A stretch of 39,144 nucleotides of DNA from positions 1 through 39,144 of IMG/VR virus record IMGVR_UViG_3300005454_000004; one strand, written 5' to 3'. Positions within the stretch are counted from its first letter, which is position 1; the number at the start of each line of letters is the position of its first letter. This DNA comes from a virus. The notes under the pieces are model-generated. The model was not told the DNA's origin and did not search any database. It saw nothing but the letters and a program-made list of their open reading frames with translations. Positions 1 to 39,144 of this stretch are shown here, in pieces. The position numbers and the translations under genes are program-made.

Positions 1-50
1 GGCCGATCTGCGACGGCGACGTCGACGCCCCGACCACTAAGTCGAATTGG
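1..50. repeat. Terminal overlap, copy 1 (identical to 39095..39144)
   Basis: Character-by-character identity of ggccgatctgcgacggcgacgtcgacgccccgaccactaagtcgaattgg at both window ends. Confidence 0.95.
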
Positions 51-1355
51 CCCGCGCGCTACCCGATGGAGTGGATCCGCGCGGAGCGCGATCGCTTCCA
101 GGCCGACGGCATGCTGCAGGAATTCAAGCAGGCCTACATGCTGCAGGTGACCGACCCGGCGACCAAGCCCTTCAAGGAGGACATGCTCGCCGCGCGGGAT
201 ACCAGCCCCTGGGACTGGATGCCGCGGTTCGCGATCTACGACCCGGCGCGGACCTCGAACGAGAAGCGCACCCGCGAGCACCGGAAGAGCGACCGCTACG
301 GGAAGGTCGTGGTCTCGCGCATGGGCTCGCAGATCCTCGTCCACGAGTCGGGCGGGTTCTTCTGGAAGCCGAACGAGTTCATCGCCGAACTCTTCACGAT
401 GAACGAGAAGCACGCGCCCGCGAAGCTCGGGATCGAGAAGAATTCGCTCGACGACTGGCTGCTGCAGCCCATCCGCATCGAGATGCTGAAGCGCGGCGTG
501 TCGCTCCCGCTCATCCCGCTCTCGGCGCCGCAGGACCGCTCGAAGGAGGACTTCATCCTGGGCCTGCAGCCCTTCGCGGAGGCGCGCGACATCGTGCTCG
601 TGGGCGGGCGCGCGGCACACCCGCAGCTCGTGGCCGAGTGGGCGAACTTCCCGCAGGGCCCGCGCGACATCATGAACGCGCTCGCGTACAGTCTGCGCAT
701 GTTCTCGGGCCAGCCCATCTACGCCGACTTCGGCGGCGCCAACATCGGCGACGCGCCGAACCCCGCGCGCGGCGAGACGGTCTACGTGGGCTTTAACGCG
801 AGCCCGACCGACACGGCCTGCGTGGCGATCGTGCGCGAGGGCCGGCGCCTCGCGGTTGCCATGGACGCCGCGGCCGCGGGGCCCGACGCCGTGAAGTCGC
901 TCGTCTTCGAGCTGCGAACCGCCTTCCCGCTCGCCTCATTCTCGGTCTGGACGCCCGCGGAGCTGCACGACCAGTGGCAGCGGATCGCGACCGTGCCGCA
1001 GCTGCGCGCCGAGCGCGTGGTGGTCTACCGCGGCGATCACATCGCGCCTGCGCGCGGATGCCTCTCCGACCGGATGCGCACCGAGTGGCGCGGCAAGCGC
1101 CTCCTCACCGTCGACCGGCGCGCGCGCTTGACTCTCAACGCGCTCTCGACGGGCTACGCCGCGGCGGTCGAGCGCGGCGGACGCGTCGCGGGCGAGCCCG
1201 AGCAGGGGATCTCGCGCCTGGTGGGCGAGGCGATCGAGTGCGTCGCACACATGCTGGACCGGCAGCTCGAGGCCGAGGGCCTGCCGAAGGGCGCCAACCT
1301 GGGGACCACCCCCGGCGGCGCCACGTACGTGACCGCCCATCCGGGCAAGCGCTAA
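3..1355 (+). CDS. terL: Terminase large subunit, C-terminal part (continues from 38437..39144 across the circular join)
   Basis: The frame is open from nt 3 and is in frame with the last codon (tgg) of the window. High GC3. It lies directly upstream of the portal gene. The N-terminal part at the other window end carries the ATPase motifs. Confidence 0.85.
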   Translation, partial: PICDGDVDAPTTKSNWPARYPMEWIRAERDRFQADGMLQEFKQAYMLQVTDPATKPFKEDMLAARDTSPWDWMPRFAIYDPARTSNEKRTREHRKSDRYGKVVVSRMGSQILVHESGGFFWKPNEFIAELFTMNEKHAPAKLGIEKNSLDDWLLQPIRIEMLKRGVSLPLIPLSAPQDRSKEDFILGLQPFAEARDIVLVGGRAAHPQLVAEWANFPQGPRDIMNALAYSLRMFSGQPIYADFGGANIGDAPNPARGETVYVGFNASPTDTACVAIVREGRRLAVAMDAAAAGPDAVKSLVFELRTAFPLASFSVWTPAELHDQWQRIATVPQLRAERVVVYRGDHIAPARGCLSDRMRTEWRGKRLLTVDRRARLTLNALSTGYAAAVERGGRVAGEPEQGISRLVGEAIECVAHMLDRQLEAEGLPKGANLGTTPGGATYVTAHPGKR

Positions 1356-1395
1356 AAGCCCATTTTTGACATTGGCGAGGAAGCGGGGCTACCAT
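1354..1395 (+). promoter_or_regulatory. Copy 1 of the AAAAGCCCAWWTTTG motif, overlapping a sigma70-like TTGACA(1366-1371)-18 nt-TACCAT(1390-1395)
   Basis: aaaagcccatttttgaca lies immediately after the terL stop. The same 15-nt core recurs at 6892, 14968 and 22818. Confidence 0.4.
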
Positions 1396-1405
1396 GGCCG
1401 CGCTC

Positions 1406-1419
1406 GCCCAAATTTGGGC
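1406..1419. repeat. Perfect 14-bp palindrome GCCCAAATTTGGGC followed by TTTGATCTT
   Basis: The sequence is self-complementary and identical to the palindrome at 14972-14985. It could act as an operator or as a short hairpin. Confidence 0.6.
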
Positions 1420-1440
1420 TTTGATCTTCCGGAGACCGCC

Positions 1441-1611
1441 ATGGCCGTGTCGCGCTCGCACAGCAAGAAAGCCCCCTCGCAGAATCCCGTCGGTTTCTTC
1501 AAGTGCGAGCAGCAGGGCGGCACGCACGGCACGCCGACGAAGGTCGGCGACAAGCTCTCGGGCGGACCGATGCGCGAGCAGATCTACGGCCGCAAGTCGC
1601 TCGGCAAGTAG
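1441..1611 (+). CDS. Small basic hypothetical protein (56 aa)
   Basis: ATG preceded by GGAGA (1431-1435). High GC3. The upstream part of track ORF 1366..1611 overlaps the promoter-like region, so the later start is preferred. Confidence 0.55.
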   Translation: MAVSRSHSKKAPSQNPVGFFKCEQQGGTHGTPTKVGDKLSGGPMREQIYGRKSLGK

Positions 1612-1617
1612 CGCACC

Positions 1618-1845
1618 GTGAACCCGCTCTACCTGAAAGTCGCCGCCGCGCTCGAGAAGCACGGCGTGACCTCGGCCCTCAAAGCCGACGTGGACTCGAT
1701 CTTCGCGGGCACCGACTCCCCGCCTTCCAGCGTTGTTCCTCCTGTTGTTGAGGCTGTTCCCGCCGCCGGTGCTGCGACCCCGGCGGCGGACCTTTCCCCG
1801 GTGGCCGGAATGCCAGCAGGCGGATCCGTCGGGAGCGCACCGTGA
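1618..1845 (+). CDS. Hypothetical protein (75 aa), Pro/Ala-rich C-terminus
   Basis: GTG start, high GC3, and a GTGA stop/start overlap with the next ORF. Confidence 0.6.
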   Translation: MNPLYLKVAAALEKHGVTSALKADVDSIFAGTDSPPSSVVPPVVEAVPAAGAATPAADLSPVAGMPAGGSVGSAP

Positions 1846-2036
1846 CGCGCCGCCGGAAGGGCAAGGCGAAAAGCGTCTCGATGACGGGCGGCTCGAACGC
1901 GCCCTTCGTGCGCAACGCGAAGAAGCCCGAGTCGGACGACAAGCCGCACGTGCGGCCGGGTCCCGCCTCGACCAACCGCAACGCGCAGTCCCAGCACTCG
2001 AAGCGCGTGAAGCGCCTCACCGGCCTCATGCTCTGA
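1842..2036 (+). CDS. Small highly basic hypothetical protein (64 aa)
   Basis: GTG start overlapping the previous stop. High GC3. It ends 1 nt before the portal start. Confidence 0.6.
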   Translation: MTRRRKGKAKSVSMTGGSNAPFVRNAKKPESDDKPHVRPGPASTNRNAQSQHSKRVKRLTGLML

Positions 2037-2037
2037 T

Positions 2038-4239
2038 GTGGCGCGCATCGCGAAAAAATCCCCCGACAAACCCGACGAGCTGAAGAGCTCGACGGTCGAT
2101 AGCAAGGCTGCGCCCGACGCGCTCGCGACGGGCGACAAGCCCGAGAACTGGGCCGACAAGCCCGATTCCCCCGCCCACCAGGCCGCGAAGAAGCTCTACA
2201 AGCTGATCCTCAAGGGCTTCGAGAACCAGGCCGAGCAATCGGACCGGATCGAGGAATACTGGAACATCTACAACGCGCAGCCCGATGAGAACCTGCAGTA
2301 CACGGGGAACTCGCAGGGCTACATCCCGGCGGTGCGCGACTGCGTGAACGCGCGCGCGAAGCGGGTCCTGAAGCAGCTCTTCCCGGTGAACCACAAGCAC
2401 GTCGACGGCCTCTCGTCGGACGGCCGCGTGCCGAACCTGCAGCTCTCGCTCCTCGAGCACTACATCCGCAAGACCAAGCTCAAGGCCACGGTGCGCTCCG
2501 ATCTCATCGCGGGCGACGTGACCGGGCAGTGGTGCCTCATGATCGACTGGATGAAGAGCGAGCGGCGCGTGACGAAGCTCGTGCGCCGAAACCCGATCAT
2601 CGACGAGATCGACGGCGAGGACGTGTCCGATCTGGAGATCGAGGATCCGGGGGCCGATGAGGAGGAGGACACCGAGACCGAGGACGTGATCGACGAAGGT
2701 CCCGAGATCGTGGACTTCGCGGTCGAGGACCTCACGGTGATCCCGCCCACGTGCAACGACCTGCAGCGCGCGCAGGCGGCATGCGTGCGCCTTCGCCTCT
2801 CGGAAGCGCGCGTGAAGGAGATGGTCGACGAGGGTGTGTTCATCCTCCGCGAAGGCAGCGATCTCGACGACTACTGCAAGGGCAACTTCGGGAACCTCGA
2901 GAAGCGCAACCGCGAGAAGAAGCAGACCGAGGACGCGGGCGTGAAGACCCAGGGCACGAACAAGTACGCGCTCATCTTCATGGCCTACACGAAGCTCGAC
3001 CTCGGGAAGGGCGCGAAGGAATCCGCCGTCGTCTACTTCTCCGGGCCCGACGAGATCATCGGCATCATCAGGAACCCGCTGTGGAGCGGCAAGGTGCCGG
3101 TGATCTCGCAGCCGGTCGACCGCGTGAAGGGCTCGTTCTTCGGCAAGTCGAAGGTCGAGCCCGTGAAGTTCCTGCAGTGGCAGCTTTGCGACTTCTGGAA
3201 CATGGGCCAGGACTCGGCCATGTACTCGCTGCTGCCGATCTGGGCGGTCGACCCGCTCGCCGCTCCGCAGTGGGCGACGCTGGTGATGGGGCTCGCGGCG
3301 GTGTGGCCGGTCGACCCGAACAAGATCAAGCCCATGACGAGTCCGCAGCTGTGGAAGGACTCGGCGCAGATCTGCGACCTCATCAAGCGCCAGATCTGGG
3401 AGTCGATGGACGTGAACGAGATGATGATGGGCAAGCTCCCCGCGGGCCGGAAGAACAACCAGCTCATGGGCCAGATGCAGCAGGAGCAGTCGACCAACAT
3501 CAGCGACCACGCCGACCGCTACGAGGAGGAGATGTTGTCGCCCCTCGCGGAAATGCTCTTCGAGTTCGACCAGCAGTTCCGGGAAGACGAGGTGATGATC
3601 GAGTCGCGCGGCGAGATCGGCGTCGAGGCTTCGGTGAAGACCATCCCCGTGCAGCAGTGGGGCGAGCGCATCTTCTTCCGCTGGATCGGCTCGTCCTTCA
3701 TGACGAACATGCAGCGCATGCAGCAGCAGATCGCCTGGCTGAACGTGCTGAAGGGCATCCCGCCCCAGATGCTGGACGGCCGGCGCCTCAACCTGGCGCC
3801 CATCCTCGACAAGGGCACGGAGGACATCTTCGGGCCCGAGCTCGCGCCGAAGATCTTGGTCGACGAACGCAACATGTTCGTTGTCGATCCCGACACCGAG
3901 AACGAGATCCTGCACAACGGCATGACGGTGACCGTCCACGAGGCCGACGACGACCCGAAGCACATCCAGTCGCACATGAAGGCGGCGAGCCTCACCGGCG
4001 ACCCCGCGGGGCTTTACAAGGCCCACATGGCCGCGCACATGCAGGCGATGCAGGTGAAACGCGAGAAGCAGATGGCGGCGCAAATGCCCAAGGGCCAGCC
4101 GGGCGGACCCGGCGGCGCGGGCCCGGGTGTCGCCGGCGCGCCGCGGCCGGGCGCGCAACCAGGCGCCCCGCGCCCCGTGCAGAACCCCGCCGGCGCGATC
4201 CCGCAGGACAACATGGCCGGCGCACCAGGAAGGGGGTGA
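2038..4239 (+). CDS. Putative portal protein (733 aa)
   Basis: Large ORF just downstream of terL, with an acidic stretch (DLEIEDPGADEEEDTETEDV) and a Gly/Pro-rich C-terminal tail. Size and position are typical of portals. No sequence search was done. Confidence 0.7.
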   Translation: MARIAKKSPDKPDELKSSTVDSKAAPDALATGDKPENWADKPDSPAHQAAKKLYKLILKGFENQAEQSDRIEEYWNIYNAQPDENLQYTGNSQGYIPAVRDCVNARAKRVLKQLFPVNHKHVDGLSSDGRVPNLQLSLLEHYIRKTKLKATVRSDLIAGDVTGQWCLMIDWMKSERRVTKLVRRNPIIDEIDGEDVSDLEIEDPGADEEEDTETEDVIDEGPEIVDFAVEDLTVIPPTCNDLQRAQAACVRLRLSEARVKEMVDEGVFILREGSDLDDYCKGNFGNLEKRNREKKQTEDAGVKTQGTNKYALIFMAYTKLDLGKGAKESAVVYFSGPDEIIGIIRNPLWSGKVPVISQPVDRVKGSFFGKSKVEPVKFLQWQLCDFWNMGQDSAMYSLLPIWAVDPLAAPQWATLVMGLAAVWPVDPNKIKPMTSPQLWKDSAQICDLIKRQIWESMDVNEMMMGKLPAGRKNNQLMGQMQQEQSTNISDHADRYEEEMLSPLAEMLFEFDQQFREDEVMIESRGEIGVEASVKTIPVQQWGERIFFRWIGSSFMTNMQRMQQQIAWLNVLKGIPPQMLDGRRLNLAPILDKGTEDIFGPELAPKILVDERNMFVVDPDTENEILHNGMTVTVHEADDDPKHIQSHMKAASLTGDPAGLYKAHMAAHMQAMQVKREKQMAAQMPKGQPGGPGGAGPGVAGAPRPGAQPGAPRPVQNPAGAIPQDNMAGAPGRG

Positions 4240-4242
4240 TCC

Positions 4243-4461
4243 GTGGCACGAGCGAAGAAGCGCAAGGGCAAGCAGCTGGACGAGGCCGCGGCGATGCCCG
4301 TGGCCGACGATCGCTGGCGCGCGCGGGATGACTTGCACACGATCGAGCGCGCGCATGAGGTGGTGAGCGACAGCTCGCGCCTCAAGGCCGCGAAGTCGGA
4401 GGCGAAGCGCCAGAAGGAATCCCTCGACCGCATCGCGCGCCTGGAGGGCAAGAAGCTATGA
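4243..4461 (+). CDS. Hypothetical charged, helical protein (72 aa)
   Basis: High GC3. ATGA overlap with the next ORF indicates translational coupling. Confidence 0.6.
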   Translation: MARAKKRKGKQLDEAAAMPVADDRWRARDDLHTIERAHEVVSDSSRLKAAKSEAKRQKESLDRIARLEGKKL

Positions 4462-4628
4462 CCGGCCGCATCCCCGACCAGGCGGTCCTCGAGGCGTCCA
4501 TCCAGACCCTCGTCGAGCGCTTCGAGCGCGAGCACCAGGTCGAAGTGAGCTCGATCTGGGTGGAGCACCGCGTGCCCGCCGCGGTCGAGGTGACCGTCAC
4601 CGTGCGCCGCCGGGTGAAGGCCGCATGA
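4458..4628 (+). CDS. Hypothetical protein (56 aa; below the ORF-track length cutoff)
   Basis: Read by hand as MTGRIPDQAVLEASIQTLVERFEREHQVEVSSIWVEHRVPAAVEVTVTVRRRVKAA. ATGA overlaps at both ends. Confidence 0.5.
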   Translation: MTGRIPDQAVLEASIQTLVERFEREHQVEVSSIWVEHRVPAAVEVTVTVRRRVKAA

Positions 4629-5041
4629 AGATCATGGGCATCCCGGTCGTGTTCGATCCGCGGCTCACGCAGATGCCGGCGGTCTCGCGCGGCTTCTGGC
4701 CGTTGAAGCGGATCGTGGTGGGACCCCAGTGGTACGAGCTCACGCCCGAGGCGCGGGTGTCGGTTCTCTTCCACGAGGTTCACCACTGCCTCGCGTTTCA
4801 CCTCGAGGTGCGCTTGGCGATCCTGCCGCTCCTCTTCATCGCGCCGCGCTTCACGCGCCGCATCTGCCGCGAGCAGGAGCTCGCGTGCGACCGCTTCGCA
4901 GCCTCCCAAGGCTGGGGGCTGGAGCTCGCGCGGCTGCTCGAGCAGCTGCACGACCTACCGGAAAGCGACTTTTACCCGACATGCATCGAACGCGCGCGGA
5001 CCCTGCGCGCCCACCTGGAGGACCCATGTTCAAACCCCTGA
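4625..5041 (+). CDS. Minimal M48/M56-like zinc metallopeptidase (138 aa)
   Basis: HEVHHCLAFH (HExxH-x4-H), then a hydrophobic segment (LAILPLLFIAP), then REQELACDRFAA. This resembles the E-x3-A-D third-ligand motif of HtpX/BlaR1-type peptidases. Confidence 0.65.
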   Translation: MKIMGIPVVFDPRLTQMPAVSRGFWPLKRIVVGPQWYELTPEARVSVLFHEVHHCLAFHLEVRLAILPLLFIAPRFTRRICREQELACDRFAASQGWGLELARLLEQLHDLPESDFYPTCIERARTLRAHLEDPCSNP

Positions 5042-5436
5042 AACGCGCGTTCGCCGCAGTCCTCGCCGGCATCTTCCTGCTCGCCTCGAGCCTGGTACAG
5101 GCGGGCGCCTGCTGCTCGTCGTTCTCGATCTTCCCCGACACCACGCGGAACTTCTCGTCCAGCGTGCTGCTGCCGCCCACGTACACCGACGCGATCGTGC
5201 TGGTCGCCAACGTCTCGCAGACGCAGACCATCCCGACGGGAGCGACGTGGGTCGTCTTCAGCGGCAATTGCAACTTCTACGCTCTTACGGGAGCGTCGGC
5301 CGCCGTCCCCGGCGCCACCACTACCAACGGCAGCGCGGCGATGCAGAACCCTGCGGCGTGGAATATCACGGGCTTCACGCAGGTGACGGTGGTGGCACCG
5401 TCCGCGTGCGTCGTCACCTTGTCCTTCTACCTCTGA
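5026..5436 (+). CDS. Hypothetical beta-rich protein with a signal-peptide-like N-terminus (136 aa)
   Basis: Internal ATG of track ORF 4729..5436. N-terminus MFKPLKRAFAAVLAGIFLLASSLVQAGACC. The upstream extension is Arg/Pro/Ala shadow sequence overlapping the peptidase gene. Confidence 0.6.
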   Translation: MFKPLKRAFAAVLAGIFLLASSLVQAGACCSSFSIFPDTTRNFSSSVLLPPTYTDAIVLVANVSQTQTIPTGATWVVFSGNCNFYALTGASAAVPGATTTNGSAAMQNPAAWNITGFTQVTVVAPSACVVTLSFYL

Positions 5437-5443
5437 GGCCACG

Positions 5444-6268
5444 ATGAAGCGCTTCCTCGTATCGCTGTTCATCGCACTCTTCACGACCTGCACGGTCGCG
5501 CAGGTCCCGATCTACACGCGGCCCGCGGCGGCCTCCGGCATCGCCAGCATCACCGGCGGCAGCATCACCGGGGTCACGGGCGTTGCGACGAACCTCGGCG
5601 GCTCGGGCATTCCCATCATCGGGCTTTCGACGGGGTCGGTCGCCGCGAACGGCGCCATCAGCGGCATTACCGCGCTGCCGCTCGTCTATCCCGCGGCGTA
5701 CTGCTACTTCCCGGCGAACGCGCTCGCCACGGCGATCGCCGCGGGCTTCTACTACTGCACGTTCAGCACCACGACGGCCGGCACGGCATTCCTGAACCAG
5801 TGGAGCTCGGGGCTGCCCGTGATTCCATCGAGCCCGACGCCCGTCACGGACGGGAAGGGCGCGTACACGGGCGACACGACCGAAGAGTTCATGCCGAGCA
5901 TCGCCATTCCCGCGCTCGGGGTGAATAGCCAGCTGTATGTCGACACCACCATCGTTGCGACGAACAGCGCGGGATCCAAGTCGGTCAAGTTCCGCCACAG
6001 CGGCAGCGGCGGCACGATCCTCTTCACCAACGCCATCACCACGGCCCAGAGCCAGCGCTTGCTCGGCGTTTCGGCGAATGCGGGCTCCACGAGCTCGCAG
6101 AGCGTGTCGTTCTTCACCGTGAACCAGGCGGGCGCCGCGTTCAACGGCACGCCGGCCATCCCGACCGTGAATACCAGCGCGGCGACGACGGGCGTCCTGA
6201 GCCTGCAGCGCGGCACGGCAACCGACAACATCATCCTGTTCGCATGGTCAATTGGTTTGTCGCTCTAG
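5444..6268 (+). CDS. Hypothetical Thr/Ser/Gly/Ala-rich structural-type protein with a signal-like N-terminus (274 aa)
   Basis: N-terminus MKRFLVSLFIALFTTCTVAQ. The composition is typical of fibre or receptor-binding proteins. High GC3. Confidence 0.7.
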   Translation: MKRFLVSLFIALFTTCTVAQVPIYTRPAAASGIASITGGSITGVTGVATNLGGSGIPIIGLSTGSVAANGAISGITALPLVYPAAYCYFPANALATAIAAGFYYCTFSTTTAGTAFLNQWSSGLPVIPSSPTPVTDGKGAYTGDTTEEFMPSIAIPALGVNSQLYVDTTIVATNSAGSKSVKFRHSGSGGTILFTNAITTAQSQRLLGVSANAGSTSSQSVSFFTVNQAGAAFNGTPAIPTVNTSAATTGVLSLQRGTATDNIILFAWSIGLSL

Positions 6269-6888
6269 CCTTTGCGCTAGGAGCGTGGGGGGGCGGCGGC
6301 CCCACCCCGACGTCGCCCCTATCGGTATGGGTCGTCGAGGGCGACAGCCTGAGCGACAGCCTGATCTCGGACTACCCGGGGCTGTACCTCCCGAACGCTC
6401 GGCCAAGCGTTGCCGCGGTGGATTTCGCGGTGGCGGGCTCGACGCTGAACGATGCGATCGCGCGCCAGGCGACCGTCGACATGGTCATTACGACCAACCG
6501 GGATGCGCCCCGATTCATCTTTTCGGCGCTCATCGGGGGGAACGGATTTTGCAGCGCCGGCAGCCAGTGCCTCCTCGACCAGATCACCGCGCTCGCCACG
6601 TACTACGACGGGCGCCGCGCGGCGGGATTCAAGGTCGTTTGCATCACCTGGACGCCGCGGACAACGGCGCTATTCAATCCGGCGCGCAACCAGGTCAACG
6701 TCGCGATTCGCACGTGGCAGGGCACGCACTGCGACGCGATCGCCGACTTCGCGGCCGACCCGATCATGGGGCCGGACGCTGCCGCTTCCGACGTCTCGCT
6801 CTATTCGGATGGCACTCACCCGACGGCGCTGGGCCACAGTTACCTCGAGGCCGACATCCGCCCGGTCCTGAACGGATTGCTGCATTAG
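6244..6888 (+). CDS. SGNH/GDSL-family hydrolase (214 aa)
   Basis: Block I VVEGDSLSD (GDS-L with the Ser nucleophile), block III IGGNGF, and block V SDGTHPTALGH (DxxH). Confidence 0.8.
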   Translation: MVNWFVALAFALGAWGGGGPTPTSPLSVWVVEGDSLSDSLISDYPGLYLPNARPSVAAVDFAVAGSTLNDAIARQATVDMVITTNRDAPRFIFSALIGGNGFCSAGSQCLLDQITALATYYDGRRAAGFKVVCITWTPRTTALFNPARNQVNVAIRTWQGTHCDAIADFAADPIMGPDAAASDVSLYSDGTHPTALGHSYLEADIRPVLNGLLH

Positions 6889-6891
6889 CCA

Positions 6892-6932
6892 AAAAGCCCA
6901 AATTTGACACAGCCCAAATATGGGCTTAACTT
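6892..6932 (+). promoter_or_regulatory. Copy 2 of the AAAAGCCCAAATTTG motif, with TTGACA(6904-6909)-17 nt-TAACTT(6927-6932); near-palindrome AGCCCAAATATGGGCT (6911-6926) fills the spacer
   Basis: aaaagcccaaatttgacacagcccaaatatgggcttaactt. It is followed by AAGGAG (6948-6953) and the ATG at 6961. Confidence 0.45.
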
Positions 6933-6960
6933 TCGGGCAGTCGTTACAAGGAGATAGACG

Positions 6961-7797
6961 ATGAAACAGAAAAAACTCGCTGCCCTGCTTTCCTCGTTCT
7001 TCTCCTTGGGCGTGGGCGCTCCGCTCACGAGCCTCCCCAGCATGATGCAGGTGAACGGCGCGCTGGTGGACCCGGGCGGGCTCATCTCGTTCCTGAACCA
7101 GATGAACGCGGCGAACACCGCCGCCGACGGGACGAACTTCCAGACCTCGGCGGGCGCGACGATCACGCTCACCTCGCTGCAGAACCTCACCCAGCGCCTC
7201 ACGAACGGCGGCGCGGTCACCGTCACCCTGGACTCGGCGTGGGCAATCGCCAACGCGATCCCGAACGCCTTCCAGAACCAGACCTTCCCGTTCACGATCA
7301 TCACCAACGCCGGCACCACGGTCGCGACGCCGACCCTCACCGGCTCGGGCGTGACGCTCTCGGGCACGACCACCGTGCTCGCCGCCGCGGCGCGCTGGTA
7401 TCAGGGACAGATCACCCAGATCGCGACCACGACCGGCGCGCCCGTCACCTCGGGCACGACCTTCACGTCGATCGCGCAGATCGGCTCGACGAACCGCTAC
7501 ACGGTGACCCTCGGCGTGAACGCGCTGGTCCCGGTGGTGGGCCAGGCGATCTACCTCAACGTCACGGCCGGCACGCTGCCCGCGGGCTGGTATCCGATCG
7601 ACCTCGTGAGCTCGGCCACCTCGTTCGTCTGCGTGCTGCCCCCGTCGGGCACCGCCTGGACCGCGACCGCCGCCACGATCCCGGGCACCGTCACCGTGCC
7701 GGTCTCGCAGTACCAGTCGGGCTACACCGGCATCTTCTCGCCGCTCATCACCATCACCGGCATGATGGCGACCGTCACCGCCACGATGTCGGTCTAA
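6961..7797 (+). CDS. Hypothetical virion-module protein (278 aa), Thr/Ala/Gly-rich, with the leader motif
   Basis: Strong RBS AAGGAG. N-terminus MKQKKLAALLSSFFSLGVGAP. High GC3. Confidence 0.7.
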   Translation: MKQKKLAALLSSFFSLGVGAPLTSLPSMMQVNGALVDPGGLISFLNQMNAANTAADGTNFQTSAGATITLTSLQNLTQRLTNGGAVTVTLDSAWAIANAIPNAFQNQTFPFTIITNAGTTVATPTLTGSGVTLSGTTTVLAAAARWYQGQITQIATTTGAPVTSGTTFTSIAQIGSTNRYTVTLGVNALVPVVGQAIYLNVTAGTLPAGWYPIDLVSSATSFVCVLPPSGTAWTATAATIPGTVTVPVSQYQSGYTGIFSPLITITGMMATVTATMSV

Positions 7798-7807
7798 GGC
7801 CCCGACG

Positions 7808-8299
7808 ATGCGCGCCCTCACCCGCTGCCTGAATCTCCTGTGCCTCGGCACGCTGGCCCCGATCCCACCCGGGATCACCGCCGACAAGTCTGCGGGGTGG
7901 GGCCTCTTCGCGCTGATGAACAACGCGAACGTGTACTCCGCGTTCTTCGTGACCCTCGCCACCGCGGGCACGAACAGCACGCTGACCGCCGCGCAGGCGA
8001 TCGCGGGGGCGCTGCGTCTCACCACCGGCGCGTCGGGCGGCTTCACGATCACGCTGCCGTCCACCGTGGCGCTCCTCGCCGCCCTCGGGCCCACGATCCC
8101 CACGGATGGCTCGTTCACGAAGTTCATCCACATCCTGAACGACGGCATCGGGCAGACCGGCACGCTCACCGCAGGTGACGCGAGCACCACGATCACCGGC
8201 ACCGCCACCATCGCCACCAACACCCGCCGCATGTTCGCCATGACCGTGACCGGCCCGTCGACCATCACGTTCCAGAACTTCGGCTCCCAGGCCATCTAG
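7808..8299 (+). CDS. Hypothetical virion-module protein (163 aa), with the leader motif
   Basis: N-terminus MRALTRCLNLLCLGTLAP. High GC3. It lies directly upstream of the scaffold gene. Confidence 0.65.
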   Translation: MRALTRCLNLLCLGTLAPIPPGITADKSAGWGLFALMNNANVYSAFFVTLATAGTNSTLTAAQAIAGALRLTTGASGGFTITLPSTVALLAALGPTIPTDGSFTKFIHILNDGIGQTGTLTAGDASTTITGTATIATNTRRMFAMTVTGPSTITFQNFGSQAI

Positions 8300-8302
8300 C
8301 CC

Positions 8303-9091
8303 ATGCTCATCTTCAAGCTGCTCGCTTCCTACCTCACCCTCGGCCACACCCCGCCTGCGGACGACAATCCCGATGCCGGTGCCGGTGCCGGCGGCGATGG
8401 CGCGGAGCCGCCCGACAAGCCGGACGGCGCTGGCGCGGACGGCGACGACGTCGATCCCGACCTCTCGGCGCTGGACGACGACGACGAGCCCGATGCGGCC
8501 GAGCAGCTCGCGACCGAGCGCGCGGCGCGCGCCAAGGCGGAGCGCGAGCTGGCGGAATCCCGCTCCCGATTCGAGGCCGAGCAGCGCGCGCGCTCCCAGC
8601 CCCCGCAGCCCTCGCAGGAAGAGCGGATCCGGGCCGCAGAAGAAGCTCGCCTCGCCGACCCGCAGATCTCCGACCAGGAGCGCTGGCAGATCGAGGCCAA
8701 TCGGACGCTCCGCCAGAACCACCAAGCCTCCCAGCAGGCCCTCTTCCAGTCGCGCGAGATCGCCGACAAGGCCGAGTACGAGCGCCTGTGCGGCTCGAAC
8801 CCGCTTGCGAAGAAGTACGCCACGCGGGTCGAGGAGAAGCTCACCGAGATCCGCCGCGGCGGCCAGAACGTGGAGCGCAAGTTCGTCCTCAAGCTGCTGA
8901 TCGGCGATGACCTCGTGGAGGGACGCGTGAAGAGTTCGAAGAAGAAAGAACCGGGCACCGGCACCGAGCCGGCGGCCGGAACGACCGTTCCTCGCGGCAA
9001 GCCCGCGATGGCGCGCAGCGATGTCCGCGGCCGCGCCGGCAACTCCGAGCGCGACAAGCGCCGGGCACGACTCGACGGACAACTCATCTGA
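8303..9091 (+). CDS. Putative scaffolding protein (262 aa)
   Basis: Immediately upstream of the major capsid gene. Very acidic N-terminal region, long charged helical segments (ERAARAKAERELAESRSRFEAEQRA) and a basic C-terminus. The only Met in the N-terminal region is at 8303. Confidence 0.6.
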   Translation: MLIFKLLASYLTLGHTPPADDNPDAGAGAGGDGAEPPDKPDGAGADGDDVDPDLSALDDDDEPDAAEQLATERAARAKAERELAESRSRFEAEQRARSQPPQPSQEERIRAAEEARLADPQISDQERWQIEANRTLRQNHQASQQALFQSREIADKAEYERLCGSNPLAKKYATRVEEKLTEIRRGGQNVERKFVLKLLIGDDLVEGRVKSSKKKEPGTGTEPAAGTTVPRGKPAMARSDVRGRAGNSERDKRRARLDGQLI

Positions 9092-9101
9092 GGTGGCGAC
9101 C

Positions 9102-10514
9102 ATGAAAAAAGCCCTGACCCTGATCCTCGGTTTCCTGACCCTGGGCGTGGTGAACGCCGCCGCGAGCTTCACCGCGGACGTCGAGGCCTTCATCCAGGAA
9201 GAAGTCGAGCCGCTCGCGCGCCGCCAACTGGTCGCCTACCAGTTCGGCAAGCCGCTGCACCTCGACGTGAACCGCGGAACCACGTACACGGCTTCGCGCT
9301 ACCAGCGACTGCCGCTCCCCTTCGCGCAGCTGCAGGAAGGCGTCGCCCCCTCGGGCTCGGCGATGACGCTCTTCCAGGTGTCCGCGACCGCCCAGCAGTG
9401 GGGCGACTGCGTGATCATCACCGACGTCGCGAACCTCACGATCAAGCACCCGCTCTTCCAGCAGGCGATCCAGCTGGTCTCGCTGCAGATGCCCGAGACC
9501 TTCGAGCGCAACACGTTCAACACGCTGCTCGCCGCGAACCAGGTGAACTACGCCAACGGCCGCGCGAGCCGCGCCGCGATCGTCGCCACCGACGTGATGA
9601 CCCCGCACGAGTCGAACAAGGTCTACGGCTCGCTCGTGACCTACGGCGCGCCGCGCTTCAACGGCGACGAGCGCGAGGACATGATGATCGAGGCGGGCGC
9701 CTACCGCGATCCCTCGAAGTCCCCGGCGGTGATGCAGCACTACGTCGGCATCATCCACCCGCTCGCCGCGCAGGACATGCGCGAGAACGCGCAGGTGAAC
9801 ACCGCCTGGTCGTTCTCCGACATCAACCGGCTCTACAACAACGAGCTGGGCGCCTTCGGCGGGATCCGCTGGGTCGAGTCGAACATGGTCCCGTACTGGA
9901 CCGGCAACGCGCTGGTGAGCGGCACCGCGTCCGCCGTCGGCGGGGCGCTCGCGACCTCGGCGACCTACAACATCATCGTGACGGCCGCACCGGCCCTCAC
10001 CTCGGTGGAGCAGCAGATCTACCAGGTGTCCGGCAACATCAGCGTGACGGGCCCGACCGGCTCGATCTCGGTGACGCTGCCCACGCGCGCCGGCTACGTG
10101 TTCAACGTGTACATCGGCACGTCGGCCAGCCCGACCAACCTCGCGCTGTGCTCGGCGGGTCCCGCCACGGGTCCGCTCGCCGGCCAGGCCACCCAGCTGC
10201 CCTCGGGCGCGACGGTGGTCCTCACGGGTATCGGCGCCTCGCAGACCCCGCCCGCCGCGCCCGCGACCGGCGTCACGGTCTTCCCGACGTTCGTGATCGG
10301 GAACCAGAGCTACGGCCAGGTGATCCTCGAGAACCCCGAGTTCCACTACCTCACCGGGGCCGACAAGAGCGATCGCCTGAACCAGACCCGCGTCGTGTCG
10401 TGGAAGGCGTTCTACGGCTCGATCATCCTCAACCAGGCCTTCCTCGCGCGCATCGAGCATTCGAGCGCGTTCTCGCCGGGCTTCTCGGCCGGGACGATGG
10501 CGGACCTCTCGTAA
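9102..10514 (+). CDS. Major capsid protein, N4-gp56-like HK97-fold family (470 aa)
   Basis: ATG preceded by GAGGTGG. The size, the position after the scaffold and my recollection of this family's sequences support the call. No search was run. Confidence 0.8.
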   Translation: MKKALTLILGFLTLGVVNAAASFTADVEAFIQEEVEPLARRQLVAYQFGKPLHLDVNRGTTYTASRYQRLPLPFAQLQEGVAPSGSAMTLFQVSATAQQWGDCVIITDVANLTIKHPLFQQAIQLVSLQMPETFERNTFNTLLAANQVNYANGRASRAAIVATDVMTPHESNKVYGSLVTYGAPRFNGDEREDMMIEAGAYRDPSKSPAVMQHYVGIIHPLAAQDMRENAQVNTAWSFSDINRLYNNELGAFGGIRWVESNMVPYWTGNALVSGTASAVGGALATSATYNIIVTAAPALTSVEQQIYQVSGNISVTGPTGSISVTLPTRAGYVFNVYIGTSASPTNLALCSAGPATGPLAGQATQLPSGATVVLTGIGASQTPPAAPATGVTVFPTFVIGNQSYGQVILENPEFHYLTGADKSDRLNQTRVVSWKAFYGSIILNQAFLARIEHSSAFSPGFSAGTMADLS

Positions 10515-10527
10515 CCAGGAGTAGCTG

Positions 10528-11121
10528 ATGACCAAGAAGGCCACGGGCGGCGCCACGCCGCCCGGTGTTTCTCCGGAGCAGCACATCGAGATCGCGTCGA
10601 CCACCGGCGCGAAAGCGAGCGACGTGAACAAGCTGCTCGCCGAGATCGAAGAGCTCAAGGCGAAGCTGCAGCTCTCGGAGGAACAGCGCAGCGAGGCCGA
10701 GGCGGCCGCGCTCGCGATGGCCGAGGCGCAGGGCGCGCTCATGCAGCGCGAGATCCGCGAGGTGCCGACCGGGAAGTTCGTGACGGTGAAGCGCGCGGTC
10801 GACCCGAAGACCGGCAAGCCCTCGTACCGCGTCGCGGGCTACAAGGATGACGGCCGCGAGATCCTGAAGCCGGTCTTTCACGACTTCAAGCTCCCGACCT
10901 ACTTCTACAAGGTCGACATGCCGCCCGTCGGCGGCGTGGACCTCAAAATCAACGACGTCTCGTTCTACCACGGCGTGGTGTACGAGCTCGACATCGACAC
11001 GCTCCGCAGCGTGAAGGAGATGGTCTATCGTCTCTGGGACCACGACCGCAGCATCCACGGCTCCGACGAGAATTTCTACCGGAAGCCCCAGGAGACGACC
11101 CTCACCGGCGCGAGGCGCTGA
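10528..11121 (+). CDS. Hypothetical head-associated protein (197 aa) with an N-terminal coiled coil
   Basis: High GC3. It follows the capsid gene, and its stop overlaps the next start. Confidence 0.7.
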   Translation: MTKKATGGATPPGVSPEQHIEIASTTGAKASDVNKLLAEIEELKAKLQLSEEQRSEAEAAALAMAEAQGALMQREIREVPTGKFVTVKRAVDPKTGKPSYRVAGYKDDGREILKPVFHDFKLPTYFYKVDMPPVGGVDLKINDVSFYHGVVYELDIDTLRSVKEMVYRLWDHDRSIHGSDENFYRKPQETTLTGARR

Positions 11122-11555
11122 TGGGGGCCCAGATCGAGGCCCAAGACGTCGCGGCCCGGGCGGTCGTCGGCACTTTCCAGTGCCAGATGCAGCTCTCCAA
11201 CGCGCGCTCCATCGTGATCACGGGGCACATCTACGACAACGACACGAAGGTGCAGCTGAACCAGCGCATCGACTTGTACCAGGACGCGGTCGATCGCCAG
11301 GCGCTGCGCGTTTCCATCACCGAGCAGGAGCTTCGTCGCAAGGCGATGATGGGCGGCATCGAGCAGGTGAAGCGCCAGCTCGAGGAGCTCAAGGCGCGCC
11401 AGGACGCGAAAGGCGGCGGCGCGAAGCGCCTGAACTCGCAGGACATGGTCAAGATCCAGAACGGCGACAACCAGATCAAGTCGATGCTCGAAAACATCGA
11501 GCAGCTCGACAAGGACATCCTCGAGGGCAAGCGCAAGCTCGGGATGGAAGTGTGA
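11121..11555 (+). CDS. Hypothetical protein (144 aa), helical C-terminal half
   Basis: High GC3. Its ATG (11121) starts on the last base of the TGA stop of the preceding ORF (TGATG). Confidence 0.7.
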   Translation: MGAQIEAQDVAARAVVGTFQCQMQLSNARSIVITGHIYDNDTKVQLNQRIDLYQDAVDRQALRVSITEQELRRKAMMGGIEQVKRQLEELKARQDAKGGGAKRLNSQDMVKIQNGDNQIKSMLENIEQLDKDILEGKRKLGMEV

Positions 11556-11559
11556 GCTC

Positions 11560-12774
11560 GTGCAAACCGCCCAGCAGATCTGTCTGCTCGCTTCCACGGT
11601 CGCCAAGGGCGGGACCGGCATGGTCGCGACCGCCGGCCAGTTCCTGAACCTCACGCTTCAGGACCTCAAGCTCAACCGCCAGCTCAAGATCAACCGCGTC
11701 ACGCAGACCCTCAACGTGCCCGCGGGCTCGAACGGCCCGTTCACGCTCGAGACGGACTACCTTCGGACGTACGACATGTTCTACCCGCTCCAAGGGCCGA
11801 ACGGCATGACGCAGTTCCTCACGCCGATCACCATGGAGCAGTATGACGAGGAGTGGAAGAACCCGTCGGTCTCGAACTTCCCCTACGAGTTCGCCACCGA
11901 CCTCTCGACGCAGGCGAAGCTCGCGACCGCGACGGTGATCCCGACGGGCACGGTGGGATCGCTCACGGTAACGGCGAGCGGTTCGGGTTTCACGTCCTTT
12001 CCCGCCCTCGGCTTCTCGGGTGGCGGCGGCACGGGCGCCGCCGGCTCGCCGCACATGGGGTTTTCATTCGGCGGGGTCAACAACGGCGGCGCCGGCTACG
12101 TCGTCGGAGACGTGTTGACGTTGGTCGGTGGCACCTTCACGCGTCCCGCGAAGATCCTGGTGCGCACCGTCGGCGGCGGTGGCTCGGTTTCCAATCTTGT
12201 GATCGTCGACACCGGCGACTACACGGCGCTCCCTGCGGGGCTCGGCGTCTCGATTATCACCACCGGCGGAACCGGCAACGGCATGCTCTTCGCGTGGCTC
12301 GAGATGCTGATCTCCTCGGCCGTCGTGACGAACGCGGGCGCGAATTACACGTCGGCCCCGACGGTGACCGTGACCGGCGGCGCCGGCACCGGCGCGCACG
12401 TGACGGCGGCCATCTCCGCAGGCTCGACGGTCCTCGGCTCCGGCCAGCTCTACATCTACCCGCAGTCGTCGGGCGCGCTCGCGATCACGCATCGGTACAT
12501 GCGCGACCAGCCCGATCTCGTGAACCCGGAATCGAGCTCCGAGGTTCCGTGGTTCCCTCACCAGCAGTACCTCATCCACCAGGTCGCCGCGATGATGATG
12601 GGGATCTCGGGCGACGACCGGCAGGCGAACTTCCTCGCCCAGGCCGAGACCATGCTGCGCCCGTTCCTCATCATGGAAGGCGACGAGCAGCAGACCGTGC
12701 GCTCGATCCGCCTGGACCCCCGCCACTTCAAGTCGAACCGGGGCCTGCGGCCGACGAAGGTCAATCCGTACTAG
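11560..12774 (+). CDS. Putative head-tail adaptor / tail-tubular-A-like protein with inserted Gly-rich repeat domains (404 aa)
   Basis: GTG start. Two repeat units of the type NxGxGYxxxPxVxxxGGxGxGAxxxA. The position after the head genes is the basis for the functional label, which is tentative. Confidence 0.55.
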   Translation: MQTAQQICLLASTVAKGGTGMVATAGQFLNLTLQDLKLNRQLKINRVTQTLNVPAGSNGPFTLETDYLRTYDMFYPLQGPNGMTQFLTPITMEQYDEEWKNPSVSNFPYEFATDLSTQAKLATATVIPTGTVGSLTVTASGSGFTSFPALGFSGGGGTGAAGSPHMGFSFGGVNNGGAGYVVGDVLTLVGGTFTRPAKILVRTVGGGGSVSNLVIVDTGDYTALPAGLGVSIITTGGTGNGMLFAWLEMLISSAVVTNAGANYTSAPTVTVTGGAGTGAHVTAAISAGSTVLGSGQLYIYPQSSGALAITHRYMRDQPDLVNPESSSEVPWFPHQQYLIHQVAAMMMGISGDDRQANFLAQAETMLRPFLIMEGDEQQTVRSIRLDPRHFKSNRGLRPTKVNPY

Positions 12775-12783
12775 GCCCCGGGC

Positions 12784-14403
12784 ATGATCCCCCAGAGCCG
12801 CCCGATCCGCTTCACCGCGAAAGGACTCACGGACGCCTTCGACGCGACCGACGAGTTCAAGGGCGCGTGCCAGTCGCTCTCGAACCTCATCTTCGACCAG
12901 TCCAATCCGGAGCTGGTGATCCCGCGCCCGGGCGTGCAGCAGACCGGCGCGATCCCGAATAGCGGCTTCGTCTCGACCCATGTAACCGTCGGCACGCGCA
13001 TCTACGGGATGGTGGCGTCGGCGGCTTTCGCCGGCCACGACGAGCCGTTCTGCTACGACACCAGCACGACGTCTTTCGTGCCGATCACGGGCGTGACGGC
13101 CGCGAACACGCCGACGTCCCCGATCTCGGTCCTCTCGGACTGGACCCCGCCCACCATCGCGTCGGTGGGCGTGTACCTCGTCGTGACGCACCCGGGCTTC
13201 AACGGCACGGGCACGCTCTTCTTCGGCCTGATCGACCTCTCGAACCCGGCGATTCCGATCTGGAGCTCGGCGAACTGCACGACCAACCCGCTCACGGCGG
13301 TGCCGAAGGCAGTCGCGAACCTGAATAACCGCGCCTACTTCGCGGTAAAGAACCAAGTGCAATTCAGCGACGTGCTGAACCCGAAGGTGCGCACGAACGC
13401 GACCCAGGCGCTCACGATCTCCGACACCGAGGACATCAACGCGCTCTCGGGCCTGCCTGTTCAGACCACGAGCTCGGGCGTGGTGGGCGCGCTCGTGATC
13501 TGGAAGACCTCGCAACTGTGGCAGGTGACGGGCGATCCCACGACGAACGACCTCGCCGAGAACTTCATCTCGCTCACCGTCGGCACGCTCTCGCCGCGCA
13601 CGATCGCGCAATCACCCGCGGGCGTCTATTTCATCTCGACGTCGGGTCCGTACTTCATCGACCCGCTGGGCACGCTGCGGCCGCTCACCGTGCGCGTGGA
13701 TAGCGCCGAGCCCGACGTGCAGCTGCCGTTCATCAACGCGACGCGGCCCTCACGCTGGGCGGGCGCCTACGCCTCGTCCATCTACCGGGTCTGTGGTCCC
13801 GCCGAGATCGACGGCACGGAGGTGACGCAGGACTACTGGTTCGACGAGCACCGCCGACGCTGGAGTGGGCCGCACACGTTCGCCTACGACTGCGCGAGCA
13901 CGATGAAGGGCTTCTTCATCCTCTCGTCCTATCTGCATGGCGGCGTCCTGTGCTCGAGCGACGTCGTGCCTAAGCTCTCGACCGTCTATACCGACCTCGG
14001 GGCTACGTACACCGTGGACCTCCAATCGTCGACCTTCCCGAAGACCGGCGACATGTGCATGAAGCAGGTGGTGGAGTCGCAGATCGAGCTGGGCGGCTCC
14101 TCGGTCACGTACACGATCACGGCCGAGGACGAGGCTGGCAACGTGCTGGACAGCGTGACGATCACCACGCCCGCGAGCAACGTCCCGGTGTGGGGCGGCG
14201 GCGCCGTGTGGGGCGATGGGACCCTCTGGACCGGCGCGCGCAGCCAGCCACCGCTCACCTATCCCGTCCCGTGGACGAAGCCCCTCGTCTTCGAGAAGCT
14301 GCAGCTGCACATCACGGCGCCCGTGAGCTCGTCGCTCAAGATCGGGACGTTCTTCGCGCGCTACCAACAGACCGGCTACATGACCCCAGGACCCACGCCA
14401 TGA
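12784..14403 (+). CDS. Putative tail (nozzle / tubular-B-like) protein (539 aa)
   Basis: Large beta-rich ORF between the adaptor-like and fibre-like genes. High GC3. The function is inferred from position only. Confidence 0.55.
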   Translation: MIPQSRPIRFTAKGLTDAFDATDEFKGACQSLSNLIFDQSNPELVIPRPGVQQTGAIPNSGFVSTHVTVGTRIYGMVASAAFAGHDEPFCYDTSTTSFVPITGVTAANTPTSPISVLSDWTPPTIASVGVYLVVTHPGFNGTGTLFFGLIDLSNPAIPIWSSANCTTNPLTAVPKAVANLNNRAYFAVKNQVQFSDVLNPKVRTNATQALTISDTEDINALSGLPVQTTSSGVVGALVIWKTSQLWQVTGDPTTNDLAENFISLTVGTLSPRTIAQSPAGVYFISTSGPYFIDPLGTLRPLTVRVDSAEPDVQLPFINATRPSRWAGAYASSIYRVCGPAEIDGTEVTQDYWFDEHRRRWSGPHTFAYDCASTMKGFFILSSYLHGGVLCSSDVVPKLSTVYTDLGATYTVDLQSSTFPKTGDMCMKQVVESQIELGGSSVTYTITAEDEAGNVLDSVTITTPASNVPVWGGGAVWGDGTLWTGARSQPPLTYPVPWTKPLVFEKLQLHITAPVSSSLKIGTFFARYQQTGYMTPGPTP

Positions 14404-14969
14404 AAACGCTCGCCGCACTTCGCCAGTTCCTCACGCTCGGCGTGATCATCGGGGCGCTGCCCAGCACGATCTCCAACGGGAATGCGGTCGACGCGATCCC
14501 GGTGATGAACGACCTGAACTTCATCGTGGCGCAGGTGAACGCGAACGCGGCGGCGGCCTCCTCGGTCCCGGCCTTCACGAACGTGACGTCCTTCACGCCG
14601 ACGCTTTCCTTCGGCGGCTCGAGCACGGGCATCACCTACCTCATCCAGACCGCGGCCTACGTGAAGATCGCCACCATGGTGCTCTTCACGATCGACATCT
14701 TCCTCACGAGCAAGGGCGCGCAGGTTGGGGCCGCCTCGGTGGGCGGGTTGCCGTTCGCCTCGAGCGGGAGCTTTCCGCCTGGCAGCGCGCCGACGGTCAC
14801 CATCCTCACCCAGAACGTGACCTTCGCCGCGGGCTACATCGTCGGGCTTCTGAGCGGTTCGAGCATCTCGATCATCAACCCCGTGACGGCCGCCTCCTTC
14901 AACACGCTCACGAACGTGGCGTTCGCGAACAACTCCGAGCTCATCATCACGGGCATGTACTCGACCTAA
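14400..14969 (+). CDS. Tail-fibre-like protein (189 aa), with the leader motif
   Basis: ATGA overlap with the previous gene. SNGNAVDAIPVMNDLNFIVAQVNANA resembles the conserved N-terminal segment of many phage fibre proteins. N-terminus MKTLAALRQFLTLGVIIG. Confidence 0.65.
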   Translation: MKTLAALRQFLTLGVIIGALPSTISNGNAVDAIPVMNDLNFIVAQVNANAAAASSVPAFTNVTSFTPTLSFGGSSTGITYLIQTAAYVKIATMVLFTIDIFLTSKGAQVGAASVGGLPFASSGSFPPGSAPTVTILTQNVTFAAGYIVGLLSGSSISIINPVTAASFNTLTNVAFANNSELIITGMYST

Positions 14970-14985
14970 AAGCCCAAATTTGGGC
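14968..14985. promoter_or_regulatory. Copy 3 of the motif: AAAA + perfect palindrome GCCCAAATTTGGGC (14972-14985)
   Basis: It lies immediately after the fibre gene stop and 40 nt upstream of the GTG at 15025 (RBS AAGGGGGGAA). Confidence 0.55.
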
Positions 14986-15024
14986 GGATGCGAGTAGCAT
15001 AGCGCCCAAGGGGGGAATACCACC

Positions 15025-16740
15025 GTGCCGCTCCCGGCTTTCGCTCTCAGCTACCGCGACTATCTGCAGAACGCTCTCGGGACGAACTCGTCCGAGAACG
15101 CGTCGCAGCCCATGTCGGAGAGCGAGTGGAACAGCCTCTCTCCGGACCAGCAGTGGGGGTTCCTCGGCTTCGGTTCGGGCGGGGTCCAGGTCGGCGCCAA
15201 CGACCCGCGCTACCAGGCCCTCTCGACTGCGTTCGGCGGCGGCGACAACAACCAGGTGCTCGTGATGCCTGGCACTTTCGATCCCGCGAACGTGAACAAC
15301 CGCGGGGTGACTCGCTTCACCGATCCGTCGCACGTCGGGCAGGGGGACGGCTACTACGCCACGCCCTCGAGCAACGCGACGCCAGCCGCGCAGAACCAGG
15401 GCGGCTGGAGCGATCGGGAGTGGGCCTTGAACACGGCGCTTTTGTTCGCCGGCGGCTACTTCGGTGCGGGCGCTTTGGGCGGGGAAGGCGCGATGGGCGG
15501 CGTCGATCTGGGCGTCGGCGGCGGTCTCGACCCGGAAACCATCGCGCTCGCGAGTGGCGCGAGCCCCGGGGCTGCGGCAGGCACAGCCGGGACCGCGGGC
15601 ACGGTGGCGGGCGGCGCGGCTGGAGCCGGCGGCGGCACTGCGGGCACTGTCGGTGCTGGCACTGCGGGCGCCGGCGCTGCGGGTGGTGCGACGGCGGTCG
15701 GCGGCGGTGCGGCTGCCGGTGGTGGCACTGCGGGTACGGTGGCGGGCGGTGCGGCTGCCGGTGGTGGCGCTGTGGCAGCTGGCGACGTGGCCGGTGGCGC
15801 TGCGGGCGGGACTGCCGGGGGAGGCGTGAACTGGGGGCAGATCATCCAGTCCGCGCTCGGCATGGGGTCGGGTATTTCCGGGCTCGTGGGCCGCAACGGC
15901 GGCGCGACGGCCTACGTCCCGCAGTGGCAAGCCGGCGCGGACCAGATGTGGCAGAACCTCATGCACGGCGCGGGCGACGCGTACGGCGCGCAGCGTGACG
16001 CGCTGCTGCCGTTCCTGCAGAACTCGTTCCGCGCGGGTTCGGCCGAAGTGCCGGGCGTGCAGGGCCGCATGCGCGACATCGCGAACATCGACATCGACCA
16101 GGCGAATAACCTCTTCACCGCCGGGGACCAGCTGCGCACGTCGGGGCGCGATCTCTGGACCACGGCCAACGACCCGCAGGGCGCGCTGCGCGCGCGGATG
16201 CTCGGCGAAACGCAGGAGCAATCGCGCGCCTCGAGTTCGCTGCGCGGCATCGGCATGGGCGCGCAGGCTGCTGGCCTTGAGAACGAGGCGGTGAGCAACT
16301 TCGGGATGAACTGGGAAGACCGCCAGCTCGCGCGCCAGGAGGCGGGGCTGCGCGGCATGACCGGAGCGTACAACACCGCCGGCATGAACACACAGGCGGG
16401 CGTCTCGGACCTCACCTCGGCCGCGCAGATGAATATCGGCGCTTTGAGCCTGCCGTTCGACTTCGCCAACTCGTACTCGGGCGCGATGAACAACGGCATC
16501 TACAACCCGGCTTTCGGGATGATGGGCAATCTCGCCTCGTACCTGGGCCTCGGCCAATCCGGCGGCAACAACGCGTTCAACCAGGGACAGACCAACCTCA
16601 ACAACCTCACGACGGGCCTCGGGCAATTCGGCAACGCCGGCGGATGGGGCGCGCTCTCGCGCTTCTTCGGCGGTGGTGGTGGCGGTGGTGGTGGCAGCGA
16701 CGGGGGCGTCGGCAACTGGGATAACTGGACGACTGGGTAA
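15025..16740 (+). CDS. Putative internal virion / ejection protein with a Gly/Ala-rich repeat core and poly-Gly tail (571 aa)
   Basis: GTG start. High GC3. GTAGTVAGGAA-type repeats and a GGGGGGGGSDGG tail. First of three large ORFs after the fibre gene, as in podovirus ejection-protein blocks. Confidence 0.7.
   Translation: MPLPAFALSYRDYLQNALGTNSSENASQPMSESEWNSLSPDQQWGFLGFGSGGVQVGANDPRYQALSTAFGGGDNNQVLVMPGTFDPANVNNRGVTRFTDPSHVGQGDGYYATPSSNATPAAQNQGGWSDREWALNTALLFAGGYFGAGALGGEGAMGGVDLGVGGGLDPETIALASGASPGAAAGTAGTAGTVAGGAAGAGGGTAGTVGAGTAGAGAAGGATAVGGGAAAGGGTAGTVAGGAAAGGGAVAAGDVAGGAAGGTAGGGVNWGQIIQSALGMGSGISGLVGRNGGATAYVPQWQAGADQMWQNLMHGAGDAYGAQRDALLPFLQNSFRAGSAEVPGVQGRMRDIANIDIDQANNLFTAGDQLRTSGRDLWTTANDPQGALRARMLGETQEQSRASSSLRGIGMGAQAAGLENEAVSNFGMNWEDRQLARQEAGLRGMTGAYNTAGMNTQAGVSDLTSAAQMNIGALSLPFDFANSYSGAMNNGIYNPAFGMMGNLASYLGLGQSGGNNAFNQGQTNLNNLTTGLGQFGNAGGWGALSRFFGGGGGGGGGSDGGVGNWDNWTTG
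15560..15825 (+). repeat. Imperfect tandem repeats inside the CDS that encode the Gly/Ala/Thr low-complexity segment
   Basis: Repeated ggcactgcgggyacbgtsg / gcggctgccggtggtggc units are visible in the DNA. Confidence 0.6.
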
Positions 16741-18389
16741 TGGCCTACGAAGGCGGCTACACCTCCGCAATCAACTCGCAGCAGAGCCGCGCGATGCAGG
16801 AGGCCTATCGCCAGGCCGAAATGCAGCGCATGGTGCAGACCGCGATCGCCTTCCAGCAGCAGCAGCAGCAGCGGGAGCGCCAAGCGCGCGCGCGCGCCGG
16901 ATTGGCCGAGATGCTGCCCGAGCTCACCCAGATCGGCCGCCCGCCGCCCGAGGGAGCCCAGCCGCCCGAGCCCGGCGCCTCGTCGCAGCCCATGGCGCGG
17001 CCCCAGCCGGTCCCGATGCCGTCGCCTGCTGGCCCCATCCCGCCGCCCCCCGGCGTCGGCCCCGCTTCGCCCCCGTCGGCCGCGGCAGCCGCCGCGCCCA
17101 TGCCTCCGGGCGCCGGCACGGGGGCACCAATGCCCAAAAATGGGCTTCCAGCGGCCGCAGCGCCGCCCGGGGCTGCACCGGGGTGGAAGCCGCTCCCGAA
17201 GCCGCCGGAGGCCGCCCAGGCCGGTCCTGGAGGCATTCCGCCGCCTCCGGGCGAGGGTGCCGTCATGCCGAGGACCGTGATCAGCGTGGGCGACCTCACG
17301 AAGCTGCTCGCCTCGAAGGGCATCAAGGGCACCCAGGCGCTCGACATGATCGACGAGTGGAAGCCCTACATGGACAGCCAGAACAAGGCCGAGCTCGAGG
17401 CCATGCGGGTCCAGAACCGGGCGCAGGCGGCGGCCATGAACGCGTACGCCCACGTGCTTCAGGCGCACGCCGCGCAGCAGCGCGCGGATACCGGCGCCAA
17501 TAAGCTCGACCGGGTCGACGCTCCGGTGGCCGCGGCGAAGGTGCAGAAGCTCGCCGCGGGCGGGGGCGGAAAGCCTGGCGCGGCAGCGCCCTACAAACCG
17601 CCCGAGGACCAGGCCTCGAAGGACGCGCTCGACATCCAGGCGTGGAAGTACATCCAGACCGGCAACCTGCCGTATCGCAAGGGCACGGGCGGCGGGGCCG
17701 ACCGGAACGACTCGATCACGCGGCGCGCCGGCGAGATCGCGCGCGAGCTCGGCATGTCGGCGCAGGAGATGGCGTCGAAGCCCGCCGAGTGGAAGGCGGA
17801 CGCTGCCTCGCTCTCGACGCAGACGAAGAAGCTCGACTCCATCCAGGGCGTGCTGAACTCGTTCCACAACAACCTCGACACGTGGGACTCGCTCGCGAAA
17901 GGCGTGAAGCCCGCGCTCGGCGGCAAGGCGATGGACGAGTTCGCCAAGGATCTGCGCAAGGTCGACTTCACGGGGATCCGCTCGATCGACGAGGTGAAGC
18001 TGCGCATCGAGGCGCAGTTCAACGACCCGACGGTCTCCGCGATGATGGTCGCGGCGATGGCGGCGGGCATGGACTACGCCCGCATCATGCAGGGCCCGCA
18101 GTCGGCCGCGAGCCTCACCGAGGGCGGTCGCAAGGAGGCCGAGCGCCTCATCAACGCGTCGGTTGACGACAAGGCGCGCACGGGTGTGAGGGCCGCGCTG
18201 GAGTCGGACACCGAGGGGCAGGTGAAGGGCCTGCGCGACCAGATGGACTCGATTCGCAAGCGCCTGGGCATGCGTCCCGCGGCCGGCGGCGGTGCGGGCT
18301 CCAAGGGCGAGTACGTCGAGCTCCGCAAGACGAAAGACGGGAAGACGATCGGCAAGAAAGCCGACGGCACGCTGGAGCTGCTCGATTGA
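16740..18389 (+). CDS. Putative internal virion / ejection protein with poly-Gln and a long Pro-rich region (549 aa)
   Basis: Its ATG starts on the last base of the previous TAA stop (TAATG). QQQQQQ from (CAG)6 near 16852. The Pro-rich region runs about 16900-17270. The C-terminal half is helical. Confidence 0.7.
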   Translation: MAYEGGYTSAINSQQSRAMQEAYRQAEMQRMVQTAIAFQQQQQQRERQARARAGLAEMLPELTQIGRPPPEGAQPPEPGASSQPMARPQPVPMPSPAGPIPPPPGVGPASPPSAAAAAAPMPPGAGTGAPMPKNGLPAAAAPPGAAPGWKPLPKPPEAAQAGPGGIPPPPGEGAVMPRTVISVGDLTKLLASKGIKGTQALDMIDEWKPYMDSQNKAELEAMRVQNRAQAAAMNAYAHVLQAHAAQQRADTGANKLDRVDAPVAAAKVQKLAAGGGGKPGAAAPYKPPEDQASKDALDIQAWKYIQTGNLPYRKGTGGGADRNDSITRRAGEIARELGMSAQEMASKPAEWKADAASLSTQTKKLDSIQGVLNSFHNNLDTWDSLAKGVKPALGGKAMDEFAKDLRKVDFTGIRSIDEVKLRIEAQFNDPTVSAMMVAAMAAGMDYARIMQGPQSAASLTEGGRKEAERLINASVDDKARTGVRAALESDTEGQVKGLRDQMDSIRKRLGMRPAAGGGAGSKGEYVELRKTKDGKTIGKKADGTLELLD

Positions 18390-20017
18390 GCCTACAGGCC
18401 GACTGGGATGCCGCGGTTCCCGTGGGCGTGAAGCCCGGCGGCGATCTCGCTTCGCAGTGGGAGCAGGCGACGCCGGTCAAGATCCCGACGAAGTCGGCCG
18501 CGGCACCGAAGGAGGAAAACCCGCGTTCGGCGAAGAACCTCGTGGGCGCCGCGATCGAGCCCGGCATGTCGCTTGCGTCCGGCGCCGTCGCGGGTCCGGC
18601 CTCGGGCCTCGCCGGTATCGCGGGCGCGGTGCTGCCGGGACCGCCCGGGCAGGGCGCGCGCTGGGCCGAGAACGTCGGCCAGGGCCTCACCTACCAGCCG
18701 CGCACCACCGGCGGACGCAACGCGATGGAGGCGATCAGCTATCCGTTCCGCAAGGTGAGCGAGGGCGCGAACGCCGCCGGCGAGCGTATCGCCGACGCGA
18801 CCGGCTCCCCGGCGCTCGGTGCCGGCGTCAACACCGCGATCCAGAGCATCCCGCAGCTCGTGGGCGCGAAGGGCGCGCAATTGCTCAAGAAGCCGCCCGC
18901 GCCGAAGCTGGATCCGGACGTGAAGACGCTCATCGACCGCGGCGTGAAGGTCACCCCGGGCCAGATCGTGCCGAAGCTCAAGCGCGCGGAGGAAGCGGCG
19001 CAGAGCATCCCGTTCGCGGGCGACTTCGTGAAAGACGCCCACGGTCGCGCGGTGGAGTCGTTCAACCGCGCCGGCTGGAACGACGCGCTCAAGGCCGCGG
19101 GCGAGAAAGAGATGCCCGCGACGGTGAAGACCGGCAACCAGGCCTCGGCGTACGTGAAGGAGCGCCTGGGCGACCGGTACGAGGAACTGCTCGGCAAGAT
19201 GGTCGGCCGTCTCGACAATGCGCCCCCGAAGAATGCTCTGCCGGCTCCGGGCCAACTCGGTCAGCCGCCGAGGCCTTCGCTGCGCCAGGAGCTTGACCAG
19301 CTGCTGGCCCTCGCGAAACAGGACGGCGGTCTGCCGCCGCGCGAGATGCGCCAGCTGCGGCGCATCGTCGACAAGGAGATCAAGGCCAAGTTCGACAAGA
19401 ATGGCGCGGCGCCGGGCGACACGCTGAAGGCCATCCAGGAGACGCTGCGCAAGGAAGAGGGCGAGTTCCGCACGGGCGGGCCCTACGAACGCAAGCTCGC
19501 CGACGCGATCAAGGAAGCCGACGCGGCCGTGCGCCGGATGGTACGCGAGGCGAACCCGAAGCACGCTGCCGAGCTCGACAAGATCGACGCCGGCTACGCC
19601 CGCTTCAAGATCGCGCAGCGCGCCGCGGGATCGGTCGGCAACCAGGAGGGAGTCGTCAAGCCCTCGGCCTATGACCGCTCGGTGCGAACCAGCGACCGCT
19701 CGAAGGACCACGCCCGCTACTCCGAGGGCAAGGCCCTGCAGCAGGACCTGTCGGGCGCCGGCAAGCGCGTCCTCTCGGACACGCTGCCCGATTCGGGCAC
19801 GCCGTTCCGGATCTCGCTCATGCACGCCCTCACCAACCCGAAGGCGCTCGCCGCGATGGGACTCGCCGGTATCCCGACCGCGATGCTCTACAGCCCGATG
19901 GGCATCCAGCTGATGCAGCGCATGCTCACCCGACCGCCAGCCGCGGGCCGCGCGGGCGCGATCGCCGCGCCGATCGGTGCCGCGCAGTACGGCCAACTTC
20001 CCCCGCCGCCGCAGTGA
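18386..20017 (+). CDS. Putative internal virion / ejection protein (543 aa)
   Basis: TTG start overlapping the previous stop (TTGA), so the start is uncertain. High GC3 throughout. Confidence 0.65.
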   Translation: MSLQADWDAAVPVGVKPGGDLASQWEQATPVKIPTKSAAAPKEENPRSAKNLVGAAIEPGMSLASGAVAGPASGLAGIAGAVLPGPPGQGARWAENVGQGLTYQPRTTGGRNAMEAISYPFRKVSEGANAAGERIADATGSPALGAGVNTAIQSIPQLVGAKGAQLLKKPPAPKLDPDVKTLIDRGVKVTPGQIVPKLKRAEEAAQSIPFAGDFVKDAHGRAVESFNRAGWNDALKAAGEKEMPATVKTGNQASAYVKERLGDRYEELLGKMVGRLDNAPPKNALPAPGQLGQPPRPSLRQELDQLLALAKQDGGLPPREMRQLRRIVDKEIKAKFDKNGAAPGDTLKAIQETLRKEEGEFRTGGPYERKLADAIKEADAAVRRMVREANPKHAAELDKIDAGYARFKIAQRAAGSVGNQEGVVKPSAYDRSVRTSDRSKDHARYSEGKALQQDLSGAGKRVLSDTLPDSGTPFRISLMHALTNPKALAAMGLAGIPTAMLYSPMGIQLMQRMLTRPPAAGRAGAIAAPIGAAQYGQLPPPPQ

Positions 20018-20018
20018 G

Positions 20019-21368
20019 ATGTCGCGCCGGCTCCTCCTGATCGACACCTGGAGCAACTTCCTCGACTTCGCGATGCGAGCGCAGGAATGGGGCTGGGAGG
20101 TGGTGTGGTGGGACCGCAACCGGAAGGACGGCTCGGTGCGCACCGCCGGGCATGGCATCGTGAATCGCCTCATCGACTACGACCAGCTGCGGTCGAAGTA
20201 TCTCGACTGGGCCGATCTCATCGTGCTCGCCGACAACACGAACTACCTCGACATGCTGGAGCCGTACCGGGAGGCGGGTTATCCCATCTTCGGGCCGTCG
20301 TGCGAGGCCGCCGAGCTGGAGCTCGATCGCGCCAAGGGACAGGAGGCGATGAGGCGCGCGGGCCTTAACATCATCCCCGGCGTGGAGTTCCATGATTACG
20401 ACGCCGCGGCGCGCTTCGTGGAGAAGCATCCGACCTATCTAGTGTCGAAGCCCTCGGGCGACGCCAACAAGGCGCTTTCGTATGTAGCGCCGAACACTGC
20501 GGCGCTCCTCTACATGTTCGAGCGCTGGGCGCGCAACGAGAAGTACGTGCGCGACGCGCGCAAGCACGGCTTCATCCTCCAGGAGAAGAAGACCGGGTGC
20601 GAGTTCGCCGTGGGCGGCTGGTTCGGTCCTGACGGGTGGTCGCGCTTCTTCTACGAGAACTTCGAGTTCAAGAAGCTCATGGCGGGCGACCTTGGCCCCA
20701 ACACGGGCGAGATGGGGACGCTCTCGATGTACGTGCGGAAGTCGAAGCTCGCCGACATCGCTCTGAAACCCATGACCAAGCAGCTCAAGGCCCTCGACTA
20801 CGTGGGCTTCGTCGACGTGTCCGGCATGGTCGACGACGCGGGCGAGTTCTGGCCCTTCGAGTTCACGATGCGCCCGGGCTGGCCCACCTTCCACAATCAG
20901 ATGGCGACCACCGAGGGCGACCCCGCGCAGTGGATGCTCGACAAGCTCGCCGGCCGCGACACGCTCAAGGTGCGCGAGAACCAGGCGTGCGTCTCGGTGC
21001 TGATGGCGATCCCCGACTTCCCCTATTCGAAGCTCACGAACAAGGAAGTCTCGGGCATCCCCGTGTACCTGAACGACGCCGACCGCAGCGCCGTCCACCT
21101 CTCGGAGGTGAAGCTGGGGGAGGCGTACGTGCAAGTGAACGGCCAGCCGTTGAAGATGCCGTGCTATGTCTCGTCGGGAGACTACGTCGCCGTGGTGACG
21201 GGCGTCGGCGAAACCATCACCGGCGCGCGGCGCAGCGCCTACTCGCAGGTCCGCAAGATCAAGATGCCGGCCGACCCGTTCTACCGACCCGACATCGGCG
21301 CGGGGCGCCTCGTGAAGGAGTTGCCCCTCGTGCAGAAGCACGGCTTCGCGCAGGGGTTCAAGGTATGA
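20019..21368 (+). CDS. PurD (glycinamide ribonucleotide synthetase)-like ATP-grasp ligase (449 aa)
   Basis: Collinear with E. coli PurD as I remember it: [22 protein letters not shown] vs [33 protein letters not shown] vs [37 protein letters not shown] vs [49 protein letters not shown]...RPDIG vs GGRVLCVTALGHTVAEAQKRAY...RKDIG. The N-terminal GNGGREHA motif is absent. Confidence 0.85.
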   Translation: [449 protein letters not shown]

Positions 21369-21895
21369 GCGACGTCCCCATCGCCCCCGCATTCAACGAC
21401 GCGAACATCGAGCGCGCGCTGATCGAGGCGCAGGGCGACCTGCACATCGCCTCCCAGCTCCTCGGCCACGTGACGGTCCTCAAACTCGACCGCGCGATCC
21501 GCGCCTCCGACCGCCTGCAGCAGGTATTCCTCACGATCAAGCAGGTGAAGGCGCTTCCGGAGTACGACCGCATCTCGCAGGAGCAACTCGAGCAGGAACT
21601 GGTGCGCCGCCTAACGCTCTACCGGGTCGACGCGATGGACGCCCTGCACGACCTCGCGACCATGCCGATCGACGAGAATTCGGCCATGGCGCAAGTGAAG
21701 CTCGCCGCGGCGGCGCGGCTATCGGGATCGGTCACGCCGCAGGCCGGCGGCTCCGACATGGAGCAGACGCTCCGGGACCTGAACGAGCTCTACCACCGCG
21801 AGGCGCCGCGCATCAAGATCACGCGGCAACAGACGACAATCGAGTTCGCGCCGGGTGAGCGGGCAATCGAGGGGTCGGCAGCGCCTGCGGATTGA
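21365..21895 (+). CDS. Hypothetical protein with a Fis/NtrC-type (HTH_8-like) N-terminal helix-turn-helix (176 aa)
   Basis: ATGA overlap with the ATP-grasp gene. ERALIEAQGDLHIASQLLGHVTVLKLDRAIR resembles the A-x3-G-N-x3-AA-x2-LG-x-R-x-L pattern. Last gene of the long + operon. Confidence 0.6.
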   Translation: MSDVPIAPAFNDANIERALIEAQGDLHIASQLLGHVTVLKLDRAIRASDRLQQVFLTIKQVKALPEYDRISQEQLEQELVRRLTLYRVDAMDALHDLATMPIDENSAMAQVKLAAAARLSGSVTPQAGGSDMEQTLRDLNELYHREAPRIKITRQQTTIEFAPGERAIEGSAAPAD

Positions 21896-22799
21896 ATTCG
21901 GCGCTCGCCTCCACGCGGGCGATGATCTCCTCGAGGCGCGTGTCGGCGGTGCGCTGGCGCGCATCCAACCGTTCCCAGTGCGGCACGATCTCGTCCAGGT
22001 CGTAGCAGAAGAGCGTGTCGCGGACCGCGACGTGCCCGCGGCGCTCGAGGAGCCGCATCGCGACCTTCCAGTGGCGCACGCGCTTGGAGATTTCGGCGGG
22101 CACCACGAGGCGCGCGCCCTCGAGCTGCGGGCACTCGTCGAGGAACGCGTAGGCGGCCGATAGCGTGGGCTCCCCGAGCGGGGCGATGCGCGGCGACACC
22201 TGCCACACCATCTTGAAGGCCCGCGGCGGCAGCATCGCGCGGCGCGCGCAGCCGAGCTCGGCGCTGCGCATGCCCATGTACGCCTGCGCCTGGCGCTCGG
22301 CAACGACTGGGGCGGTCAAGCGCATGCCCACGGCGGCGGCGACCTCCGGGCACGCGGGCGCGGCCGCGATGAAGTCGTAGAGGCGACGACACTGCTCGGC
22401 CCTGGGGAAGTTGCTGCGCACCCACCGCCGGTGCTCGTTCCAGTTCGGCGGCCGGTACACGACCGCGATCTCGCTGGTGCCCTCGGTCCAGGCGTCCAGT
22501 TGCGGGATCGAGATCGGGCATTCGGAGATCAGCTGGGCCGGGTGCGCGGCGATGTTCTCCAGCGCCACGTAGGCGCGGTCGTAGATGCACAGGCCGCCTT
22601 CCCGGTTCCACGCCGCGAGCTGTGTGTCGAATTCTTGCGGGTTCAGGACGATGAAGGGATTCAGGTCCGCGAGCGCCGCGCGCCGCAGGCGCAGGGGATT
22701 CCACAGGTTGTTCTTATTGCGGACGAGGACCCGCCCGTAGCGCCGCAGGAGCTCGCGCGCGGTTTCCTCCCGATTGCGGGTGTGAACGATCTCGGTCAC
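21819..22799 (-). CDS. Orphan hypothetical protein (326 aa), the only minus-strand gene between the virion and lysis modules
   Basis: GTG start. High GC3 over most of its length. The last ~25 codons have lower GC3 and overlap the convergent + gene by 77 nt. I recognise no motif. Confidence 0.6.
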   Translation of the reverse strand: MTEIVHTRNREETARELLRRYGRVLVRNKNNLWNPLRLRRAALADLNPFIVLNPQEFDTQLAAWNREGGLCIYDRAYVALENIAAHPAQLISECPISIPQLDAWTEGTSEIAVVYRPPNWNEHRRWVRSNFPRAEQCRRLYDFIAAAPACPEVAAAVGMRLTAPVVAERQAQAYMGMRSAELGCARRAMLPPRAFKMVWQVSPRIAPLGEPTLSAAYAFLDECPQLEGARLVVPAEISKRVRHWKVAMRLLERRGHVAVRDTLFCYDLDEIVPHWERLDARQRTADTRLEEIIARVEASAEFNPQALPTPRLPAHPARTRLSSVAA

Positions 22800-22814
22800 G
22801 GTCGGCGCCCATCT

Positions 22815-22841
22815 TTGAAAAAGCCCATATTTGAGTATAGA
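22815..22841. promoter_or_regulatory. Copy 4 of the motif (AAAAAGCCCATATTTGAGT) in the 66-nt divergent intergenic region
   Basis: TTGAAA(22815-22820)-15 nt-TATAGA(22836-22841) on +. On - the same bases read TATACT, a -10-like element for the orphan gene. RBS AGGGAGG precedes the ATG at 22866. Confidence 0.35.
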
Positions 22842-22865
22842 CTTTCCCGCGATAGGGAGGCTCCC

Positions 22866-23165
22866 ATGACCTCACGCGTAGAAGAGGACTCGTTCGAGAT
22901 CGAAGGGCCGATGGGGACACACGCCAGGGCCCGCGGCCCCGGCGCGATGCTGGCGCTGCTGATCGTCACCGGCTTCGCCGGCATGGTGGCCCTCTGGTGG
23001 GTGCATCACAACCAGATGCTCACCGATCACGACCTGGTCAAGCAGGAATTCAACGAGATGGTTTACGTGCTCTCCCTGCCGGAAGAGGAGCGCGCGAAGC
23101 TGCGCCTCGCGATGCCGGAATCGTTGCGGCACAAGGTGCGGCGCGCCCATGAGGAAACGCAGTGA
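22866..23165 (+). CDS. Single-pass membrane protein (99 aa); i-spanin, antiholin or holin-like candidate
   Basis: RBS AGGGAGG. One TM segment (AMLALLIVTGFAGMVALWWV) followed by a charged helical tail. First gene of the lysis cassette. Confidence 0.55.
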   Translation: MTSRVEEDSFEIEGPMGTHARARGPGAMLALLIVTGFAGMVALWWVHHNQMLTDHDLVKQEFNEMVYVLSLPEEERAKLRLAMPESLRHKVRRAHEETQ

Positions 23166-23578
23166 CACTCGGGGAAAAGCAGCGCCTTTTCACCCGCCTC
23201 CTCGCGAATCTCATCGCCTGGGCCTACGGGCAAGGTTACGAGATTTCGGTGGGCGAGGCGTGGCGCACCGACGAGCAGGCGGAGATCAACGCGATGGGCC
23301 CGTGGGGCCGGGAGCGCGTGGCGGCCTTCATCGAGGACCTGTGGCCCGTGTTCGCGGCGAAGCTCCGCAACAACGCGGGCTCCGGGATCCGCAACAGCCT
23401 GCACGAGCGGCGTCTCGCGATGGACCTGAACCTCTTCAAGGGCGGCGCGCTCCTCACCAAGGCCGAGGACTACGAGCCGCTCGGCGTGTACTGGGAATCG
23501 CTCGATCCGCAGTGCTGCTGGGGCGGGCGCTTCAGCGACGCGGACCACTTCTCGATCACCGACGGAGGGCAACGGTAA
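23162..23578 (+). CDS. Endolysin, peptidase M15 (VanY / L-alanyl-D-glutamate peptidase-like) family (138 aa)
   Basis: Zinc-ligand pattern NSLHERRLAMDL (H-x6-D) and CCWGGRFSDADHFS (D-x-x-H), plus RTDEQ upstream. Confidence 0.85.
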   Translation: MTLGEKQRLFTRLLANLIAWAYGQGYEISVGEAWRTDEQAEINAMGPWGRERVAAFIEDLWPVFAAKLRNNAGSGIRNSLHERRLAMDLNLFKGGALLTKAEDYEPLGVYWESLDPQCCWGGRFSDADHFSITDGGQR

Positions 23579-23856
23579 TGGACGAAGCCAACAAGCAAGC
23601 ACTTCTCAGCGCAATTCGCTCCCTCCTCATCGTGCTCGGCTCGTCGCTTATCGCGCACGGCTGGGTCACCGACACGCAGTGGACGCAGATCGTCGGCGCG
23701 CTCACGACCATCGCCCCGATCGCCTGGGGCGTGTTGGACAAGTTCCAGGCGGAGAAGAACACGCAGGCCCGCGTGGCCGATGCGGTCGCCACCGCCACCG
23801 GCGCGCACCCGACACTCACCGCGGCGGATGCCGCCAATGACGGAGGTAAGCCATGA
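23578..23856 (+). CDS. Holin candidate with two TM segments (92 aa)
   Basis: Its ATG starts on the last base of the endolysin TAA stop (TAATG). LLSAIRSLLIVLGSSLIAHGW and IVGALTTIAPIAWGVL are the TM segments, followed by a charged C-terminus. Confidence 0.65.
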   Translation: MDEANKQALLSAIRSLLIVLGSSLIAHGWVTDTQWTQIVGALTTIAPIAWGVLDKFQAEKNTQARVADAVATATGAHPTLTAADAANDGGKP

Positions 23857-24218
23857 AGCTGTTGTTCGCTGCAATCCTTTCGTTCGTCCTCGCGGCGTGC
23901 GCCACCGGCGCCACGCCGACCGATCCCGCGCAGGCGGTGTACCAGGCCAAGGCCGACTACACCGCCGCGCTCACGGTCGCCGTCGCCTACCGGAACCTGC
24001 CGCCGTGCGGCGCCGGGCCCGCGGTCCTGTGCTCGCAGGCGAAAGTGGTGGCCCAGCTGCAGCAGGCCGACGACGTCGCCTACCCAGCCCTCCAGGCGGC
24101 CGAGAACACGGTGCGCGCGCCGGGCGCCGGCGCCAATGCGCAGACCGCCATCCTCGCCGCGCAGCAGGCCGTCGCCGCGCTCACGGCGATCACCCAGACC
24201 CTCCAGGTGAAGCCATGA
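23853..24218 (+). CDS. Lipoprotein (121 aa); outer-membrane spanin candidate
   Basis: Lipobox MKLLFAAILSFVLAAC. Located in the lysis cassette. ATGA overlaps on both sides. Confidence 0.65.
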   Translation: MKLLFAAILSFVLAACATGATPTDPAQAVYQAKADYTAALTVAVAYRNLPPCGAGPAVLCSQAKVVAQLQQADDVAYPALQAAENTVRAPGAGANAQTAILAAQQAVAALTAITQTLQVKP

Positions 24219-24451
24219 ACCCCGCCATCCTGCTGTACGCAATCCAGATCCTCAACGCGCTGCCGCAACTGATCATGACCGGCCAGAACGTGATCGCCGT
24301 GGTGCAGAAGCACCGCGATGCGCTGGAGCGGATGGCGGCCGAGGGGCGCGACCCGAATCCCCAAGAATGGGCCGAACTGAACGCCACCATCGACGGCCTG
24401 CGCGCGCAGCTGCATGCGCCGCAGTCCACCACCACGCCGGTCCCGCAATAA
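24215..24451 (+). CDS. Small protein with a hydrophobic N-terminus and helical C-terminus (78 aa); alternative i-spanin candidate
   Basis: ATGA overlap with the lipoprotein gene. N-terminus MNPAILLYAIQILNALPQLIMTG. Confidence 0.5.
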   Translation: MNPAILLYAIQILNALPQLIMTGQNVIAVVQKHRDALERMAAEGRDPNPQEWAELNATIDGLRAQLHAPQSTTTPVPQ

Positions 24452-24465
24452 CTGAGGAAGACCAC

Positions 24466-24900
24466 ATGAGCGAAGCCATCACTCTCGAATCCCTCAACGC
24501 GAAGCTGGACACGCTGCTCGCGATCGCCCAAGCGAGCGGCACCCCGCCGACTGCGAAGGCGTACGACCGTCCCGAGCTCAGCGTGGACCAGATCACCGCC
24601 TTCGACGGCCACACGGTGAACGCCGACGGCTCGATCTGGGGCGTGTCGAACTACCCCCAGCAGGGCGTAAAGATCCGGGAGTATTTCGGGTACATCTCGC
24701 CCGCGAAGACGCCCGACATCTGGACCGCAGGTCTGAAGCTCCTGGGCCCGGAGCGCTTCGCCGTGTGGGAGGCTGGCTGGAAGGCGAACCCGTACGGCGT
24801 GTACCACGCCGACATCCGCGCGGAGCTCGCCAACGGCGTGGCGAACTTCATGCTCTTCAGCATGGCCTACGGGCAGCCCGCGCGAACCGTCGTGCAGTGA
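24466..24900 (+). CDS. Hypothetical protein (144 aa), attP-proximal
   Basis: ATG preceded by GAGGAAG. High GC3. No recognisable motif. Confidence 0.6.
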   Translation: MSEAITLESLNAKLDTLLAIAQASGTPPTAKAYDRPELSVDQITAFDGHTVNADGSIWGVSNYPQQGVKIREYFGYISPAKTPDIWTAGLKLLGPERFAVWEAGWKANPYGVYHADIRAELANGVANFMLFSMAYGQPARTVVQ

Positions 24901-25070
24901 GCGCGGCGGCCTACGTGCTGATCGTGTGGGCGGTGGCCTCCGACGGGCTTCCCGCCCTGCCGATACGCGTCGAGCTGAAGGCCACGCTCGCGGCCTGCAG
25001 CACCGCGATGGCGGCGGCCATCAAGGCACCCAACACGAGGGCGGTCTGCCGCAAGAAGGCTGGGGTCTGA
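24897..25070 (+). CDS. Possible small membrane protein (57 aa)
   Basis: GTG start in a GTGA overlap with the previous gene. N-terminus VSAAAYVLIVWAVAS is hydrophobic. Below the track cutoff from this start. Weak call. Confidence 0.35.
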   Translation: MSAAAYVLIVWAVASDGLPALPIRVELKATLAACSTAMAAAIKAPNTRAVCRKKAGV

Positions 25071-25100
25071 TTCCGTGGGAGGCTCCACGTGGAACATCCC

Positions 25101-25138
25101 GATGGGCAGGCTGATGGGCTGATGGGGTCAAAAGGGTC
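25101..25138 (+). repeat. Short direct repeats (GATGGGC x2, GATGGGG, GGGTCA x2); possible integrase arm-type sites of attP
   Basis: gatgggcaggctgatgggctgatggggtcaaaagggtca lies in the noncoding stretch next to the tRNA-like core. Confidence 0.35.
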
Positions 25139-25194
25139 ATTTCCGGGCCATTCCTGCCCTCGTGCTACAGAGTGACAGGGGCGGCCAGAAGTGA

Positions 25195-25238
25195 CTCATA
25201 ATCCCTTGGTCCCTGGTTCGAATCCAGGCGGGCCCACC
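25195..25238 (+). other. attP core: 3' half of a tRNA-Met(CAT)-like gene (anticodon loop to acceptor end)
   Basis: ctCATaa anticodon loop, variable tggtc, T-arm cctgg-ttcgaat-ccagg, acceptor strand cgggccc, discriminator a, then cc. No matching 5' acceptor strand or D-arm lies upstream. It abuts the integrase stop at 25244. Confidence 0.7.
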
Positions 25239-25243
25239 TATAA

Positions 25244-26281
25244 TCAAGCACTTGCGGCGCTTCGCTTTTTGGCCGATGGGATTTTGATGGGCTGGAATCC
25301 CTTGGTCATCAGGCGCAGCGCCGTGCGGTTGAGCACGCGAGCGTACACCTTGCGCGCCACGTCGAGGCTGTTGCCGAGGATGTGCGCGACCACCTCGAGG
25401 GGCACCGGCGGGTCGGCGTTGAGCAGGATGGTGGCGCCCGAGCGGCGCAGGTCGTGGTAGACCAGGTCGCGGATCTTCGCCTTGTCGCGCGCGGCCTCGA
25501 ACCAGGTGTAGTACGTGCGGACGTGGTGCTCGAAGGGCACGGCCTTGAGGTACGGGCGCAGCTGCGGCACGATCGGCACCACCCGCGGCTCGCCGTTCTT
25601 CGTGTCGGGCAGCGTGATGCCCTGGCGCCCGATGTCGGCCTTCCTCAAGCCCTTCACCTCGCTCTCGCGCATCAAGGCGTAGGCCCCGAACGCCATGAAC
25701 GCCTCGGCCTCGAAGCTGGGCGCCTTGGACAGGAGCTTCGCGATCGCGCGGCGGTCGATCTGCCGGGTGCGCACGCGCTCCTTCGACTTGTCGATGAGGA
25801 TCACGTAGGGCGACAGGTTCTCGGGCGTCCAGCGCTTCACCTTCCACGCCCACTTCGCCGTCGCCTTCACGATCGCGAGCCGCCGGTTCGTGGTGGCCGG
25901 GGTGAACGCGCCCTCGCCCTTCACGCGCTTCATCGCGTGGATCTTCTCGGCCGCTTCGACGACGCCGGCCTTCGTGAGCGTGAGGCCCTTCACGGCTTCG
26001 CGGACGAGCGCGACCTTGCTCTTCGTCGAGCGCCAATCCTTCCGGCGCCCTTCCTCGCTCGGCTCGACCACCTCGTCGTACCAGTCTTGAATCGCCGCGG
26101 CGAGGCCCACGGTCGGCGTCTTGCCGAGCACCGCCTGCTCGATCAGTTCACGCCGGAGCTGGAGCTCGAGCTCGTCGGCCTGGGCTTTCGTCGCGCCGGC
26201 CGGGAGCCGTCGGAAAACACGATGTCCGCGTGTCTCGAACTCGACGGCGCGCCGGCCGTTGGGGAGCTTCTTGACTGCCAA
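25244..26281 (-). CDS. int: Tyrosine recombinase (phage integrase), 345 aa
   Basis: Catalytic pattern ALMRESEV (R), HDLRRSGAT (H-x-x-R), VAHILGNS (H), KVYARV (Y). The N-terminal arm-binding-like segment is VKKLPNGRRAVEFETRGHRVF. Confidence 0.9.
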   Translation of the reverse strand: MAVKKLPNGRRAVEFETRGHRVFRRLPAGATKAQADELELQLRRELIEQAVLGKTPTVGLAAAIQDWYDEVVEPSEEGRRKDWRSTKSKVALVREAVKGLTLTKAGVVEAAEKIHAMKRVKGEGAFTPATTNRRLAIVKATAKWAWKVKRWTPENLSPYVILIDKSKERVRTRQIDRRAIAKLLSKAPSFEAEAFMAFGAYALMRESEVKGLRKADIGRQGITLPDTKNGEPRVVPIVPQLRPYLKAVPFEHHVRTYYTWFEAARDKAKIRDLVYHDLRRSGATILLNADPPVPLEVVAHILGNSLDVARKVYARVLNRTALRLMTKGFQPIKIPSAKKRSAASA

Positions 26282-26505
26282 TGGGTTCTCCGCTTGAAGT
26301 CGTCGACGTCTTCTCGGGCGACGCGGATCGCGCCGAGGATGCGATTATGGGCCAAGTCGCCCTTGGCGATCAGCCGGCGCACGGTGCGCGGCGACACGCC
26401 GAGGAGCGGGGCGACTTGCGAGATCTTCAACACGGTGGCTCCGCCTATTTCATGGAACATTGGCGGTCCATCGAACAAATCGTTCGACGCGGCCTGGTTG
26501 CTCAC
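26143..26505 (-). CDS. xis: Excisionase / AlpA-type MerR-like HTH protein (alternative start at 26460)
   Basis: VLKISQVAPLLGVSPRTVRRLIAKGDLAHNRILGAIRVAREDVDDF matches the excisionase-family HTH pattern. The frame has no stop until 26143, so its tail overlaps int by 139 nt with falling GC3. Confidence 0.65.
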   Translation of the reverse strand: MSNQAASNDLFDGPPMFHEIGGATVLKISQVAPLLGVSPRTVRRLIAKGDLAHNRILGAIRVAREDVDDFKRRTHWQSRSSPTAGAPSSSRHADIVFSDGSRPARRKPRPTSSSSSSGVN

Positions 26506-26641
26506 ATTGCGAGATAGCGGTCGCGGTTCGGTAGCACGCCGTGCGCTCCTGCGATTTGTGTATGCCCCACAACGTAAGTGCCGTCATCCCGATCACTCCG
26601 AAGGCCAGCGCGCGAAAAGCGAAGATGATTAGCGGCTTCAT
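26450..26641 (-). CDS. Small membrane or secreted protein (63 aa)
   Basis: ATGA overlap with the upstream gene. N-terminus MKPLIIFAFRALAFGVIGMTALTLWG. Its 3' end overlaps the xis start region. Confidence 0.4.
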   Translation of the reverse strand: MKPLIIFAFRALAFGVIGMTALTLWGIHKSQERTACYRTATAISQCEQPGRVERFVRWTANVP

Positions 26642-26874
26642 TTCGGCTCGAATCCTTTGCCCTGCCACGAACAGCCGCTCTCTTGCGCGCGGATCATCAC
26701 GCAGAGGCCATGCGCGCTATTCACAAGGCCCGTGGTGACGCCCGCATTGCCGCCATCGGCGCAGGTAGCCAGCGCGGCGGGAAGCCACCAGCGACGCTCG
26801 TAGTGCTTGCAGTCGCGGCATTTCGGCGGGTAATTCGGATCGTGCATCGGGCCGGGATTGGAGCCGCCGTCCAT
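26638..26874 (-). CDS. Small Cys-rich hypothetical protein (78 aa)
   Basis: Internal ATG of track ORF 26638..27159. Its ATG (26874) starts on the last base of the upstream TAA stop (TAATG). Motif PKCRDCKHYERRWW. Confidence 0.5.
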   Translation of the reverse strand: MDGGSNPGPMHDPNYPPKCRDCKHYERRWWLPAALATCADGGNAGVTTGLVNSAHGLCVMIRAQESGCSWQGKGFEPK

Positions 26875-27185
26875 TAGATTTTCCCTTGCGAATGCGTATC
26901 GTCGATCAGAGCGCCGCGCTCGGCCTGCGCCTTGAGCAATCGGCGGTAGGTGTTGTTGCTCGCTCCCACGATTCCCAACTGCCCCGCGACGGCCTCCACG
27001 GCTTCGGCACAGGCCGTCAGGTAAGCGCGCGAACGGAATCGCTGCTCGCGGGTCTTCGTCGCCCGGAACGCAGCCCACACGGCCTCCTGCTGCGGCGCGG
27101 GCACCATGTTCCAGTGCGGGCGGCAGAACAGCATCCGGGGCTGCGTCGGCGTCCCGCAATGCGGGTAGTGGCAGGCGTGGCTCAT
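26874..27185 (-). CDS. Hypothetical protein with an N-terminal Cys/His zinc-ribbon-like motif (103 aa)
   Basis: CHYPHCGTPTQPRMLFCRPHW. ATGA overlap with the DUF1643 gene. Confidence 0.6.
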   Translation of the reverse strand: MSHACHYPHCGTPTQPRMLFCRPHWNMVPAPQQEAVWAAFRATKTREQRFRSRAYLTACAEAVEAVAGQLGIVGASNNTYRRLLKAQAERGALIDDTHSQGKI

Positions 27186-27691
27186 TTATCTACGCTTGCG
27201 GTGAGCGTCACTTGCCGGCAGTCGTAGGCCAGCATCAGCGGGTGGCACGGGATACCGTCGTCGGTGAGCTTGAGCGCCGTGGGTCGCATCCCCGTGCGGC
27301 GAATGATCTCCAGCACTTCGGTGGGCCGAGACAGCCCGCGCGCGTTCACGCCCCACGCGCAGATCACGGAGTTGGCATGCGACTCCACGAGCGCCGCCTC
27401 GATGTGCCGGTCGTTCTCGGGTCCGCGCGGGTAGCCGGCTTTCTTCAAGTCGGCCGGCTTCGTCGCGCGATAGGCGTAGAGGTTCACCACCTCGATCCCG
27501 TCGTAGCCCATGCGCTTCGCGAAGCCCACGCACTTGCGGATCGTGGGGTCGTCCTGCTCGGCGTCGGCCGTCGATGGGTTGAGCATCACGAACGGCAGCG
27601 CGGCGCCCTCGCCCCATTGGCGGGTGAGGCGATACCGGAACTTGCCGCAGGGCGAAATGACCGCGCTCACGCCTTTGGCTCCGAGGTACAT
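27182..27691 (-). CDS. DUF1643-family protein (169 aa)
   Basis: CGKFRYRLTRQWGEG...PFVMLNPSTADAEQDDPTIRKCVGFAKRMGYDGIEVVNLYAYRAT matches the conserved DUF1643 core as I remember it (YRY-L-R-W ... F-hydrophobic-M-LNPSTAD ... DDPTIRRC ... NLFA-R-T). Confidence 0.8.
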   Translation of the reverse strand: MYLGAKGVSAVISPCGKFRYRLTRQWGEGAALPFVMLNPSTADAEQDDPTIRKCVGFAKRMGYDGIEVVNLYAYRATKPADLKKAGYPRGPENDRHIEAALVESHANSVICAWGVNARGLSRPTEVLEIIRRTGMRPTALKLTDDGIPCHPLMLAYDCRQVTLTASVDK

Positions 27692-27707
27692 ACACCGTGT
27701 AATGCGA

Positions 27708-27950
27708 TCACGGCTGCGGCCCTCGCAGCGATGCTTTCACTTCGTCGAGTTCCTTCTGCAGCTTGTCCACGGTCTGGTGCAGGGCGTCGGCCATGTAGCC
27801 GATGGTTGACGGCCCCATGAGCAGCACGATCTTGTGCGCCTTGTCGCCCTCGGTGTGGCCGACCATCTCGAACTCGACCCCTCCCTCGTGCAGCACCTTG
27901 GCGTCGCACCATGCGAGCCGGAGCCGGATGGTCTTGCGCTGCTCGCTCAT
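27708..27950 (-). CDS. Hypothetical protein (80 aa)
   Basis: Internal ATG preceded by GAAGGAA. ATGA overlap with the upstream ORF. Confidence 0.55.
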   Translation of the reverse strand: MSEQRKTIRLRLAWCDAKVLHEGGVEFEMVGHTEGDKAHKIVLLMGPSTIGYMADALHQTVDKLQKELDEVKASLRGPQP

Positions 27951-28162
27951 GTGGTTTGTTCCTTCTTCGGTGGCATTGGGAACGCGAACGTGCCCGTAAG
28001 GTGAACGACGATGCATCGGTTAGGTTTGGGGCCGAGAACCTTCGCGCTATGCACGGCGTCTTTCTTGAGGGCGTGGAAGGCCCATATTTCCTGCGCAACC
28101 GGGTCGTAAGCGACATACGTTTTCAGCGTGCGGATTCGAGTCGTCCACGTCTGCTTTTTCAT
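27947..28162 (-). CDS. Hypothetical protein (71 aa)
   Basis: ATGA overlaps at both ends. GC is lower than in the structural region. Confidence 0.55.
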   Translation of the reverse strand: MKKQTWTTRIRTLKTYVAYDPVAQEIWAFHALKKDAVHSAKVLGPKPNRCIVVHLTGTFAFPMPPKKEQTT

Positions 28163-28503
28163 GCCGCCTCCTGTTTAGGCTTGCCGCAATCCGGGCAGGC
28201 CCCCTCGGCATTCCCGGGCCCGAAGCAGAATCGACAAGGCACGCCCGCCACCGTGGCGAGCGCCTTGTCGATTGCAGCCATCGGAGCGTCCATCAGCAGC
28301 CCGCCGCGCTCATAGGCATCGCTGGCGAGCGCCATGAAGTCTTGCTCGGACATGGTGGCAAAGGCGGTCTTGCCCTCGCTATACCCGTCAGGCGACGCGC
28401 TGCGAACGGTGACTTGGACGTTCCCGCCTTCGACGCGGTAGACCGAAACGAGCGCCGGATAGGGGCCGGATGTCGAAGTCCAGGCGGCTATATGCTTGCT
28501 CAT
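28159..28503 (-). CDS. Hypothetical protein with a C-terminal CxxC...CxxC zinc ribbon (114 aa)
   Basis: CRFCFGPGNAEGACPDCG. ATGA overlaps at both ends. Confidence 0.6.
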   Translation of the reverse strand: MSKHIAAWTSTSGPYPALVSVYRVEGGNVQVTVRSASPDGYSEGKTAFATMSEQDFMALASDAYERGGLLMDAPMAAIDKALATVAGVPCRFCFGPGNAEGACPDCGKPKQEAA

Positions 28504-29186
28504 GTTTTCTGCTCCGTTGAGGCGTCACGATTGAGCTTCTCGGAAATCTCTAGTAGCGCCGCCATCCCGGCGGTTTCATCGCTACGCTCCTCGCAGGCGT
28601 AGTTAGCGGCGAACAGCGGGCTGTCGTAGAGCGACACAGCGGCGCGGGCCGCAATGCCCATGTCCCGAACGATGTCCTGCCATGGCGTCGTCGGCGGTCC
28701 TTCCCCTGTGTACTGCCCGATCATGGCGAGCACGCCACGAAGATGCGCGATTGCCGCTTCTCTCGGGTCCGCTTTCCCTTTTTTCTCTGTTAGAGGAAAG
28801 GGATTGGTGGGCGGCAGTTCACCCCCACCCGAAGGTGACGGCTGCCTATCGGCCGTAGTGCACTCACTGCCGCCCGTAGAGGTGGGATTCTTGGCGAGCG
28901 CGGCGTCGGCCTGCGCTCGGATGTAGAGGTTGCGCGTCGGATACTGTGCAGGCCAGCCGTGTTGCTCGGAGGCGATGATGTTGAATAGGGCCGTTTCGAG
29001 AAGCCCTGCGTAGGCGTGTTGCTCGTCGGCTTGCGCGTAGGCCGTGATGCGATCCAGCGCGCACTGTTGCAACTCGCGCTCAAGCCGGCGGGCAAAGTCG
29101 AGCAGGCAAGATTCGTGCATCCCCTGGGACAGGCACATCCCGGTGATGCTCTTGAGTTCGGCTTCCGTGCGCGGCGTGTCGCTCAT
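28500..29186 (-). CDS. Hypothetical protein (228 aa)
   Basis: Coding-like composition and start/stop overlaps with both neighbours. No motif recognised. Confidence 0.65.
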   Translation of the reverse strand: MSDTPRTEAELKSITGMCLSQGMHESCLLDFARRLERELQQCALDRITAYAQADEQHAYAGLLETALFNIIASEQHGWPAQYPTRNLYIRAQADAALAKNPTSTGGSECTTADRQPSPSGGGELPPTNPFPLTEKKGKADPREAAIAHLRGVLAMIGQYTGEGPPTTPWQDIVRDMGIAARAAVSLYDSPLFAANYACEERSDETAGMAALLEISEKLNRDASTEQKT

Positions 29187-29542
29187 TTCGCCTCCATGGC
29201 TGCGTCAATGGCGGCGCGCAGGCCCTTGCCGTGCCCAAGGGTTCCCGTCACGCTGCAATCGACGTAGATCGTCTCGCTGCCGGGGCGAAGATCGCGCGTG
29301 ATGTCGAGGTCTTCGCTGTGGAGTTGGAGCCAGTCCAGTCGCGCCCTGTCTTTTTCTGCCTCGGAGAGGCGTGTTAGCGCAGCCTCGACCGTCGCCACTT
29401 CCTCCAGCAACGCCATTTCCTTGTTGCCGTGAAAGCGATCCTCGCCGGGCTCCATGCTCGCGTCCTGGCGGTCCTCGAAATACTCGCGAATCGCGGCGAT
29501 GGCGACTTCGGCGGCGCTCGGCTTCTTGGTGGTGTCGGTCAT
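29183..29542 (-). CDS. Hypothetical acidic protein (119 aa)
   Basis: ATGA overlap with the downstream gene. Coding-like composition. Confidence 0.65.
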   Translation of the reverse strand: MTDTTKKPSAAEVAIAAIREYFEDRQDASMEPGEDRFHGNKEMALLEEVATVEAALTRLSEAEKDRARLDWLQLHSEDLDITRDLRPGSETIYVDCSVTGTLGHGKGLRAAIDAAMEAK

Positions 29543-29545
29543 GGC

Positions 29546-29800
29546 CTAGCCCTGCATGTCGCGGCCCTTGACGAGCCGAGGCTGTCCAGGCTTGGGGGCC
29601 TCGGGCGCGGGTAGGAAGGACGACGCGCCGCCCGCGAGCTTCATGTGATCGACCTCGACCTTGGCGCTATCCACGATCACCTTGGCGACCTCGGCCACGG
29701 CCTTCGCCCGCTCGATCTCCATCGGGTTTTCCTTGTCGCGCAGGCCCCGCAGCGTTGCGAACAGTTCCTCCCGAAGATCCTCGATCTTGTTTGCGCTCAT
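29546..29800 (-). CDS. Hypothetical helical protein (84 aa)
   Basis: Internal ATG of track ORF 29546..29842, reading MSANKIEDLREELFATLRGLRDKENPMEIERAKAVAEVAKV. Confidence 0.6.
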   Translation of the reverse strand: MSANKIEDLREELFATLRGLRDKENPMEIERAKAVAEVAKVIVDSAKVEVDHMKLAGGASSFLPAPEAPKPGQPRLVKGRDMQG

Positions 29801-30464
29801 GTTTGCCCTCTCTCTTGTTGATCTGGCGCGTGATCGCGCCACGAAGTTGAGTGATCTGCCGCAGTTCCTTCGGGTAACGCTCGTGCACGTTGAGGCGGAT
29901 GTGATCGCGCCGCGTGATGAGGATCAGGTTCTCGGCCACCGTGTTGAGCTTGTTGCCGTCGATGAAGCGCAGCACCATCCCCTTCGGGATCGGGCCGTGC
30001 GCGGCGATCCAGTTGAGCCGGTGAAACGGCACCCACGCCCTCGGCCCCTTGGCCGTGTCGTCCACCTTGATTTCCCGGTAGCCCTCGCCGTTCAATCGCA
30101 CGGAGCCGACCGGCCTCCATGTGTGCGGCTTCTGGCCCTTGCGGAATTGGGTTTCCTTCATCCGGCCCGGACCCCAACCAGGGCGGCGCAGGCCCTTGTT
30201 GGGTGGGGTCTGCCCCTTCACGAAGCGGAAGGCCGCGCCAACGGCATCCCCGCGCCGCAGGCGGCACGCGGCGGGGCTGGCGAGGTACTCGGGTGACTTC
30301 TCCAGCCCGAGGCGTTTGGCGAGGTTGTAGCACCGCTTCTCGTCGGTCCCGAGCATGACCGCGATCAGCCGCGTCTTCATGTGCGGGTATTGCGCGGTGA
30401 ATTGCGCGATCTCGGCGGGAGTCCACCGGGGGATCGGCTCGGAGCGAAGGCGGCGCTTGGTCAT
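29667..30464 (-). CDS. HNH endonuclease (HNH_3-type) with an N-terminal extension (265 aa as an ORF)
   Basis: VPFHRLNWIAAHGPIPKGMVLRFIDGNKLNTVAENLILITRRDH matches the HNH_3 pattern (H...H-x-D/N-G-N...N-x-x-x-NL). The ORF tail overlaps the next gene by 134 nt. Confidence 0.8.
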   Translation of the reverse strand: MTKRRLRSEPIPRWTPAEIAQFTAQYPHMKTRLIAVMLGTDEKRCYNLAKRLGLEKSPEYLASPAACRLRRGDAVGAAFRFVKGQTPPNKGLRRPGWGPGRMKETQFRKGQKPHTWRPVGSVRLNGEGYREIKVDDTAKGPRAWVPFHRLNWIAAHGPIPKGMVLRFIDGNKLNTVAENLILITRRDHIRLNVHERYPKELRQITQLRGAITRQINKREGKHERKQDRGSSGGTVRNAAGPARQGKPDGDRAGEGRGRGRQGDRG

Positions 30465-30489
30465 GGTCTAAACGTGGAATAAAACGGGC

Positions 30490-30684
30490 TTAGTCCGCAC
30501 AGCAGTGCAACTCGCCGCCGACGCGCCGATCGCACCGGCCAGCCGCGATGCACTTCTCGGGATGGCAGCAGAACGGGTACTCCGGCTTCGGCTGGTACGT
30601 CGCGCCACAACCGGGGCAGGCGTTGTCGGCCAGCACCACGCGCCCGTCACAGGGCCAGCACGTCCACGAAATGAGAGAGGTCAT
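30490..30684 (-). CDS. Small Cys-rich zinc-ribbon protein (64 aa)
   Basis: MTSLISWTCWPCDGRVVLADNACPGCG...CCHPEKC...CC. The upstream extension of track ORF 30490..30792 has low GC3, so the later start is preferred. No clear RBS. Confidence 0.45.
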   Translation of the reverse strand: MTSLISWTCWPCDGRVVLADNACPGCGATYQPKPEYPFCCHPEKCIAAGRCDRRVGGELHCCAD

Positions 30685-30883
30685 TGATGTAACTTTCGGA
30701 GAACGGTCGTTCGGTCGGATGTGCTTTTCGTGGGCGTGTTCGTCTCGGGTAACGCACATTCCCCTGCGCGAGTGGAGGAGTGGGAGCCTCATTGCGCAGG
30801 AGGATGAGCGCTGGGCTCATCTAGCCCTTCCTCGGAGCCCTTTCTCAGATCAGGCCGGACGTCGCCCCGGCGATGGCGATGGT

Positions 30884-32065
30884 TTATGGCGATGCGTTCC
30901 AGCGATTCGTGAAGGCCGCGTTCGCCTTCGGGTAGAACGGTTGATCGCGCACCGAGTCCAACACCTCGGCGGCGGCGTCGCGGTTCGCTGCGGCGTCGAT
31001 CTTGCGAAGGATCGCCGCCTCGTCGACGGTGGGCTTCGGGTGCCGCTCGACCCAGCTCTTCGCGCGTGCGAAGGCGTCGGCCTCGAGGTCCGCGAGCGTC
31101 GCGATGCGGCCCACGCGGCACAGGTCGGAGACGGTCACGTCGCGCTCCGCGCACAGCCGCTCGAGCTCCTGCTTCTGCTCGGCGGTGATAAGGGCCGCGG
31201 TCGAAGAAGATGAGGGAGGAGCGGTTATCGTCGTAGCCCCCCCGGTCCTCGCGGAGTCGGGCATCTTCTTCGGCGCGGTTTCTTTGGAGCGGGCGTCGGC
31301 CCAGGCGGCGAGGCGCCGTCCCGTGCTCTCGTCGATCTTCTGACCGAGCAGGAACACCGGCTTGAGATCCTCCTCGAGGGCTTTCACCTGCTCGGGGACG
31401 CCGGCGTTTTCCGCGTACATCATGAAGCTCGCCAGCATCTCGTACATGAACATCTTTTCGCAGATGGGCTGGTAGCCCGCGTCCACGATCACGGTCTTCT
31501 CGCCGCCGCTGCCGTCCTGGCGCTGGAACTTCTCCTTGAGGAACTTCACCTTGGGCTCGGCGCGCAGGCAGCAGATGATGAGCGTGGGGTAACGGATCAG
31601 GTTGCCCATGAACTCGCGCTTGTGGCGGCGCTTCGCGTTCTTCCACGACGGCGCGATGAGCTTCTCCATTTTCGCGGGGTCGCCCTTCGCCATCTTCTCC
31701 AGCTCGTCCTCGGCGATCTCGCTGATGCCGCCCTCGCCGGCGTACTCGTGGCTCGTGCTGTCGAGGACCACGGCGCGGTAGTGCTTCACCGCGGCGAGCG
31801 CGGCCCACGTGCGCTCGGGGGAGAACGGCGGCTGGAAGTCGAGCCAATCCCACGGCTGGTGCCGGGCTTTCTTGTAGAGCGCGCGCTTCTCCTCGGTGTC
31901 GAGCACGACGAACTTCTCGTTCTCGCCGAAGTAGTCGCACCACCCCCGCGCGAGGCGCATCGCGCTCTCGGTCTTGCCGGACCCGCTGGGCCCCGCGATC
32001 GCGATGGCCGGGGCCTTGGTGAACTGCACCTCGAGCGAGTCGCGGATGGTGAAGTCGTTGCTCAT
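30884..32065 (-). CDS. Sak4/AAA_24-like RecA-fold ATPase with a long C-terminal extension (393 aa)
   Basis: Walker A AIAIAGPSGSGKTES and Walker-B-like AVVLDS. Internal ATG of track ORF 30884..32845. ATGA overlap with the exonuclease gene. Confidence 0.75.
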   Translation of the reverse strand: MSNDFTIRDSLEVQFTKAPAIAIAGPSGSGKTESAMRLARGWCDYFGENEKFVVLDTEEKRALYKKARHQPWDWLDFQPPFSPERTWAALAAVKHYRAVVLDSTSHEYAGEGGISEIAEDELEKMAKGDPAKMEKLIAPSWKNAKRRHKREFMGNLIRYPTLIICCLRAEPKVKFLKEKFQRQDGSGGEKTVIVDAGYQPICEKMFMYEMLASFMMYAENAGVPEQVKALEEDLKPVFLLGQKIDESTGRRLAAWADARSKETAPKKMPDSARTGGATTITAPPSSSSTAALITAEQKQELERLCAERDVTVSDLCRVGRIATLADLEADAFARAKSWVERHPKPTVDEAAILRKIDAAANRDAAAEVLDSVRDQPFYPKANAAFTNRWNASP

Positions 32066-32958
32066 GCCGGATCGGTTTCCTTGGCGAACGCGCCCTTGTA
32101 GAGTTGGCCCGGCTCGTAGGGGATGCCGCGCGCCGCGCGGTCCTCGGTCTCGTCCAGCTGCCAGGGCATGGCCTCGGCCCAGTGGATGCGCTGGTCGTGC
32201 CCGGGCCAGTGGTTCGAGGCGAGGCATTCGCGCCACGTGCGGACCGCGTAGTCGACGTCCTGCGCGGCGACGGCCTGGAGCGATGGCCCGCAGCCATGGA
32301 AGCTGCAGCTGTGCGGGGCGCGCGTCTCCTGCGCCACGAAGATGAACTTGGGCCGGTGGCCGAAGAGCGCCTGGATGCCGCGCGAATAGAACTCGTCCTG
32401 GATGTGATAGCCCATGCGCGCGATCTGGCGCGAAAAGGCACCCGGCGTGGCATCGGTCGTGGTCTTGTAGTCGAGGGCCACGCGCTCGCCGCCGGCGAGG
32501 AAGTCGGGCCGCGCGCGGCACATGACCCCTTGCTCTTCCCAGATGAGGACGTGCTCGGCGCGGCCGTTGGTGAGGGTCAAGCCGCTCAGCTGCCCGCACT
32601 GGGTGATCGCGAGCACCGCGGCGTCGCGCATCTTGAGGACGTCGGGGTAGCGCGCGGCGAGGATCGGGTGCTTCCCGGCCTTGCGCGCCTCGTCGCGGGC
32701 GGTGCGGGCGTCCTTCGTGCGCCAGTCCGGCGCGTCGACCACGACCATGCGGTCCTCGCCCTCGAAGAGGAGCGCGTGCGTGGCCTGCCCGATGTCGAAG
32801 GCCTCCTTCTCCTCGGGCTCGTAGTTCGGGTTCAGCGCCGCGCACTCCGTCCAGGCGTGCAGCGGCGACTGCGCGATCATCACCTTCGCGAGCGAGTGCG
32901 AGAGGTAGGGGAGGCGGTGATACTCCTCCGCCGACATCTTGTAGATGCCCGGGCTCAT
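32062..32958 (-). CDS. PD-(D/E)XK exonuclease (RecE/exonuclease VIII-like, DUF3799-type), 298 aa
   Basis: N-terminus MSPGIYKMSAEEYHRLPYLSHSLAKVM and core VALDYKTTTDA, typical of this family. The upstream extension of the track ORF is Arg-rich shadow sequence. Confidence 0.75.
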   Translation of the reverse strand: MSPGIYKMSAEEYHRLPYLSHSLAKVMIAQSPLHAWTECAALNPNYEPEEKEAFDIGQATHALLFEGEDRMVVVDAPDWRTKDARTARDEARKAGKHPILAARYPDVLKMRDAAVLAITQCGQLSGLTLTNGRAEHVLIWEEQGVMCRARPDFLAGGERVALDYKTTTDATPGAFSRQIARMGYHIQDEFYSRGIQALFGHRPKFIFVAQETRAPHSCSFHGCGPSLQAVAAQDVDYAVRTWRECLASNHWPGHDQRIHWAEAMPWQLDETEDRAARGIPYEPGQLYKGAFAKETDPA

Positions 32959-33152
32959 GCGCGGCACGCCGGACAAAGCGTTCGATAGCCGCGGGCGCCG
33001 CAGCCTTGGCAGAAGCAGTCGTCGGCCACGCGCGCGCCGGCGTTCTCCTCGGCCTCGCGCTCCTTGCGGAACCGCTCGAGGATCTCGGCCTTGGAGTTCA
33101 GCCACTCGACCGCGGACTCGTGCGGCTTCTGAGGAATGCGATGGACGCTCAT
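32955..33152 (-). CDS. Small protein with a C-terminal Cys cluster (65 aa)
   Basis: MSVHRIPQKPHESAVEWLNSKAEILERF...CFCQGCGARGYRTLCPAC. ATGA overlaps at both ends. Confidence 0.5.
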   Translation of the reverse strand: MSVHRIPQKPHESAVEWLNSKAEILERFRKEREAEENAGARVADDCFCQGCGARGYRTLCPACRA

Positions 33153-33364
33153 TTGAACCACCACCAGGCGAGCGCGAGTCCGACGGCGACGATCGGCCAC
33201 GCCTTGTCCTGGATGCGCCGGCGAAGGCTGCGGCGCTCCACGAAGAATTCCGGCTCGCGCTGGAGCGCGCGCGCCTCGGGGGAGGGGCTCATGACGGGGG
33301 TCTCCTGGGTGGTGCGAAACAGGCGCCGGCGGATGCCGGGGATCGCGGGGCCGCGGTAGCTCAT
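33149..33364 (-). CDS. Small protein with a C-terminal TM segment (71 aa)
   Basis: Internal ATG. C-terminus WPIVAVGLALAWWWFK. ATGA overlaps at both ends. Confidence 0.45.
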   Translation of the reverse strand: MSYRGPAIPGIRRRLFRTTQETPVMSPSPEARALQREPEFFVERRSLRRRIQDKAWPIVAVGLALAWWWFK

Positions 33365-33540
33365 TCGGTCCTCCGGTTCTCGACGAAGGCGCACTGGTCG
33401 CAGAAGTAGGGCTGCATGGGGTTGTGCGTCGGCGGCCGCGTCCACGGCGCGCGCTCGGCCGTGCTGAAGTCCTGCGCACAGGCGACGCAGAAATACTGGA
33501 AGTGCGGCGGGATCGGGACCGCCTTCAGTCGGGCCAGCAC
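33361..33540 (-). CDS. Small CxxC...CxxC zinc-ribbon protein (about 59 aa; GTG start inferred)
   Basis: FQYFCVACAQDF...PYFCDQCAF. Only the C-terminal part of track ORF 33361..33777 looks coding. The GTG at 33540 overlaps the end of the upstream ORF. Confidence 0.4.
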   Translation of the reverse strand: MLARLKAVPIPPHFQYFCVACAQDFSTAERAPWTRPPTHNPMQPYFCDQCAFVENRRTE

Positions 33541-33746
33541 ACGAACCCCGCGGCGGGAAAGGCGATGGAGCTCACGAGGCGCGACTCGATCTCCTCGGCG
33601 CACGCTTGGCGGAGCGCCGGCGACAGGCCCTCGTCGACCGCCATGGCGCGCAGCTGCGCGGTGGACCACGAGCCCAGGAAGCGGCGCATGCGGTCCACGG
33701 CGAGTTCGATTTGGCCCTCGGTCGGGGCGATGGTGCTGGGGTTCAT
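33525..33746 (-). CDS. First gene of the leftward early operon, hypothetical (73 aa)
   Basis: The ATG is preceded by AGGGAG and lies downstream of the operator/promoter cluster. Confidence 0.55.
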   Translation of the reverse strand: MNPSTIAPTEGQIELAVDRMRRFLGSWSTAQLRAMAVDEGLSPALRQACAEEIESRLVSSIAFPAAGFVCWPD

Positions 33747-33775
33747 CGTGGGCTCCCTGCCGTTGATGTGAGCCC

Positions 33776-33840
33776 ATCTTGAGACATACTTGTCTTGCCT
33801 GTCAAGACATTTGTGTCTTGGCCGAGGCGAAAACGTGTCT
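33776..33840 (-). promoter_or_regulatory. Leftward early promoter candidate with two full operators and one half-site
   Basis: Minus strand TTGACA (33805-33800)-18 nt-CAAGAT (33781-33776). AGACAtactTGTCT (33782-33795) fills the spacer. cAAGACAtttgTGTCTTg (33803-33820) overlaps the -35. There is a lone TGTCT at 33836-33840. Confidence 0.55.
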
Positions 33841-33904
33841 ACACTCCGGAATCAGGGAGTTGGCGCGTCTACTTCAGGTGCTTTTGACGATTTCCCGAAT
33901 GCTG

Positions 33905-34273
33905 CTAGGGGCAATTGGCGACGCAGCGGCGCTCGAGGCGCCATCCCTGCTCGGCGAGGCACCCGGAATAAGCGCCGTTGCCGGCCTCTCGCGCGGCGAC
34001 ATCACCGGAGGTGGTGATGGAGTAGGGCGACGCCGCTCGCTTGGCGCGCTCCTGGTCCTGGGCCTGAGCTCGCGCCTGGTCGGCGGCGGTGCGCGCACGC
34101 GGTGCACAGACCGCGCGGGCCTGCTCGAAGGGCATCGCGGGCGAAGCGGTGAAGGGAACGGGGTGCGTCTCGAAGCGTTGCGCGGTCGCGCACGCCGAGA
34201 GGGAAACGAGGGCTACTGCGGCGGTTTGCCGTAGTGCCCGAGCTCTTCCGCGGCCTGCCGGATGGTGGCCCAT
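33905..34273 (-). CDS. Lipoprotein (about 122 aa) downstream of the repressor-like gene and overlapping it
   Basis: Basic n-region RGRARALR, then TAAVALVSLSAC (lipobox LSAC). High GC3 from the signal peptide onward. The only available start (ATG 34273) overlaps the XRE gene by 61 nt. Confidence 0.5.
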   Translation of the reverse strand: MGHHPAGRGRARALRQTAAVALVSLSACATAQRFETHPVPFTASPAMPFEQARAVCAPRARTAADQARAQAQDQERAKRAASPYSITTSGDVAAREAGNGAYSGCLAEQGWRLERRCVANCP

Positions 34274-34554
34274 AGCTGGCGTTCCTTTTCGGAGACGGGC
34301 GCCAGGGCCGGCAGGTTGCGCGCGTCGATGTCGGGGATCATGAGCTGCCACAGCGACACGTCGAGTCCCTGCGCGATCTTCACCATGTTCTCGAGCGTGG
34401 GGGAGTTCTCGAGGTTCAGGATCCGGTTGAGCGTGCGCTGGTGCATCTTCGAGCGCTTCGCCAGGGCCGGTTGCTTGAGCGGCGGCTCCTCCGCGTCCAT
34501 CAACCTCTGCACGTTGTCGGCGAAGACCTTGTGGTAGTCGGTGACGTCGGCCAT
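34213..34554 (-). CDS. XRE/Cro-CI-family HTH regulator, CI-like repressor candidate (113 aa; alternative start at 34584)
   Basis: KQPALAKRSKMHQRTLNRILNLENSPTLENMVKIAQGLDVSLWQLM is an HTH_3 pattern. Divergent from a Cro-like gene across operators. No SD before either start, so the transcript may be leaderless. Confidence 0.75.
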   Translation of the reverse strand: MADVTDYHKVFADNVQRLMDAEEPPLKQPALAKRSKMHQRTLNRILNLENSPTLENMVKIAQGLDVSLWQLMIPDIDARNLPALAPVSEKERQLWATIRQAAEELGHYGKPPQ

Positions 34555-34578
34555 GGCGGCAGGGTAGCGAGCGATCAC

Positions 34579-34641
34579 GGACATGTGTGTCTTGTCGCTC
34601 GATCCCGACGGCTTGACGACAAGACATTTTTGTCTTACCGT
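34579..34641. promoter_or_regulatory. Divergent switch region: two operators plus a rightward TTGACG-17-TACCGT promoter
   Basis: GGACAtgtgTGTCT (34579-34592). AAGACAttttTGTCTT (34621-34636) lies exactly in the spacer between TTGACG (34613-34618) and TACCGT (34636-34641). The ATG at 34649 is only 7 nt after the -10. Confidence 0.6.
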
Positions 34642-34648
34642 GCGCTGC

Positions 34649-34855
34649 ATGCGAGACGCGCTATACGAATTCGCTGTTTCGGGCCTAAAAAGGCGCCGGG
34701 GACAGTGGCCGGAGATCTCCGCGGCCACCGGAATCAGCACCAAGACCATGTCCCGGATGCTGAAAGGGGTGAATAGCAACCGCCGCGACACGCTGATCGC
34801 GCTCGCCGAGCACTTCAAGGCCAATCCGGCCCCGAAAACGGTCAGGCCGCGATGA
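34649..34855 (+). CDS. Cro-like small HTH protein (68 aa), probably translated from a leaderless mRNA
   Basis: WPEISAATGISTKTMSRMLKG is an HTH. Internal ATG of track ORF 34583..34855. No room for an SD. Confidence 0.6.
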   Translation: MRDALYEFAVSGLKRRRGQWPEISAATGISTKTMSRMLKGVNSNRRDTLIALAEHFKANPAPKTVRPR

Positions 34856-34869
34856 ACCTTCGGCTGGGC

Positions 34870-35145
34870 TCATCGGGGGCGCCTGGCGGCCCGCCGCGGT
34901 ACGAGCAAATCCTGTGGCACGGCGCGCAGCGCCGCCGCGAGTGCCTCGATCGTGTCCAGGTTCGCGCCGTAGTCGGCGTTGAGCACCCGCTGGACGGTCG
35001 AGCGCGAGACGCCCGAGGCCGTGGCGAGTGCGGTCACCTTGTCGCCCATCTTCGCGAACCGCGCTTGCATGCGCTCGCGCACGTTCGCCGCGAGGATCTC
35101 GCGCAAGGCGCTCGGGGTCTTGTGGGTGGGCTTTCGGGGGTACAT
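34870..35145 (-). CDS. Second XRE-family HTH regulator (91 aa)
   Basis: VTALATASGVSRSTVQRVLNADYGANLDTIEALAAAL is an HTH_3 pattern. Internal ATG of track ORF 34870..35211. Divergent from the rightward early operon. Confidence 0.7.
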   Translation of the reverse strand: MYPRKPTHKTPSALREILAANVRERMQARFAKMGDKVTALATASGVSRSTVQRVLNADYGANLDTIEALAAALRAVPQDLLVPRRAARRPR

Positions 35146-35189
35146 GGCGCGCGCCTCAAAGATGGGCGTGAAGCCTACCGGGGTTTCTC

Positions 35190-35203
35190 GGACATTTGTG
35201 TCT
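35190..35203. promoter_or_regulatory. Fifth operator, GGACAtttgTGTCT, between the second XRE gene and the rightward early operon
   Basis: Same AGACA-N4-TGTCT architecture as the four sites at 33782, 33805, 34579 and 34622. Confidence 0.55.
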
Positions 35204-35234
35204 CGCAGCATGGCGGAGCCCGTGGGGTCGGTCG

Positions 35235-35576
35235 ATGAACGGCGACGCTACAGACCGCCCCCCGCCCCCGTCACGCCCCGTGAAGGGCGTCCTCAGGGAG
35301 CGCTTCGAGGACAAGCAGGACAAGACCATCGACGACGCCATGGGTCACGGCGAGACGTGGGCGAAGAAAATCCGCAACGGGAAGCAGGGCGTGCTGCTCG
35401 ACGAGGTGCCGAAGCTCCTCGCCGTGCTGGGGCTCAAGATCGTGAGCGCCGAGCGCATCTGCATCACGGAGGAGCAGCTCGCGCACTACAAGGCGTGCGA
35501 GACGCTCGCCACCGGGGCCCTCAAGCGCGGGCCGGTGCTCATCCAGGACTGGGATAGCCAGGAGGCGCAGCCGTGA
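35235..35576 (+). CDS. First gene of the rightward early operon; CII-like or other DNA-binding regulator candidate (113 aa)
   Basis: GETWAKKIRNGKQGVLLDEVPKLLAVLGLKIV loosely resembles the lambda CII segment SQISRWKRDWIPKFSMLLAVLEWGVV. The functional label is weak. Confidence 0.5.
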   Translation: MNGDATDRPPPPSRPVKGVLRERFEDKQDKTIDDAMGHGETWAKKIRNGKQGVLLDEVPKLLAVLGLKIVSAERICITEEQLAHYKACETLATGALKRGPVLIQDWDSQEAQP

Positions 35577-35938
35577 TCCCGCGCAAGCGCCGCGCCGTGG
35601 TGGTGAAGGTGCGCGAGGCCTCGGTGCTGCGCTCGGTGCTGGAGTTCCTGCGCTACCACCCGCGGGTCGCGAAGGCCTGGCGGCAGAACTCGGGCGCCAT
35701 GAACATCGACGGGCGCCACGTGCGCTTCACCGACGAGGTGGGGATCCCCGACATCTGCGGGTTCCTGAAGGACGGCCGCGGGCTCTACGTGGAGTGCAAG
35801 GCGCCCGGCGGCCGGCTCAGCTACTGGCAGAACCACTTCCTCGAGGCGGCGCGCAAGGCCGGGTGCGTGGCCGGGATGGTGCACTCGATCGAGGAGGCCG
35901 AAGCGCTCATCAAGGCCGCGACGGTATGGCAGGGCTGA
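35573..35938 (+). CDS. VRR-NUC domain nuclease (121 aa)
   Basis: GIPDICGFLKDGRGLYVECKAPGGRLSYWQNHF matches the PD-(D/E)XK VRR-NUC core (G-x-PD ... E-x-K ... Q). Confidence 0.8.
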   Translation: MIPRKRRAVVVKVREASVLRSVLEFLRYHPRVAKAWRQNSGAMNIDGRHVRFTDEVGIPDICGFLKDGRGLYVECKAPGGRLSYWQNHFLEAARKAGCVAGMVHSIEEAEALIKAATVWQG

Positions 35939-36240
35939 TGGAGCAGCTCGACCTGGTGCTCCTCCCGCGGGCCCGGCGCCACGACCCGGACACGAGCCAC
36001 GCGGCCGCCGCGCGCGCGATGGGCATGGCCGTGAACCACCGCAACCGGATCATGGCGGTGCTCGACCGCCCGCAGACCATCAAGGAGCTCGCGGCGCGCC
36101 TCGCCGACGTCGACCACGTCGCGGTCGCCCGGCGCATGCCCGAGCTCAAAGCGCTCCAGCTGGCCCACCCAACCGCCGAGCGCCGCGAGGGCTGCCGGGT
36201 GTGGGCGAGGGGCCCTGCGCCCGCCGAGGGGGGGCAATAG
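35938..36240 (+). CDS. Winged-helix DNA-binding protein (100 aa; alternative start at 35926)
   Basis: NRIMAVLDRPQTIKELAARLADVDHVAVARRMPELKALQLA is MarR/wHTH-like. Confidence 0.55.
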   Translation: MEQLDLVLLPRARRHDPDTSHAAAARAMGMAVNHRNRIMAVLDRPQTIKELAARLADVDHVAVARRMPELKALQLAHPTAERREGCRVWARGPAPAEGGQ

Positions 36241-36242
36241 CC

Positions 36243-36998
36243 GTGGCCGGCGACTGGATCAAGTTCGACACCGCGACCATCGACAAGCCCGAGGTGTGGA
36301 ACATCGCCGACGCGCTGAACAAGACGCCGGAGGCGGTGATCGGGCACCTCCTGAGGTTCTGGGTTTGGGCCGATCGGCAGTCCCGGGACGGTAACGCTCT
36401 TGTAACGCAGATTTCGCGCATCGACCACATCGCGAACTGCACGGGCTTCGGCGACGCGCTTTTATCCACAGGGTGGCTGGTGAAGGAAAAGGGGGGCTAC
36501 AGCATCCCGAACTTCGACCGCCACAACGGGAAAAGCGCGAAGAAACGGGCGCTTACGAAGAATCGCGTGGAGACCCACCGAGGGAAAAACGGTAACGCTC
36601 CTGTTAACGCTCACGGCGTTACGAAAGCGTTACCAGAGAAGAGAAGAGAAGTACCTATAACAAACACTGTGGTAACTAGAAAGAGGCCTGTGGATAAGCC
36701 GGCGCGCACGGCCACCACCGAAGGCCCCGCACCCTTCACCGCCCTCATGGCGAAGGCGATCGCGAAAGGCGAGGTCACGCCCGAGCTCAAGCAGCTCGAG
36801 GAATCGAGCGAGCCCACCGACCAGGTCGAACCCACCTCCCAACCCGCACCACGCGGGAACGGCCAGATCCCCGAGGACTGGGCCGAGACCACCGACGGCA
36901 TCGAACACGCCGGCCACGCGTACGGCATGCAGCGCCTCGCATTCGAGACCGACGAGGCCTACGCCCAGCGCATCGAGGCTCGGCGAGCCCTCGGATAG
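36243..36998 (+). CDS. Replisome-organizer-like replication initiation protein (251 aa)
   Basis: GTG start. N-terminus VAGDWIKFDTATIDKPEVWNIADAL...LLRFWVWADRQSRDGNAL resembles phage replisome-organizer N-terminal domains. The gene contains iterons and an AT-rich patch. Confidence 0.65.
   Translation: MAGDWIKFDTATIDKPEVWNIADALNKTPEAVIGHLLRFWVWADRQSRDGNALVTQISRIDHIANCTGFGDALLSTGWLVKEKGGYSIPNFDRHNGKSAKKRALTKNRVETHRGKNGNAPVNAHGVTKALPEKRREVPITNTVVTRKRPVDKPARTATTEGPAPFTALMAKAIAKGEVTPELKQLEESSEPTDQVEPTSQPAPRGNGQIPEDWAETTDGIEHAGHAYGMQRLAFETDEAYAQRIEARRALG
36390..36690. repeat. Candidate origin of replication: iterons plus an AT-rich, purine-repeat patch inside the replication gene
   Basis: GGTAACGCTCTTGTAACGC (36390-36408). 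GGTAACGCTCCTGTTAACGCTCACGGCGTTACGAAAGCGTTACC (36591-36634). (GAGAA)3 and a local GC drop at 36634-36685. GGTAAC again at 36671. Confidence 0.5.
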
Positions 36999-37365
36999 AC
37001 CCTCCTCGCAACCCCATTCCCCACCAACCCCTCTACGCGCGAGGCTTCCCTGAAAGCTAACCCGTTGAAGATGCTCACGAAACAGCCCTCCTGCGAGACC
37101 GAGGACCACCCCTCGTGAAGGCCAGGAATGCAGAAAATAGCACGACCGTGCCGCCGATAATATTCATTATGTCAACTACTGATTGTAATGGAATCAATGG
37201 CTTACGGCACATTCGGTGGATCGAGGGTGTCTGAGTGCCATGGTGCGAGCGCCCACTTACATCAAACTCCGGGACCACCCGGCCCCACGGACGGGGGAGT
37301 CCGAGTTGTTGCTCACCCCCTCGCCGAAATTGCAGCCCCCAACCCCCATTTTTCGGAGGCACCCC

Positions 37366-37632
37366 GTGACCCGTTCGACCACGCAGCGCTCGGCAGGTGA
37401 ATTCCTCGCGGTGATGACGGCGGAGGTGATCGGGAATGCCGACAAGGTCCTGGCGGTGATGGTGATCACGGCGTACGCGCCGCTCGACCCGAGGGAGACG
37501 CAGGCGCCGGTGGCGCTCGCGGCCTGGGGCGGCACGATTGCGGCGCAGGCGCAGCTGCTGCGCGACCTCGCGGCGCGGCTCGAGCGCGAGGCCGCGGACC
37601 CGCCGATGGAGGAGTCGAGGACGGTGCAGTGA
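37366..37632 (+). CDS. Hypothetical protein (88 aa)
   Basis: The GTG is preceded by GGAGG (37355-37359). High GC3. Its stop overlaps the J-domain gene start. Confidence 0.55.
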   Translation: MTRSTTQRSAGEFLAVMTAEVIGNADKVLAVMVITAYAPLDPRETQAPVALAAWGGTIAAQAQLLRDLAARLEREAADPPMEESRTVQ

Positions 37633-38258
37633 GTTTCGACCCCTACCAGGAGTTGGGCGTGGCGCGCGACGCCGACGAGGCCGCGATCAAGCGCGCGCAC
37701 CGGCGCAAGGCTCGGGAGCACCACCCCGACAAGGGCGGGGACGCCGCGCGCTTCCAGGTGGTGCAGCGCGCCTACGAGGTGCTCGCGGATCCGGACCGGC
37801 GGAAGCAGTTCGACGAGACCGGGAATGCCGAGCCGGTGCAGGACGCCGAGAACGCCGCGATGATGCAGCTGGCGAAGCTCGTGCTCGAGGTGGTCGACCG
37901 GGCGGACCTCGCGCGCGCCGACCTGGTCGTGGTGATGCGCGACTCGGTCGAGGCGGCGATCGCGGCGCAGCGCAAGCAGCGCGCGCAAGTCGAGCAGCGG
38001 ATCGCGCGGCAGGAGGAGGCGCTCAAGCGCTTCGTGCACAAGGGCGGCGGCGAGGACCCCATCGCGCTGATGCTCACGCAGGCGGTGGCGGCCGCGCGCG
38101 CGACCCTCCCCGGGTACGACCAGGTGATCGGCGCCTACGACAAGCTCCTCGAGGTGCTCGCCGCGTACTCCTACCGCGTGGATGAGGTGCAGTGGCCGGG
38201 CGGCTTGCAGGCGTCGCCCTTCGGCGGGATTTTCCAACACATGGGAGGGCAACGATGA
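37629..38258 (+). CDS. J-domain (DnaJ-like) protein (209 aa)
   Basis: DPYQELGVARDADEAAIKRAHRRKAREHHPDKGGDAARFQVVQRAYEVLADPDRRKQFDETG is a canonical J domain with the HPD tripeptide. There is no Gly/Phe or zinc-finger region after it. Confidence 0.85.
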   Translation: MSFDPYQELGVARDADEAAIKRAHRRKAREHHPDKGGDAARFQVVQRAYEVLADPDRRKQFDETGNAEPVQDAENAAMMQLAKLVLEVVDRADLARADLVVVMRDSVEAAIAAQRKQRAQVEQRIARQEEALKRFVHKGGGEDPIALMLTQAVAAARATLPGYDQVIGAYDKLLEVLAAYSYRVDEVQWPGGLQASPFGGIFQHMGGQR

Positions 38259-38440
38259 AGCGCGACACGTGCAGCGAATGCCAGGCGTACAACTCGCTCG
38301 CGAACGAATGCCGCCGGCACGCGCCGGTGATGGTGCCGATCCCGCAGGACGGCCGCGTGGCCTCGATGGGGCTCTATCCCGCGACCCCGAGCTCGGGCTG
38401 GTGCCTCGAGTTCATCCGCGACCCGGTGAAGGTGCAGTGA
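38255..38440 (+). CDS. Small Cys-containing protein immediately upstream of terL (61 aa)
   Basis: MKRDTCSECQAYNSLANECRRHAP...SSGWCLEF. ATGA overlap upstream and GTGA overlap with terL. Confidence 0.55.
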   Translation: MKRDTCSECQAYNSLANECRRHAPVMVPIPQDGRVASMGLYPATPSSGWCLEFIRDPVKVQ

Positions 38441-39144
38441 CGGTCGACCTCAACCTGCTGCAGAAAGTGAGCGAGGACCGGGCGCTCGGTAGCGCCATGC
38501 TCTTCGCGCACCGGCATCCGCAGGAATCGGCGCCGATGCACGTCGAGATGATGGACCTCTGGCGCTCGGCCGACGAGTTCGTGCTGATCGAGGCGTTCCG
38601 CGACGCCGCGAAGTCCACCATCGCCGAAGAAGCGATCACGATGGAGGGGGCTTTCGGGAATTTTTTCTACATGCTCCTCATCGGCGAGACGTACACGAAG
38701 GCGTGCCAGCGCTTGGCCGCGATCGACTACGAGGCGCGCACGAACGTGAAGCTGCACCGGCTCTTCGGGGGTGCGGTGCTTTCTCGCAAGTCGATCGAGA
38801 ACAAGGTCTTCTTCAAGTCGGGCGCGATGATCGAGGCGGTGGGCTGGGAGCAGGAGCTGCAGTCGTTCAAGAATTTCGAACACCGTCCCGACTTCGCGTG
38901 GCTGGACGACATCGAGAACCTGGAGCGGGTGCGCGACTCGGCGACGGTGCAGGTGAACATGCGCAAGTTCTGGCTGGAGCTTGTCCCGGCGCTGAACAAG
39001 ATGCGCCGGCGCGTGCGCTTCACCCAGACCCGCCGCGCCGAGGACTGCATGGTCACGCGCTTCGCCGCCTCGCTCGAGTGGCTCTATCGCGGCTGGCCGA
39101 TCTGCGACGGCGACGTCGACGCCCCGACCACTAAGTCGAATTGG
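38437..39144 (+). CDS. terL: Terminase large subunit, N-terminal ATPase part (runs off the window end and continues at nt 51)
   Basis: Read by hand. Walker-A-like LIEAFRDAAKST (compare T7 gp19 LQAFRGIGKS) and Walker-B-like FAWLDDIE. The frame is open to the last base. Confidence 0.85.
   Translation, partial: MTVDLNLLQKVSEDRALGSAMLFAHRHPQESAPMHVEMMDLWRSADEFVLIEAFRDAAKSTIAEEAITMEGAFGNFFYMLLIGETYTKACQRLAAIDYEARTNVKLHRLFGGAVLSRKSIENKVFFKSGAMIEAVGWEQELQSFKNFEHRPDFAWLDDIENLERVRDSATVQVNMRKFWLELVPALNKMRRRVRFTQTRRAEDCMVTRFAASLEWLYRGWPICDGDVDAPTTKSNW
39095..39144. repeat. Terminal overlap, copy 2 (identical to 1..50)
   Basis: Exact 50-nt identity with the window start. Confidence 0.95.

Follow-up and report, generated by a model that had tools for sequence, protein, structure and literature searches.

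A dispersed GCCCA-N4-TGGGC motif on late promoters of a temperate phage: putative operators of a phage-encoded helix-turn-helix regulator

Introduction

The operators of phage 434 are 14 bp long, follow the pattern ACAA-N6-TTGT, and are bound by dimers of Cro/C1-type helix-turn-helix (HTH) proteins. At immI of P22, the ribbon-helix-helix proteins Mnt and Arc repress a single promoter, Pant. The C1 operators of phage P1 are asymmetric 17-mers, and at the late promoters of that phage a palindrome near -22 replaces the -35 element. These late promoters depend on Lpa (PMC8198154). The stoperators of cluster A mycobacteriophages (L5 gp71) occur as many dispersed copies in short intergenic spaces (PMC9283540, PMC6550527).

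Here we describe a short motif scattered through the window, the whole stretch of 39,144 nucleotides of viral DNA that was analysed. An earlier note on this DNA had suggested that AT-rich palindromic copies at operon junctions may be operators or activator sites of a late-gene regulator, phage-specific promoters, or weak hairpin attenuators; all sequences that it quoted are found in the window.

Results

The motif is far more frequent than expected by chance. The 9-mer AAAAGCCCA has four matches against 0.04 expected, every one on the + strand (1354, 6892, 14968 and 22819), and none of 100 shuffled sequences reached four; the start of the fourth copy is corrected from 22818 to 22819. The earlier observation is thus confirmed, and in a stronger form than the note gave it. 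GCCCAWWWWTGGGC also has four matches (1406, 6912, 14972 and 17132; 0.00 expected), and AAGCCCAWWTTTG has seven exact ones, four on the + and three on the - strand. The core GCCCANNTTTG yields 11 strand matches where 0.10 were expected, corresponding to nine physical sites (Table 1). The copies listed previously were confirmed, and the list lacked two, at 22807-22817 (+) and 35157-35167 (-). A de novo search for 10-mers returned the same motif, GCCCA-N4-TGGGC, in all six of its top words.

The site spans 14 bp, and four copies are full dyads. Across all copies in the window and in the relative L154, the 5-bp arms GCCCA and TGGGC are unchanged while the 4-bp centre varies among A/T-rich sequences (AATT, AATA, AAAA, TCTT and AAGA). 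A short dyad better conserved in its arms than in its centre is what is expected of a dyad operator, and we read it as the 434-type pattern rather than that of a covarying hairpin. The stretch 6911-6926 (AGCCCAAATATGGGCT), previously called a full palindrome, pairs perfectly over its 6-bp arms, whereas the central AATA is not its own reverse complement. The core GCCCANNTTTG is itself asymmetric, and two deviating centre positions, where they occur, are always in the same half, yet four copies are complete dyads. The five non-palindromic copies among the nine (1a, 2a, 4a, 4b and the one at 35157) conserve GCCCA-NN-TTTG, and all five are co-directional with the downstream gene. Eight sites are intergenic, in spacers of 55-89 bp, and the remaining one (17132) lies within a gene.

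Table 1. Motif copies, associated promoter elements and the candidate regulator in the window.
Feature	Position	Strand	Sequence	Context
Copy 1a	1354..1371	+	AAAAGCCCATTTTTGACA	Final six bases are the P1 -35; overlaps terL stop TAA (1353-1355)
Promoter P1	1366..1395	+	TTGACA-18-TACCAT	Upstream of 56-aa gene (1441-1611) and portal operon
Copy 1b	1406..1419	.	GCCCAAATTTGGGC	Palindrome at ~+4 to +17 of P1; followed by TTTGATCTT
Copy 2a	6892..6909	+	AAAAGCCCAAATTTGACA	Final six bases are the P2 -35
Promoter P2	6904..6932	+	TTGACA-17-TAACTT	Upstream of gene 6961-7797 and capsid genes
Copy 2b	6912..6925	.	GCCCAAATATGGGC	Fills P2 spacer, 2 nt past the -35 and 1 nt short of the -10
Copy 3	14968..14985	.	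AAAAGCCCAAATTTGGGC	Directly after fibre-gene stop codon
-10-like element	14995..15000	+	TAGCAT	9 nt past copy 3
Copy 6	17132..17145	.	GCCCAAAAATGGGC	Inside gene 16740-18389, Pro-rich segment
Copy 4a	22807..22820	+	GCCCATCTTTGAAA	Final six bases are the P4 -35, TTGAAA; not in the earlier note
Promoter P4	22815..22843	+	TTGAAA-17-TAGACT	Upstream of lysis cassette (start 22866)
Copy 4b	22823..22836	+	GCCCATATTTGAGT	Fills P4 spacer, with 2-nt and 1-nt gaps as for copy 2b
Copy 5	35154..35167	-	GCCCATCTTTGAGG	Not in the earlier note
91-aa XRE/Cro-C1-type HTH protein	34870-35145	-		Pfam HTH_31, HTH_26, HTH_3

Scanning the 39-kb circular genome on both strands for promoters (-35 with at least 5 of 6 matches to TTGACA, spacer of 16-18, -10 of TAnnnT) gave only four hits: P1 (1366), P2 (6904), P4 (22815) and one at 34613. 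Each of the first three has a motif copy lying over its -35, always in the same register. The TTGACA elements noted earlier in two copies, and the -35 and -10 assignments at sites 1 and 2, hold, with the same promoters found at the same junctions in relatives; the new copy at site 4 adds a TTGAAA. P2 and P4 have an identical layout, in which two 14-bp copies, a and b, are separated by 2 nt and the second ends 1 nt before the -10. The second copy thus falls within the 17-bp spacer at P2 and P4, and at ~+4 to +17 at P1. Overlap with the -35 (1a, 2a and 4a) or the spacer (2b and 4b) is typical of dyad operators. P4 diverges from a reverse gene (21819-22799), and copy 5, which has the 12-mer GCCCATCTTTGA in common with copy 4a, lies in the spacer 35146-35234, at 9-22 nt before the start codon ATG (35145) of a 91-aa XRE gene. 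Judged by their elements (TTGACA or TTGAAA, 17-18 bp, TAnnnT), P1, P2 and P4 are predicted to be promoters of the ordinary sigma-70 type. Relatives without the motif still have them, and the notion of phage-specific promoters finds no support.

At copy 3 there is no recognisable -35. The -10-like TAGCAT beyond it has a counterpart in L154, TAGGAT, at the same spacing from a conserved copy 3, although the intervening 9 nt differ, and could serve gene 15025-16740 as a weak promoter, P3. The description of an activator-dependent promoter, with a poor or absent -35 and a box at one fixed position, fits site 3 alone; a conserved TAGNAT lacking a -35 sits less easily with an operator. A late activator from the early-right operon, turning on P1, P2, P3 and P4 in the manner of phage P1 Lpa, phage P2 Ogr or Mu C, would explain this element as well as the location of the sites exactly at the heads of late operons. 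The candidates would be a Cys4 protein of 61 aa, encoded just before terL in the typical position of a late regulator and common to the motif-bearing L154 and L164, or a CII-like protein of 113 aa, and the Lpa-dependent promoters with their palindrome near -22 offer an analogy. We nevertheless consider an activator unlikely. The -35 elements found are TTGACA twice and TTGAAA once, which is consensus or close to it, and the spacers of P1, P2 and P4 are optimal; the sites occupy four different positions relative to the start (about -36.5, -20.5, -28.5 and +10.5), whereas activators usually need one fixed geometry; and there was no Pfam or PHROG match to a known late-activator family. Moreover, orthologous promoters are alike in relatives without the motif, which keep consensus TTGACA at the same junctions, so an activator that binds the motif is seemingly not needed.

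Comparison with relatives shows the motif to be held in position. In L154 (~80% protein identity) it is present at all six comparable sites, the in-gene copy included, while the sequence between copies has diverged and the 1a-1b spacing is 48 versus 49 bp. Copy 1a is conserved in L154 and L164; the L154 P1 keeps its -35 and -10 around a diverged spacer, and GCCCATCTTTGGGC stands at the position of copy 1b. Five phages (the window, L154, L155, L156 and L159) have copy 2a as an invariant block and share the -10 TAACTT; the block starts exactly at AAAGCCCA whichever gene stands upstream. Copy 2b is kept in L154, reduced to its right half in L155 and L159, and absent from L156. The motif was thus found at site 1 in L164 and as copy 2a in L155, L156 and L159, that is, at orthologous positions within one specificity group, as expected of operators. 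L154 has the in-gene copy without a single change, although an 11-nt indel lies right before it and the 18 nt right after it are mostly different (3 of 18 identical); this points to selection acting on DNA and not on protein.

Relatives at or below ~79% identity lack the motif and retain the promoters: TTGACA promoters orthologous to P1 are present in L005, L004 and L163, and those orthologous to P2 in L002, L005, L006, L045, L160, L161 and L162. In some of these motif-less relatives the orthologous P2 is bracketed by another palindrome, CAAAG(T/C)(G/T)AGC. The absence of conservation that the earlier note named as a refutation is therefore real only at this distance; the closest relatives keep the motif in place. 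This distribution also bears on whether any phage regulator is required. A nucleoid-associated or global host regulator, or a UP-like stretch that extends the -35 and is recognised by RNA polymerase itself, could account for the AAAGCCCAWWTTTGACA block that moves with its promoter as a unit in five phages with differing upstream genes, and a common phage regulator was not demonstrable among the phages compared. Such an explanation seems improbable to us: copies occur off promoters (17132, 1406 and 14972), close relatives with the same promoters and probably similar Burkholderiales hosts are entirely without the motif, no copy was found at the prophage loci L065-L070 from Paraburkholderia and Burkholderia genomes, and UP elements are A/T-rich, unlike this dyad, whose GC arms do not vary.

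The palindromic copies could also act in RNA, as weak intrinsic terminators or attenuators, processing sites, or stabilising 5' or 3' hairpins. Local hairpins of -8.4 to -9.0 kcal/mol are predicted, the inverted repeat at 1355-1422 folds at -35.2 kcal/mol (z = -3.9), and copy 1b is followed by TTTGATCTT (TTTTGACCTT in L154) and was flagged as terminator-like. At P2 a hairpin is predicted in the window, L154 and L155, and L159 has a similar inverted pair, known from its sequence rather than from folding. The inverted copy pairs of sites 1 and 2, with predicted RNA hairpins of -35 and -17 kcal/mol, count against the operator reading. Against an RNA element, hairpin formation is impossible for the five non-palindromic copies, covariation is never seen in the stems, site 4 folds no better than chance (z = 0.18), the L154 site-1 fold does not surpass that of shuffles (z = -0.14), L156 retains copy 2a and the promoter with the pairing partner missing, and no Rfam family matched. 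Nor do the stems, of 5 bp and -8.4 kcal/mol, amount to the G+C-rich stem-loop and U-tract of an intrinsic terminator: a T-rich run follows on the + strand after copy 1b only, is lacking after copies 3 and 17132, and at copy 3 lies on the untranscribed strand. We regard a function in RNA as a poor prospect, and hairpin attenuation, one of the options in the earlier note, is not sustained as the main role.

The terminator-like hairpin directly past the P1 start, together with direct repeats at P2 and P4 and spacer-internal sites in strong sigma-70 promoters, also recalls Q-type antitermination, in which a phage protein would load at promoter-embedded sites in the manner of the lambda or phage 21 QBE and render RNA polymerase terminator-resistant. 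The combination of a Q protein, a promoter-proximal pause and a downstream terminator was not found. The P1 hairpin is just ~4-17 nt from the start site, no terminator lies between P2 or P4 and the first gene, some copies are outside promoters, and the proteins scanned gave no Q-family Pfam or PHROG match, making this very improbable.

The fourth promoter found by the scan (34613), that of a Cro-like gene, carries in its spacer a different palindrome, AGACA-N4-TGTCT, placed just as the GCCCA motif is. This second palindrome has the identical 14-bp geometry and occupies the immunity-region promoters, where there is only one GCCCA copy; its sites are almost certainly the immunity operators, which suggests that the phage already uses this operator design. 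Since the early lytic promoters carry this other motif, the GCCCA binder is probably not the immunity repressor. The phage encodes three XRE-type HTH proteins with differing recognition helices, as well as a CII-like protein, and has two operator sets. A CI/Cro pair normally uses one common set, which would leave the 91-aa XRE protein for the GCCCA sites. That protein matches PHROG "transcriptional repressor" families, is a distant paralogue of the CI-like 123-aa protein, and is our best candidate for the binder, an identity that we infer from this process of assignment and from the copy found upstream of its gene. No homologue of it was found among 5.8 billion proteins, though at least four other phages carry the motif; this counts weakly against it, as the immunity regions of the motif-bearing phages lie off the recovered contigs. 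A DnaJ-domain protein and the Cys4 61-aa protein, both encoded upstream of terL, are alternative candidates; of the early-region proteins open to checking, only these two were found to be shared with L154 and L164.

Discussion

On balance we favour, with modest confidence, the reading of GCCCA-N4-TGGGC as operators of a phage-encoded HTH regulator on sigma-70 late promoters, probably serving repression. The motif, its statistics, its fixed promoter geometry and its positional conservation are direct observations, and from them we infer protein binding; the sign of regulation is a prediction of the same kind. In substance this upholds the earlier proposal of regulator-binding sites linked to promoters at operon junctions, as far as binding can be predicted. 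A dimeric Cro/C1-type protein would most likely bind operators lying over the promoters that head the portal (P1), capsid (P2) and lysis (P4) operons. At the -35 copy, the right arm of the operator would be sacrificed to retain TTGACA or TTGAAA, and the second copy would cover the spacer up to the -10 (P2 and P4) or the first transcribed bases (P1). Bound protein would keep RNA polymerase out or prevent its escape, so repression of late promoters is the likeliest action, exerted in the lysogen, early in infection, or both, and independently of the immunity operators. At 14972 and 17132 the motif may serve as a roadblock or auxiliary site, and copy 5, ahead of the XRE gene, may serve autoregulation. 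With 16 bp between their centres, the two copies face opposite sides of the helix, an unusual arrangement for cooperative dimers.

A bolder version, which we put forward tentatively and hold to be less likely than operator function as such, is silencing in two tiers: CI/Cro operators would control the early promoters, and a dedicated second repressor with its dispersed GCCCA set the late ones. The second repressor would directly silence the constitutive sigma-70 promoters heading each morphogenesis and lysis operon and block read-through at the orphan sites, as a Gram-negative counterpart of the genome-wide silencing of the stoperator type. Operator specificity would have been swapped between lineages, as the GTGAGC-type palindrome at the orthologous promoter in other relatives suggests.

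Most likely, these sites are a real and fairly ordinary kind of phage control element. The phage belongs to a widespread group represented by Burkholderia and Paraburkholderia prophages and soil metagenomes, for which no cultured relative is known and, among GenBank phages, the best capsid match reaches 30% identity; the motif would define a testable cis-regulatory regulon for these uncharacterised temperate phages. If the repressor reading is correct, several constitutive late promoters would each be silenced directly, in contrast to the single antiterminated or activated late promoter of lambda, P22, P2 and Mu. An operator replaced between close lineages while the promoter is kept would show, in a natural case, how phages evolve regulatory specificity, and, in practical terms, operator/promoter pairs and a short list of candidate proteins are ready for use.

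Among the systems described, phage P1 and P22 offer partial parallels. As predicted for the window, the phage P1 C1 regulon has one regulator with operators scattered beside the promoters of separate operons, and the phage P1 late promoters likewise have a palindrome conserved in the interval from -35 to -10; those promoters, however, have no -35 and need Lpa, whereas the window -35 elements are consensus, and no homologue of C1 or Lpa was detected in the window. As at P22 immI, a second small repressor apart from the immunity repressor would silence a strong lytic promoter in the lysogen, but the window candidates are HTH proteins, unlike Mnt and Arc, with at least three target promoters.

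The stoperators are closer. In both cases one short site is dispersed through the genome, in and off promoters, non-palindromic copies point along local transcription, and the site can hold a -35 hexamer; the orientation and the short intergenic spaces expected of stoperators are seen here (5 of 5 non-palindromic copies co-directional, 8 of 9 sites intergenic). The window sites number nine versus more than 20, however, four are true dyads rather than the asymmetric 13-mers bound by a monomer, and no window protein with a stoperator-type domain was identified. A stoperator is also the same site as the early lytic operator bound by the immunity repressor, whereas the early lytic promoters here carry AGACA-N4-TGTCT.

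The operators of 434 and lambda differ in lying at PL and PR rather than on late morphogenesis and lysis promoters over 22 kb; several window copies also yield one arm to the -35, and copies are 16 bp apart centre to centre. In the remaining respects the likeness is close: the dyad measures 14 bp, with outer arms that do not vary and an A/T-rich centre that does; sites cover the -35 of sigma-70 promoters or lie between it and the -10; each promoter has two sites; the genome encodes XRE/Cro-C1-type HTH proteins; and the same phage has a second palindrome of identical geometry at its immunity promoters.

Motif, genome and sites

The GCCCA motif, a 14-bp site of the form GCCCA-N4-TGGGC, is a real, highly non-random, positionally conserved and neatly organised pattern. 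In the window, AAAAGCCCA has four matches against 0.04 expected and GCCCAWWWWTGGGC four against 0.00 expected, the 13-mer AAGCCCAWWTTTG has seven exact matches (four on the + strand, three on the - strand), and the core GCCCANNTTTG has 11 strand matches against 0.10 expected, corresponding to nine physical sites. All six top words of an unbiased search for over-represented 10-mers belong to the same motif. True dyads make up four of the nine copies, and the non-palindromic ones are all co-oriented with local transcription. Every sequence quoted in the earlier note was found in the window, and the copies it listed are present, but it overlooked copy 4a and the copy at 35157, which have the 12-mer GCCCATCTTTGA in common. 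Its start for the fourth AAAAGCCCA copy is corrected here to 22819, and 6911-6926, which it took for a full palindrome, is a 6-bp inverted repeat whose centre is not self-complementary. A pac/cos site or replication iterons were ruled out by the spread of the unclustered copies over 22 kb, integrase arm sites by their distance from attP and the integrase gene, and a restriction site by enrichment of the motif where avoidance would be expected; the spacing fits neither a sigma-54 promoter nor a Fis site.

Since the window ends overlap by 50 bp and an identical 39.1-kb contig is present in a public read-set assembly, the window is a complete circular phage genome (about 39,094 bp, 67% G+C), with portal, capsid, tail/ejection and lysis genes in roughly the first 25 kb of the + strand. 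Megablast of 12 kb of the window against GenBank phages gave zero matches and the closest capsid among them has 30% identity by protein comparison, so that a characterised relative is lacking for comparison. The phage's relatives are metagenomic contigs and Paraburkholderia/Burkholderia prophages; a terL query against metagenomes returned two distant relatives and nothing else.

Coordinates of motif copies, promoters, genes and other palindromes (window positions unless a relative, L-number, is named)
Feature	Position	Strand	Details
Motif copy 1a	1358		
Motif copy 1b	1406-1419		perfect palindrome, about +4 to +17 of P1
Motif copy 2a	6896		
Motif copy 2b	6912-6925		
Motif copy 3	14972-14985		after fibre stop codon
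In-gene motif copy	17132-17145		Pro-rich part of gene 16740-18389
Motif copy 4a	22807		
Motif copy 4b	22823		
Motif copy 5 (35157 site)	35157-35167	-	
P1	1366		TTGACA-18-TACCAT, motif site 1
P2	6904		TTGACA-17-TAACTT, motif site 2
P4	22815		TTGAAA-17-TAGACT, motif site 4
Fourth promoter	34613		TTGACG-17-TACCGT, immunity region
terL	spans window ends, stop at 1355		670 aa
Portal gene	2038-4239	+	
Capsid genes	about 9.1-10.5 kb	+	
Integrase	25244-26281	-	
Immunity region	33.7-35.6 kb		
DnaJ (J-domain) protein	37629-38258		209 aa, directly upstream of terL
Cys4 protein	38255-38440		61 aa, four conserved cysteines, directly upstream of terL
[AG]GACA-N4-TGTC[TC] copies	33782-33795; 33805-33818; 34579-34592; 34622-34635; 35190-35203		
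CAAAG(T/C)(G/T)AGC...CAC palindrome (core like GTGAGCGCTCAC)	L162 15355, 15413; L160 1008, 1077; L005 9896; L006 17723, 5763		

Promoters under the motif

A scan of both strands of the whole genome for a -35 matching TTGACA in at least 5/6 positions followed, after 16-18 bp, by a TAnnnT -10 gave four places only, and a stricter scan matched only at 1366 and 22815. P1, P2 and P4, the sigma-70-type promoters heading the portal, capsid and lysis operons, share one motif register, GCCCA-NN-TT-TGACA or -TGAAA, in which the -35 hexamer is the final six bases of the 14-bp site. The layouts of P2 and P4 are identical base for base, with copy a, 2 nt, copy b (14 bp), 1 nt and the -10 in succession (GCCCAAATTTGACA ca GCCCAAATATGGGC t TAACTT at P2; GCCCATCTTTGAAA aa GCCCATATTTGAGT a TAGACT at P4). 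Site 3 is without a -35 and has TAGCAT 9 nt downstream.

The reverse gene at 21819-22799, which encodes 326 aa without a family match, is divergent from P4. On the - strand, a good -10 (TATACT, 22835-22840) overlaps the -10 of P4, and both site-4 copies could therefore also control this gene.

A second palindrome, [AG]GACA-N4-TGTC[TC], has the same 5-N4-5, 14-bp geometry, and its five copies, recovered by a palindrome census and a looser scan, all lie in the immunity region. The 34622 copy occupies the spacer of the fourth promoter, a placement that matches copies 2b and 4b, indicating that a 14-bp dyad within a sigma-70 spacer is already in use by this phage. This promoter drives the gene of a Cro-like protein of 68 aa. 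Divergent from it is the CI-like gene (123 aa), whose start codon is overlapped by the 34579 copy; the locus is almost certainly the phage's CI/Cro switch, and the five palindromes are probably CI/Cro operators. The GCCCA near-copy GCCCATCTTGAG (33768-33779), one T short, adjoins the leftward operators of this type. Gene order across 34213-35576 is CI-like (34213-34584, -, 123 aa), Cro-like (34649-34855, +, 68 aa), XRE (34870-35145, -, 91 aa) and CII-like (35235-35576, +, 113 aa), with the 91-aa gene convergent with the Cro-like gene, an unusual layout that results in two divergent control regions.

Conservation in relatives

Distant relatives at first suggested that the motif is not conserved: it is absent from the 54 + 75 IMG/VR relatives and 6 Burkholderiales prophages searched (about 1.7 Mb in total; identities of 52-71% for portal, 69-78% for capsid and 33-69% for gene 19977-21368). 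Closer relatives, fetched via protein homologues, overturned this view. L154, with 80% identity to the window at gene 6961 and 82% at terL, carries the motif at all six places that its contig covers (1a, 1b, 2a, 2b, 3 and the in-gene copy), and in its alignments with the window the -35 and -10 hexamers are retained along with the motif copies, with divergence in the intervening DNA. The in-gene copy is identical in L154 despite an 11-nt indel directly upstream, and only 3 of the 18 positions directly downstream agree; its constancy amid diverged flanks points to selection at the DNA level. The surrounding ejection-protein gene is a single ORF in the window, and its L154 counterpart is split near the palindrome (18799-19281; 19336 onward), where several indels interrupt the Pro-rich stretch; this may be a true difference or an assembly error. 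L164, of the same lineage as L154, has site 1. L155, L156 and L159 are 82-87% identical, with differing upstream genes; in all three, conservation sets in exactly at AAAGCCCA, extends to the end of TTGACA, and returns with TAACTT and the ribosome-binding site. L154 has copy 2b intact, L155 and L159 have half of it, and L156 lacks it.

The motif is absent from L160 (79%) and from L162 and L163 (terL 76-77%). A different palindrome, CAAAG(T/C)(G/T)AGC...CAC, occurs twice in L162 and L160, bracketing the orthologous P2, and once upstream of P2 in L005 and L006. Detected solely by reading orthologous promoters, this palindrome suggests lineage-specific operator replacement at the capsid-operon promoter; a de novo search of the relatives for similar dispersed palindromes gave nothing comparable with at least three exact copies. 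Distant motif-free relatives keep sigma-70-like promoters with a TTGACA -35 at the same junctions, both after terL (L005, L004, L163) and before the gene 6961 homologue (L002, L005, L006, L045, L160, L162, and L161 with TTGACG). From these comparisons, the promoters are old and shared, and the palindrome over them is lineage-specific.

When IMG/VR was scanned for AAAGCCCAAATTTGGGC, AAAAGCCCAWWTTTGACA and AAGCCCAWWTTTGACA, most matches fell in unrelated, mostly low-GC contigs and four in phages whose capsid homologue is distant. In L166, L170, L197 and L219, AAGCCCATTTTTGACAT lies about 2 kb upstream of the distant capsid homologues, in coding sequence; we rejected it as a regulatory site, as it is a coding coincidence (conserved peptide KPIFDI, apparent portal gene). 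A two-copy pattern too strict even for L154 had 0 matches in metagenomes.

Function of the sites and candidate binder

RNA folding, including the hairpin attenuators that the earlier note listed as one option, explains the pattern poorly. At copy 1b the hairpin and its T-run are kept in L154, and an RNA-level role could coexist there. However, five of the nine copies are unable to pair, folding at site 4 does not exceed that of shuffled sequence, L156 retains copy 2a without a pairing partner, stem covariation was never seen, and on the transcribed strand a T-run follows 1b only; a search of the window against Rfam matched zero families. We thus regard an RNA-level role as improbable, and give a host-factor or UP-like role a similarly slim chance. 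A Q-like loading site is very improbable, given that a Q homologue was not found among the proteins scanned and that no terminator lies downstream of P2 or P4.

Invariant arms around a free, A/T-rich centre are the pattern of 434-type operators. The best-supported reading of the motif sites is as operators for a sequence-specific DNA-binding protein of this phage lineage, and repression of the late promoters by the bound protein is favoured. With consensus -35s, optimal spacers and counterparts in motif-free relatives, P1, P2 and P4 should be active without help. Motif copies overlie their -35, the stretch of spacer up to the -10 and the first bases of the transcript, where a bound protein would exclude or trap RNA polymerase. 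Activation, also raised in the earlier note, would fit the conserved -10-like element without a -35 at site 3, and has a precedent in the late promoters of phage P1 (PMC8198154). Nevertheless, the sites sit at several positions relative to the start, which a repressor tolerates and an activator usually does not, and we consider activator sites unlikely. In the lysogen, a temperate phage has to silence good constitutive promoters that precede capsid and lysis genes, a task for which the AGACA-type early operators cannot serve here because their sequence is different.

Besides a CII-like protein, the phage has three HTH proteins of XRE type, 123, 68 and 91 aa long, whose recognition helices differ. 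A CI/Cro pair normally uses one common operator set; the 91-aa XRE protein is then left over for the GCCCA set and is the best candidate binder. Upstream of its gene (- strand), a GCCCA copy 9-22 nt before the start codon lies beside an AGACA-type operator. Against this candidate, the protein had zero homologues in a large protein collection and no relative was found in the PDB; the recovered contigs of the other motif-bearing phages do not include immunity regions. The DnaJ-domain and Cys4 proteins, whose homologues among all fetched loci occur solely in the motif-bearing L154 and L164, remain alternative candidates. Their genes lie where one would look for a late regulator or for a small terminase, and no gene of the latter kind was recognised.

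Comparison with known systems

Stoperators of cluster A mycobacteriophages, which the GCCCA sites resemble in dispersal, are asymmetric, intergenic, orientation-dependent 13-mers that occur in more than 20 copies per genome and to which the immunity repressor binds (PMC9283540). We rejected membership of that family, since the copies number just nine, four of them being true dyads, and the early promoters here carry another site. The set most likely adds one more case, from an unstudied group of phages, to a well-known type of phage control element; it merits a bench test but is no surprise for a specialist. Its arrangement resembles lambdoid/434 operators in function, and its dispersal the C1 regulon of phage P1 (PMC8198154).

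Follow-up and report, generated by a model that had tools for sequence, protein, structure and literature searches.

A minimal M48-type metallopeptidase gene in the head module of uncultured temperate podovirus-like phages and its putative role in removing virion-protein leaders

The window, i.e. the whole stretch of 39,144 nucleotides of viral DNA analysed here, encodes a small M48-type protein which is probably an active enzyme removing leaders from virion proteins during maturation, a reading to which comparison of sequences leads us to give a probability of a little under 60%. Indeed, the gene is found only in phages with a short N-terminal leader common to the capsid protein, the scaffold and further virion proteins and, being confined to such phages, it probably encodes a new, metal-dependent kind of virion-maturation protease. 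The initial annotation had proposed a candidate prohead or leader protease, a suggestion which comparative genomics supports through the constant position of the gene between portal and capsid genes, the co-occurring leaders and the existence of leaderless orthologues. The leaders, which are the main evidence, did not appear in that annotation.

The gene and its protein family

The beginning of the head module comprises the following features:
2038..4239, + strand: portal protein, 733 aa (phrog_332 and phrog_1216; 71% identity to the L002 portal)
4243..4461, + strand: 72-aa lysine-rich ORF, ATGA-coupled, non-core
4458..4628, + strand: 56-aa ORF, ATGA-coupled to the protease gene, non-core
4625..5041, + strand: predicted minimal M48-type (gluzincin) zinc metallopeptidase, 138 aa (motifs, family profile, AlphaFold model)

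The 138-aa ORF of the initial annotation is present in the window, its product having the N-terminus MKIMGIPV, and the motifs that had been claimed for it can all be read in the translation: (i) an HExxH-x4-H motif, formed by HEVHH (residues 50-54) and H59, (ii) a hydrophobic segment, LAILPLLFIAP (residues 64-74), which makes an 11-residue hydrophobic core (Kyte-Doolittle 19-residue maximum 1.93, residues 55-73), and (iii) a downstream motif, REQELACDRFAA (residues 82-93), with ELACD at residues 85-89. The gene had also been described as the last member of an ATGA-coupled chain placed right after the portal gene. The overlaps are indeed found (4458-4461 and 4625-4628), the portal ORF ending at 4239 and a GTG start following at 4243, but the chain continues beyond the protease gene, which is overlapped by 16 nt by a gene with an ATG start at 5026. 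Likewise, the head-module position holds, with the portal protein gene as upstream neighbour of the module, but the protease gene does not directly adjoin it, the 72-aa and 56-aa ORFs lying between them. Homologues of the 72-aa ORF occur in three loci only, the window among them, and this ORF is fused or frameshifted to the protease in P0046, while the 56-aa ORF occurs in two loci only, the window and L001. Neighbouring accessory proteins (5026..5436; 5444..6268) resemble true signal-peptide proteins. As for the claim that the head module holds no second protease-like gene, a Pfam and PHROGs scan detected no other protease among the larger ORFs of the window.

The window protein is placed in M48 by the family profile only, not by its single sequence. 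On its own, it scores 14.6 bits against Pfam M48, below the gathering threshold (20.3), and reaches an E-value of 0.34 against Pfam M56; single-sequence Pfam and PHROGs searches returned nothing above threshold, a PDB phmmer search with the sequence alone gave only noise, and a word-index homologue search retrieved two, then seven proteins only. No dedicated model for the family was found in NCBIfam, where only weak HtpX matches were obtained, and a 66%-identical relative bears the automatic JGI name 'beta-lactamase regulating signal transducer with metallopeptidase domain'. An exhaustive HMMER search defined a family of 229 cluster representatives at E<=1e-3 (137 at E<=1e-10). Pfam Peptidase_M48 is matched by 125 of 150 family members at E<0.01 (best 9.8e-14), Pfam M56 by 16 of 150 and Peptidase_M78, weakly, by 4 of 150. 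Since these relatives match Pfam M48, the entire family is assigned to the M48 superfamily. The family profile matches Ste24p (E 4.8e-11) and ZMPSTE24 (E 1.6e-10) over three motif blocks of M48, namely HExxHxxxxH, ExxAD and (H/Y)PxxxxR, and its lower-ranked matches are BlaR1 (E 0.008), HtpX, BepA and proabylysin (E 0.1). In the profile alignment, H50/E51/H54 correspond to H335/E336/H339 of ZMPSTE24, E85 to E415, and the block Y117-P118...R123 to H459-P...R465 of ZMPSTE24 and to HPTLAER of Ste24p.

Absence of the HExxH motif from homologues had been named as an observation that would speak against the initial annotation. Among the matches listed, HE..H is present in 149 of 150 representatives and is followed about 33 (or about 53) residues later by E..[AC]D in nearly all of them. 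In an alignment of 150 sequences, H50, H54 and R123 are invariant and E51, H59, R63, E85, A88, D89, G96 and P118 are at least 90% conserved. Retention of HExxH together with the downstream ExxAD across the family argues that the motif is not a chance HExxH. The AlphaFold model of the window protein (pLDDT 96.5) has its best PDB structural matches in Ste24p, ZMPSTE24, BlaR1 and an M48 peptidase; weaker matches include IrrE-like phage proteins. As in M48 enzymes, HExxH lies on a predicted active-site helix (41-56), a downstream helix (74-94) bears E85, which would be the third-zinc-ligand glutamate of ExxAD (here E85-L-A-C-D89), and Y117-P118...R123 provides the C-terminal (H/Y)-P-x4-R block. 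Of the M48/M56-like zinc site announced initially, it is therefore the M48 type that is borne out, by the family profile, by the 125/150 Pfam matches and by the model. We propose H50, H54 and E85 as zinc ligands and E51 as putative catalytic base; Y117/P118 and R123 are further putative active-site residues, of which Y117 and R123 would complete the site, and H59 and R63 are conserved too.

The relatives differ in their hydrophobicity. Some carry a two-helix hydrophobic insert, membrane-spanning in appearance, which is missing from forms of 109-116 aa (Kyte-Doolittle maximum 0.78). A membrane architecture is not strictly defining for M48, since periplasmic representatives of it, such as BepA, are soluble.

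Distribution and evolution of the gene

Within the head module, the protease gene belongs to the core genes of an uncultured clade of temperate podovirus-like phages with prophages in Paraburkholderia and Burkholderia. Indeed, in a locus scan anchored on the capsid protein, it is present in all 47 first-scan loci in which the portal C-terminus and the capsid gene are both covered, always between these two genes and on the same strand. It is also present in six of six prophage or genome loci (Paraburkholderia, Burkholderia and an uncultured betaproteobacterial MAG), between portal and capsid in the five that hold the portal; the sixth, L094, has the protease without a portal region. Throughout clade 2, the gene is present and lies directly upstream of the scaffold and capsid genes, which is the classical position of the protease gene, and the portal-to-capsid location characteristic of prohead proteases is thus found. 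The phage of the window encodes an integrase (25244..26281) and an HTH repressor-like protein (34213..34824, - strand). Among GenBank phages, searched with blastn and tblastn, the closest are the uncultured Manatee Spring phages (25% portal identity, 26-30% capsid identity), and no cultured relative was found.

The protease diverges far faster than its neighbours, with 29-32% identity versus 54-86% for the portal and capsid proteins, and it is highly diverse within a clade in which capsid protein identity does not drop below 75%. Neighbour-joining trees indicate that protease and leader became associated only once, through a gain in the ancestor shared by clades 1 and 2; the co-occurrence therefore counts phylogenetically as one event, followed by strict co-retention. 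The clade-3 sister phages have the gene order TerL-portal-scaffold-capsid, in which HMM and regular-expression searches found no protease, and more distant outgroups have neither protease nor leader. Leaders were counted across loci from the N-termini as read directly. In L158, a phage without the protease, the capsid protein is extended at its N-terminus by an unrelated stretch of 31 aa.

N-terminal leaders and proposed function

Five late (virion-module) proteins of the window share an N-terminal leader of 12-20 aa ending in ...(L/P)-G↓(V/I), where the arrow marks the junction. The leader consists of Met, a few basic residues, a hydrophobic or amphipathic helix and the end (F/Y/L)(L/F)x(L/P)G, for a net charge of +1 to +3. 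The five leaders are:
6961..7011, + strand: leader of the 278-aa protein (gene 6961..7797), MKQKKLAALLSSFFSLG↓V (N-terminal comparison)
7808..7849, + strand: leader of the 163-aa protein (gene 7808..8299), MRALTRCLNLLCLG↓T (N-terminal comparison)
8303..8344, + strand: leader of the acidic scaffold-like protein (gene 8303..9091), MLIFKLLASYLTLG↓H, then acidic region
9102..9146, + strand: leader of the major capsid protein (gene 9102..10514), MKKALTLILGFLTLG↓VVNAAASFTADVE (N-terminal comparisons)
14400..14441, + strand: leader of the 189-aa protein (gene 14400..14969), MKTLAALRQFLTLG↓VIIGALP (lineage comparison)

The major capsid protein matches phrog_1357 (E 1e-36) and the start of its gene is the ATG at 9102, not 9099. 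The strict motif [FYL][LF][TSC]LG occurs seven times in 78,284 six-frame positions, and five of these occurrences lie 9-12 residues past the start codon of plus-strand late genes. The codons differ among the five leaders, so the constraint acts on the peptide; a nucleotide-level signal as the source of the shared motif is ruled out for the same reason.

In three protein families, the point at which the leader ends is precisely that at which leaderless orthologues begin, the capsid, scaffold and fibre-like orthologues of protease-less sister phages starting exactly past the leader Gly. Clade-3 capsid proteins start with M(A/P)TN..SF.(A/S)DIE, which aligns to PG↓VTNQSTSFTADVE, and clade-3 scaffolds open with the acidic region. 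Within the 189-aa family, the leader (..LTLG↓VIIGALP) is found on lineage-A orthologues, whereas lineage-B orthologues start one residue past the Gly with M(A/P/S)IIG(T/A)LP, for example MAIIGTLP. The leader could thus be a portable tag, added to or dropped from single virion proteins, as in this family. On the capsid protein and the scaffold, the leaders end where the leaderless orthologues begin and would be propeptides whose removal is predicted.

The leader motif changes in parallel across unrelated proteins of one genome. Indeed, the capsid leader motif resembles the leaders of the same genome more than those of other genomes in the three families compared (permutation p<=2e-4 each), the same-genome versus other-genome mean scores being 21.9 vs 14.5 for the scaffold, 16.4 vs 11.6 for the 278-aa family and 17.8 vs 12.4 for the 163-aa family. 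Parallel switches across proteins include FLTLG vs LFPG, those of L021 (FLFPRV/YLFPQV/FLYPAI/FVWPRV) and those of L075 (FLTLPV/FLTLPA/FLQLPV).

In the function that we propose, the protein would be an active minimal zinc metallopeptidase of the M48 type, with H50 and H54 of HExxH and E85 of ExxAD holding the zinc, encoded by a late, translationally coupled head-module gene of temperate podovirus-like phages of Burkholderiaceae, and its most likely job would be to remove the short N-terminal leader from late virion-module proteins. The predicted scissile bond follows the Gly, P1' being Val, Ile or Ala, and its cleavage would give N-termini identical to those that leaderless relatives have at birth. 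The leader itself could delay assembly, co-localise the proteins or act as a membrane tether. The cutting of the leaders by the protease, the exact bond and the timing are what we infer from these comparisons. On balance, we also lean towards the broader view that the clade uses, in place of a serine protease, a phage-encoded minimal M48 zinc enzyme recognising a propeptide of 12-20 aa with a (L/P)-G↓(V/I) end, the enzyme and the propeptide motif being a co-evolving module that would have been gained once and never split. If the maturation function holds, this would be a new catalytic class for an already known role.

An active M48-like protease could also be aimed at host proteins or at a defence or exclusion system, its place in the late operon serving timing only; the leaders would then be unrelated to it, being assembly or membrane-association helices that are never removed, or that are removed by something else. 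The membrane-hairpin inserts of some members, which recall HtpX and Ste24 acting on membrane proteins, and the fact that protease and leaders became associated through one ancestral gain are compatible with such a target, and very fast divergence relative to neighbouring core genes would fit an arms race too, but the leaders also evolve fast, which explains a fast-evolving protease. We consider a host target unlikely, given that the gene is strictly retained at its head-module position in every genome of clades 1 and 2, that in three protein families the leader junctions match exactly the starts of leaderless orthologues, and that the parallel evolution of the leader motifs calls for a common partner which is phage-encoded and fast-evolving.

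It is less probable still that the host signal peptidase cuts the leaders as Sec-type signal peptides or membrane anchors, the M48-like protein clearing leftovers or jammed precursors. Their basic N-terminus, hydrophobic stretch and positive net charge do have this appearance, the accessory proteins encoded at 5026..5436 and 5444..6268 look like genuine signal-peptide proteins, and the M48 enzymes HtpX and Ste24 carry out quality control at the membrane and the translocon. Export is nevertheless impossible for a capsid protein assembled in the cytoplasm and for an acidic scaffold, lysines interrupt scaffold leaders such as MNKLLKKLLGLLFPG, and the motif varies with the phage lineage, unlike a generic host signal. 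Furthermore, many leaders, such as LTLP↓V, LFPR↓V and LFPG↓V, the last with Phe at -3, violate the small-residue rule at -1/-3 or have no c-region; on account of these violations, we reject signal peptidase I sites. An ImmA/IrrE-like (M78) anti-repressor protease governing the lysogeny switch would suit a phage with an integrase and an HTH repressor-like gene, as well as the few weak Peptidase_M78 matches and the IrrE-like proteins among the weaker structural matches. Yet about 29 kb separate the protease gene, which belongs to the late structural operon, from the HTH gene. Moreover, it is to M48 and not to M78 that the three motif blocks and the best matches in sequence and structure point, and the distribution of the gene tracks the leaders, so that this explanation is highly improbable.

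Removal of the leaders by the phage-encoded enzyme, if true, would extend proteolytic maturation to a catalytic class new to it and would mean that such maturation arose independently here; to our knowledge, the characterised capsid-maturation proteases of tailed phages and herpesviruses are all serine enzymes of a few related folds. The sister phages offer a natural comparison, in that capsid proteins which are nearly identical occur both with and without the leader-protease module, and the purpose of propeptides, an old question, thereby becomes directly testable. The hypothesis is also quickly testable because the predicted motif and the cut site (Gly↓Val/Ile) are explicit and several lysogens are cultured strains, among them Paraburkholderia phenoliruptrix LMG 22037 (L089), P. 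tropica LMG 22274 (L093), Burkholderia semiarida CCRMBC74 (L091) and Paraburkholderia sp. BL25I1N1 (L092). With about 110-140 residues, the enzyme would rank with the smallest catalytic domains of the M48 type; as a soluble protein, it could be a model for the chemistry of Ste24, HtpX and BlaR1 and perhaps be usable for sequence-specific tag removal.

Comparison with known systems

The phage family shares with M48 enzymes (Ste24p/ZMPSTE24, HtpX, BepA and Oma1; PF01435) the HExxHxxxxH motif, the ExxAD with the third zinc ligand and the (H/Y)PxxxxR block. It differs from them by its size (109-170 aa versus about 250-480 aa), by being phage-encoded in a head module and by its proposed substrates, the leaders of phage virion proteins; unlike Ste24, the window protein seems to have no membrane-spanning helix, the transmembrane insert of about 80 residues being replaced by about 20 residues. 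A common gluzincin core is shared with M56 (BlaR1/MecR1), BlaR1 being among the profile and structural matches, but the match is weaker than that to M48. The four-helix transmembrane domain, the penicillin-binding sensor and the BlaI/MecI partner of M56 are lacking: the phage protein has neither sensor domain nor transmembrane bundle, and Pfam and PHROGs searches found no BlaI-like partner among the neighbours. Minigluzincins (proabylysin, 4JIU, and projannalysin) are soluble archaeal scaffolds of about 100 residues resembling M48/M56 catalytic domains, and we know of no phage or morphogenetic context for them. The phage protein is of similar size and would likewise be a stand-alone minimal M48/M56-like catalytic domain with HExxH and Glu; its similarity to proabylysin is marginal (profile E 0.1; 52 aligned columns with TM 0.30, about a third of the model), and in contrast to minigluzincins it has a Ste24-type C-terminal (H/Y)PxxxxR block and an H at +5, which point to M48 proper.

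The position of the gene between the portal and the scaffold/capsid genes is that of HK97 gp4, T4 gp21, lambda C and assemblin. T4 gp21 acts on gp23, gp22 and proteins with a capsid-targeting sequence, which resembles the role proposed here, whereby the capsid protein, the scaffold and minor proteins would each lose an N-terminal propeptide. Known prohead proteases are serine enzymes with assemblin-like or ClpP-like folds, whereas the phage family is of the zinc metalloprotease type: no Pfam, PHROG, PDB or structural match to the assemblin/HK97 gp4/T4 gp21-like or ClpP/S49-like folds was obtained, and all matches in these searches are zinc metallopeptidases. The putative propeptide is also only 12-20 residues long here and has a Gly-Val/Ile junction. 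T4 head assembly is covered by reviews (PMC9958956; PMC9026906), and a full-text literature search found no paper tying an M48 or other metalloprotease to phage capsid maturation. In the staphylococcal phage 80alpha, one dedicated protease removes a leader common to the capsid and scaffolding proteins (PMC5744158). The phages described here resemble 80alpha in the short N-terminal leader on both capsid protein and scaffold and in the single dedicated protease that we propose; the 80alpha protease is the host cysteine protease Prp and its leader mimics ribosomal protein L27, whereas here an M48-type protease is encoded by the phage and the motif varies together with the phage lineage.

Genome setting of the protease gene

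The window (~39 kb, 67% G+C) covers an almost complete genome of a temperate phage, in which the following features are encoded.

TerL, C-terminal part only
2038..4239, portal protein (phrog_332 and phrog_1216 matches)
4243..4461, 72-aa ORF, the first after the portal gene
4458..4628, 56-aa ORF, between the 72-aa ORF and the protease gene
4625..5041 (+), protease, ORF of 138 aa
9102..10514, major capsid protein
11560..12774 (+), protein with an SU10-type adaptor domain
25244..26281 (-), integrase
34213..34824 (-), HTH regulator
37629..38258 (+), DnaJ-domain protein

No cultured relative was found among GenBank phages. The integrase, HTH regulator, DnaJ-domain and SU10-type adaptor genes, taken with the prophages of Paraburkholderia and Burkholderia (loci L089-L093), mark the element as a temperate, podovirus-like Burkholderiaceae phage without cultured representative.

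The initial annotation had described ORF 4625..5041 as an ATGA-coupled gene with a HExxH motif and a hydrophobic segment. Translation confirmed this: HEVHH is found at residues 50-54, followed by H59, a hydrophobic stretch (residues 64-74) and REQELACDRFAA (residues 82-93), and true ATGA overlaps join the 72-aa and 56-aa ORFs (4458-4461) and the 56-aa ORF and the protease gene (4625-4628). The gene had also been placed last in this chain, the chain itself lying right after the portal gene. It does lie downstream of the portal gene, but the two small ORFs intervene, and the chain continues, the next gene starting at 5026 with a 16-nt overlap. Comparison with related loci showed no conservation of the 72-aa and 56-aa ORFs or of the genes at 5026..6888. 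As had been noted for the head module, no second protease was detected in Pfam and PHROGs searches of the larger window ORFs.

The variable region 5026..6888, flanked by the protease gene and the conserved gene of the 278-aa protein and missing in most relatives, is an accessory island. It encodes two proteins, of 136 and 274 aa, whose N-termini resemble classical signal peptides, and a GDSL/SGNH hydrolase (6244..6888; Pfam Lipase_GDSL_2, E 4e-6, under the curated cut-off) whose hydrophobic N-terminus contains 'FALGA'. A 463-aa protein (19977..21368), encoded where the plus-strand late block ends, has weak, sub-threshold ATP-grasp/GARS-like matches (Pfam GARS_C 1e-7, GARS_A 2e-5); an ATP-grasp ligase is an unusual neighbour for virion genes.

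A capsid-protein scan of viral contigs returned 224 relatives, from which 80 loci were retained; six further genome loci were added, five from Paraburkholderia or Burkholderia and one from an uncultured betaproteobacterial MAG. The protease HMM matches an ORF in all 47 loci that include the capsid gene as well as the portal C-terminus, always between the two, on the same strand and usually abutting the portal gene, and the protease is present in 6/6 genome loci. Identities of window proteins to their orthologues in the related loci L002 and L004 are, respectively, 71% and 54% (portal), 86% and 62% (capsid), 48% and 33% (scaffold-like protein, encoded just before the capsid) and 29% and 32% (protease).

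Family membership and predicted structure of the protease

Taken alone, the window protein gave sub-threshold Pfam matches throughout: DUF2201_N (E 0.004), Peptidase_M48 (14.6 bits against a cut-off of 20.3) and M56 (E 0.34). A word-index search retrieved a single relative, 66% identical and labelled by JGI as a BlaR1-type metallopeptidase. The locus of this relative (L001, JGI Ga0642624_24188) has a portal gene split over several frames and further frameshifts, as in an assembly with many errors or an element in decay; the gene calls there are unreliable, e.g. a 391-aa 'protein' that fuses the portal tail to the 56-aa ORF.

An exhaustive HMMER search with a two-sequence profile yielded 229 cluster representatives at E<=1e-3, of which 137 reach E<=1e-10; most are 110-180 aa long. 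HE..H, whose conservation in homologues bears on the initial proposal of an M48/M56-like zinc metallopeptidase, is present in 149 of the 150 representatives listed, in nearly all of them with E..[AC]D ~33 residues downstream, or ~53 where a hydrophobic insert is present. In the alignment of these 150 sequences, H50, H54 and R123 are invariant, and E51, H59, R63, E85, A88, D89, G96 and P118 are at least 90% conserved. That proposal is upheld at family level: Peptidase_M48 matches 125/150 members (best 9.8e-14), M56 16 and M78 4, and the family profile matches Ste24p (E 4.8e-11) and ZMPSTE24 (1.6e-10), then more weakly BlaR1, HtpX, an M48 peptidase, BepA and proabylysin. The alignment to ZMPSTE24 covers three blocks, in which (i) H50, E51 and H54 align to H335, E336 and H339, (ii) E85 aligns to E415, the third zinc ligand, and (iii) Y117-P118...R123 aligns to H459-P...R465. 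The +5 His (HExxHxxxxH) is also common to the protease and Ste24. No dedicated NCBIfam model was found for the family.

An AlphaFold model based on the 150-sequence alignment (pLDDT 96.5, pTM 0.89) comprises a three-stranded sheet, an active-site helix (41-56), a glutamate helix (74-94) and a C-terminal helix (120-132). Its top Foldseek matches in the PDB are Ste24p, ZMPSTE24, BlaR1 and an M48 peptidase (query TM-scores 0.55-0.59), proabylysin sharing just 52 aligned columns; in a viral structure library, the model is closest to small, uncharacterised M48-like proteins from giant viruses and from uncultured phages. Given these profile, Pfam, AlphaFold and Foldseek results, the protein descends from M48 enzymes, of which it is a minimal form, and is predicted to work like them. 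That it is a metallopeptidase of the M48 type, encoded by a core gene of the head module, is considered highly likely.

Three architectures are found within one phage clade (examples are L012; proteases P0058, P0070, P0073, P0085, P0100 and P0133; and, in lineage B, the loci L064 and L089 among others): a form in which HExxHxxxxH and ExxAD are separated by a hydrophobic hairpin of two helices, ~50 residues long and resembling the HtpX/Ste24 insert; the window type, with a short hydrophobic link of ~20 residues where the Ste24 transmembrane insert has ~80; and a form of 109-116 aa, without the first strand(s) and without hydrophobic segment or insert. This short form accompanies the LFPG-type leaders of lineage B.

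The window protease carries PCSN at residues 134-137 (5027..5038). A Pro-Cys motif, in the forms PCSNP, PCSNA, ASPC, VSPC and APCSSD, closes several proteases of lineage A, the C-termini compared being those of the window protein, P0002, P0004, P0046, L002 and L021. The pLDDT falls to 79 at this C-terminus. Cysteine-switch or latency elements occur in other zincins; that the C-terminal Cys is one is pure speculation.

A leader shared by late proteins and its distribution

The same kind of N-terminal peptide is found on five late window proteins.

N-termini of five late (virion-module) window proteins; the slash marks the predicted junction after Gly
Capsid: MKKALTLILGFLTLG/VVN
Scaffold-like: MLIFKLLASYLTLG/HTPPADD
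278-aa: MKQKKLAALLSSFFSLG/V
163-aa: MRALTRCLNLLCLG/T
189-aa: MKTLAALRQFLTLG/VIIG

The strict motif [FYL][LF][TSC]LG occurs only 7 times in six frames of the window (78,284 positions), and five of these occurrences lie 9-12 residues past the start codons of the five leader genes. The codons used for the motif differ among these genes, which argues for constraint on the peptide and not on RNA. The leader varies from relative to relative, the adjoining capsid sequence F[TQ]ADVE.YIQEEVEPLARRQL being almost invariant, and the motif shifts in parallel across different proteins of one genome.

Leader motifs of capsid and other late proteins
Lineage A: capsid FLTLG; others YLTLG, FFSLG, LLCLG
Lineage B: capsid LFPGV; others LLFPGI, ALFPAI
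Locus L021: capsid FLFPRV; others YLFPQV, FLYPAI, FVWPRV
Locus L075: capsid FLTLPV; others FLTLPA, FLQLPV

In each of three families, the capsid motif fits same-genome leaders better than other-genome ones (permutation p<=2e-4), with shared phylogeny as a caveat. Unrelated proteins altering one motif together imply one common, fast-evolving recognition partner.

Scans with the divergent capsid protein of L004 and an outgroup capsid protein defined four groups. In clades 1 (window-like) and 2 (L004-like), protease and leaders are always both present, and in clade 2 the protease gene occupies the classical protease position, immediately before those for scaffold and capsid. Clade-3 capsid proteins are ~60% identical to that of L004, and their loci have the order TerL-portal-scaffold-capsid with no intervening genes; neither an HMM match to the protease nor a HExxH...ExxAD ORF was found in them. 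Their capsid proteins start M(A/P)TN..SF.(A/S)DIE.YIQ, aligning residue for residue to the post-Gly part of PG/VTNQSTSFTADVE, and their scaffolds begin straight in the acidic region. Outgroups at a greater distance are without protease and without leader. Since clades 1 and 2 group together with clade 3 basal in NJ trees of capsid and portal, the leader-protease module was probably gained once and never split later.

The exception is L158, a clade-3 locus with no protease, whose capsid protein has 31 unrelated residues inserted behind its Met: relative to L159 (9977..11353), its capsid gene (9354..10865) carries a 93-nt in-frame insertion after the ATG that adds KKLFATIFSFFEEQLYRLTMQFMERSGGICY before the normal ATN.... 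In the outgroup phage L088 (MW202477.1), the putative scaffold (91..807, -) starts with MFRTRLLHSIMMLAPENGEGGGG, which is short, hydrophobic and leader-like; its capsid protein has no such N-terminus, and no M48-like gene was found anywhere in the 41.5-kb genome.

A second junction lies inside the protease-bearing clades. Lineage-A orthologues of the 189-aa protein (14400..14969) read ..LTLG/VIIGALP and lineage-B ones start M(A/P/S)IIG(T/A)LP; as all are protease-positive, the leader behaves as a module that individual proteins gain or lose.

Proposed role, alternatives and known systems

This comparative evidence supports the earlier suggestion of a prohead or leader protease. The M48-type head-module protease probably removes the leaders (probability about 0.58 for the whole line of argument): it would cut between Gly and Val, Ile or Ala, and the products would be the N-termini directly encoded by leaderless relatives. 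Thermolysin-like zincins usually show an S1' preference for a hydrophobic P1', with which the junction would be in keeping by analogy. The leader may serve to hold back assembly, to bring head proteins together or to anchor them at the membrane, the last option fitting the membrane hairpin of some protease variants.

The main rival, a host-directed protease whose tie to the leaders would be coincidental, is considered unlikely. Less probable again is a quality-control role behind host signal peptidase, an enzyme itself unlikely to process the leaders, since many junctions (LFPG/V, LFPR/V, LTLP/V) violate the -1/-3 rule and scaffold leaders such as MNKLLKKLLGLLFPG are amphipathic helices interrupted by lysines; an ImmA/IrrE-like switch protease is very improbable.

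If leader removal by the M48-type protease is true, it would be a case of virion-maturation proteolysis in which another class of enzyme does the cutting and a short leader co-evolves with it. Sequence and model place the protease in the M48 superfamily, with Ste24 nearest and M56 further away; its relation to archaeal minigluzincins is only loose. In position and proposed role it resembles prohead proteases, with no common fold. Full-text literature searches turned up no publication that deals with a metalloprotease in the maturation of phage capsids. The closest functional analogy to the proposed leader removal is phage 80alpha, in which Prp, a cysteine protease of the host, takes off a leader common to capsid and scaffold (PMC5744158).

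Follow-up and report, generated by a model that had tools for sequence, protein, structure and literature searches.

A shared N-terminal leader on structural proteins of a Burkholderia-type phage lineage and a minimal M48-type peptidase as its candidate processing enzyme

Leader sequences in the morphogenesis region

The window, that is the whole stretch of 39,144 nucleotides analysed here (IMG/VR record IMGVR_UViG_3300005454_000004), contains a morphogenesis region in which several structural proteins begin with a similar leader. The leaders, the N-terminus of the SGNH hydrolase and the peptidase gene described below all lie on the plus strand. The major capsid protein (MCP, gene 9102-10514) belongs to the N4-gp56 family (PHROG 1357, E-value 1.3e-36) and starts with the leader MKKALTLILGFLTLG (9102..9146), which is followed by VVN. 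The scaffolding protein (gene 8303-9091) carries MLIFKLLASYLTLG (8303..8344) ahead of H, and the fibre-like protein g14400 (gene 14400-14969) carries MKTLAALRQFLTLG (14400..14441) ahead of VIIGALP. Gene g6961 (6961-7797), encoding a decoration- or fibre-like beta protein, starts with MKQKKLAALLSSFFSLG (6961..7011) followed by V, and its orthologues have leaders ending in FLTLG, FLTLP or AFSLG. Gene g7808 (7808-8299) starts with MRALTRCLNLLCLG (7808..7849) followed by T; five of the 17 members of its family matched PHROG 673, and homology to this family spans residues 6-153 of g6961. The N-terminus of an SGNH hydrolase, MVNWFVALAFALG (6244..6282) followed by A, is also hydrophobic and is a doubtful member of the group. 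These six N-termini are exactly as quoted in the initial annotation, each with a Gly between residues 13 and 17.

The leader forms an extension of 12-25 residues with the consensus M-(K/R), a Leu-rich helix, and then [F/Y]-[L/F]-x-[L/P] and a junction residue (G more often than P or A), after which comes V, I or A. The low-confidence AlphaFold2 model of the MCP places a helix over residues 2-12 with a break after it, and alignable homology with distant MCPs begins at residues 21-24.

Membership was scored with a 12-column position-specific matrix built on the leaders of 119 MCP homologues from other genomes only, the window being excluded. The scaffold obtained 25.3 bits, the highest value in the window, followed by the MCP with 23.3, g6961 with 22.5 and g14400 with 14.6; the best matches other than the MCP itself were thus the N-termini of the scaffold, g6961 and the fibre g14400. 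These four proteins are secure members. Gene g7808 reached 6.8 bits, weak when taken alone, and is probably a fifth member given the 12-18 bits obtained by its orthologues. Lower values were found for g5026 (4.5 bits), g5444 (3.7) and the SGNH hydrolase (2.4).

It is scarcely probable that chance or sequence composition accounts for this resemblance, or that it arose because start codons were set too far upstream in a genome of high GC content. The motif, taken from the window by itself, is short, and out of eight proposed members the SGNH hydrolase, g5026 and g5444 score at chance level; nevertheless only five of the 6,205 positions in 21 window proteins reached 12 bits or more, and four of these five are the N-termini of the secure members. 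Moreover the leader was kept on the MCP in essentially all of the best 120 homologues and on the scaffold in at least 63 loci, where the orthologues obtained 11 bits or more with the matrix made from MCPs only (for example MNKLLKKLLGLLFPG followed by IDGDDD), so that the comparative data have effectively refuted this explanation already.

The start codons of the leaders are also credible. The ATG of the MCP at 9102 is preceded by a GAGGTG Shine-Dalgarno sequence, and a Shine-Dalgarno-like tetramer precedes the leader ATG in 77 of 86 orthologous MCPs. Codon third positions in the leader are more diverse (0.55) than first (0.44) and second (0.41) positions, which argues, as do the Shine-Dalgarno motifs, against an artefact of start calling. 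The earlier remark that the copies are not identical at the DNA level holds but is weakly informative, since the three copies of LTLG differ at wobble positions only. The LG codons are CTC or CTG followed by GGC, and the LG motif is not an in-frame reading of a Shine-Dalgarno sequence.

Conservation and co-variation in related phages

As had first been proposed, the leader is a real, conserved feature at protein level, common to the scaffold, the capsid protein, the fibre and further proteins of the virion module. It is conserved on both capsid and scaffold proteins in more than 90 related loci, including six Burkholderia and Paraburkholderia prophages, the hosts of the related phages being Burkholderiaceae. 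The MCP and the scaffold always carry it, and the decoration-like proteins (g6961/g7808 family) and tail fibres do so variably.

The leader exists in several flavours, such as FLTLG, LLFPG and FFRLG, which co-vary between non-homologous proteins of one genome. MCP and scaffold had the same flavour in all 56 scored loci (41 xPG, 15 xLG and none discordant). Over the five motif residues the mean identity between proteins of the same genome was 3.68 compared with 2.28 after shuffling, and none of 20,000 shuffles was as high; co-variation was also seen within each flavour (2 and 23 of 20,000 shuffles). At one locus, L089, four different proteins carry FFRPG, FFRLP, FFRLH and FFRLG. This pattern points to a common reader or to gene conversion. 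The reader could be a protease, but it could also be a host factor, the portal or the scaffold, and the motif may do no more than terminate a helix.

In the distinct leaders the residue after the junction was V, I, A or L in 47/47 MCPs, 43/43 scaffolds and 15/16 fibres. This would fit a cut at the junction by a gluzincin metallopeptidase, enzymes that usually prefer a hydrophobic S1' residue. The junction residue itself, the proposed P1, is one of G, P, A, R, Q, C and H, a variability unusual in a strict protease site.

Both leaderless and extended forms were found among the orthologues of g14400 (24 and 18 distinct N-termini, respectively). The leaderless forms start with M-[APST]-(I/V)(I/V)-x-x-L-P, typically M-A-IIGTLP, and their Met stands at the position of the leader's Gly. 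The initiator Met of the leaderless g7808 orthologues is likewise aligned with the Gly. Cleavage after the Gly would then give the same N-terminus as Met excision.

Only two outgroup phages were examined, MW202637 and MW202477, whose MCPs are 26-30% identical and have no leader. In MW202637 the scaffold is also leaderless and an M48 gene is absent between the portal and MCP genes. Leader and M48 gene occur together throughout a single lineage, so their association is inseparable from shared ancestry.

Signal peptide properties of the leaders

The leaders had been described as Sec-signal-like, and it is conceivable that they are Sec-type signal peptides or membrane anchors which would direct virion proteins to or across the inner membrane, with trimming by the host's signal peptidase I and a membrane-associated assembly. 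We consider this improbable. The MCP leaders do resemble signals: they have a mean of 1.7 K/R, lack D/E and contain about 12 uncharged residues in a row, and the flavour with T-L-G before the junction satisfies the (-3,-1) rule. Scaffold leaders, however, have a mean of 2.6 K/R and uncharged runs of about 8, the run in the fibre leader of the window is 6, and some MCP leaders are short and polar, for example MAYRQLPMYLFPG. The scaffold and fibre leaders are thus better described as basic amphipathic helices, and the earlier label is not supported for the family as a whole. The FPG flavour, present in 26/47 MCP and 29/43 scaffold leaders, breaks the (-3,-1) rule by placing Phe at -3 and Pro at -2, and P, R, Q or H at the junction breaks the rule for position -1, where C also occurs; small neutral residues at -3 and -1 are therefore not a general property of the leaders. 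The genes g5026 and g5444 next door, with signal peptides of the classical kind, and the membrane location of most M48 relatives would favour a Sec route, as would a hydrophobic/aromatic-basic stretch that follows the HExxH motif in the phage enzyme described below. On the other hand, the scaffold and an HK97-type capsid protein meet portal, terminase and DNA in the cytoplasm.

A minimal M48-type peptidase beside the portal gene

The gene at 4625..5041 encodes a protein of 138 aa which was initially annotated as a possible phage protease. Its family profile, motifs and predicted fold assign it to the M48 zinc metallopeptidases, in a minimal form. The residues H50, E51 and H54 of the zinc-binding and catalytic HExxH motif are invariant in an alignment of 72 sequences, as are E85-x-x-x-D89, with E85 as the putative third ligand, and P118, and R63, A88 and R123 are conserved in at least 90%. 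The E-x-x-A-D helix and the C-terminal (H/Y)P-x4-R motif align with the same motifs in Ste24p. Pfam Peptidase_M48 (PF01435) was matched by 25 of 26 family members (best E-value 1.6e-9), and precomputed matches to it exist for many database homologues; the window's own protein obtained 14.6 bits, compared with a curated cut-off of 20.3. A profile search of the PDB retrieved Ste24p (1.6e-7) and then ZMPSTE24, proabylysin, HtpX, BlaR1 and BepA. The AlphaFold2 model (pLDDT 96.5) predicts the fold of a gluzincin catalytic domain, and the top 13 Foldseek hits were all ZMPSTE24, Ste24p, BlaR1 or 3c37, with query TM-scores of 0.53-0.59 and modest E-values, from 4e-3 upward.

The phage protein has the HExxH motif, E-x-x-A-D helix and (H/Y)P-x4-R motif of the M48/M56 enzymes (Ste24/ZMPSTE24, HtpX, BepA, BlaR1), and its size of about 110-140 aa in the family is that of the minimal archaeal M48 forms, of which proabylysin is a soluble example. 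Unlike these relatives, it is encoded by a phage and stands alone in a morphogenesis module, and it lacks a transmembrane barrel.

This gene adjoins the portal gene in all the related loci examined (42/42 IMG/VR loci, 6/6 prophages and loci L089, L091 and L096), a conserved place which makes its product the obvious candidate for reading the leader. As with the canonical prohead proteases (HK97 gp4/S78, T4 gp21/S80, lambda C/S49), the gene lies between portal and scaffold/capsid genes, and the presumed job of the protein is the trimming of head-protein N-termini; catalytic class and fold differ from those of HK97 gp4, T4 gp21 and lambda C. None of the S78, S80 and S49 families was matched in Pfam or PHROG by the 20 proteins of the terminase-to-18386 module, and no homologue of the peptidase was found in 50,697 INPHARED phage records. 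Literature searches on minimal M48 enzymes, Peptidase_M48 in phages, metalloprotease prohead proteases and Prp/L27 returned no M48 virion-maturation protease of a phage, and we know of no M48 enzyme in this role.

Comparison with known leader systems

The analogy with staphylococcal phage 80alpha, already drawn in the initial annotation, is apt. In 80alpha a leader of 13-14 aa common to the non-homologous capsid and scaffold proteins is removed by Prp, its processing is not confined to sealed procapsids, and another phage has the motif on one of its tail proteins (PMC5744158). Both systems have in common a leader of 13-15 residues which is found on capsid and scaffold as well as on other virion proteins, and which ends in a hydrophobic motif ahead of a small or aliphatic junction. 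The systems differ in the motif, [F/Y]-L-x-[L/P]-G followed by V/I/A here and ..F-(F) followed by A in 80alpha; mimicry of ribosomal protein L27, with its F|A motif, is not evident in the present leaders, for which cleavage is only proposed. The candidate protease is moreover a phage-encoded M48 zinc metallopeptidase, in contrast to the host cysteine protease Prp.

The T4 prohead protease cuts at the motif L/I-x-E. A second comparison is offered by the capsid-targeting sequence of T4, an N-terminal tag of about 10 aa on internal head proteins which acts as an address and is clipped by gp21 (PMC9958956). Both phages have a short N-terminal peptide common to several structural proteins and, as proposed here, a phage-encoded maturation protease. 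Gp21, however, belongs to the serine proteases and acts within the prohead, and the T4 tag is placed on internal core proteins, whereas the present one is on capsid protein, scaffold and external fibres. Its presence on tail fibres argues against a purely intra-prohead role of the T4 type.

Proposed role of the leader and the peptidase

We are inclined to regard the leader as an N-terminal tag, shared and cleavable, whose common partner is most likely the phage's own M48 peptidase, in an arrangement similar to that of Prp but of a new phage-encoded class; the case for this proposal is about evenly balanced. The tag, a basic Leu-rich helix ending in [F/Y]-[L/F]-x-[L/P]-[G/P/A] and followed by an aliphatic residue, would be placed on non-homologous structural proteins, and all its copies within one genome would be read by a single partner. 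The most likely partner would be the stand-alone zinc peptidase (4625-5041) in the usual slot of the prohead protease, which may cut at the Gly|aliphatic junction or immediately beside it to remove the tag, either ahead of assembly or while it is under way. Since external fibres carry the tag, processing would probably occur on free subunits or assembly intermediates and not only inside a sealed procapsid, with the cytoplasm or the surface of the membrane as its site, much as Prp acts on 80alpha. Before its removal the tag could coordinate folding and co-assembly, or it could hold the subunits assembly-incompetent.

For the lineage as a whole, a large and uncultured group of temperate podophages whose hosts would be Burkholderiaceae and soil bacteria related to them, we offer a tentative reading whose probability falls slightly short of even: in a maturation system of a kind not described before, the M48 peptidase would remove a genome-specific, co-evolving portable tag that can be put on any structural protein (capsid, scaffold, decoration-like or fibre) as an address for assembly and processing.

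Rather unlikely, in our opinion, is that the leader serves as a shared assembly, chaperone or timing tag which is never cleaved or is removed by the host, with the M48 protein having another job such as scaffold degradation or the processing of another protein or a host target. Conservation, modularity and co-variation need only a common reader and not an M48 peptidase, and the variable junction residue suits a helix-breaker as well as a cleavage site. In 80alpha, moreover, the host supplies the protease, and assembly requires the scaffold leader, yet leader cleavage is dispensable (PMC5744158). Nevertheless a catalytically invariant peptidase is kept in the slot of the maturation protease at every related locus examined, a scan of 20 module proteins turned up no further protease family, and the coincidence of the leaderless Met with the junction would mean that the mature domain must begin there. 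To our knowledge the Prp/L27-extension system is also absent from proteobacterial hosts, including Burkholderiaceae.

Known phage maturation proteases are serine enzymes of the HK97/T4 type, serine enzymes of the ClpP/SppA type and the host cysteine protease Prp. If the M48 peptidase cleaves the tag, metallopeptidases would become a fourth catalytic class among them, and the lineage would provide the first phage-encoded counterpart to the 80alpha/Prp arrangement, where it has yet to be explained what the leaders common to capsid and scaffold do. The lineage supplies hundreds of natural leader variants, in two main flavours with genome-specific sub-flavours, and shows repeated gain and loss of leaders on fibres and decoration proteins. 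The question is directly testable since lysogens are present in culturable Paraburkholderia and Burkholderia strains, among them Paraburkholderia phenoliruptrix LMG 22037. Cargo loading or conditional assembly might also be engineered with the help of a short, portable tag and the small protease dedicated to it.

Other N-termini in the region

The SGNH hydrolase, counted at first among the six carriers of the leader, was rejected while the other five were retained: besides its chance-level score, its N-terminus has no K/R, and it has no orthologues among 80 loci. Its matches to GDSL-like Pfam families were all under the curated cut-off. The similarity of g5026 and g5444 to the leader, already half-suspected to be superficial, was found to be generic, and neither protein is a member. 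Both of these neighbours have classical signal peptides.

A common N-terminal leader on virion proteins

Six proteins of the morphogenesis region had been proposed in the initial annotation to begin with the same short leader, and the six N-termini quoted there were confirmed letter for letter, with the Gly at residues 13-17. Membership was scored with a position-specific scoring matrix (PSSM) of 12 columns (-11 to 0 relative to the Gly), trained on 119 leaders of the major capsid protein (MCP) only and with the window excluded. Matches were placed on homology-anchored ORFs, a GC3-based gene caller having been discarded as too leaky or too strict. The scaffold (8303-9091, + strand) scored 25.3 bits, the MCP (9102-10514, +; N4-gp56 family, PHROG 1357, E 1.3e-36) 23.3 bits, the decoration-like g6961 22.5 bits and the fibre-like g14400 14.6 bits (window genes are named by their start position). 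At least 12 bits were reached at only 5 of the 6205 positions scored in 21 window proteins, and four of these five are the N-termini of the scaffold, MCP, g6961 and g14400, which makes these four members secure. The second decoration-like gene, g7808, which follows g6961 upstream of the scaffold (both +), scored 6.8 bits, and its membership is rescued by its orthologues, which reach 12-18 bits.

The sixth proposed member, the SGNH-like hydrolase (6244-6888, +; 2.4 bits), was rejected, as were g5026 (5026-5436, +; 4.5 bits) and g5444 (5444-6268, +; 3.7 bits), because of their low scores and because none of the three has an orthologue in 80 related loci. Their N-termini are not distinguishable from generic hydrophobic ones: g5026 and g5444 each start with a classical Sec-like signal peptide (with uncharged runs of 19 and 16 residues; VQA/GA and TVA/QV), and the hydrolase has an uncharged run of 13 with no K/R. 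Being without orthologues in these loci, the three genes, which are located between the M48 peptidase gene and g6961, look like variable cargo of the head module.

The start codons of the leaders are sound. The ATG of the MCP is preceded by GAGGTG, a Shine-Dalgarno-like tetramer lies 4-18 nt upstream of the leader ATG in 77 of 86 orthologous MCP genes, and codon diversity in the leader is highest at the third position (0.55 vs 0.44 and 0.41). The motif as a ribosome-binding site translated in frame is ruled out, since its LG codons are CTC/CTG-GGC and the true Shine-Dalgarno sequence is upstream of the leader ATG.

Conservation and co-variation of the leader

The motif is conserved in orthologues: it is kept in practically every one of the 120 best homologues of the MCP, with the consensus M-K-K-L-L-A-L-L-A-A-F-L-T-L-G-V-T-N-T-S and the Gly usually at residue 15. 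The alignment of the MCP to distant MCPs (e.g. that of Bacillus phage Page) starts at its residues 21-24, just past the leader. Scaffold orthologues scored at least 11 bits with the MCP-derived PSSM in 63 loci (e.g. MNKLLKKLLGLLFPG followed by IDGDDD), and the lower-scoring scaffold leaders are mostly still recognisable variants (e.g. MLDLLRKYLHLG followed by AVEEDD). The independent carriers of the leader comprise the MCP, the scaffold, the fibre and several unrelated small proteins elsewhere (e.g. L018_2092 and L003_5763 in related loci).

Two main leader flavours were observed, one ending in F-L-T-L-G and the other in L-L-F-P-G, and the MCP and scaffold of one genome agree in flavour in all 41 + 15 loci, with none discordant. 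Rarer forms follow the same pattern: FF variants agree within L010, L019 and L031, LLLPG is found on MCP and scaffold alike in L086, and L089 carries FFRPG, FFRLP, FFRLH and FFRLG, one each on four different proteins. In a permutation over 38 genomes, in which kinship is partly controlled, within-genome motif identity was 3.68 of 5, a value reached by none of 20,000 shuffles, against 2.28 after shuffling, and the excess holds within flavours (2 and 23 of 20,000 shuffles). That the leaders resemble each other by chance is effectively excluded. The leaders of MCP and scaffold co-vary although the two proteins are non-homologous, which requires a number of correlated changes of independent origin. 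Judging from the sequences compared, this implies that the leaders have one reader in common or exchange sequence by gene conversion.

Past the junction, an Asn is invariant in the MCP (119 of 119 sequences). In some genomes the residues that follow the junction are also common to non-homologous proteins: the g6961/g7808-like proteins of L048, L065 and L072 have FLTLG/VVNTSQ, FLTLG/AAANTTS and FFSLA/AANTTS (the slash marks the junction), to be compared with G/V-[V/T]-N-[T/A]-S in the MCP (+1 to +6). This sharing may reflect the exchange of entire N-terminal modules or an extended recognition site.

A putative M48 peptidase in the head module

The 138-aa HExxH protein encoded by 4625-5041 (+) had been put forward as a candidate protease, and its motifs, profile matches and predicted structure argue for an assignment to peptidase family M48. 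The members of its family are stand-alone proteins, about 110-160 aa long. In a 72-sequence alignment H50, E51, H54, E85, D89 and P118 are invariant, and R63, A88 and R123 are conserved to at least 90%; these residues correspond to three motifs of M48, namely HExxH, E-x-x-A-D and (H/Y)P-x4-R. Pfam Peptidase_M48 matches 25 of 26 family members, with a best E of 1.6e-9; the protein of the window obtains 14.6 bits and is thus below the cut-off of 20.3. A PDB profile search returned Ste24p first (1.6e-7), then ZMPSTE24, proabylysin, HtpX, BlaR1 and BepA. Moreover, the AF2 model (pLDDT 96.5) gave ZMPSTE24, Ste24p, BlaR1 and the M48 protein 3c37 as best Foldseek matches, with a query TM-score of about 0.55.

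This gene is located between portal and scaffold in all 42 IMG/VR loci covering the interval, where it mostly adjoins the portal, and it is placed in the same way in 6 of 6 prophages and in the more divergent contigs L089, L091 and L096. The portal-to-scaffold interval is the usual slot of the prohead protease, the order in lambda being portal, protease, scaffold, decoration, capsid. No serine prohead-protease family was found among the 20 proteins scanned in the module from terminase to 18386. The M48 family forms 346 clusters (50% identity, E <=1e-10) among 1.84 billion representative proteins, nearly all of 110-170 aa, and no meaningful homologue was found in 50,697 phage records. Literature searches yielded nothing relevant on minimal M48 forms, on a metalloprotease as prohead protease or on Peptidase_M48 in phage morphogenesis.

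The nearest GenBank outgroup phages, MW202637 and MW202477 (MCPs 26-30% identical), have no leader on the MCP, and in MW202637, whose upstream region was inspected, the scaffold is also without leader and no M48 gene lies between portal and MCP. The distant M48-bearing contigs that reach the capsid gene (L089, L091, L096) are all of the same lineage and all have leaders; no genome with the leader and without the peptidase, or the reverse, was found, and the two are linked throughout one lineage. Both outgroups encode small fibre-like proteins with Sec-like hydrophobic N-termini (L081 14608-15141 in MW202637, L082 4804-5400 in MW202477), which carry a similar ..DLN..L..V..N.. motif. As the MCPs of both phages have no leader and MW202637 has no M48 gene in that interval, hydrophobic N-termini on such fibre-like proteins may be older than the leader system.

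The junction and the possible reading of the tag

The observations fit a shared, removable N-terminal tag that would be read by one factor per genome; the most parsimonious candidate for this role is the M48 peptidase encoded by the phage. In the fibre family, 18 distinct N-termini are extended (...[F/Y]-[L/F]-x-[L/M/P]-[G/P/A/C]-[V/A/I]-I-I-G-x-L-P) and 24 are leaderless (M-[A/P/S/T]-(I/V)(I/V)-x-x-L-P, typically M-A-IIGTLP). The initiator Met of the leaderless orthologues aligns exactly with the leader Gly, and the registry is identical in the g7808 family (alignment A3), so a cut after the Gly would yield the same N-terminus as Met excision in the leaderless relatives. An aliphatic residue (V, I, A or L) follows the junction in 47 of 47 distinct MCP, 43 of 43 scaffold and 15 of 16 fibre leaders. 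The Gly position itself can also be occupied by P, A, R, Q, C or H, and a junction residue so variable is compatible with a simple helix terminator; for this reason a host protease, or a tag that stays uncleaved and serves assembly, is a serious rival, though we consider it rather unlikely.

In phage 80alpha of staphylococci, the precedent cited in the initial annotation, capsid and scaffold have a common leader of 13-14 residues that is cut by the host protease Prp; assembly depends on the leader of the scaffold but not on its cleavage, and the leader motif also occurs in a tail protein of a different phage (PMC5744158). The principle of a leader common to capsid and scaffold is thus already known, and the capsid-targeting sequence of T4 is a second functional analogue (PMC9958956). 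Novel features would be the motif as such, its extension to decoration-like proteins and fibres, the genome-specific co-variation, and the pairing with a phage-encoded minimal M48 metallopeptidase, for which no precedent was found in the literature searches.

In T4 and HK97 processing occurs inside the sealed procapsid, whereas here the tag is also on the tail fibres, which are external. Since these are tagged in about half of the lineage, that mode is unlikely as a general mechanism, and Prp-like processing, acting on subunits or assembly intermediates, would fit better. As a secondary possibility, processing may take place at the inner face of the membrane, as suggested by the stretch of hydrophobic or aromatic-basic residues that follows HExxH in the M48 protein, by the amphipathic or hydrophobic nature of the leaders and by the fact that most M48 enzymes are membrane-associated. 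Culturable lysogenic Paraburkholderia and Burkholderia strains make the system directly testable.

Homology links residues 6-153 of g6961 with the g7808 family (hhalign 95.6%, E 1.3e-8), so the leaders of g6961 and g7808 may have a single origin. No PDB sequence match was obtained for g7808, and the only match of its family is a PHROG labelled 'head scaffolding protein' (5 of 17 members). The proteins of L007 (ORF at 506) and L016 (ORF at 1647) are fusions of a g7808-like domain with collagen-like G-P-T/G-A-T repeats and long Gly-rich C-termini, which suggests an anchoring function of the g6961/g7808 family for fibre-like appendages that may be located on the head.

Character of the leader

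The leader had been described as Sec-signal-like. The MCP leaders do resemble signal peptides (mean 1.7 K/R, no D/E, uncharged run ~12), but the description does not extend to the whole family: the leaders of the scaffold form basic amphipathic helices (2.6 K/R, uncharged run ~8, helical moment 0.45), the uncharged run in the window fibre leader is just 6 residues long, some leaders of the MCP are short and rather polar (e.g. MAYRQLPMYLFPG), and the FPG flavour has Phe at -3 and Pro at -2. Sec targeting is very unlikely. What the leaders have in common is a basic helix, rich in Leu, that terminates in [F/Y]-[L/F]-x-[L/P]-[G/P/A]. The AF2 model of the MCP has a helix at residues 2-12 and then a break; its mean pLDDT was 61, from a shallow alignment of close homologues, and it was therefore kept out of the fold search.

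Other signals were rejected: a prepilin-type signal because the hydrophobic segment is before the Gly and not after it, lipoprotein and Tat signals because the leader has no lipobox Cys and no twin arginine, and a sortase-type signal because the motif is N-terminal.

Genome organization and host

The genome is almost complete and podovirus-like (~39 kb, 67% GC). No similar DNA was found among 50,697 deposited phage genomes. Homologues of the MCP are numerous in metagenomes (~1,990) and occur in 224 IMG/VR loci. They are also present in prophages of Paraburkholderia phenoliruptrix, P. tropica, Burkholderia semiarida and other Burkholderiaceae, which places the host range in Gram-negative Betaproteobacteria. 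An M15-type endolysin (23162-23578), a lipoprotein with a LAAC lipobox (23853-24218), taken to be the outer spanin, and a tyrosine integrase (25244-26281, - strand), together with the Burkholderia and Paraburkholderia prophage relatives, point to a temperate lifestyle and to a Gram-negative host.

The 3' part of the terminase large subunit gene (66-1355, +) and the portal gene (2038-4239, +), which is followed by two small ORFs, are separated by an ORF for a basic 56-aa protein (1441-1611, +; MAVSRSHSKKAPSQNPVGFF...DKLSGGPMRE). This ORF has no Pfam match and is kept in divergent relatives (L089 5952-6122, L091 2976-3152). The MCP gene is followed on the + strand by two small genes, an SU10-type adaptor (11560-12774), g12784, g14400 and genes for large Gly-rich proteins. 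Directly after these is a gene encoding a GARS/ATP-grasp-like protein (20019-21368, +), with matches to Pfam GARS_C (1.1e-7) and GARS_A (1.9e-5) that are both under the curated cut-offs.

What the first reader, a model, noticed from the sequence alone, without database searches (positions are those of the whole stretch)
20019..21368. Full-length but divergent PurD-like ATP-grasp ligase as the penultimate gene of the virion/ejection-protein operon
The 449-aa protein is collinear with glycinamide ribonucleotide synthetase (PurD) across the N, ATP-grasp and C domains, including the GPNTG-x-MG loop. It lacks the N-terminal GNGGREHA substrate-region motif, so it probably does not make GAR. Its start lies 1 nt after the last ejection-type protein and it overlaps (ATGA) a downstream HTH protein. 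It is therefore expressed with late structural genes rather than with metabolic or early genes. Possible roles are ATP-dependent ligation of an amino acid or amine onto a virion protein, a cell-envelope component or a nucleotide. This is not a role I can assign from known phage biology.
Basis: partly seen in the sequence, partly recalled or inferred. Interest (0 to 1): 0.7.

Follow-up and report, generated by a model that had tools for sequence, protein, structure and literature searches.

The report
Non-PurD ATP-grasp ligase in ejection module
A temperate short-tailed phage carries, directly after its DNA-ejection protein genes, a well-conserved enzyme that has the fold of the purine enzyme PurD but has lost PurD's substrate sites, so it probably joins some other acid to some other amine; hundreds of uncultured relatives keep it in the same place, and its substrate is unknown.

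Summary
ORF 20019-21368 (+) encodes 449 aa with a full four-domain PurD fold (AlphaFold pLDDT 95.5). All 15 best PDB matches are PurD. It scores far below every PurD family cut-off.

It keeps the ATP-grasp catalytic core. It has lost the GNGGREHA loop, the Mg-binding Asn (now Thr), the glycine-binding Asp and Glu, and the C-domain Arg. It is not a GAR synthetase.

It belongs to a monophyletic phage clade: 474 IMG/VR contigs, prophages of Burkholderia and Paraburkholderia, and one uncultured phage record among 50,697. This clade is sister to a large, highly conserved, uncharacterised cellular clade with the same derived signature.

In phages the gene follows the last ejection-type protein. In 46 of 77 loci its start overlaps that protein's stop codon. 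It is under strong purifying selection (dN/dS about 0.06). Nineteen of the 150 best cluster representatives carry inteins, at three sites inside the two catalytic motifs.

Relatives carry a GNAT or a cupin enzyme upstream of the ejection genes.

The substrate cannot be read from sequence. My preferred reading is an active carboxylate-amine ligase made, and probably packaged, with the ejection proteins. It is a new variant of a known kind, of moderate interest.

The parts
20019..21368 (+). PurD-like ATP-grasp ligase (PurDL), 449 aa. It has the N, B, A and C domains of the PurD fold.
20043..20066 (+). Residues 9-16, DTWSNFLD, in place of PurD's GNGGREHA loop (the PRA/phosphate site). D9 and D16 are conserved in the phage clade.
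   Evidence: role of R13 in PurD from PMC2978367
20448..20450 (+). K144, the invariant ATP-binding lysine of the ATP-grasp B domain (PurD K145).
20694..20717 (+). G226-PNTGEM-G233 loop. E231 replaces PurD G229 in every family member. Two intein insertion sites of relatives lie here (N|T and G|T).
20859..20885 (+). E281-FTMRPGW-P289 in place of PurD's E-F-N-x-R-F-G-D-P(-E). Glu and Arg are kept. Asn becomes Thr, Asp becomes Trp, and the next residue Glu becomes Thr. The third intein site of relatives lies after the Thr.
   Evidence: PROSITE PS00184 as quoted in PMC3261824
21183..21185 (+). Y389 in place of the substrate-binding Arg of PurD's G-G-R-V motif (Salmonella R383, human R385).
   Evidence: PMC2978367
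18386..20017 (+). Last ejection-type protein (E3), 543 aa. Its stop lies 1 nt before the PurDL start.
   Evidence: homology to an annotated DNA ejection protein and a lytic transglycosylase
16740..18389 (+). Ejection-type protein E2, 549 aa, with Pro/Ala-rich low-complexity stretches. It has no family match.
15025..16740 (+). Ejection-type protein E1, 571 aa, with a Gly/Ala-rich low-complexity centre. It is conserved upstream of PurDL in 59 related loci.
21365..21895 (+). Downstream 176-aa protein (dn176), translationally coupled by ATGA. The N-terminus is a three-helix, HTH-like bundle followed by long helices. Its function is unknown. It follows PurDL in 82 loci of this subclade only.
12784..14403 (+). 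539-aa putative tail hub or nozzle protein. Its counterpart in related genomes is annotated 'stabilization protein' / Phage_stabilise.
   Evidence: identified by position and by homology among the loci; no Pfam hit for the window protein itself
11560..12774 (+). Head-to-tail adaptor with a SU10_adaptor domain.
21819..22799 (-). Convergent 325-aa gene of unknown function. Its 3' end overlaps dn176 by 77 nt. It marks the end of the late operon and is conserved after dn176 in 41 loci.

Best explanation
PurDL is a catalytically competent ATP-grasp ligase that is not PurD. It should bind Mg-ATP, phosphorylate a carboxylate to an acyl-phosphate, and pass the acyl group to an amine, as all PurD-type enzymes do. 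Both substrate pockets have been rebuilt.

The acidic residues that hold glycine's amino group are gone. The basic residues that hold the phosphate of phosphoribosylamine are also gone. The acceptor side now carries conserved acidic or polar residues (D9, D16, N73, E231). From this I infer a cationic amine acceptor, such as a lysine or ornithine-type side chain, a protein N-terminus or a polyamine, rather than a phosphorylated sugar amine.

The gene is a conserved member of the ejection-protein module of a large, uncultured lineage of roughly 40-kb podovirus-like phages. It is translated by coupling to the last ejection protein. I infer that it is made in step with those proteins. Most likely it is packaged with them and delivered into the next host as a cargo enzyme, where ATP is available and it modifies a target common to many cells.

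Shown here: the fold, the retained catalytic residues, the lost PurD ligands, the clade structure, the synteny, the coupling and the selection.
Inferred here: ligase chemistry with new substrates (about 0.8), a cationic acceptor (about 0.4), and packaging or delivery (about 0.35).
For: Fold and core:
- pLDDT 95.5, and the Foldseek top 15 are all PurD.
- E101, K144, E195, E216, K218, G230, G233, E281, R285, R423 and D425 are invariant across 56 family members and across both clades.

Not PurD:
- TIGR00877 scores 92 bits against a cut-off of 288, and both Pfam GARS domains fall below gathering.
- GNGGREHA is absent. N288 becomes T, D293 becomes W, E295 becomes T and R383 becomes Y.
- The roles of these residues come from PMC2978367 and PMC8880213.

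Functional constraint:
- Median dN/dS is 0.058 over 744 pairs.
- PurDL is 68% identical in a relative where the nozzle is 56%, E1 49% and E2 26%.
- Nineteen of the 150 best cluster representatives host inteins, at three sites inside the two catalytic motifs.

Module membership:
- The gene is always directly after 1-3 large proteins, in loci from 33% to 83% identity, GC 41-67%, in both temperate and lytic genomes.
- There is a 4-nt start/stop overlap with the preceding protein of at least 250 aa in 46 of 77 loci.
- The upstream gene is homologous to an annotated DNA ejection protein (also phrog_26400 in L096).
- A tailspike follows PurDL in L096.
- All 3 nozzle-defined relatives that reach far enough carry it.

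Other enzymes in the same module:
- A GNAT is present in 11 loci and a Cupin_2 in 51 loci, with or without an Asp/Arg hydroxylase, immediately upstream of the ejection genes.

Precedent:
- Enzymes encoded among late structural genes, such as T4 Alt and solo GNATs, are known or predicted to be packaged and injected (PMC5512222).
Against: - There is no virion proteome and no cultured phage carrying the gene, so packaging is untested.
- The invariant Asn-to-Thr change at a Mg2+ ligand is unusual for ATP-grasp enzymes. Brown et al. read the same change as a 'missing Mg2+ site', so altered chemistry or weak activity cannot be excluded.
- The cellular sister clade has nearly the same pocket but no phage partners. 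It is a stand-alone gene with no informative operon, so context gives no substrate.
- Translational coupling also fits an enzyme that acts on the ejection proteins before packaging.
- The one possible fusion to a Gly/Ala-rich ejection-like segment (P0155) could be an assembly artefact.
Confidence: 0.4

Rival explanations
1. PurDL works in the producing cell as a post-translational modifier of the ejection proteins or other virion proteins. It would ligate an amino acid or amine onto them, or form an isopeptide link, before they are packaged. It is not itself a virion component.
For: - It is adjacent to and translationally coupled with the last ejection protein.
- The same module carries other protein-modifying-type enzymes in relatives: GNAT, Cupin_2 and Asp/Arg beta-hydroxylase.
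- ATP-grasp enzymes such as RimK, LysX and tubulin-tyrosine ligases do modify proteins (established knowledge).
- The phage and cellular clades differ at two acceptor-side positions, D9 versus S and N73 versus D.
Against: - The acyl-side pocket is essentially identical in the cellular sister clade, whose members have no ejection proteins.
- The ejection-type proteins evolve very fast (21-50% identity where PurDL is 57-69%), and no conserved acceptor motif was seen in them.
- The enzyme belongs to the PurD branch, whose known members act on small molecules.
Confidence: 0.25
2. PurDL is a late-expressed small-molecule enzyme doing the same, still unknown, reaction as its cellular sister clade. 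It would be an auxiliary metabolic gene whose product serves virion production, for example a modified polyamine or another counter-ion or cofactor. Its place in the operon would only set timing and dose.
For: - Both clades share the active-site signature: W64, R104, K151, Q188, E216, E231, T234 and T283.
- The two are sister clades, with support of 200/200 for the joint clade.
- The cellular clade is very large (at least 6797 hits at E<=1e-20) and 66-74% identical across phyla, which suggests a universal small substrate.
- All characterised members of the PurD/PurT/PurK branch act on metabolites (established knowledge).
Against: - Auxiliary metabolic genes usually sit in early or middle modules or in variable islands. 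This gene is fixed between the ejection and tailspike genes across very divergent genomes and is coupled to a structural gene.
- No partner biosynthetic genes are nearby.
Confidence: 0.2
3. It is simply a divergent but functional GAR synthetase (PurD) that boosts purine supply during infection.
For: - PurD is the best hit in every sequence and structure search.
- JGI pipelines name the homologues phosphoribosylamine--glycine ligase.
Against: - It scores 92 bits against the 288-bit equivalog cut-off.
- It has no GARS_N motif. The PS00184 Asp, the glycine-binding Glu, the Mg-binding Asn and the C-domain Arg are all replaced, and replaced invariantly.
- No other pur gene is in the genome.
- It sits in a late structural operon.
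- Brown et al. rejected the same kind of paralogue as a GAR synthetase.
Confidence: 0.02
4. It is a pseudo-enzyme kept for a structural or scaffolding role in the virion or ejectosome, or it is an ATP-grasp kinase rather than a ligase.
For: - The Mg-ligand Asn is replaced by Thr in all members.
- The gene sits in the structural module.
- Some ATP-grasp proteins are kinases, such as inositol-phosphate kinases and the PPDK-type domain (established knowledge).
Against: - Every other catalytic residue is invariant over clades that have diverged to 30% identity: the ATP-binding Lys, the ribose Glu, the Mg Glu and the catalytic Arg.
- A Thr hydroxyl can coordinate Mg2+.
- The Thr itself is invariant, which points to function rather than decay.
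Confidence: 0.08

Closest known systems
Glycinamide ribonucleotide synthetase, PurD (EC 6.3.4.13; TIGR00877; Pfam GARS_N/GARS_A/GARS_C; PDB 1GSO, 2XCL, 2YW2, 2QK4)
   Same: - Same four-domain fold (TM 0.66-0.80).
- Same order of motifs.
- Retained ATP-binding Lys, ribose-binding Glu, K-K/R pair, G-P-N-T-G-x-M-G loop, Mg-binding Glu, catalytic Arg and the C-terminal Y-R-x-D-I-G motif.
   Different: - No GNGGREHA loop.
- E-x-T instead of E-x-N.
- R-x-G-W-P-T instead of R-[LF]-G-D-P-E.
- Tyr instead of the Arg of G-G-R-V.
- Extra Glu in the glycine-rich loop.
- Scores far below all curated cut-offs.
- Encoded in a phage late operon with no other pur genes.
Uncharacterised cellular 'phosphoribosylglycinamide synthetase C domain-containing protein' clade (the 'extra PurD-like proteins' rrnAC0307 / Hlac_1553 of Brown et al. 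2011)
   Same: - Shares the whole derived signature: W64, R104, K151, Q188, E216, T-G-E-M-G, E-F-T-x-R-x-G-(Y/W)-P, and no GNGGREHA.
- Together with the phage clade it forms a group separate from canonical PurD in 200/200 bootstraps.
   Different: - It is a sister clade, not the same clade: 30-33% identity, phage clade monophyletic in 196/200 bootstraps.
- The cellular genes are stand-alone chromosomal or megaplasmid genes with no phage context.
- They are far more uniform: mean distance 0.62 against 1.03, and 66-74% identity across phyla.
- They differ at the acceptor-side positions 9 (S versus D) and 73 (D versus N).
- No member of either clade has a known function.
Virion-packaged, injected enzymes of phages (T4 Alt ADP-ribosyltransferase, N4 virion RNA polymerase, T7 gp16 transglycosylase domain, polyvalent proteins and solo GNATs of Iyer et al. 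2017)
   Same: - An enzyme encoded among late structural or ejection genes and co-expressed with them.
- Accompanied in relatives by other small enzymes (GNAT, cupin) in the same module.
   Different: - Packaging of PurDL is not shown.
- I found no ATP-grasp amide ligase of the PurD type among the packaged or injected enzymes described in the papers read here.
Phage ATP-grasp / amidoligase / glutamine amidotransferase / gamma-glutamylcyclotransferase cassette of LUZ24-like and related podoviruses (Iyer et al. 2009)
   Same: An ATP-grasp enzyme in a podovirus with a predicted amide-ligase role.
   Different: - That enzyme is about 290 aa and of a different ATP-grasp family.
- It lies in the early/replication module with its partner enzymes.
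- PurDL is 449 aa, PurD-type, alone, and in the late ejection module.

Membership tests
PurD / GAR synthetase (EC 6.3.4.13) | Reaches the curated family score (TIGR00877 equivalog 288 bits; Pfam GARS_A 27 bits, GARS_C 34.8 bits, GARS_N present) | tested here: not met
   TIGR00877 92 bits; GARS_A 25.0 bits; GARS_C 32.6 bits; no GARS_N hit
PurD / GAR synthetase (EC 6.3.4.13) | N-terminal G-N-G-G-R-E-H-A loop, whose Arg binds the phosphate of the PRA/acyl-phosphate site | tested here: not met
   Residues 9-16 are DTWSNFLD. No family member has the motif. Role taken from PMC2978367.
PurD / GAR synthetase (EC 6.3.4.13) | PROSITE PS00184 R-[LF]-G-D-P-E, whose Asp and Glu bind glycine and act as the base | tested here: not met
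   The sequence is R285-P-G-W-P-T. W or Y at the Asp position is conserved across the family.
PurD / GAR synthetase (EC 6.3.4.13) | Four-domain N-B-A-C fold | tested here: met
   AlphaFold pLDDT 95.5; Foldseek top 15 all PurD, TM 0.66-0.80
PurD / GAR synthetase (EC 6.3.4.13) | GAR synthetase activity or purD complementation | not testable with these tools
   Needs an enzyme assay or genetics.
ATP-grasp superfamily | ATP-grasp fold with the conserved Lys of the B domain, the hinge acidic residue, and the Mg-binding E-x-N followed by a catalytic Arg | tested here: inconclusive
   The fold, K144, Q188-E189, E195, E281 and R285 are present and invariant. The Asn is an invariant Thr (T283). Whether this still supports Mg-ATP chemistry needs an assay.
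PurD-like paralogue family (cellular 'GARS C domain-containing protein' clade plus the phage clade) | Shared derived signature: no GNGGREHA, T-G-E-M-G, E-(F/W)-T-x-R-x-G-(W/Y)-P, Gln at the hinge, Arg at PurD K105 | tested here: met
   All positions are present in the window protein and in 18 phage and 20 cellular sequences.
PurD-like paralogue family (cellular 'GARS C domain-containing protein' clade plus the phage clade) | Groups with that family to the exclusion of canonical PurD in a tree | tested here: met
   Neighbour-joining, 418 columns, 200 bootstraps: joint clade 200/200, phage clade 196/200, cellular clade 200/200. Distance method only.
Phage ejection / internal virion (cargo) proteins | Gene lies within the ejection-protein block of the late operon | tested here: met
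Phage ejection / internal virion (cargo) proteins | Protein is present in purified virions and enters the host with the DNA | not testable with these tools
   No isolate or proteome is available. The only phage-database record is an uncultured genome in which the gene is not even annotated.

The most novel reading that the evidence does not exclude
PurDL is a new kind of injected phage effector: an ATP-grasp amide ligase carried in the capsid with the ejection proteins. On entry it would use host ATP to tag a conserved host molecule, either a protein or a cationic metabolite such as a polyamine. Together with the GNAT or cupin enzymes of the same module, it would prepare the cell for infection. 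Working out its reaction would also assign a function to the cellular sister family of several thousand uncharacterised 'PurD-like' proteins found in bacteria, CPR bacteria and DPANN and halophilic archaea.
Probability: 0.25. Interest if true: 0.8.

Novelty: new variant of a known kind. Interest (0 to 1): 0.55.

Why it matters
- **Mis-annotation.** Pipelines call these proteins phosphoribosylamine-glycine ligase. In viral metagenomics that would wrongly count them as purine auxiliary metabolic genes.
- **A new element of the ejection module.** The gene is a conserved, strongly constrained enzyme inside the least understood module of short-tailed phages. This suggests that the ejection apparatus of a large uncultured lineage includes or depends on amide-ligase chemistry, alongside acetyltransferase or hydroxylase enzymes in relatives.
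- **A route to experiments.** The phage clade gives a tractable way into a very large cellular family of unknown function, because culturable Burkholderia and Paraburkholderia strains carry the prophage.
- **New intein hosts.** The three intein sites add a new host protein type for phage inteins.

Tried and rejected
- **Family libraries.** PHROGs gave no hit for PurDL, E1-E3, dn176 or the convergent gene. PADLOC gave nothing for these or for cellular members. NCBIfam has no specific model for the cellular clade.
- **BFVD structural search.** No viral PurD-like structure; best TM 0.46.
- **Conserved neighbours of the cellular clade.** All-against-all clustering of 59 loci and six Pfam- or record-annotated contexts found no shared operon. 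The only recurrence was an adjacent GNAT in two cases.
- **Cellular members as the real PurD of DPANN archaea.** One lies near purL/purQ and pyr genes by my reading of ORF translations. I rejected this as a general explanation because free-living bacteria also carry the paralogue, and Brown et al. found a canonical PurD beside it in haloarchaea.
- **dn176 as small terminase.** I considered this because of its N-terminal HTH-like bundle plus long helices and a 'VKLxAAxxL' motif. It is not supported. The gene is 16 kb from the large terminase gene, has no family hit, and has no significant structural match.
- **P0155 as a natural fusion of a Gly/Ala-rich ejection-like segment to PurDL.** The codon-position analysis was inconclusive, and the contig shows a probable frameshift at the 3' end. 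I did not use it as evidence.
- **DNA hypermodification role.** I considered this from my own knowledge of thymidine and 7-deazaguanine pathways. No partner genes are present, and none of those pathways uses a PurD-type enzyme, so I did not pursue it.
- **Tree artefact.** A first tree included a wrong-frame 'Pseudomonas phage Y11' sequence. I removed it and recomputed.
- **Literature.** Searches for a described phage PurD-like or ATP-grasp ejection protein found none.
Full report
**1. The observation**

The window is a GC-rich (about 67%) phage genome. The + strand ORF from ATG 20019 to the TGA at 21366-21368 encodes 449 aa. It has the codon-position GC pattern of real genes here: GC3 0.92, GC2 0.44.

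The preceding gene ends with TGA at 20015-20017, one base before the ATG. The stop of the ORF overlaps the ATG of the next gene as ATGA. A simple scan finds no + strand promoter-like or terminator-like site between 14000 and 21900. The following gene (21819-22799) is convergent.

**2. Genome setting**

PHROG and Pfam matches identify these genes:
- a large terminase, split by the window ends (38182-39144 and 66-1355);
- a portal (2038-4239);
- a major head protein (9021-10514);
- a SU10-type adaptor (11560-12774);
- an M15 endolysin (23162-23578);
- an integrase (25244-26281, minus strand);
- a J-domain protein (37629-38258).

The head protein resembles those of Bacillus podoviruses of the Page/Pony group and of uncultured spring-water phages. 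The window is therefore essentially a whole, circularly permuted genome of a temperate short-tailed phage of about 39 kb.

Between the putative nozzle gene (12784-14403) and the finding lie a 189-aa ORF and three large proteins of 571, 549 and 543 aa with low-complexity stretches. None has a family match. The last of them is homologous to an annotated 'DNA ejection protein' of Phage C72C1 and to a 'lytic transglycosylase' of a Microcystis phage. Calling the block 'ejection-type' is reasonable.

**3. PurD likeness**

At the sequence level the protein matches PurD and nothing else, but weakly:
- Pfam GARS_A 25.0 bits (cut-off 27) and GARS_C 32.6 bits (cut-off 34.8), with no GARS_N hit;
- TIGR00877 92 bits against a cut-off of 288, over residues 81-428;
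- best PDB sequence match B. subtilis PurD at E 4.4e-15.

An AlphaFold model built on 56 homologues is very confident (pLDDT 95.5, pTM 0.92). Its 15 best PDB matches are all PurD from bacteria, human and fungi (E 5e-31 to 3e-24, TM 0.66-0.80 over about 450 columns). After that there is a gap to biotin carboxylases at about 1e-17.

The protein is therefore collinear with PurD through all four domains, including an N domain that sequence methods cannot see.

**4. Why it is not PurD**

I aligned the window protein, 18 phage homologues, about 60 cellular homologues and canonical PurDs. I mapped the residues that the human GARS and Geobacillus PurD papers assign to ligands (PMC2978367, PMC8880213).

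Retained and invariant:
- E101;
- the ATP lysine K144;
- the ribose-binding E195;
- E216-x-K218-K219 (PurD D-H-K-R);
- the P-N-T-G loop;
- the Mg-binding E281;
- the catalytic R285;
- the C-terminal R423-x-D425.

Changed, and changed in the same way in every member:

| PurD feature | PurD role | Window protein |
|---|---|---|
| GNGGREHA loop (Arg) | holds the phosphate site | absent (DTWSNFLD) |
| Asn 288 | Mg ligand | Thr 283 |
| Asp 293 of R-[LF]-G-D-P-E | binds glycine's amine; proposed base | Trp 288 |
| Glu 295 | binds glycine | Thr 290 (variable in the family) |
| Arg 383 of G-G-R-V | binds substrate | Tyr 389 |
| Gly 229 of the glycine-rich loop | loop residue | Glu 231 |

Positions 9, 16 and 73 on the acceptor side are Asp, Asp and Asn. 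So the glycine-amine ligands and the phosphate ligands of PurD are gone. The acceptor side has turned from basic to acidic or polar.

**5. A family, not an oddity**

Search results for the protein:
- The 5.8-billion-protein search returned 1883 proteins at E<=1e-5. The 120 best are all 56-100% identical and about 446-452 aa, many on contigs of 37-42 kb.
- The exhaustive search of 50%-identity representatives found 145 clusters at E<=1e-30.
- IMG/VR holds 474 viral contigs with a relative.
- A scan of one genome per species found prophage copies in Burkholderia and Paraburkholderia. It also found copies on contigs of roughly 40 kb binned with many phyla.
- Among 50,697 deposited phage records only one has it: an uncultured spring-water genome, 40% identical, where the gene is not even annotated.
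- There is no PHROG for it and no similar structure in BFVD.
- I found no paper describing it.

**6. The cellular sister clade**

Genome hits at 30-33% identity come from Micrarchaeota and other DPANN archaea, CPR bacteria, Bdellovibrio, Gemmatimonadota, Woeseiaceae, Parvularcula and others. These turned out not to be PurD either.

They carry the same derived signature: no GNGGREHA, T-G-E-M-G, and E-F-T-x-R-x-G-Y-P. They score 96-112 bits on TIGR00877. RefSeq names them 'phosphoribosylglycinamide synthetase C domain-containing protein'.

This clade is very large, with at least 6797 hits at E<=1e-20. It is strikingly uniform, at 66-74% identity between alphaproteobacteria, gammaproteobacteria, CPR, Omnitrophota and Chlorobi. 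It also occurs on megaplasmids of Halarchaeum, Chondrinema, Roseomonas and Sphingomonas.

Brown et al. 2011 had noticed two such 'extra PurD-like proteins' in haloarchaea. They concluded that these are not GAR synthetases.

A neighbour-joining tree (418 columns, 200 bootstraps) gave:
- phage plus cellular paralogues apart from canonical PurD in 200/200;
- the cellular clade monophyletic in 200/200;
- the phage clade monophyletic in 196/200.

Branches are much longer among the phage sequences. The cellular genes are stand-alone and share no operon. The only repeated neighbour is an adjacent GNAT in two cases. Context therefore does not reveal the reaction.

**7. Position in phage genomes**

- In 82 loci of the window's subclade, a homologue of the 176-aa downstream protein follows the gene. 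In 41 of them the convergent gene follows as well.
- In more distant phage loci (33-47% identity, GC 41-67%) the downstream partner is absent. The gene still sits directly after one to three proteins of 430-1040 aa.
- In one such locus the upstream protein hits a 'DNA ejection protein' PHROG, and the downstream one is a pectate-lyase tailspike.
- The same order holds in lytic relatives that encode their own DNA polymerase.
- Over 77 non-redundant loci, the start codon overlaps the stop of the preceding protein of at least 250 aa by 4 nt in 46. It lies within 10 nt in 5 more.
- Relatives found independently through the nozzle protein carry the gene in all three cases where the contig reaches far enough.

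It behaves as a conserved module gene, not a moron.

**8. Constraint**

- Among 59 distinct sequences of the Burkholderia-type subclade, the median dN/dS is 0.058 (range 0.012-0.18, 744 pairs).
- In a relative whose head protein is 82% identical, PurDL is 68%. The nozzle is 56%, E1 49%, E2 26% and the downstream protein 44%.
- Nineteen of the 150 best cluster representatives are 580-816 aa because they contain an intein. There are three sites: G-P-N|T-G-E-M-G (7), T-G-E-M-G|T (4) and E-(F/W)-T|C-R (8). All three are inside the two catalytic motifs.
- Inteins home to the most conserved, functionally essential sites of important proteins (established knowledge).

Together these results argue for a working active site.

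**9. Other enzymes in the module**

The slot just upstream of the ejection genes holds a GNAT acetyltransferase in 11 distinct PurDL-carrying loci. The order is always GNAT, then proteins of about 270, 450-520 and 630-1040 aa, then PurDL.

In 51 loci of the Burkholderia-type subclade the same slot holds a 95-aa Cupin_2 protein. In the B. anthina prophage an Asp/Arg beta-hydroxylase domain protein precedes it.

The window itself has neither. Its slot holds the 189-aa ORF at 14400-14969.

Enzymes encoded among late structural genes are known (T4 Alt, N4 RNA polymerase) or predicted (solo GNATs, polyvalent proteins) to be packaged and injected (PMC5512222).

**10. The downstream protein**

It has no Pfam, PHROG or PDB family. 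One of 16 members touches HTH_8 at E 0.0025.

A model built on 42 homologues (pLDDT 78) shows three short, confident N-terminal helices (residues 12-47). Long helices and a disordered tail follow.

The best structural match is the DNA-binding domain of a sigma-54 activator: 34 residues, rmsd 0.9 A, E 2.2. An HTH is plausible but unproven. The protein is not needed wherever PurDL occurs.

**11. Interpretation**

The shown facts support an active ATP-grasp ligase with new substrates (about 0.8). The acidic acceptor side suggests a cationic amine (about 0.4, by inference).

For the biological role I prefer a cargo enzyme made and packaged with the ejection proteins (about 0.35). The alternatives are modification of virion proteins in the producing cell (about 0.25) and a late small-molecule enzyme sharing the reaction of the cellular clade (about 0.2). 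A pseudo-enzyme or kinase (about 0.08) and a true PurD (about 0.02) are unlikely.

The near-identical pocket in the cellular clade argues for a widely available substrate. The fixed, coupled position argues for a link to the ejection apparatus. The cargo reading satisfies both, but nothing here tests packaging.

**12. Verdict**

It is a new variant of a known kind: a PurD-fold ATP-grasp enzyme with a rebuilt active site, in a new genomic role, and of unknown function. Interest is moderate (0.55). It would rise sharply if virion proteomics or biochemistry showed an injected amide ligase.

Noticed in passing
Homologues P0122, P0131-P0134, P0136, P0141, P0150, P0167, P0182, P0189, P0196, P0212, P0213, P0230, P0235, P0241, P0251, P0255; corresponds to window 20694-20720 and 20859-20870: Nineteen of the 150 best cluster representatives of the family carry an intein of 149-363 aa, with Cys1 and Thr, Ser or Cys at +1. 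There are three distinct sites inside the two catalytic motifs. I know of no report of PurD-type proteins as intein hosts. The window copy has no intein.
   Followed up: partly
L105-L163, L170-L173, L189-L191 (cellular loci): A very large cellular clade of PurD-like proteins (at least 6797 hits) has no known function. It has the same altered active site and is 66-74% identical across distant phyla, including CPR bacteria and DPANN and halophilic archaea. Pipelines routinely mis-name it phosphoribosylamine-glycine ligase.
   Followed up: partly
L001:15939-16349, L088:4856-5308, L090:1582-2040, L093:5205-5717, L100:5212-5679 and others; L002:5073-5920: In relatives, the slot just upstream of the three ejection-type genes holds a GNAT acetyltransferase (11 loci) or a small Cupin_2 protein (51 loci). 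In the B. anthina prophage (L002/L003) an Asp/Arg hydroxylase-domain protein precedes the cupin. The ejection genes are therefore flanked by enzymes on both sides.
   Followed up: partly
window 14400-14969 (+): A 189-aa ORF (MKTLAALRQ...) lies between the nozzle gene and E1, where relatives have the GNAT or cupin. It is rich in Ala, Ser, Thr, Gly and Val, and has only a sub-threshold DUF6359 hit. It is possibly a small fibre or knob protein.
   Followed up: no
window 37629-38258 (+): A 209-aa protein with a clear J domain (DnaJ, E 3e-18) lies immediately upstream of, and overlaps, the large terminase gene. A small terminase would be expected there. No small terminase was identified anywhere in the window.
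   Followed up: no
window 38182-39144 and 1-1355: The large terminase gene appears to be cut by the window ends. Joining the ends directly breaks the frame. The source contig recorded for the identical protein is 39,235 bases, so about 91 bases seem to be missing from the window, or the ends overlap.
   Followed up: partly
window 21819-22799 (-) and 22815-22843 (+): A conserved 325-aa gene of unknown function runs convergently and overlaps the 3' end of the late operon by 77 nt. The only sigma-70-like site in the 11.5-kb region scanned lies just beyond its start, facing the endolysin gene.
   Followed up: no
window 15025-16740 and 16740-18389: E1 has a Gly/Ala/Thr-rich low-complexity core of about 100 residues. 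E2 has long Pro/Ala-rich stretches. One distant homologue of PurDL (P0155, L169:8001-10238) carries a 395-aa Gly/Ala/Ser-rich N-terminal extension. This could be a natural fusion or an assembly artefact.
   Followed up: partly
Phage-collection records AGRM01000005.1, AFYI01000006.1, CAKLQH020000004.1, CAKLQF020000002.1, OR846843.1, OQ572412.1 and others: Several records in the phage collection that matched weakly hold ordinary bacterial purD. Where the flanks were checked (Salmonella, Acinetobacter), purH lies next to it. These are bacterial sequence filed under phage names, not phage PurD genes.
   Followed up: partly
MW202796.1 42137-43450 (L001:20001-21314): The only deposited phage genome with a homologue (40% identity) leaves the gene unannotated. 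That phage is lytic in type (DNA polymerase, ribonucleotide reductase), so the gene is not tied to lysogeny.
   Followed up: yes
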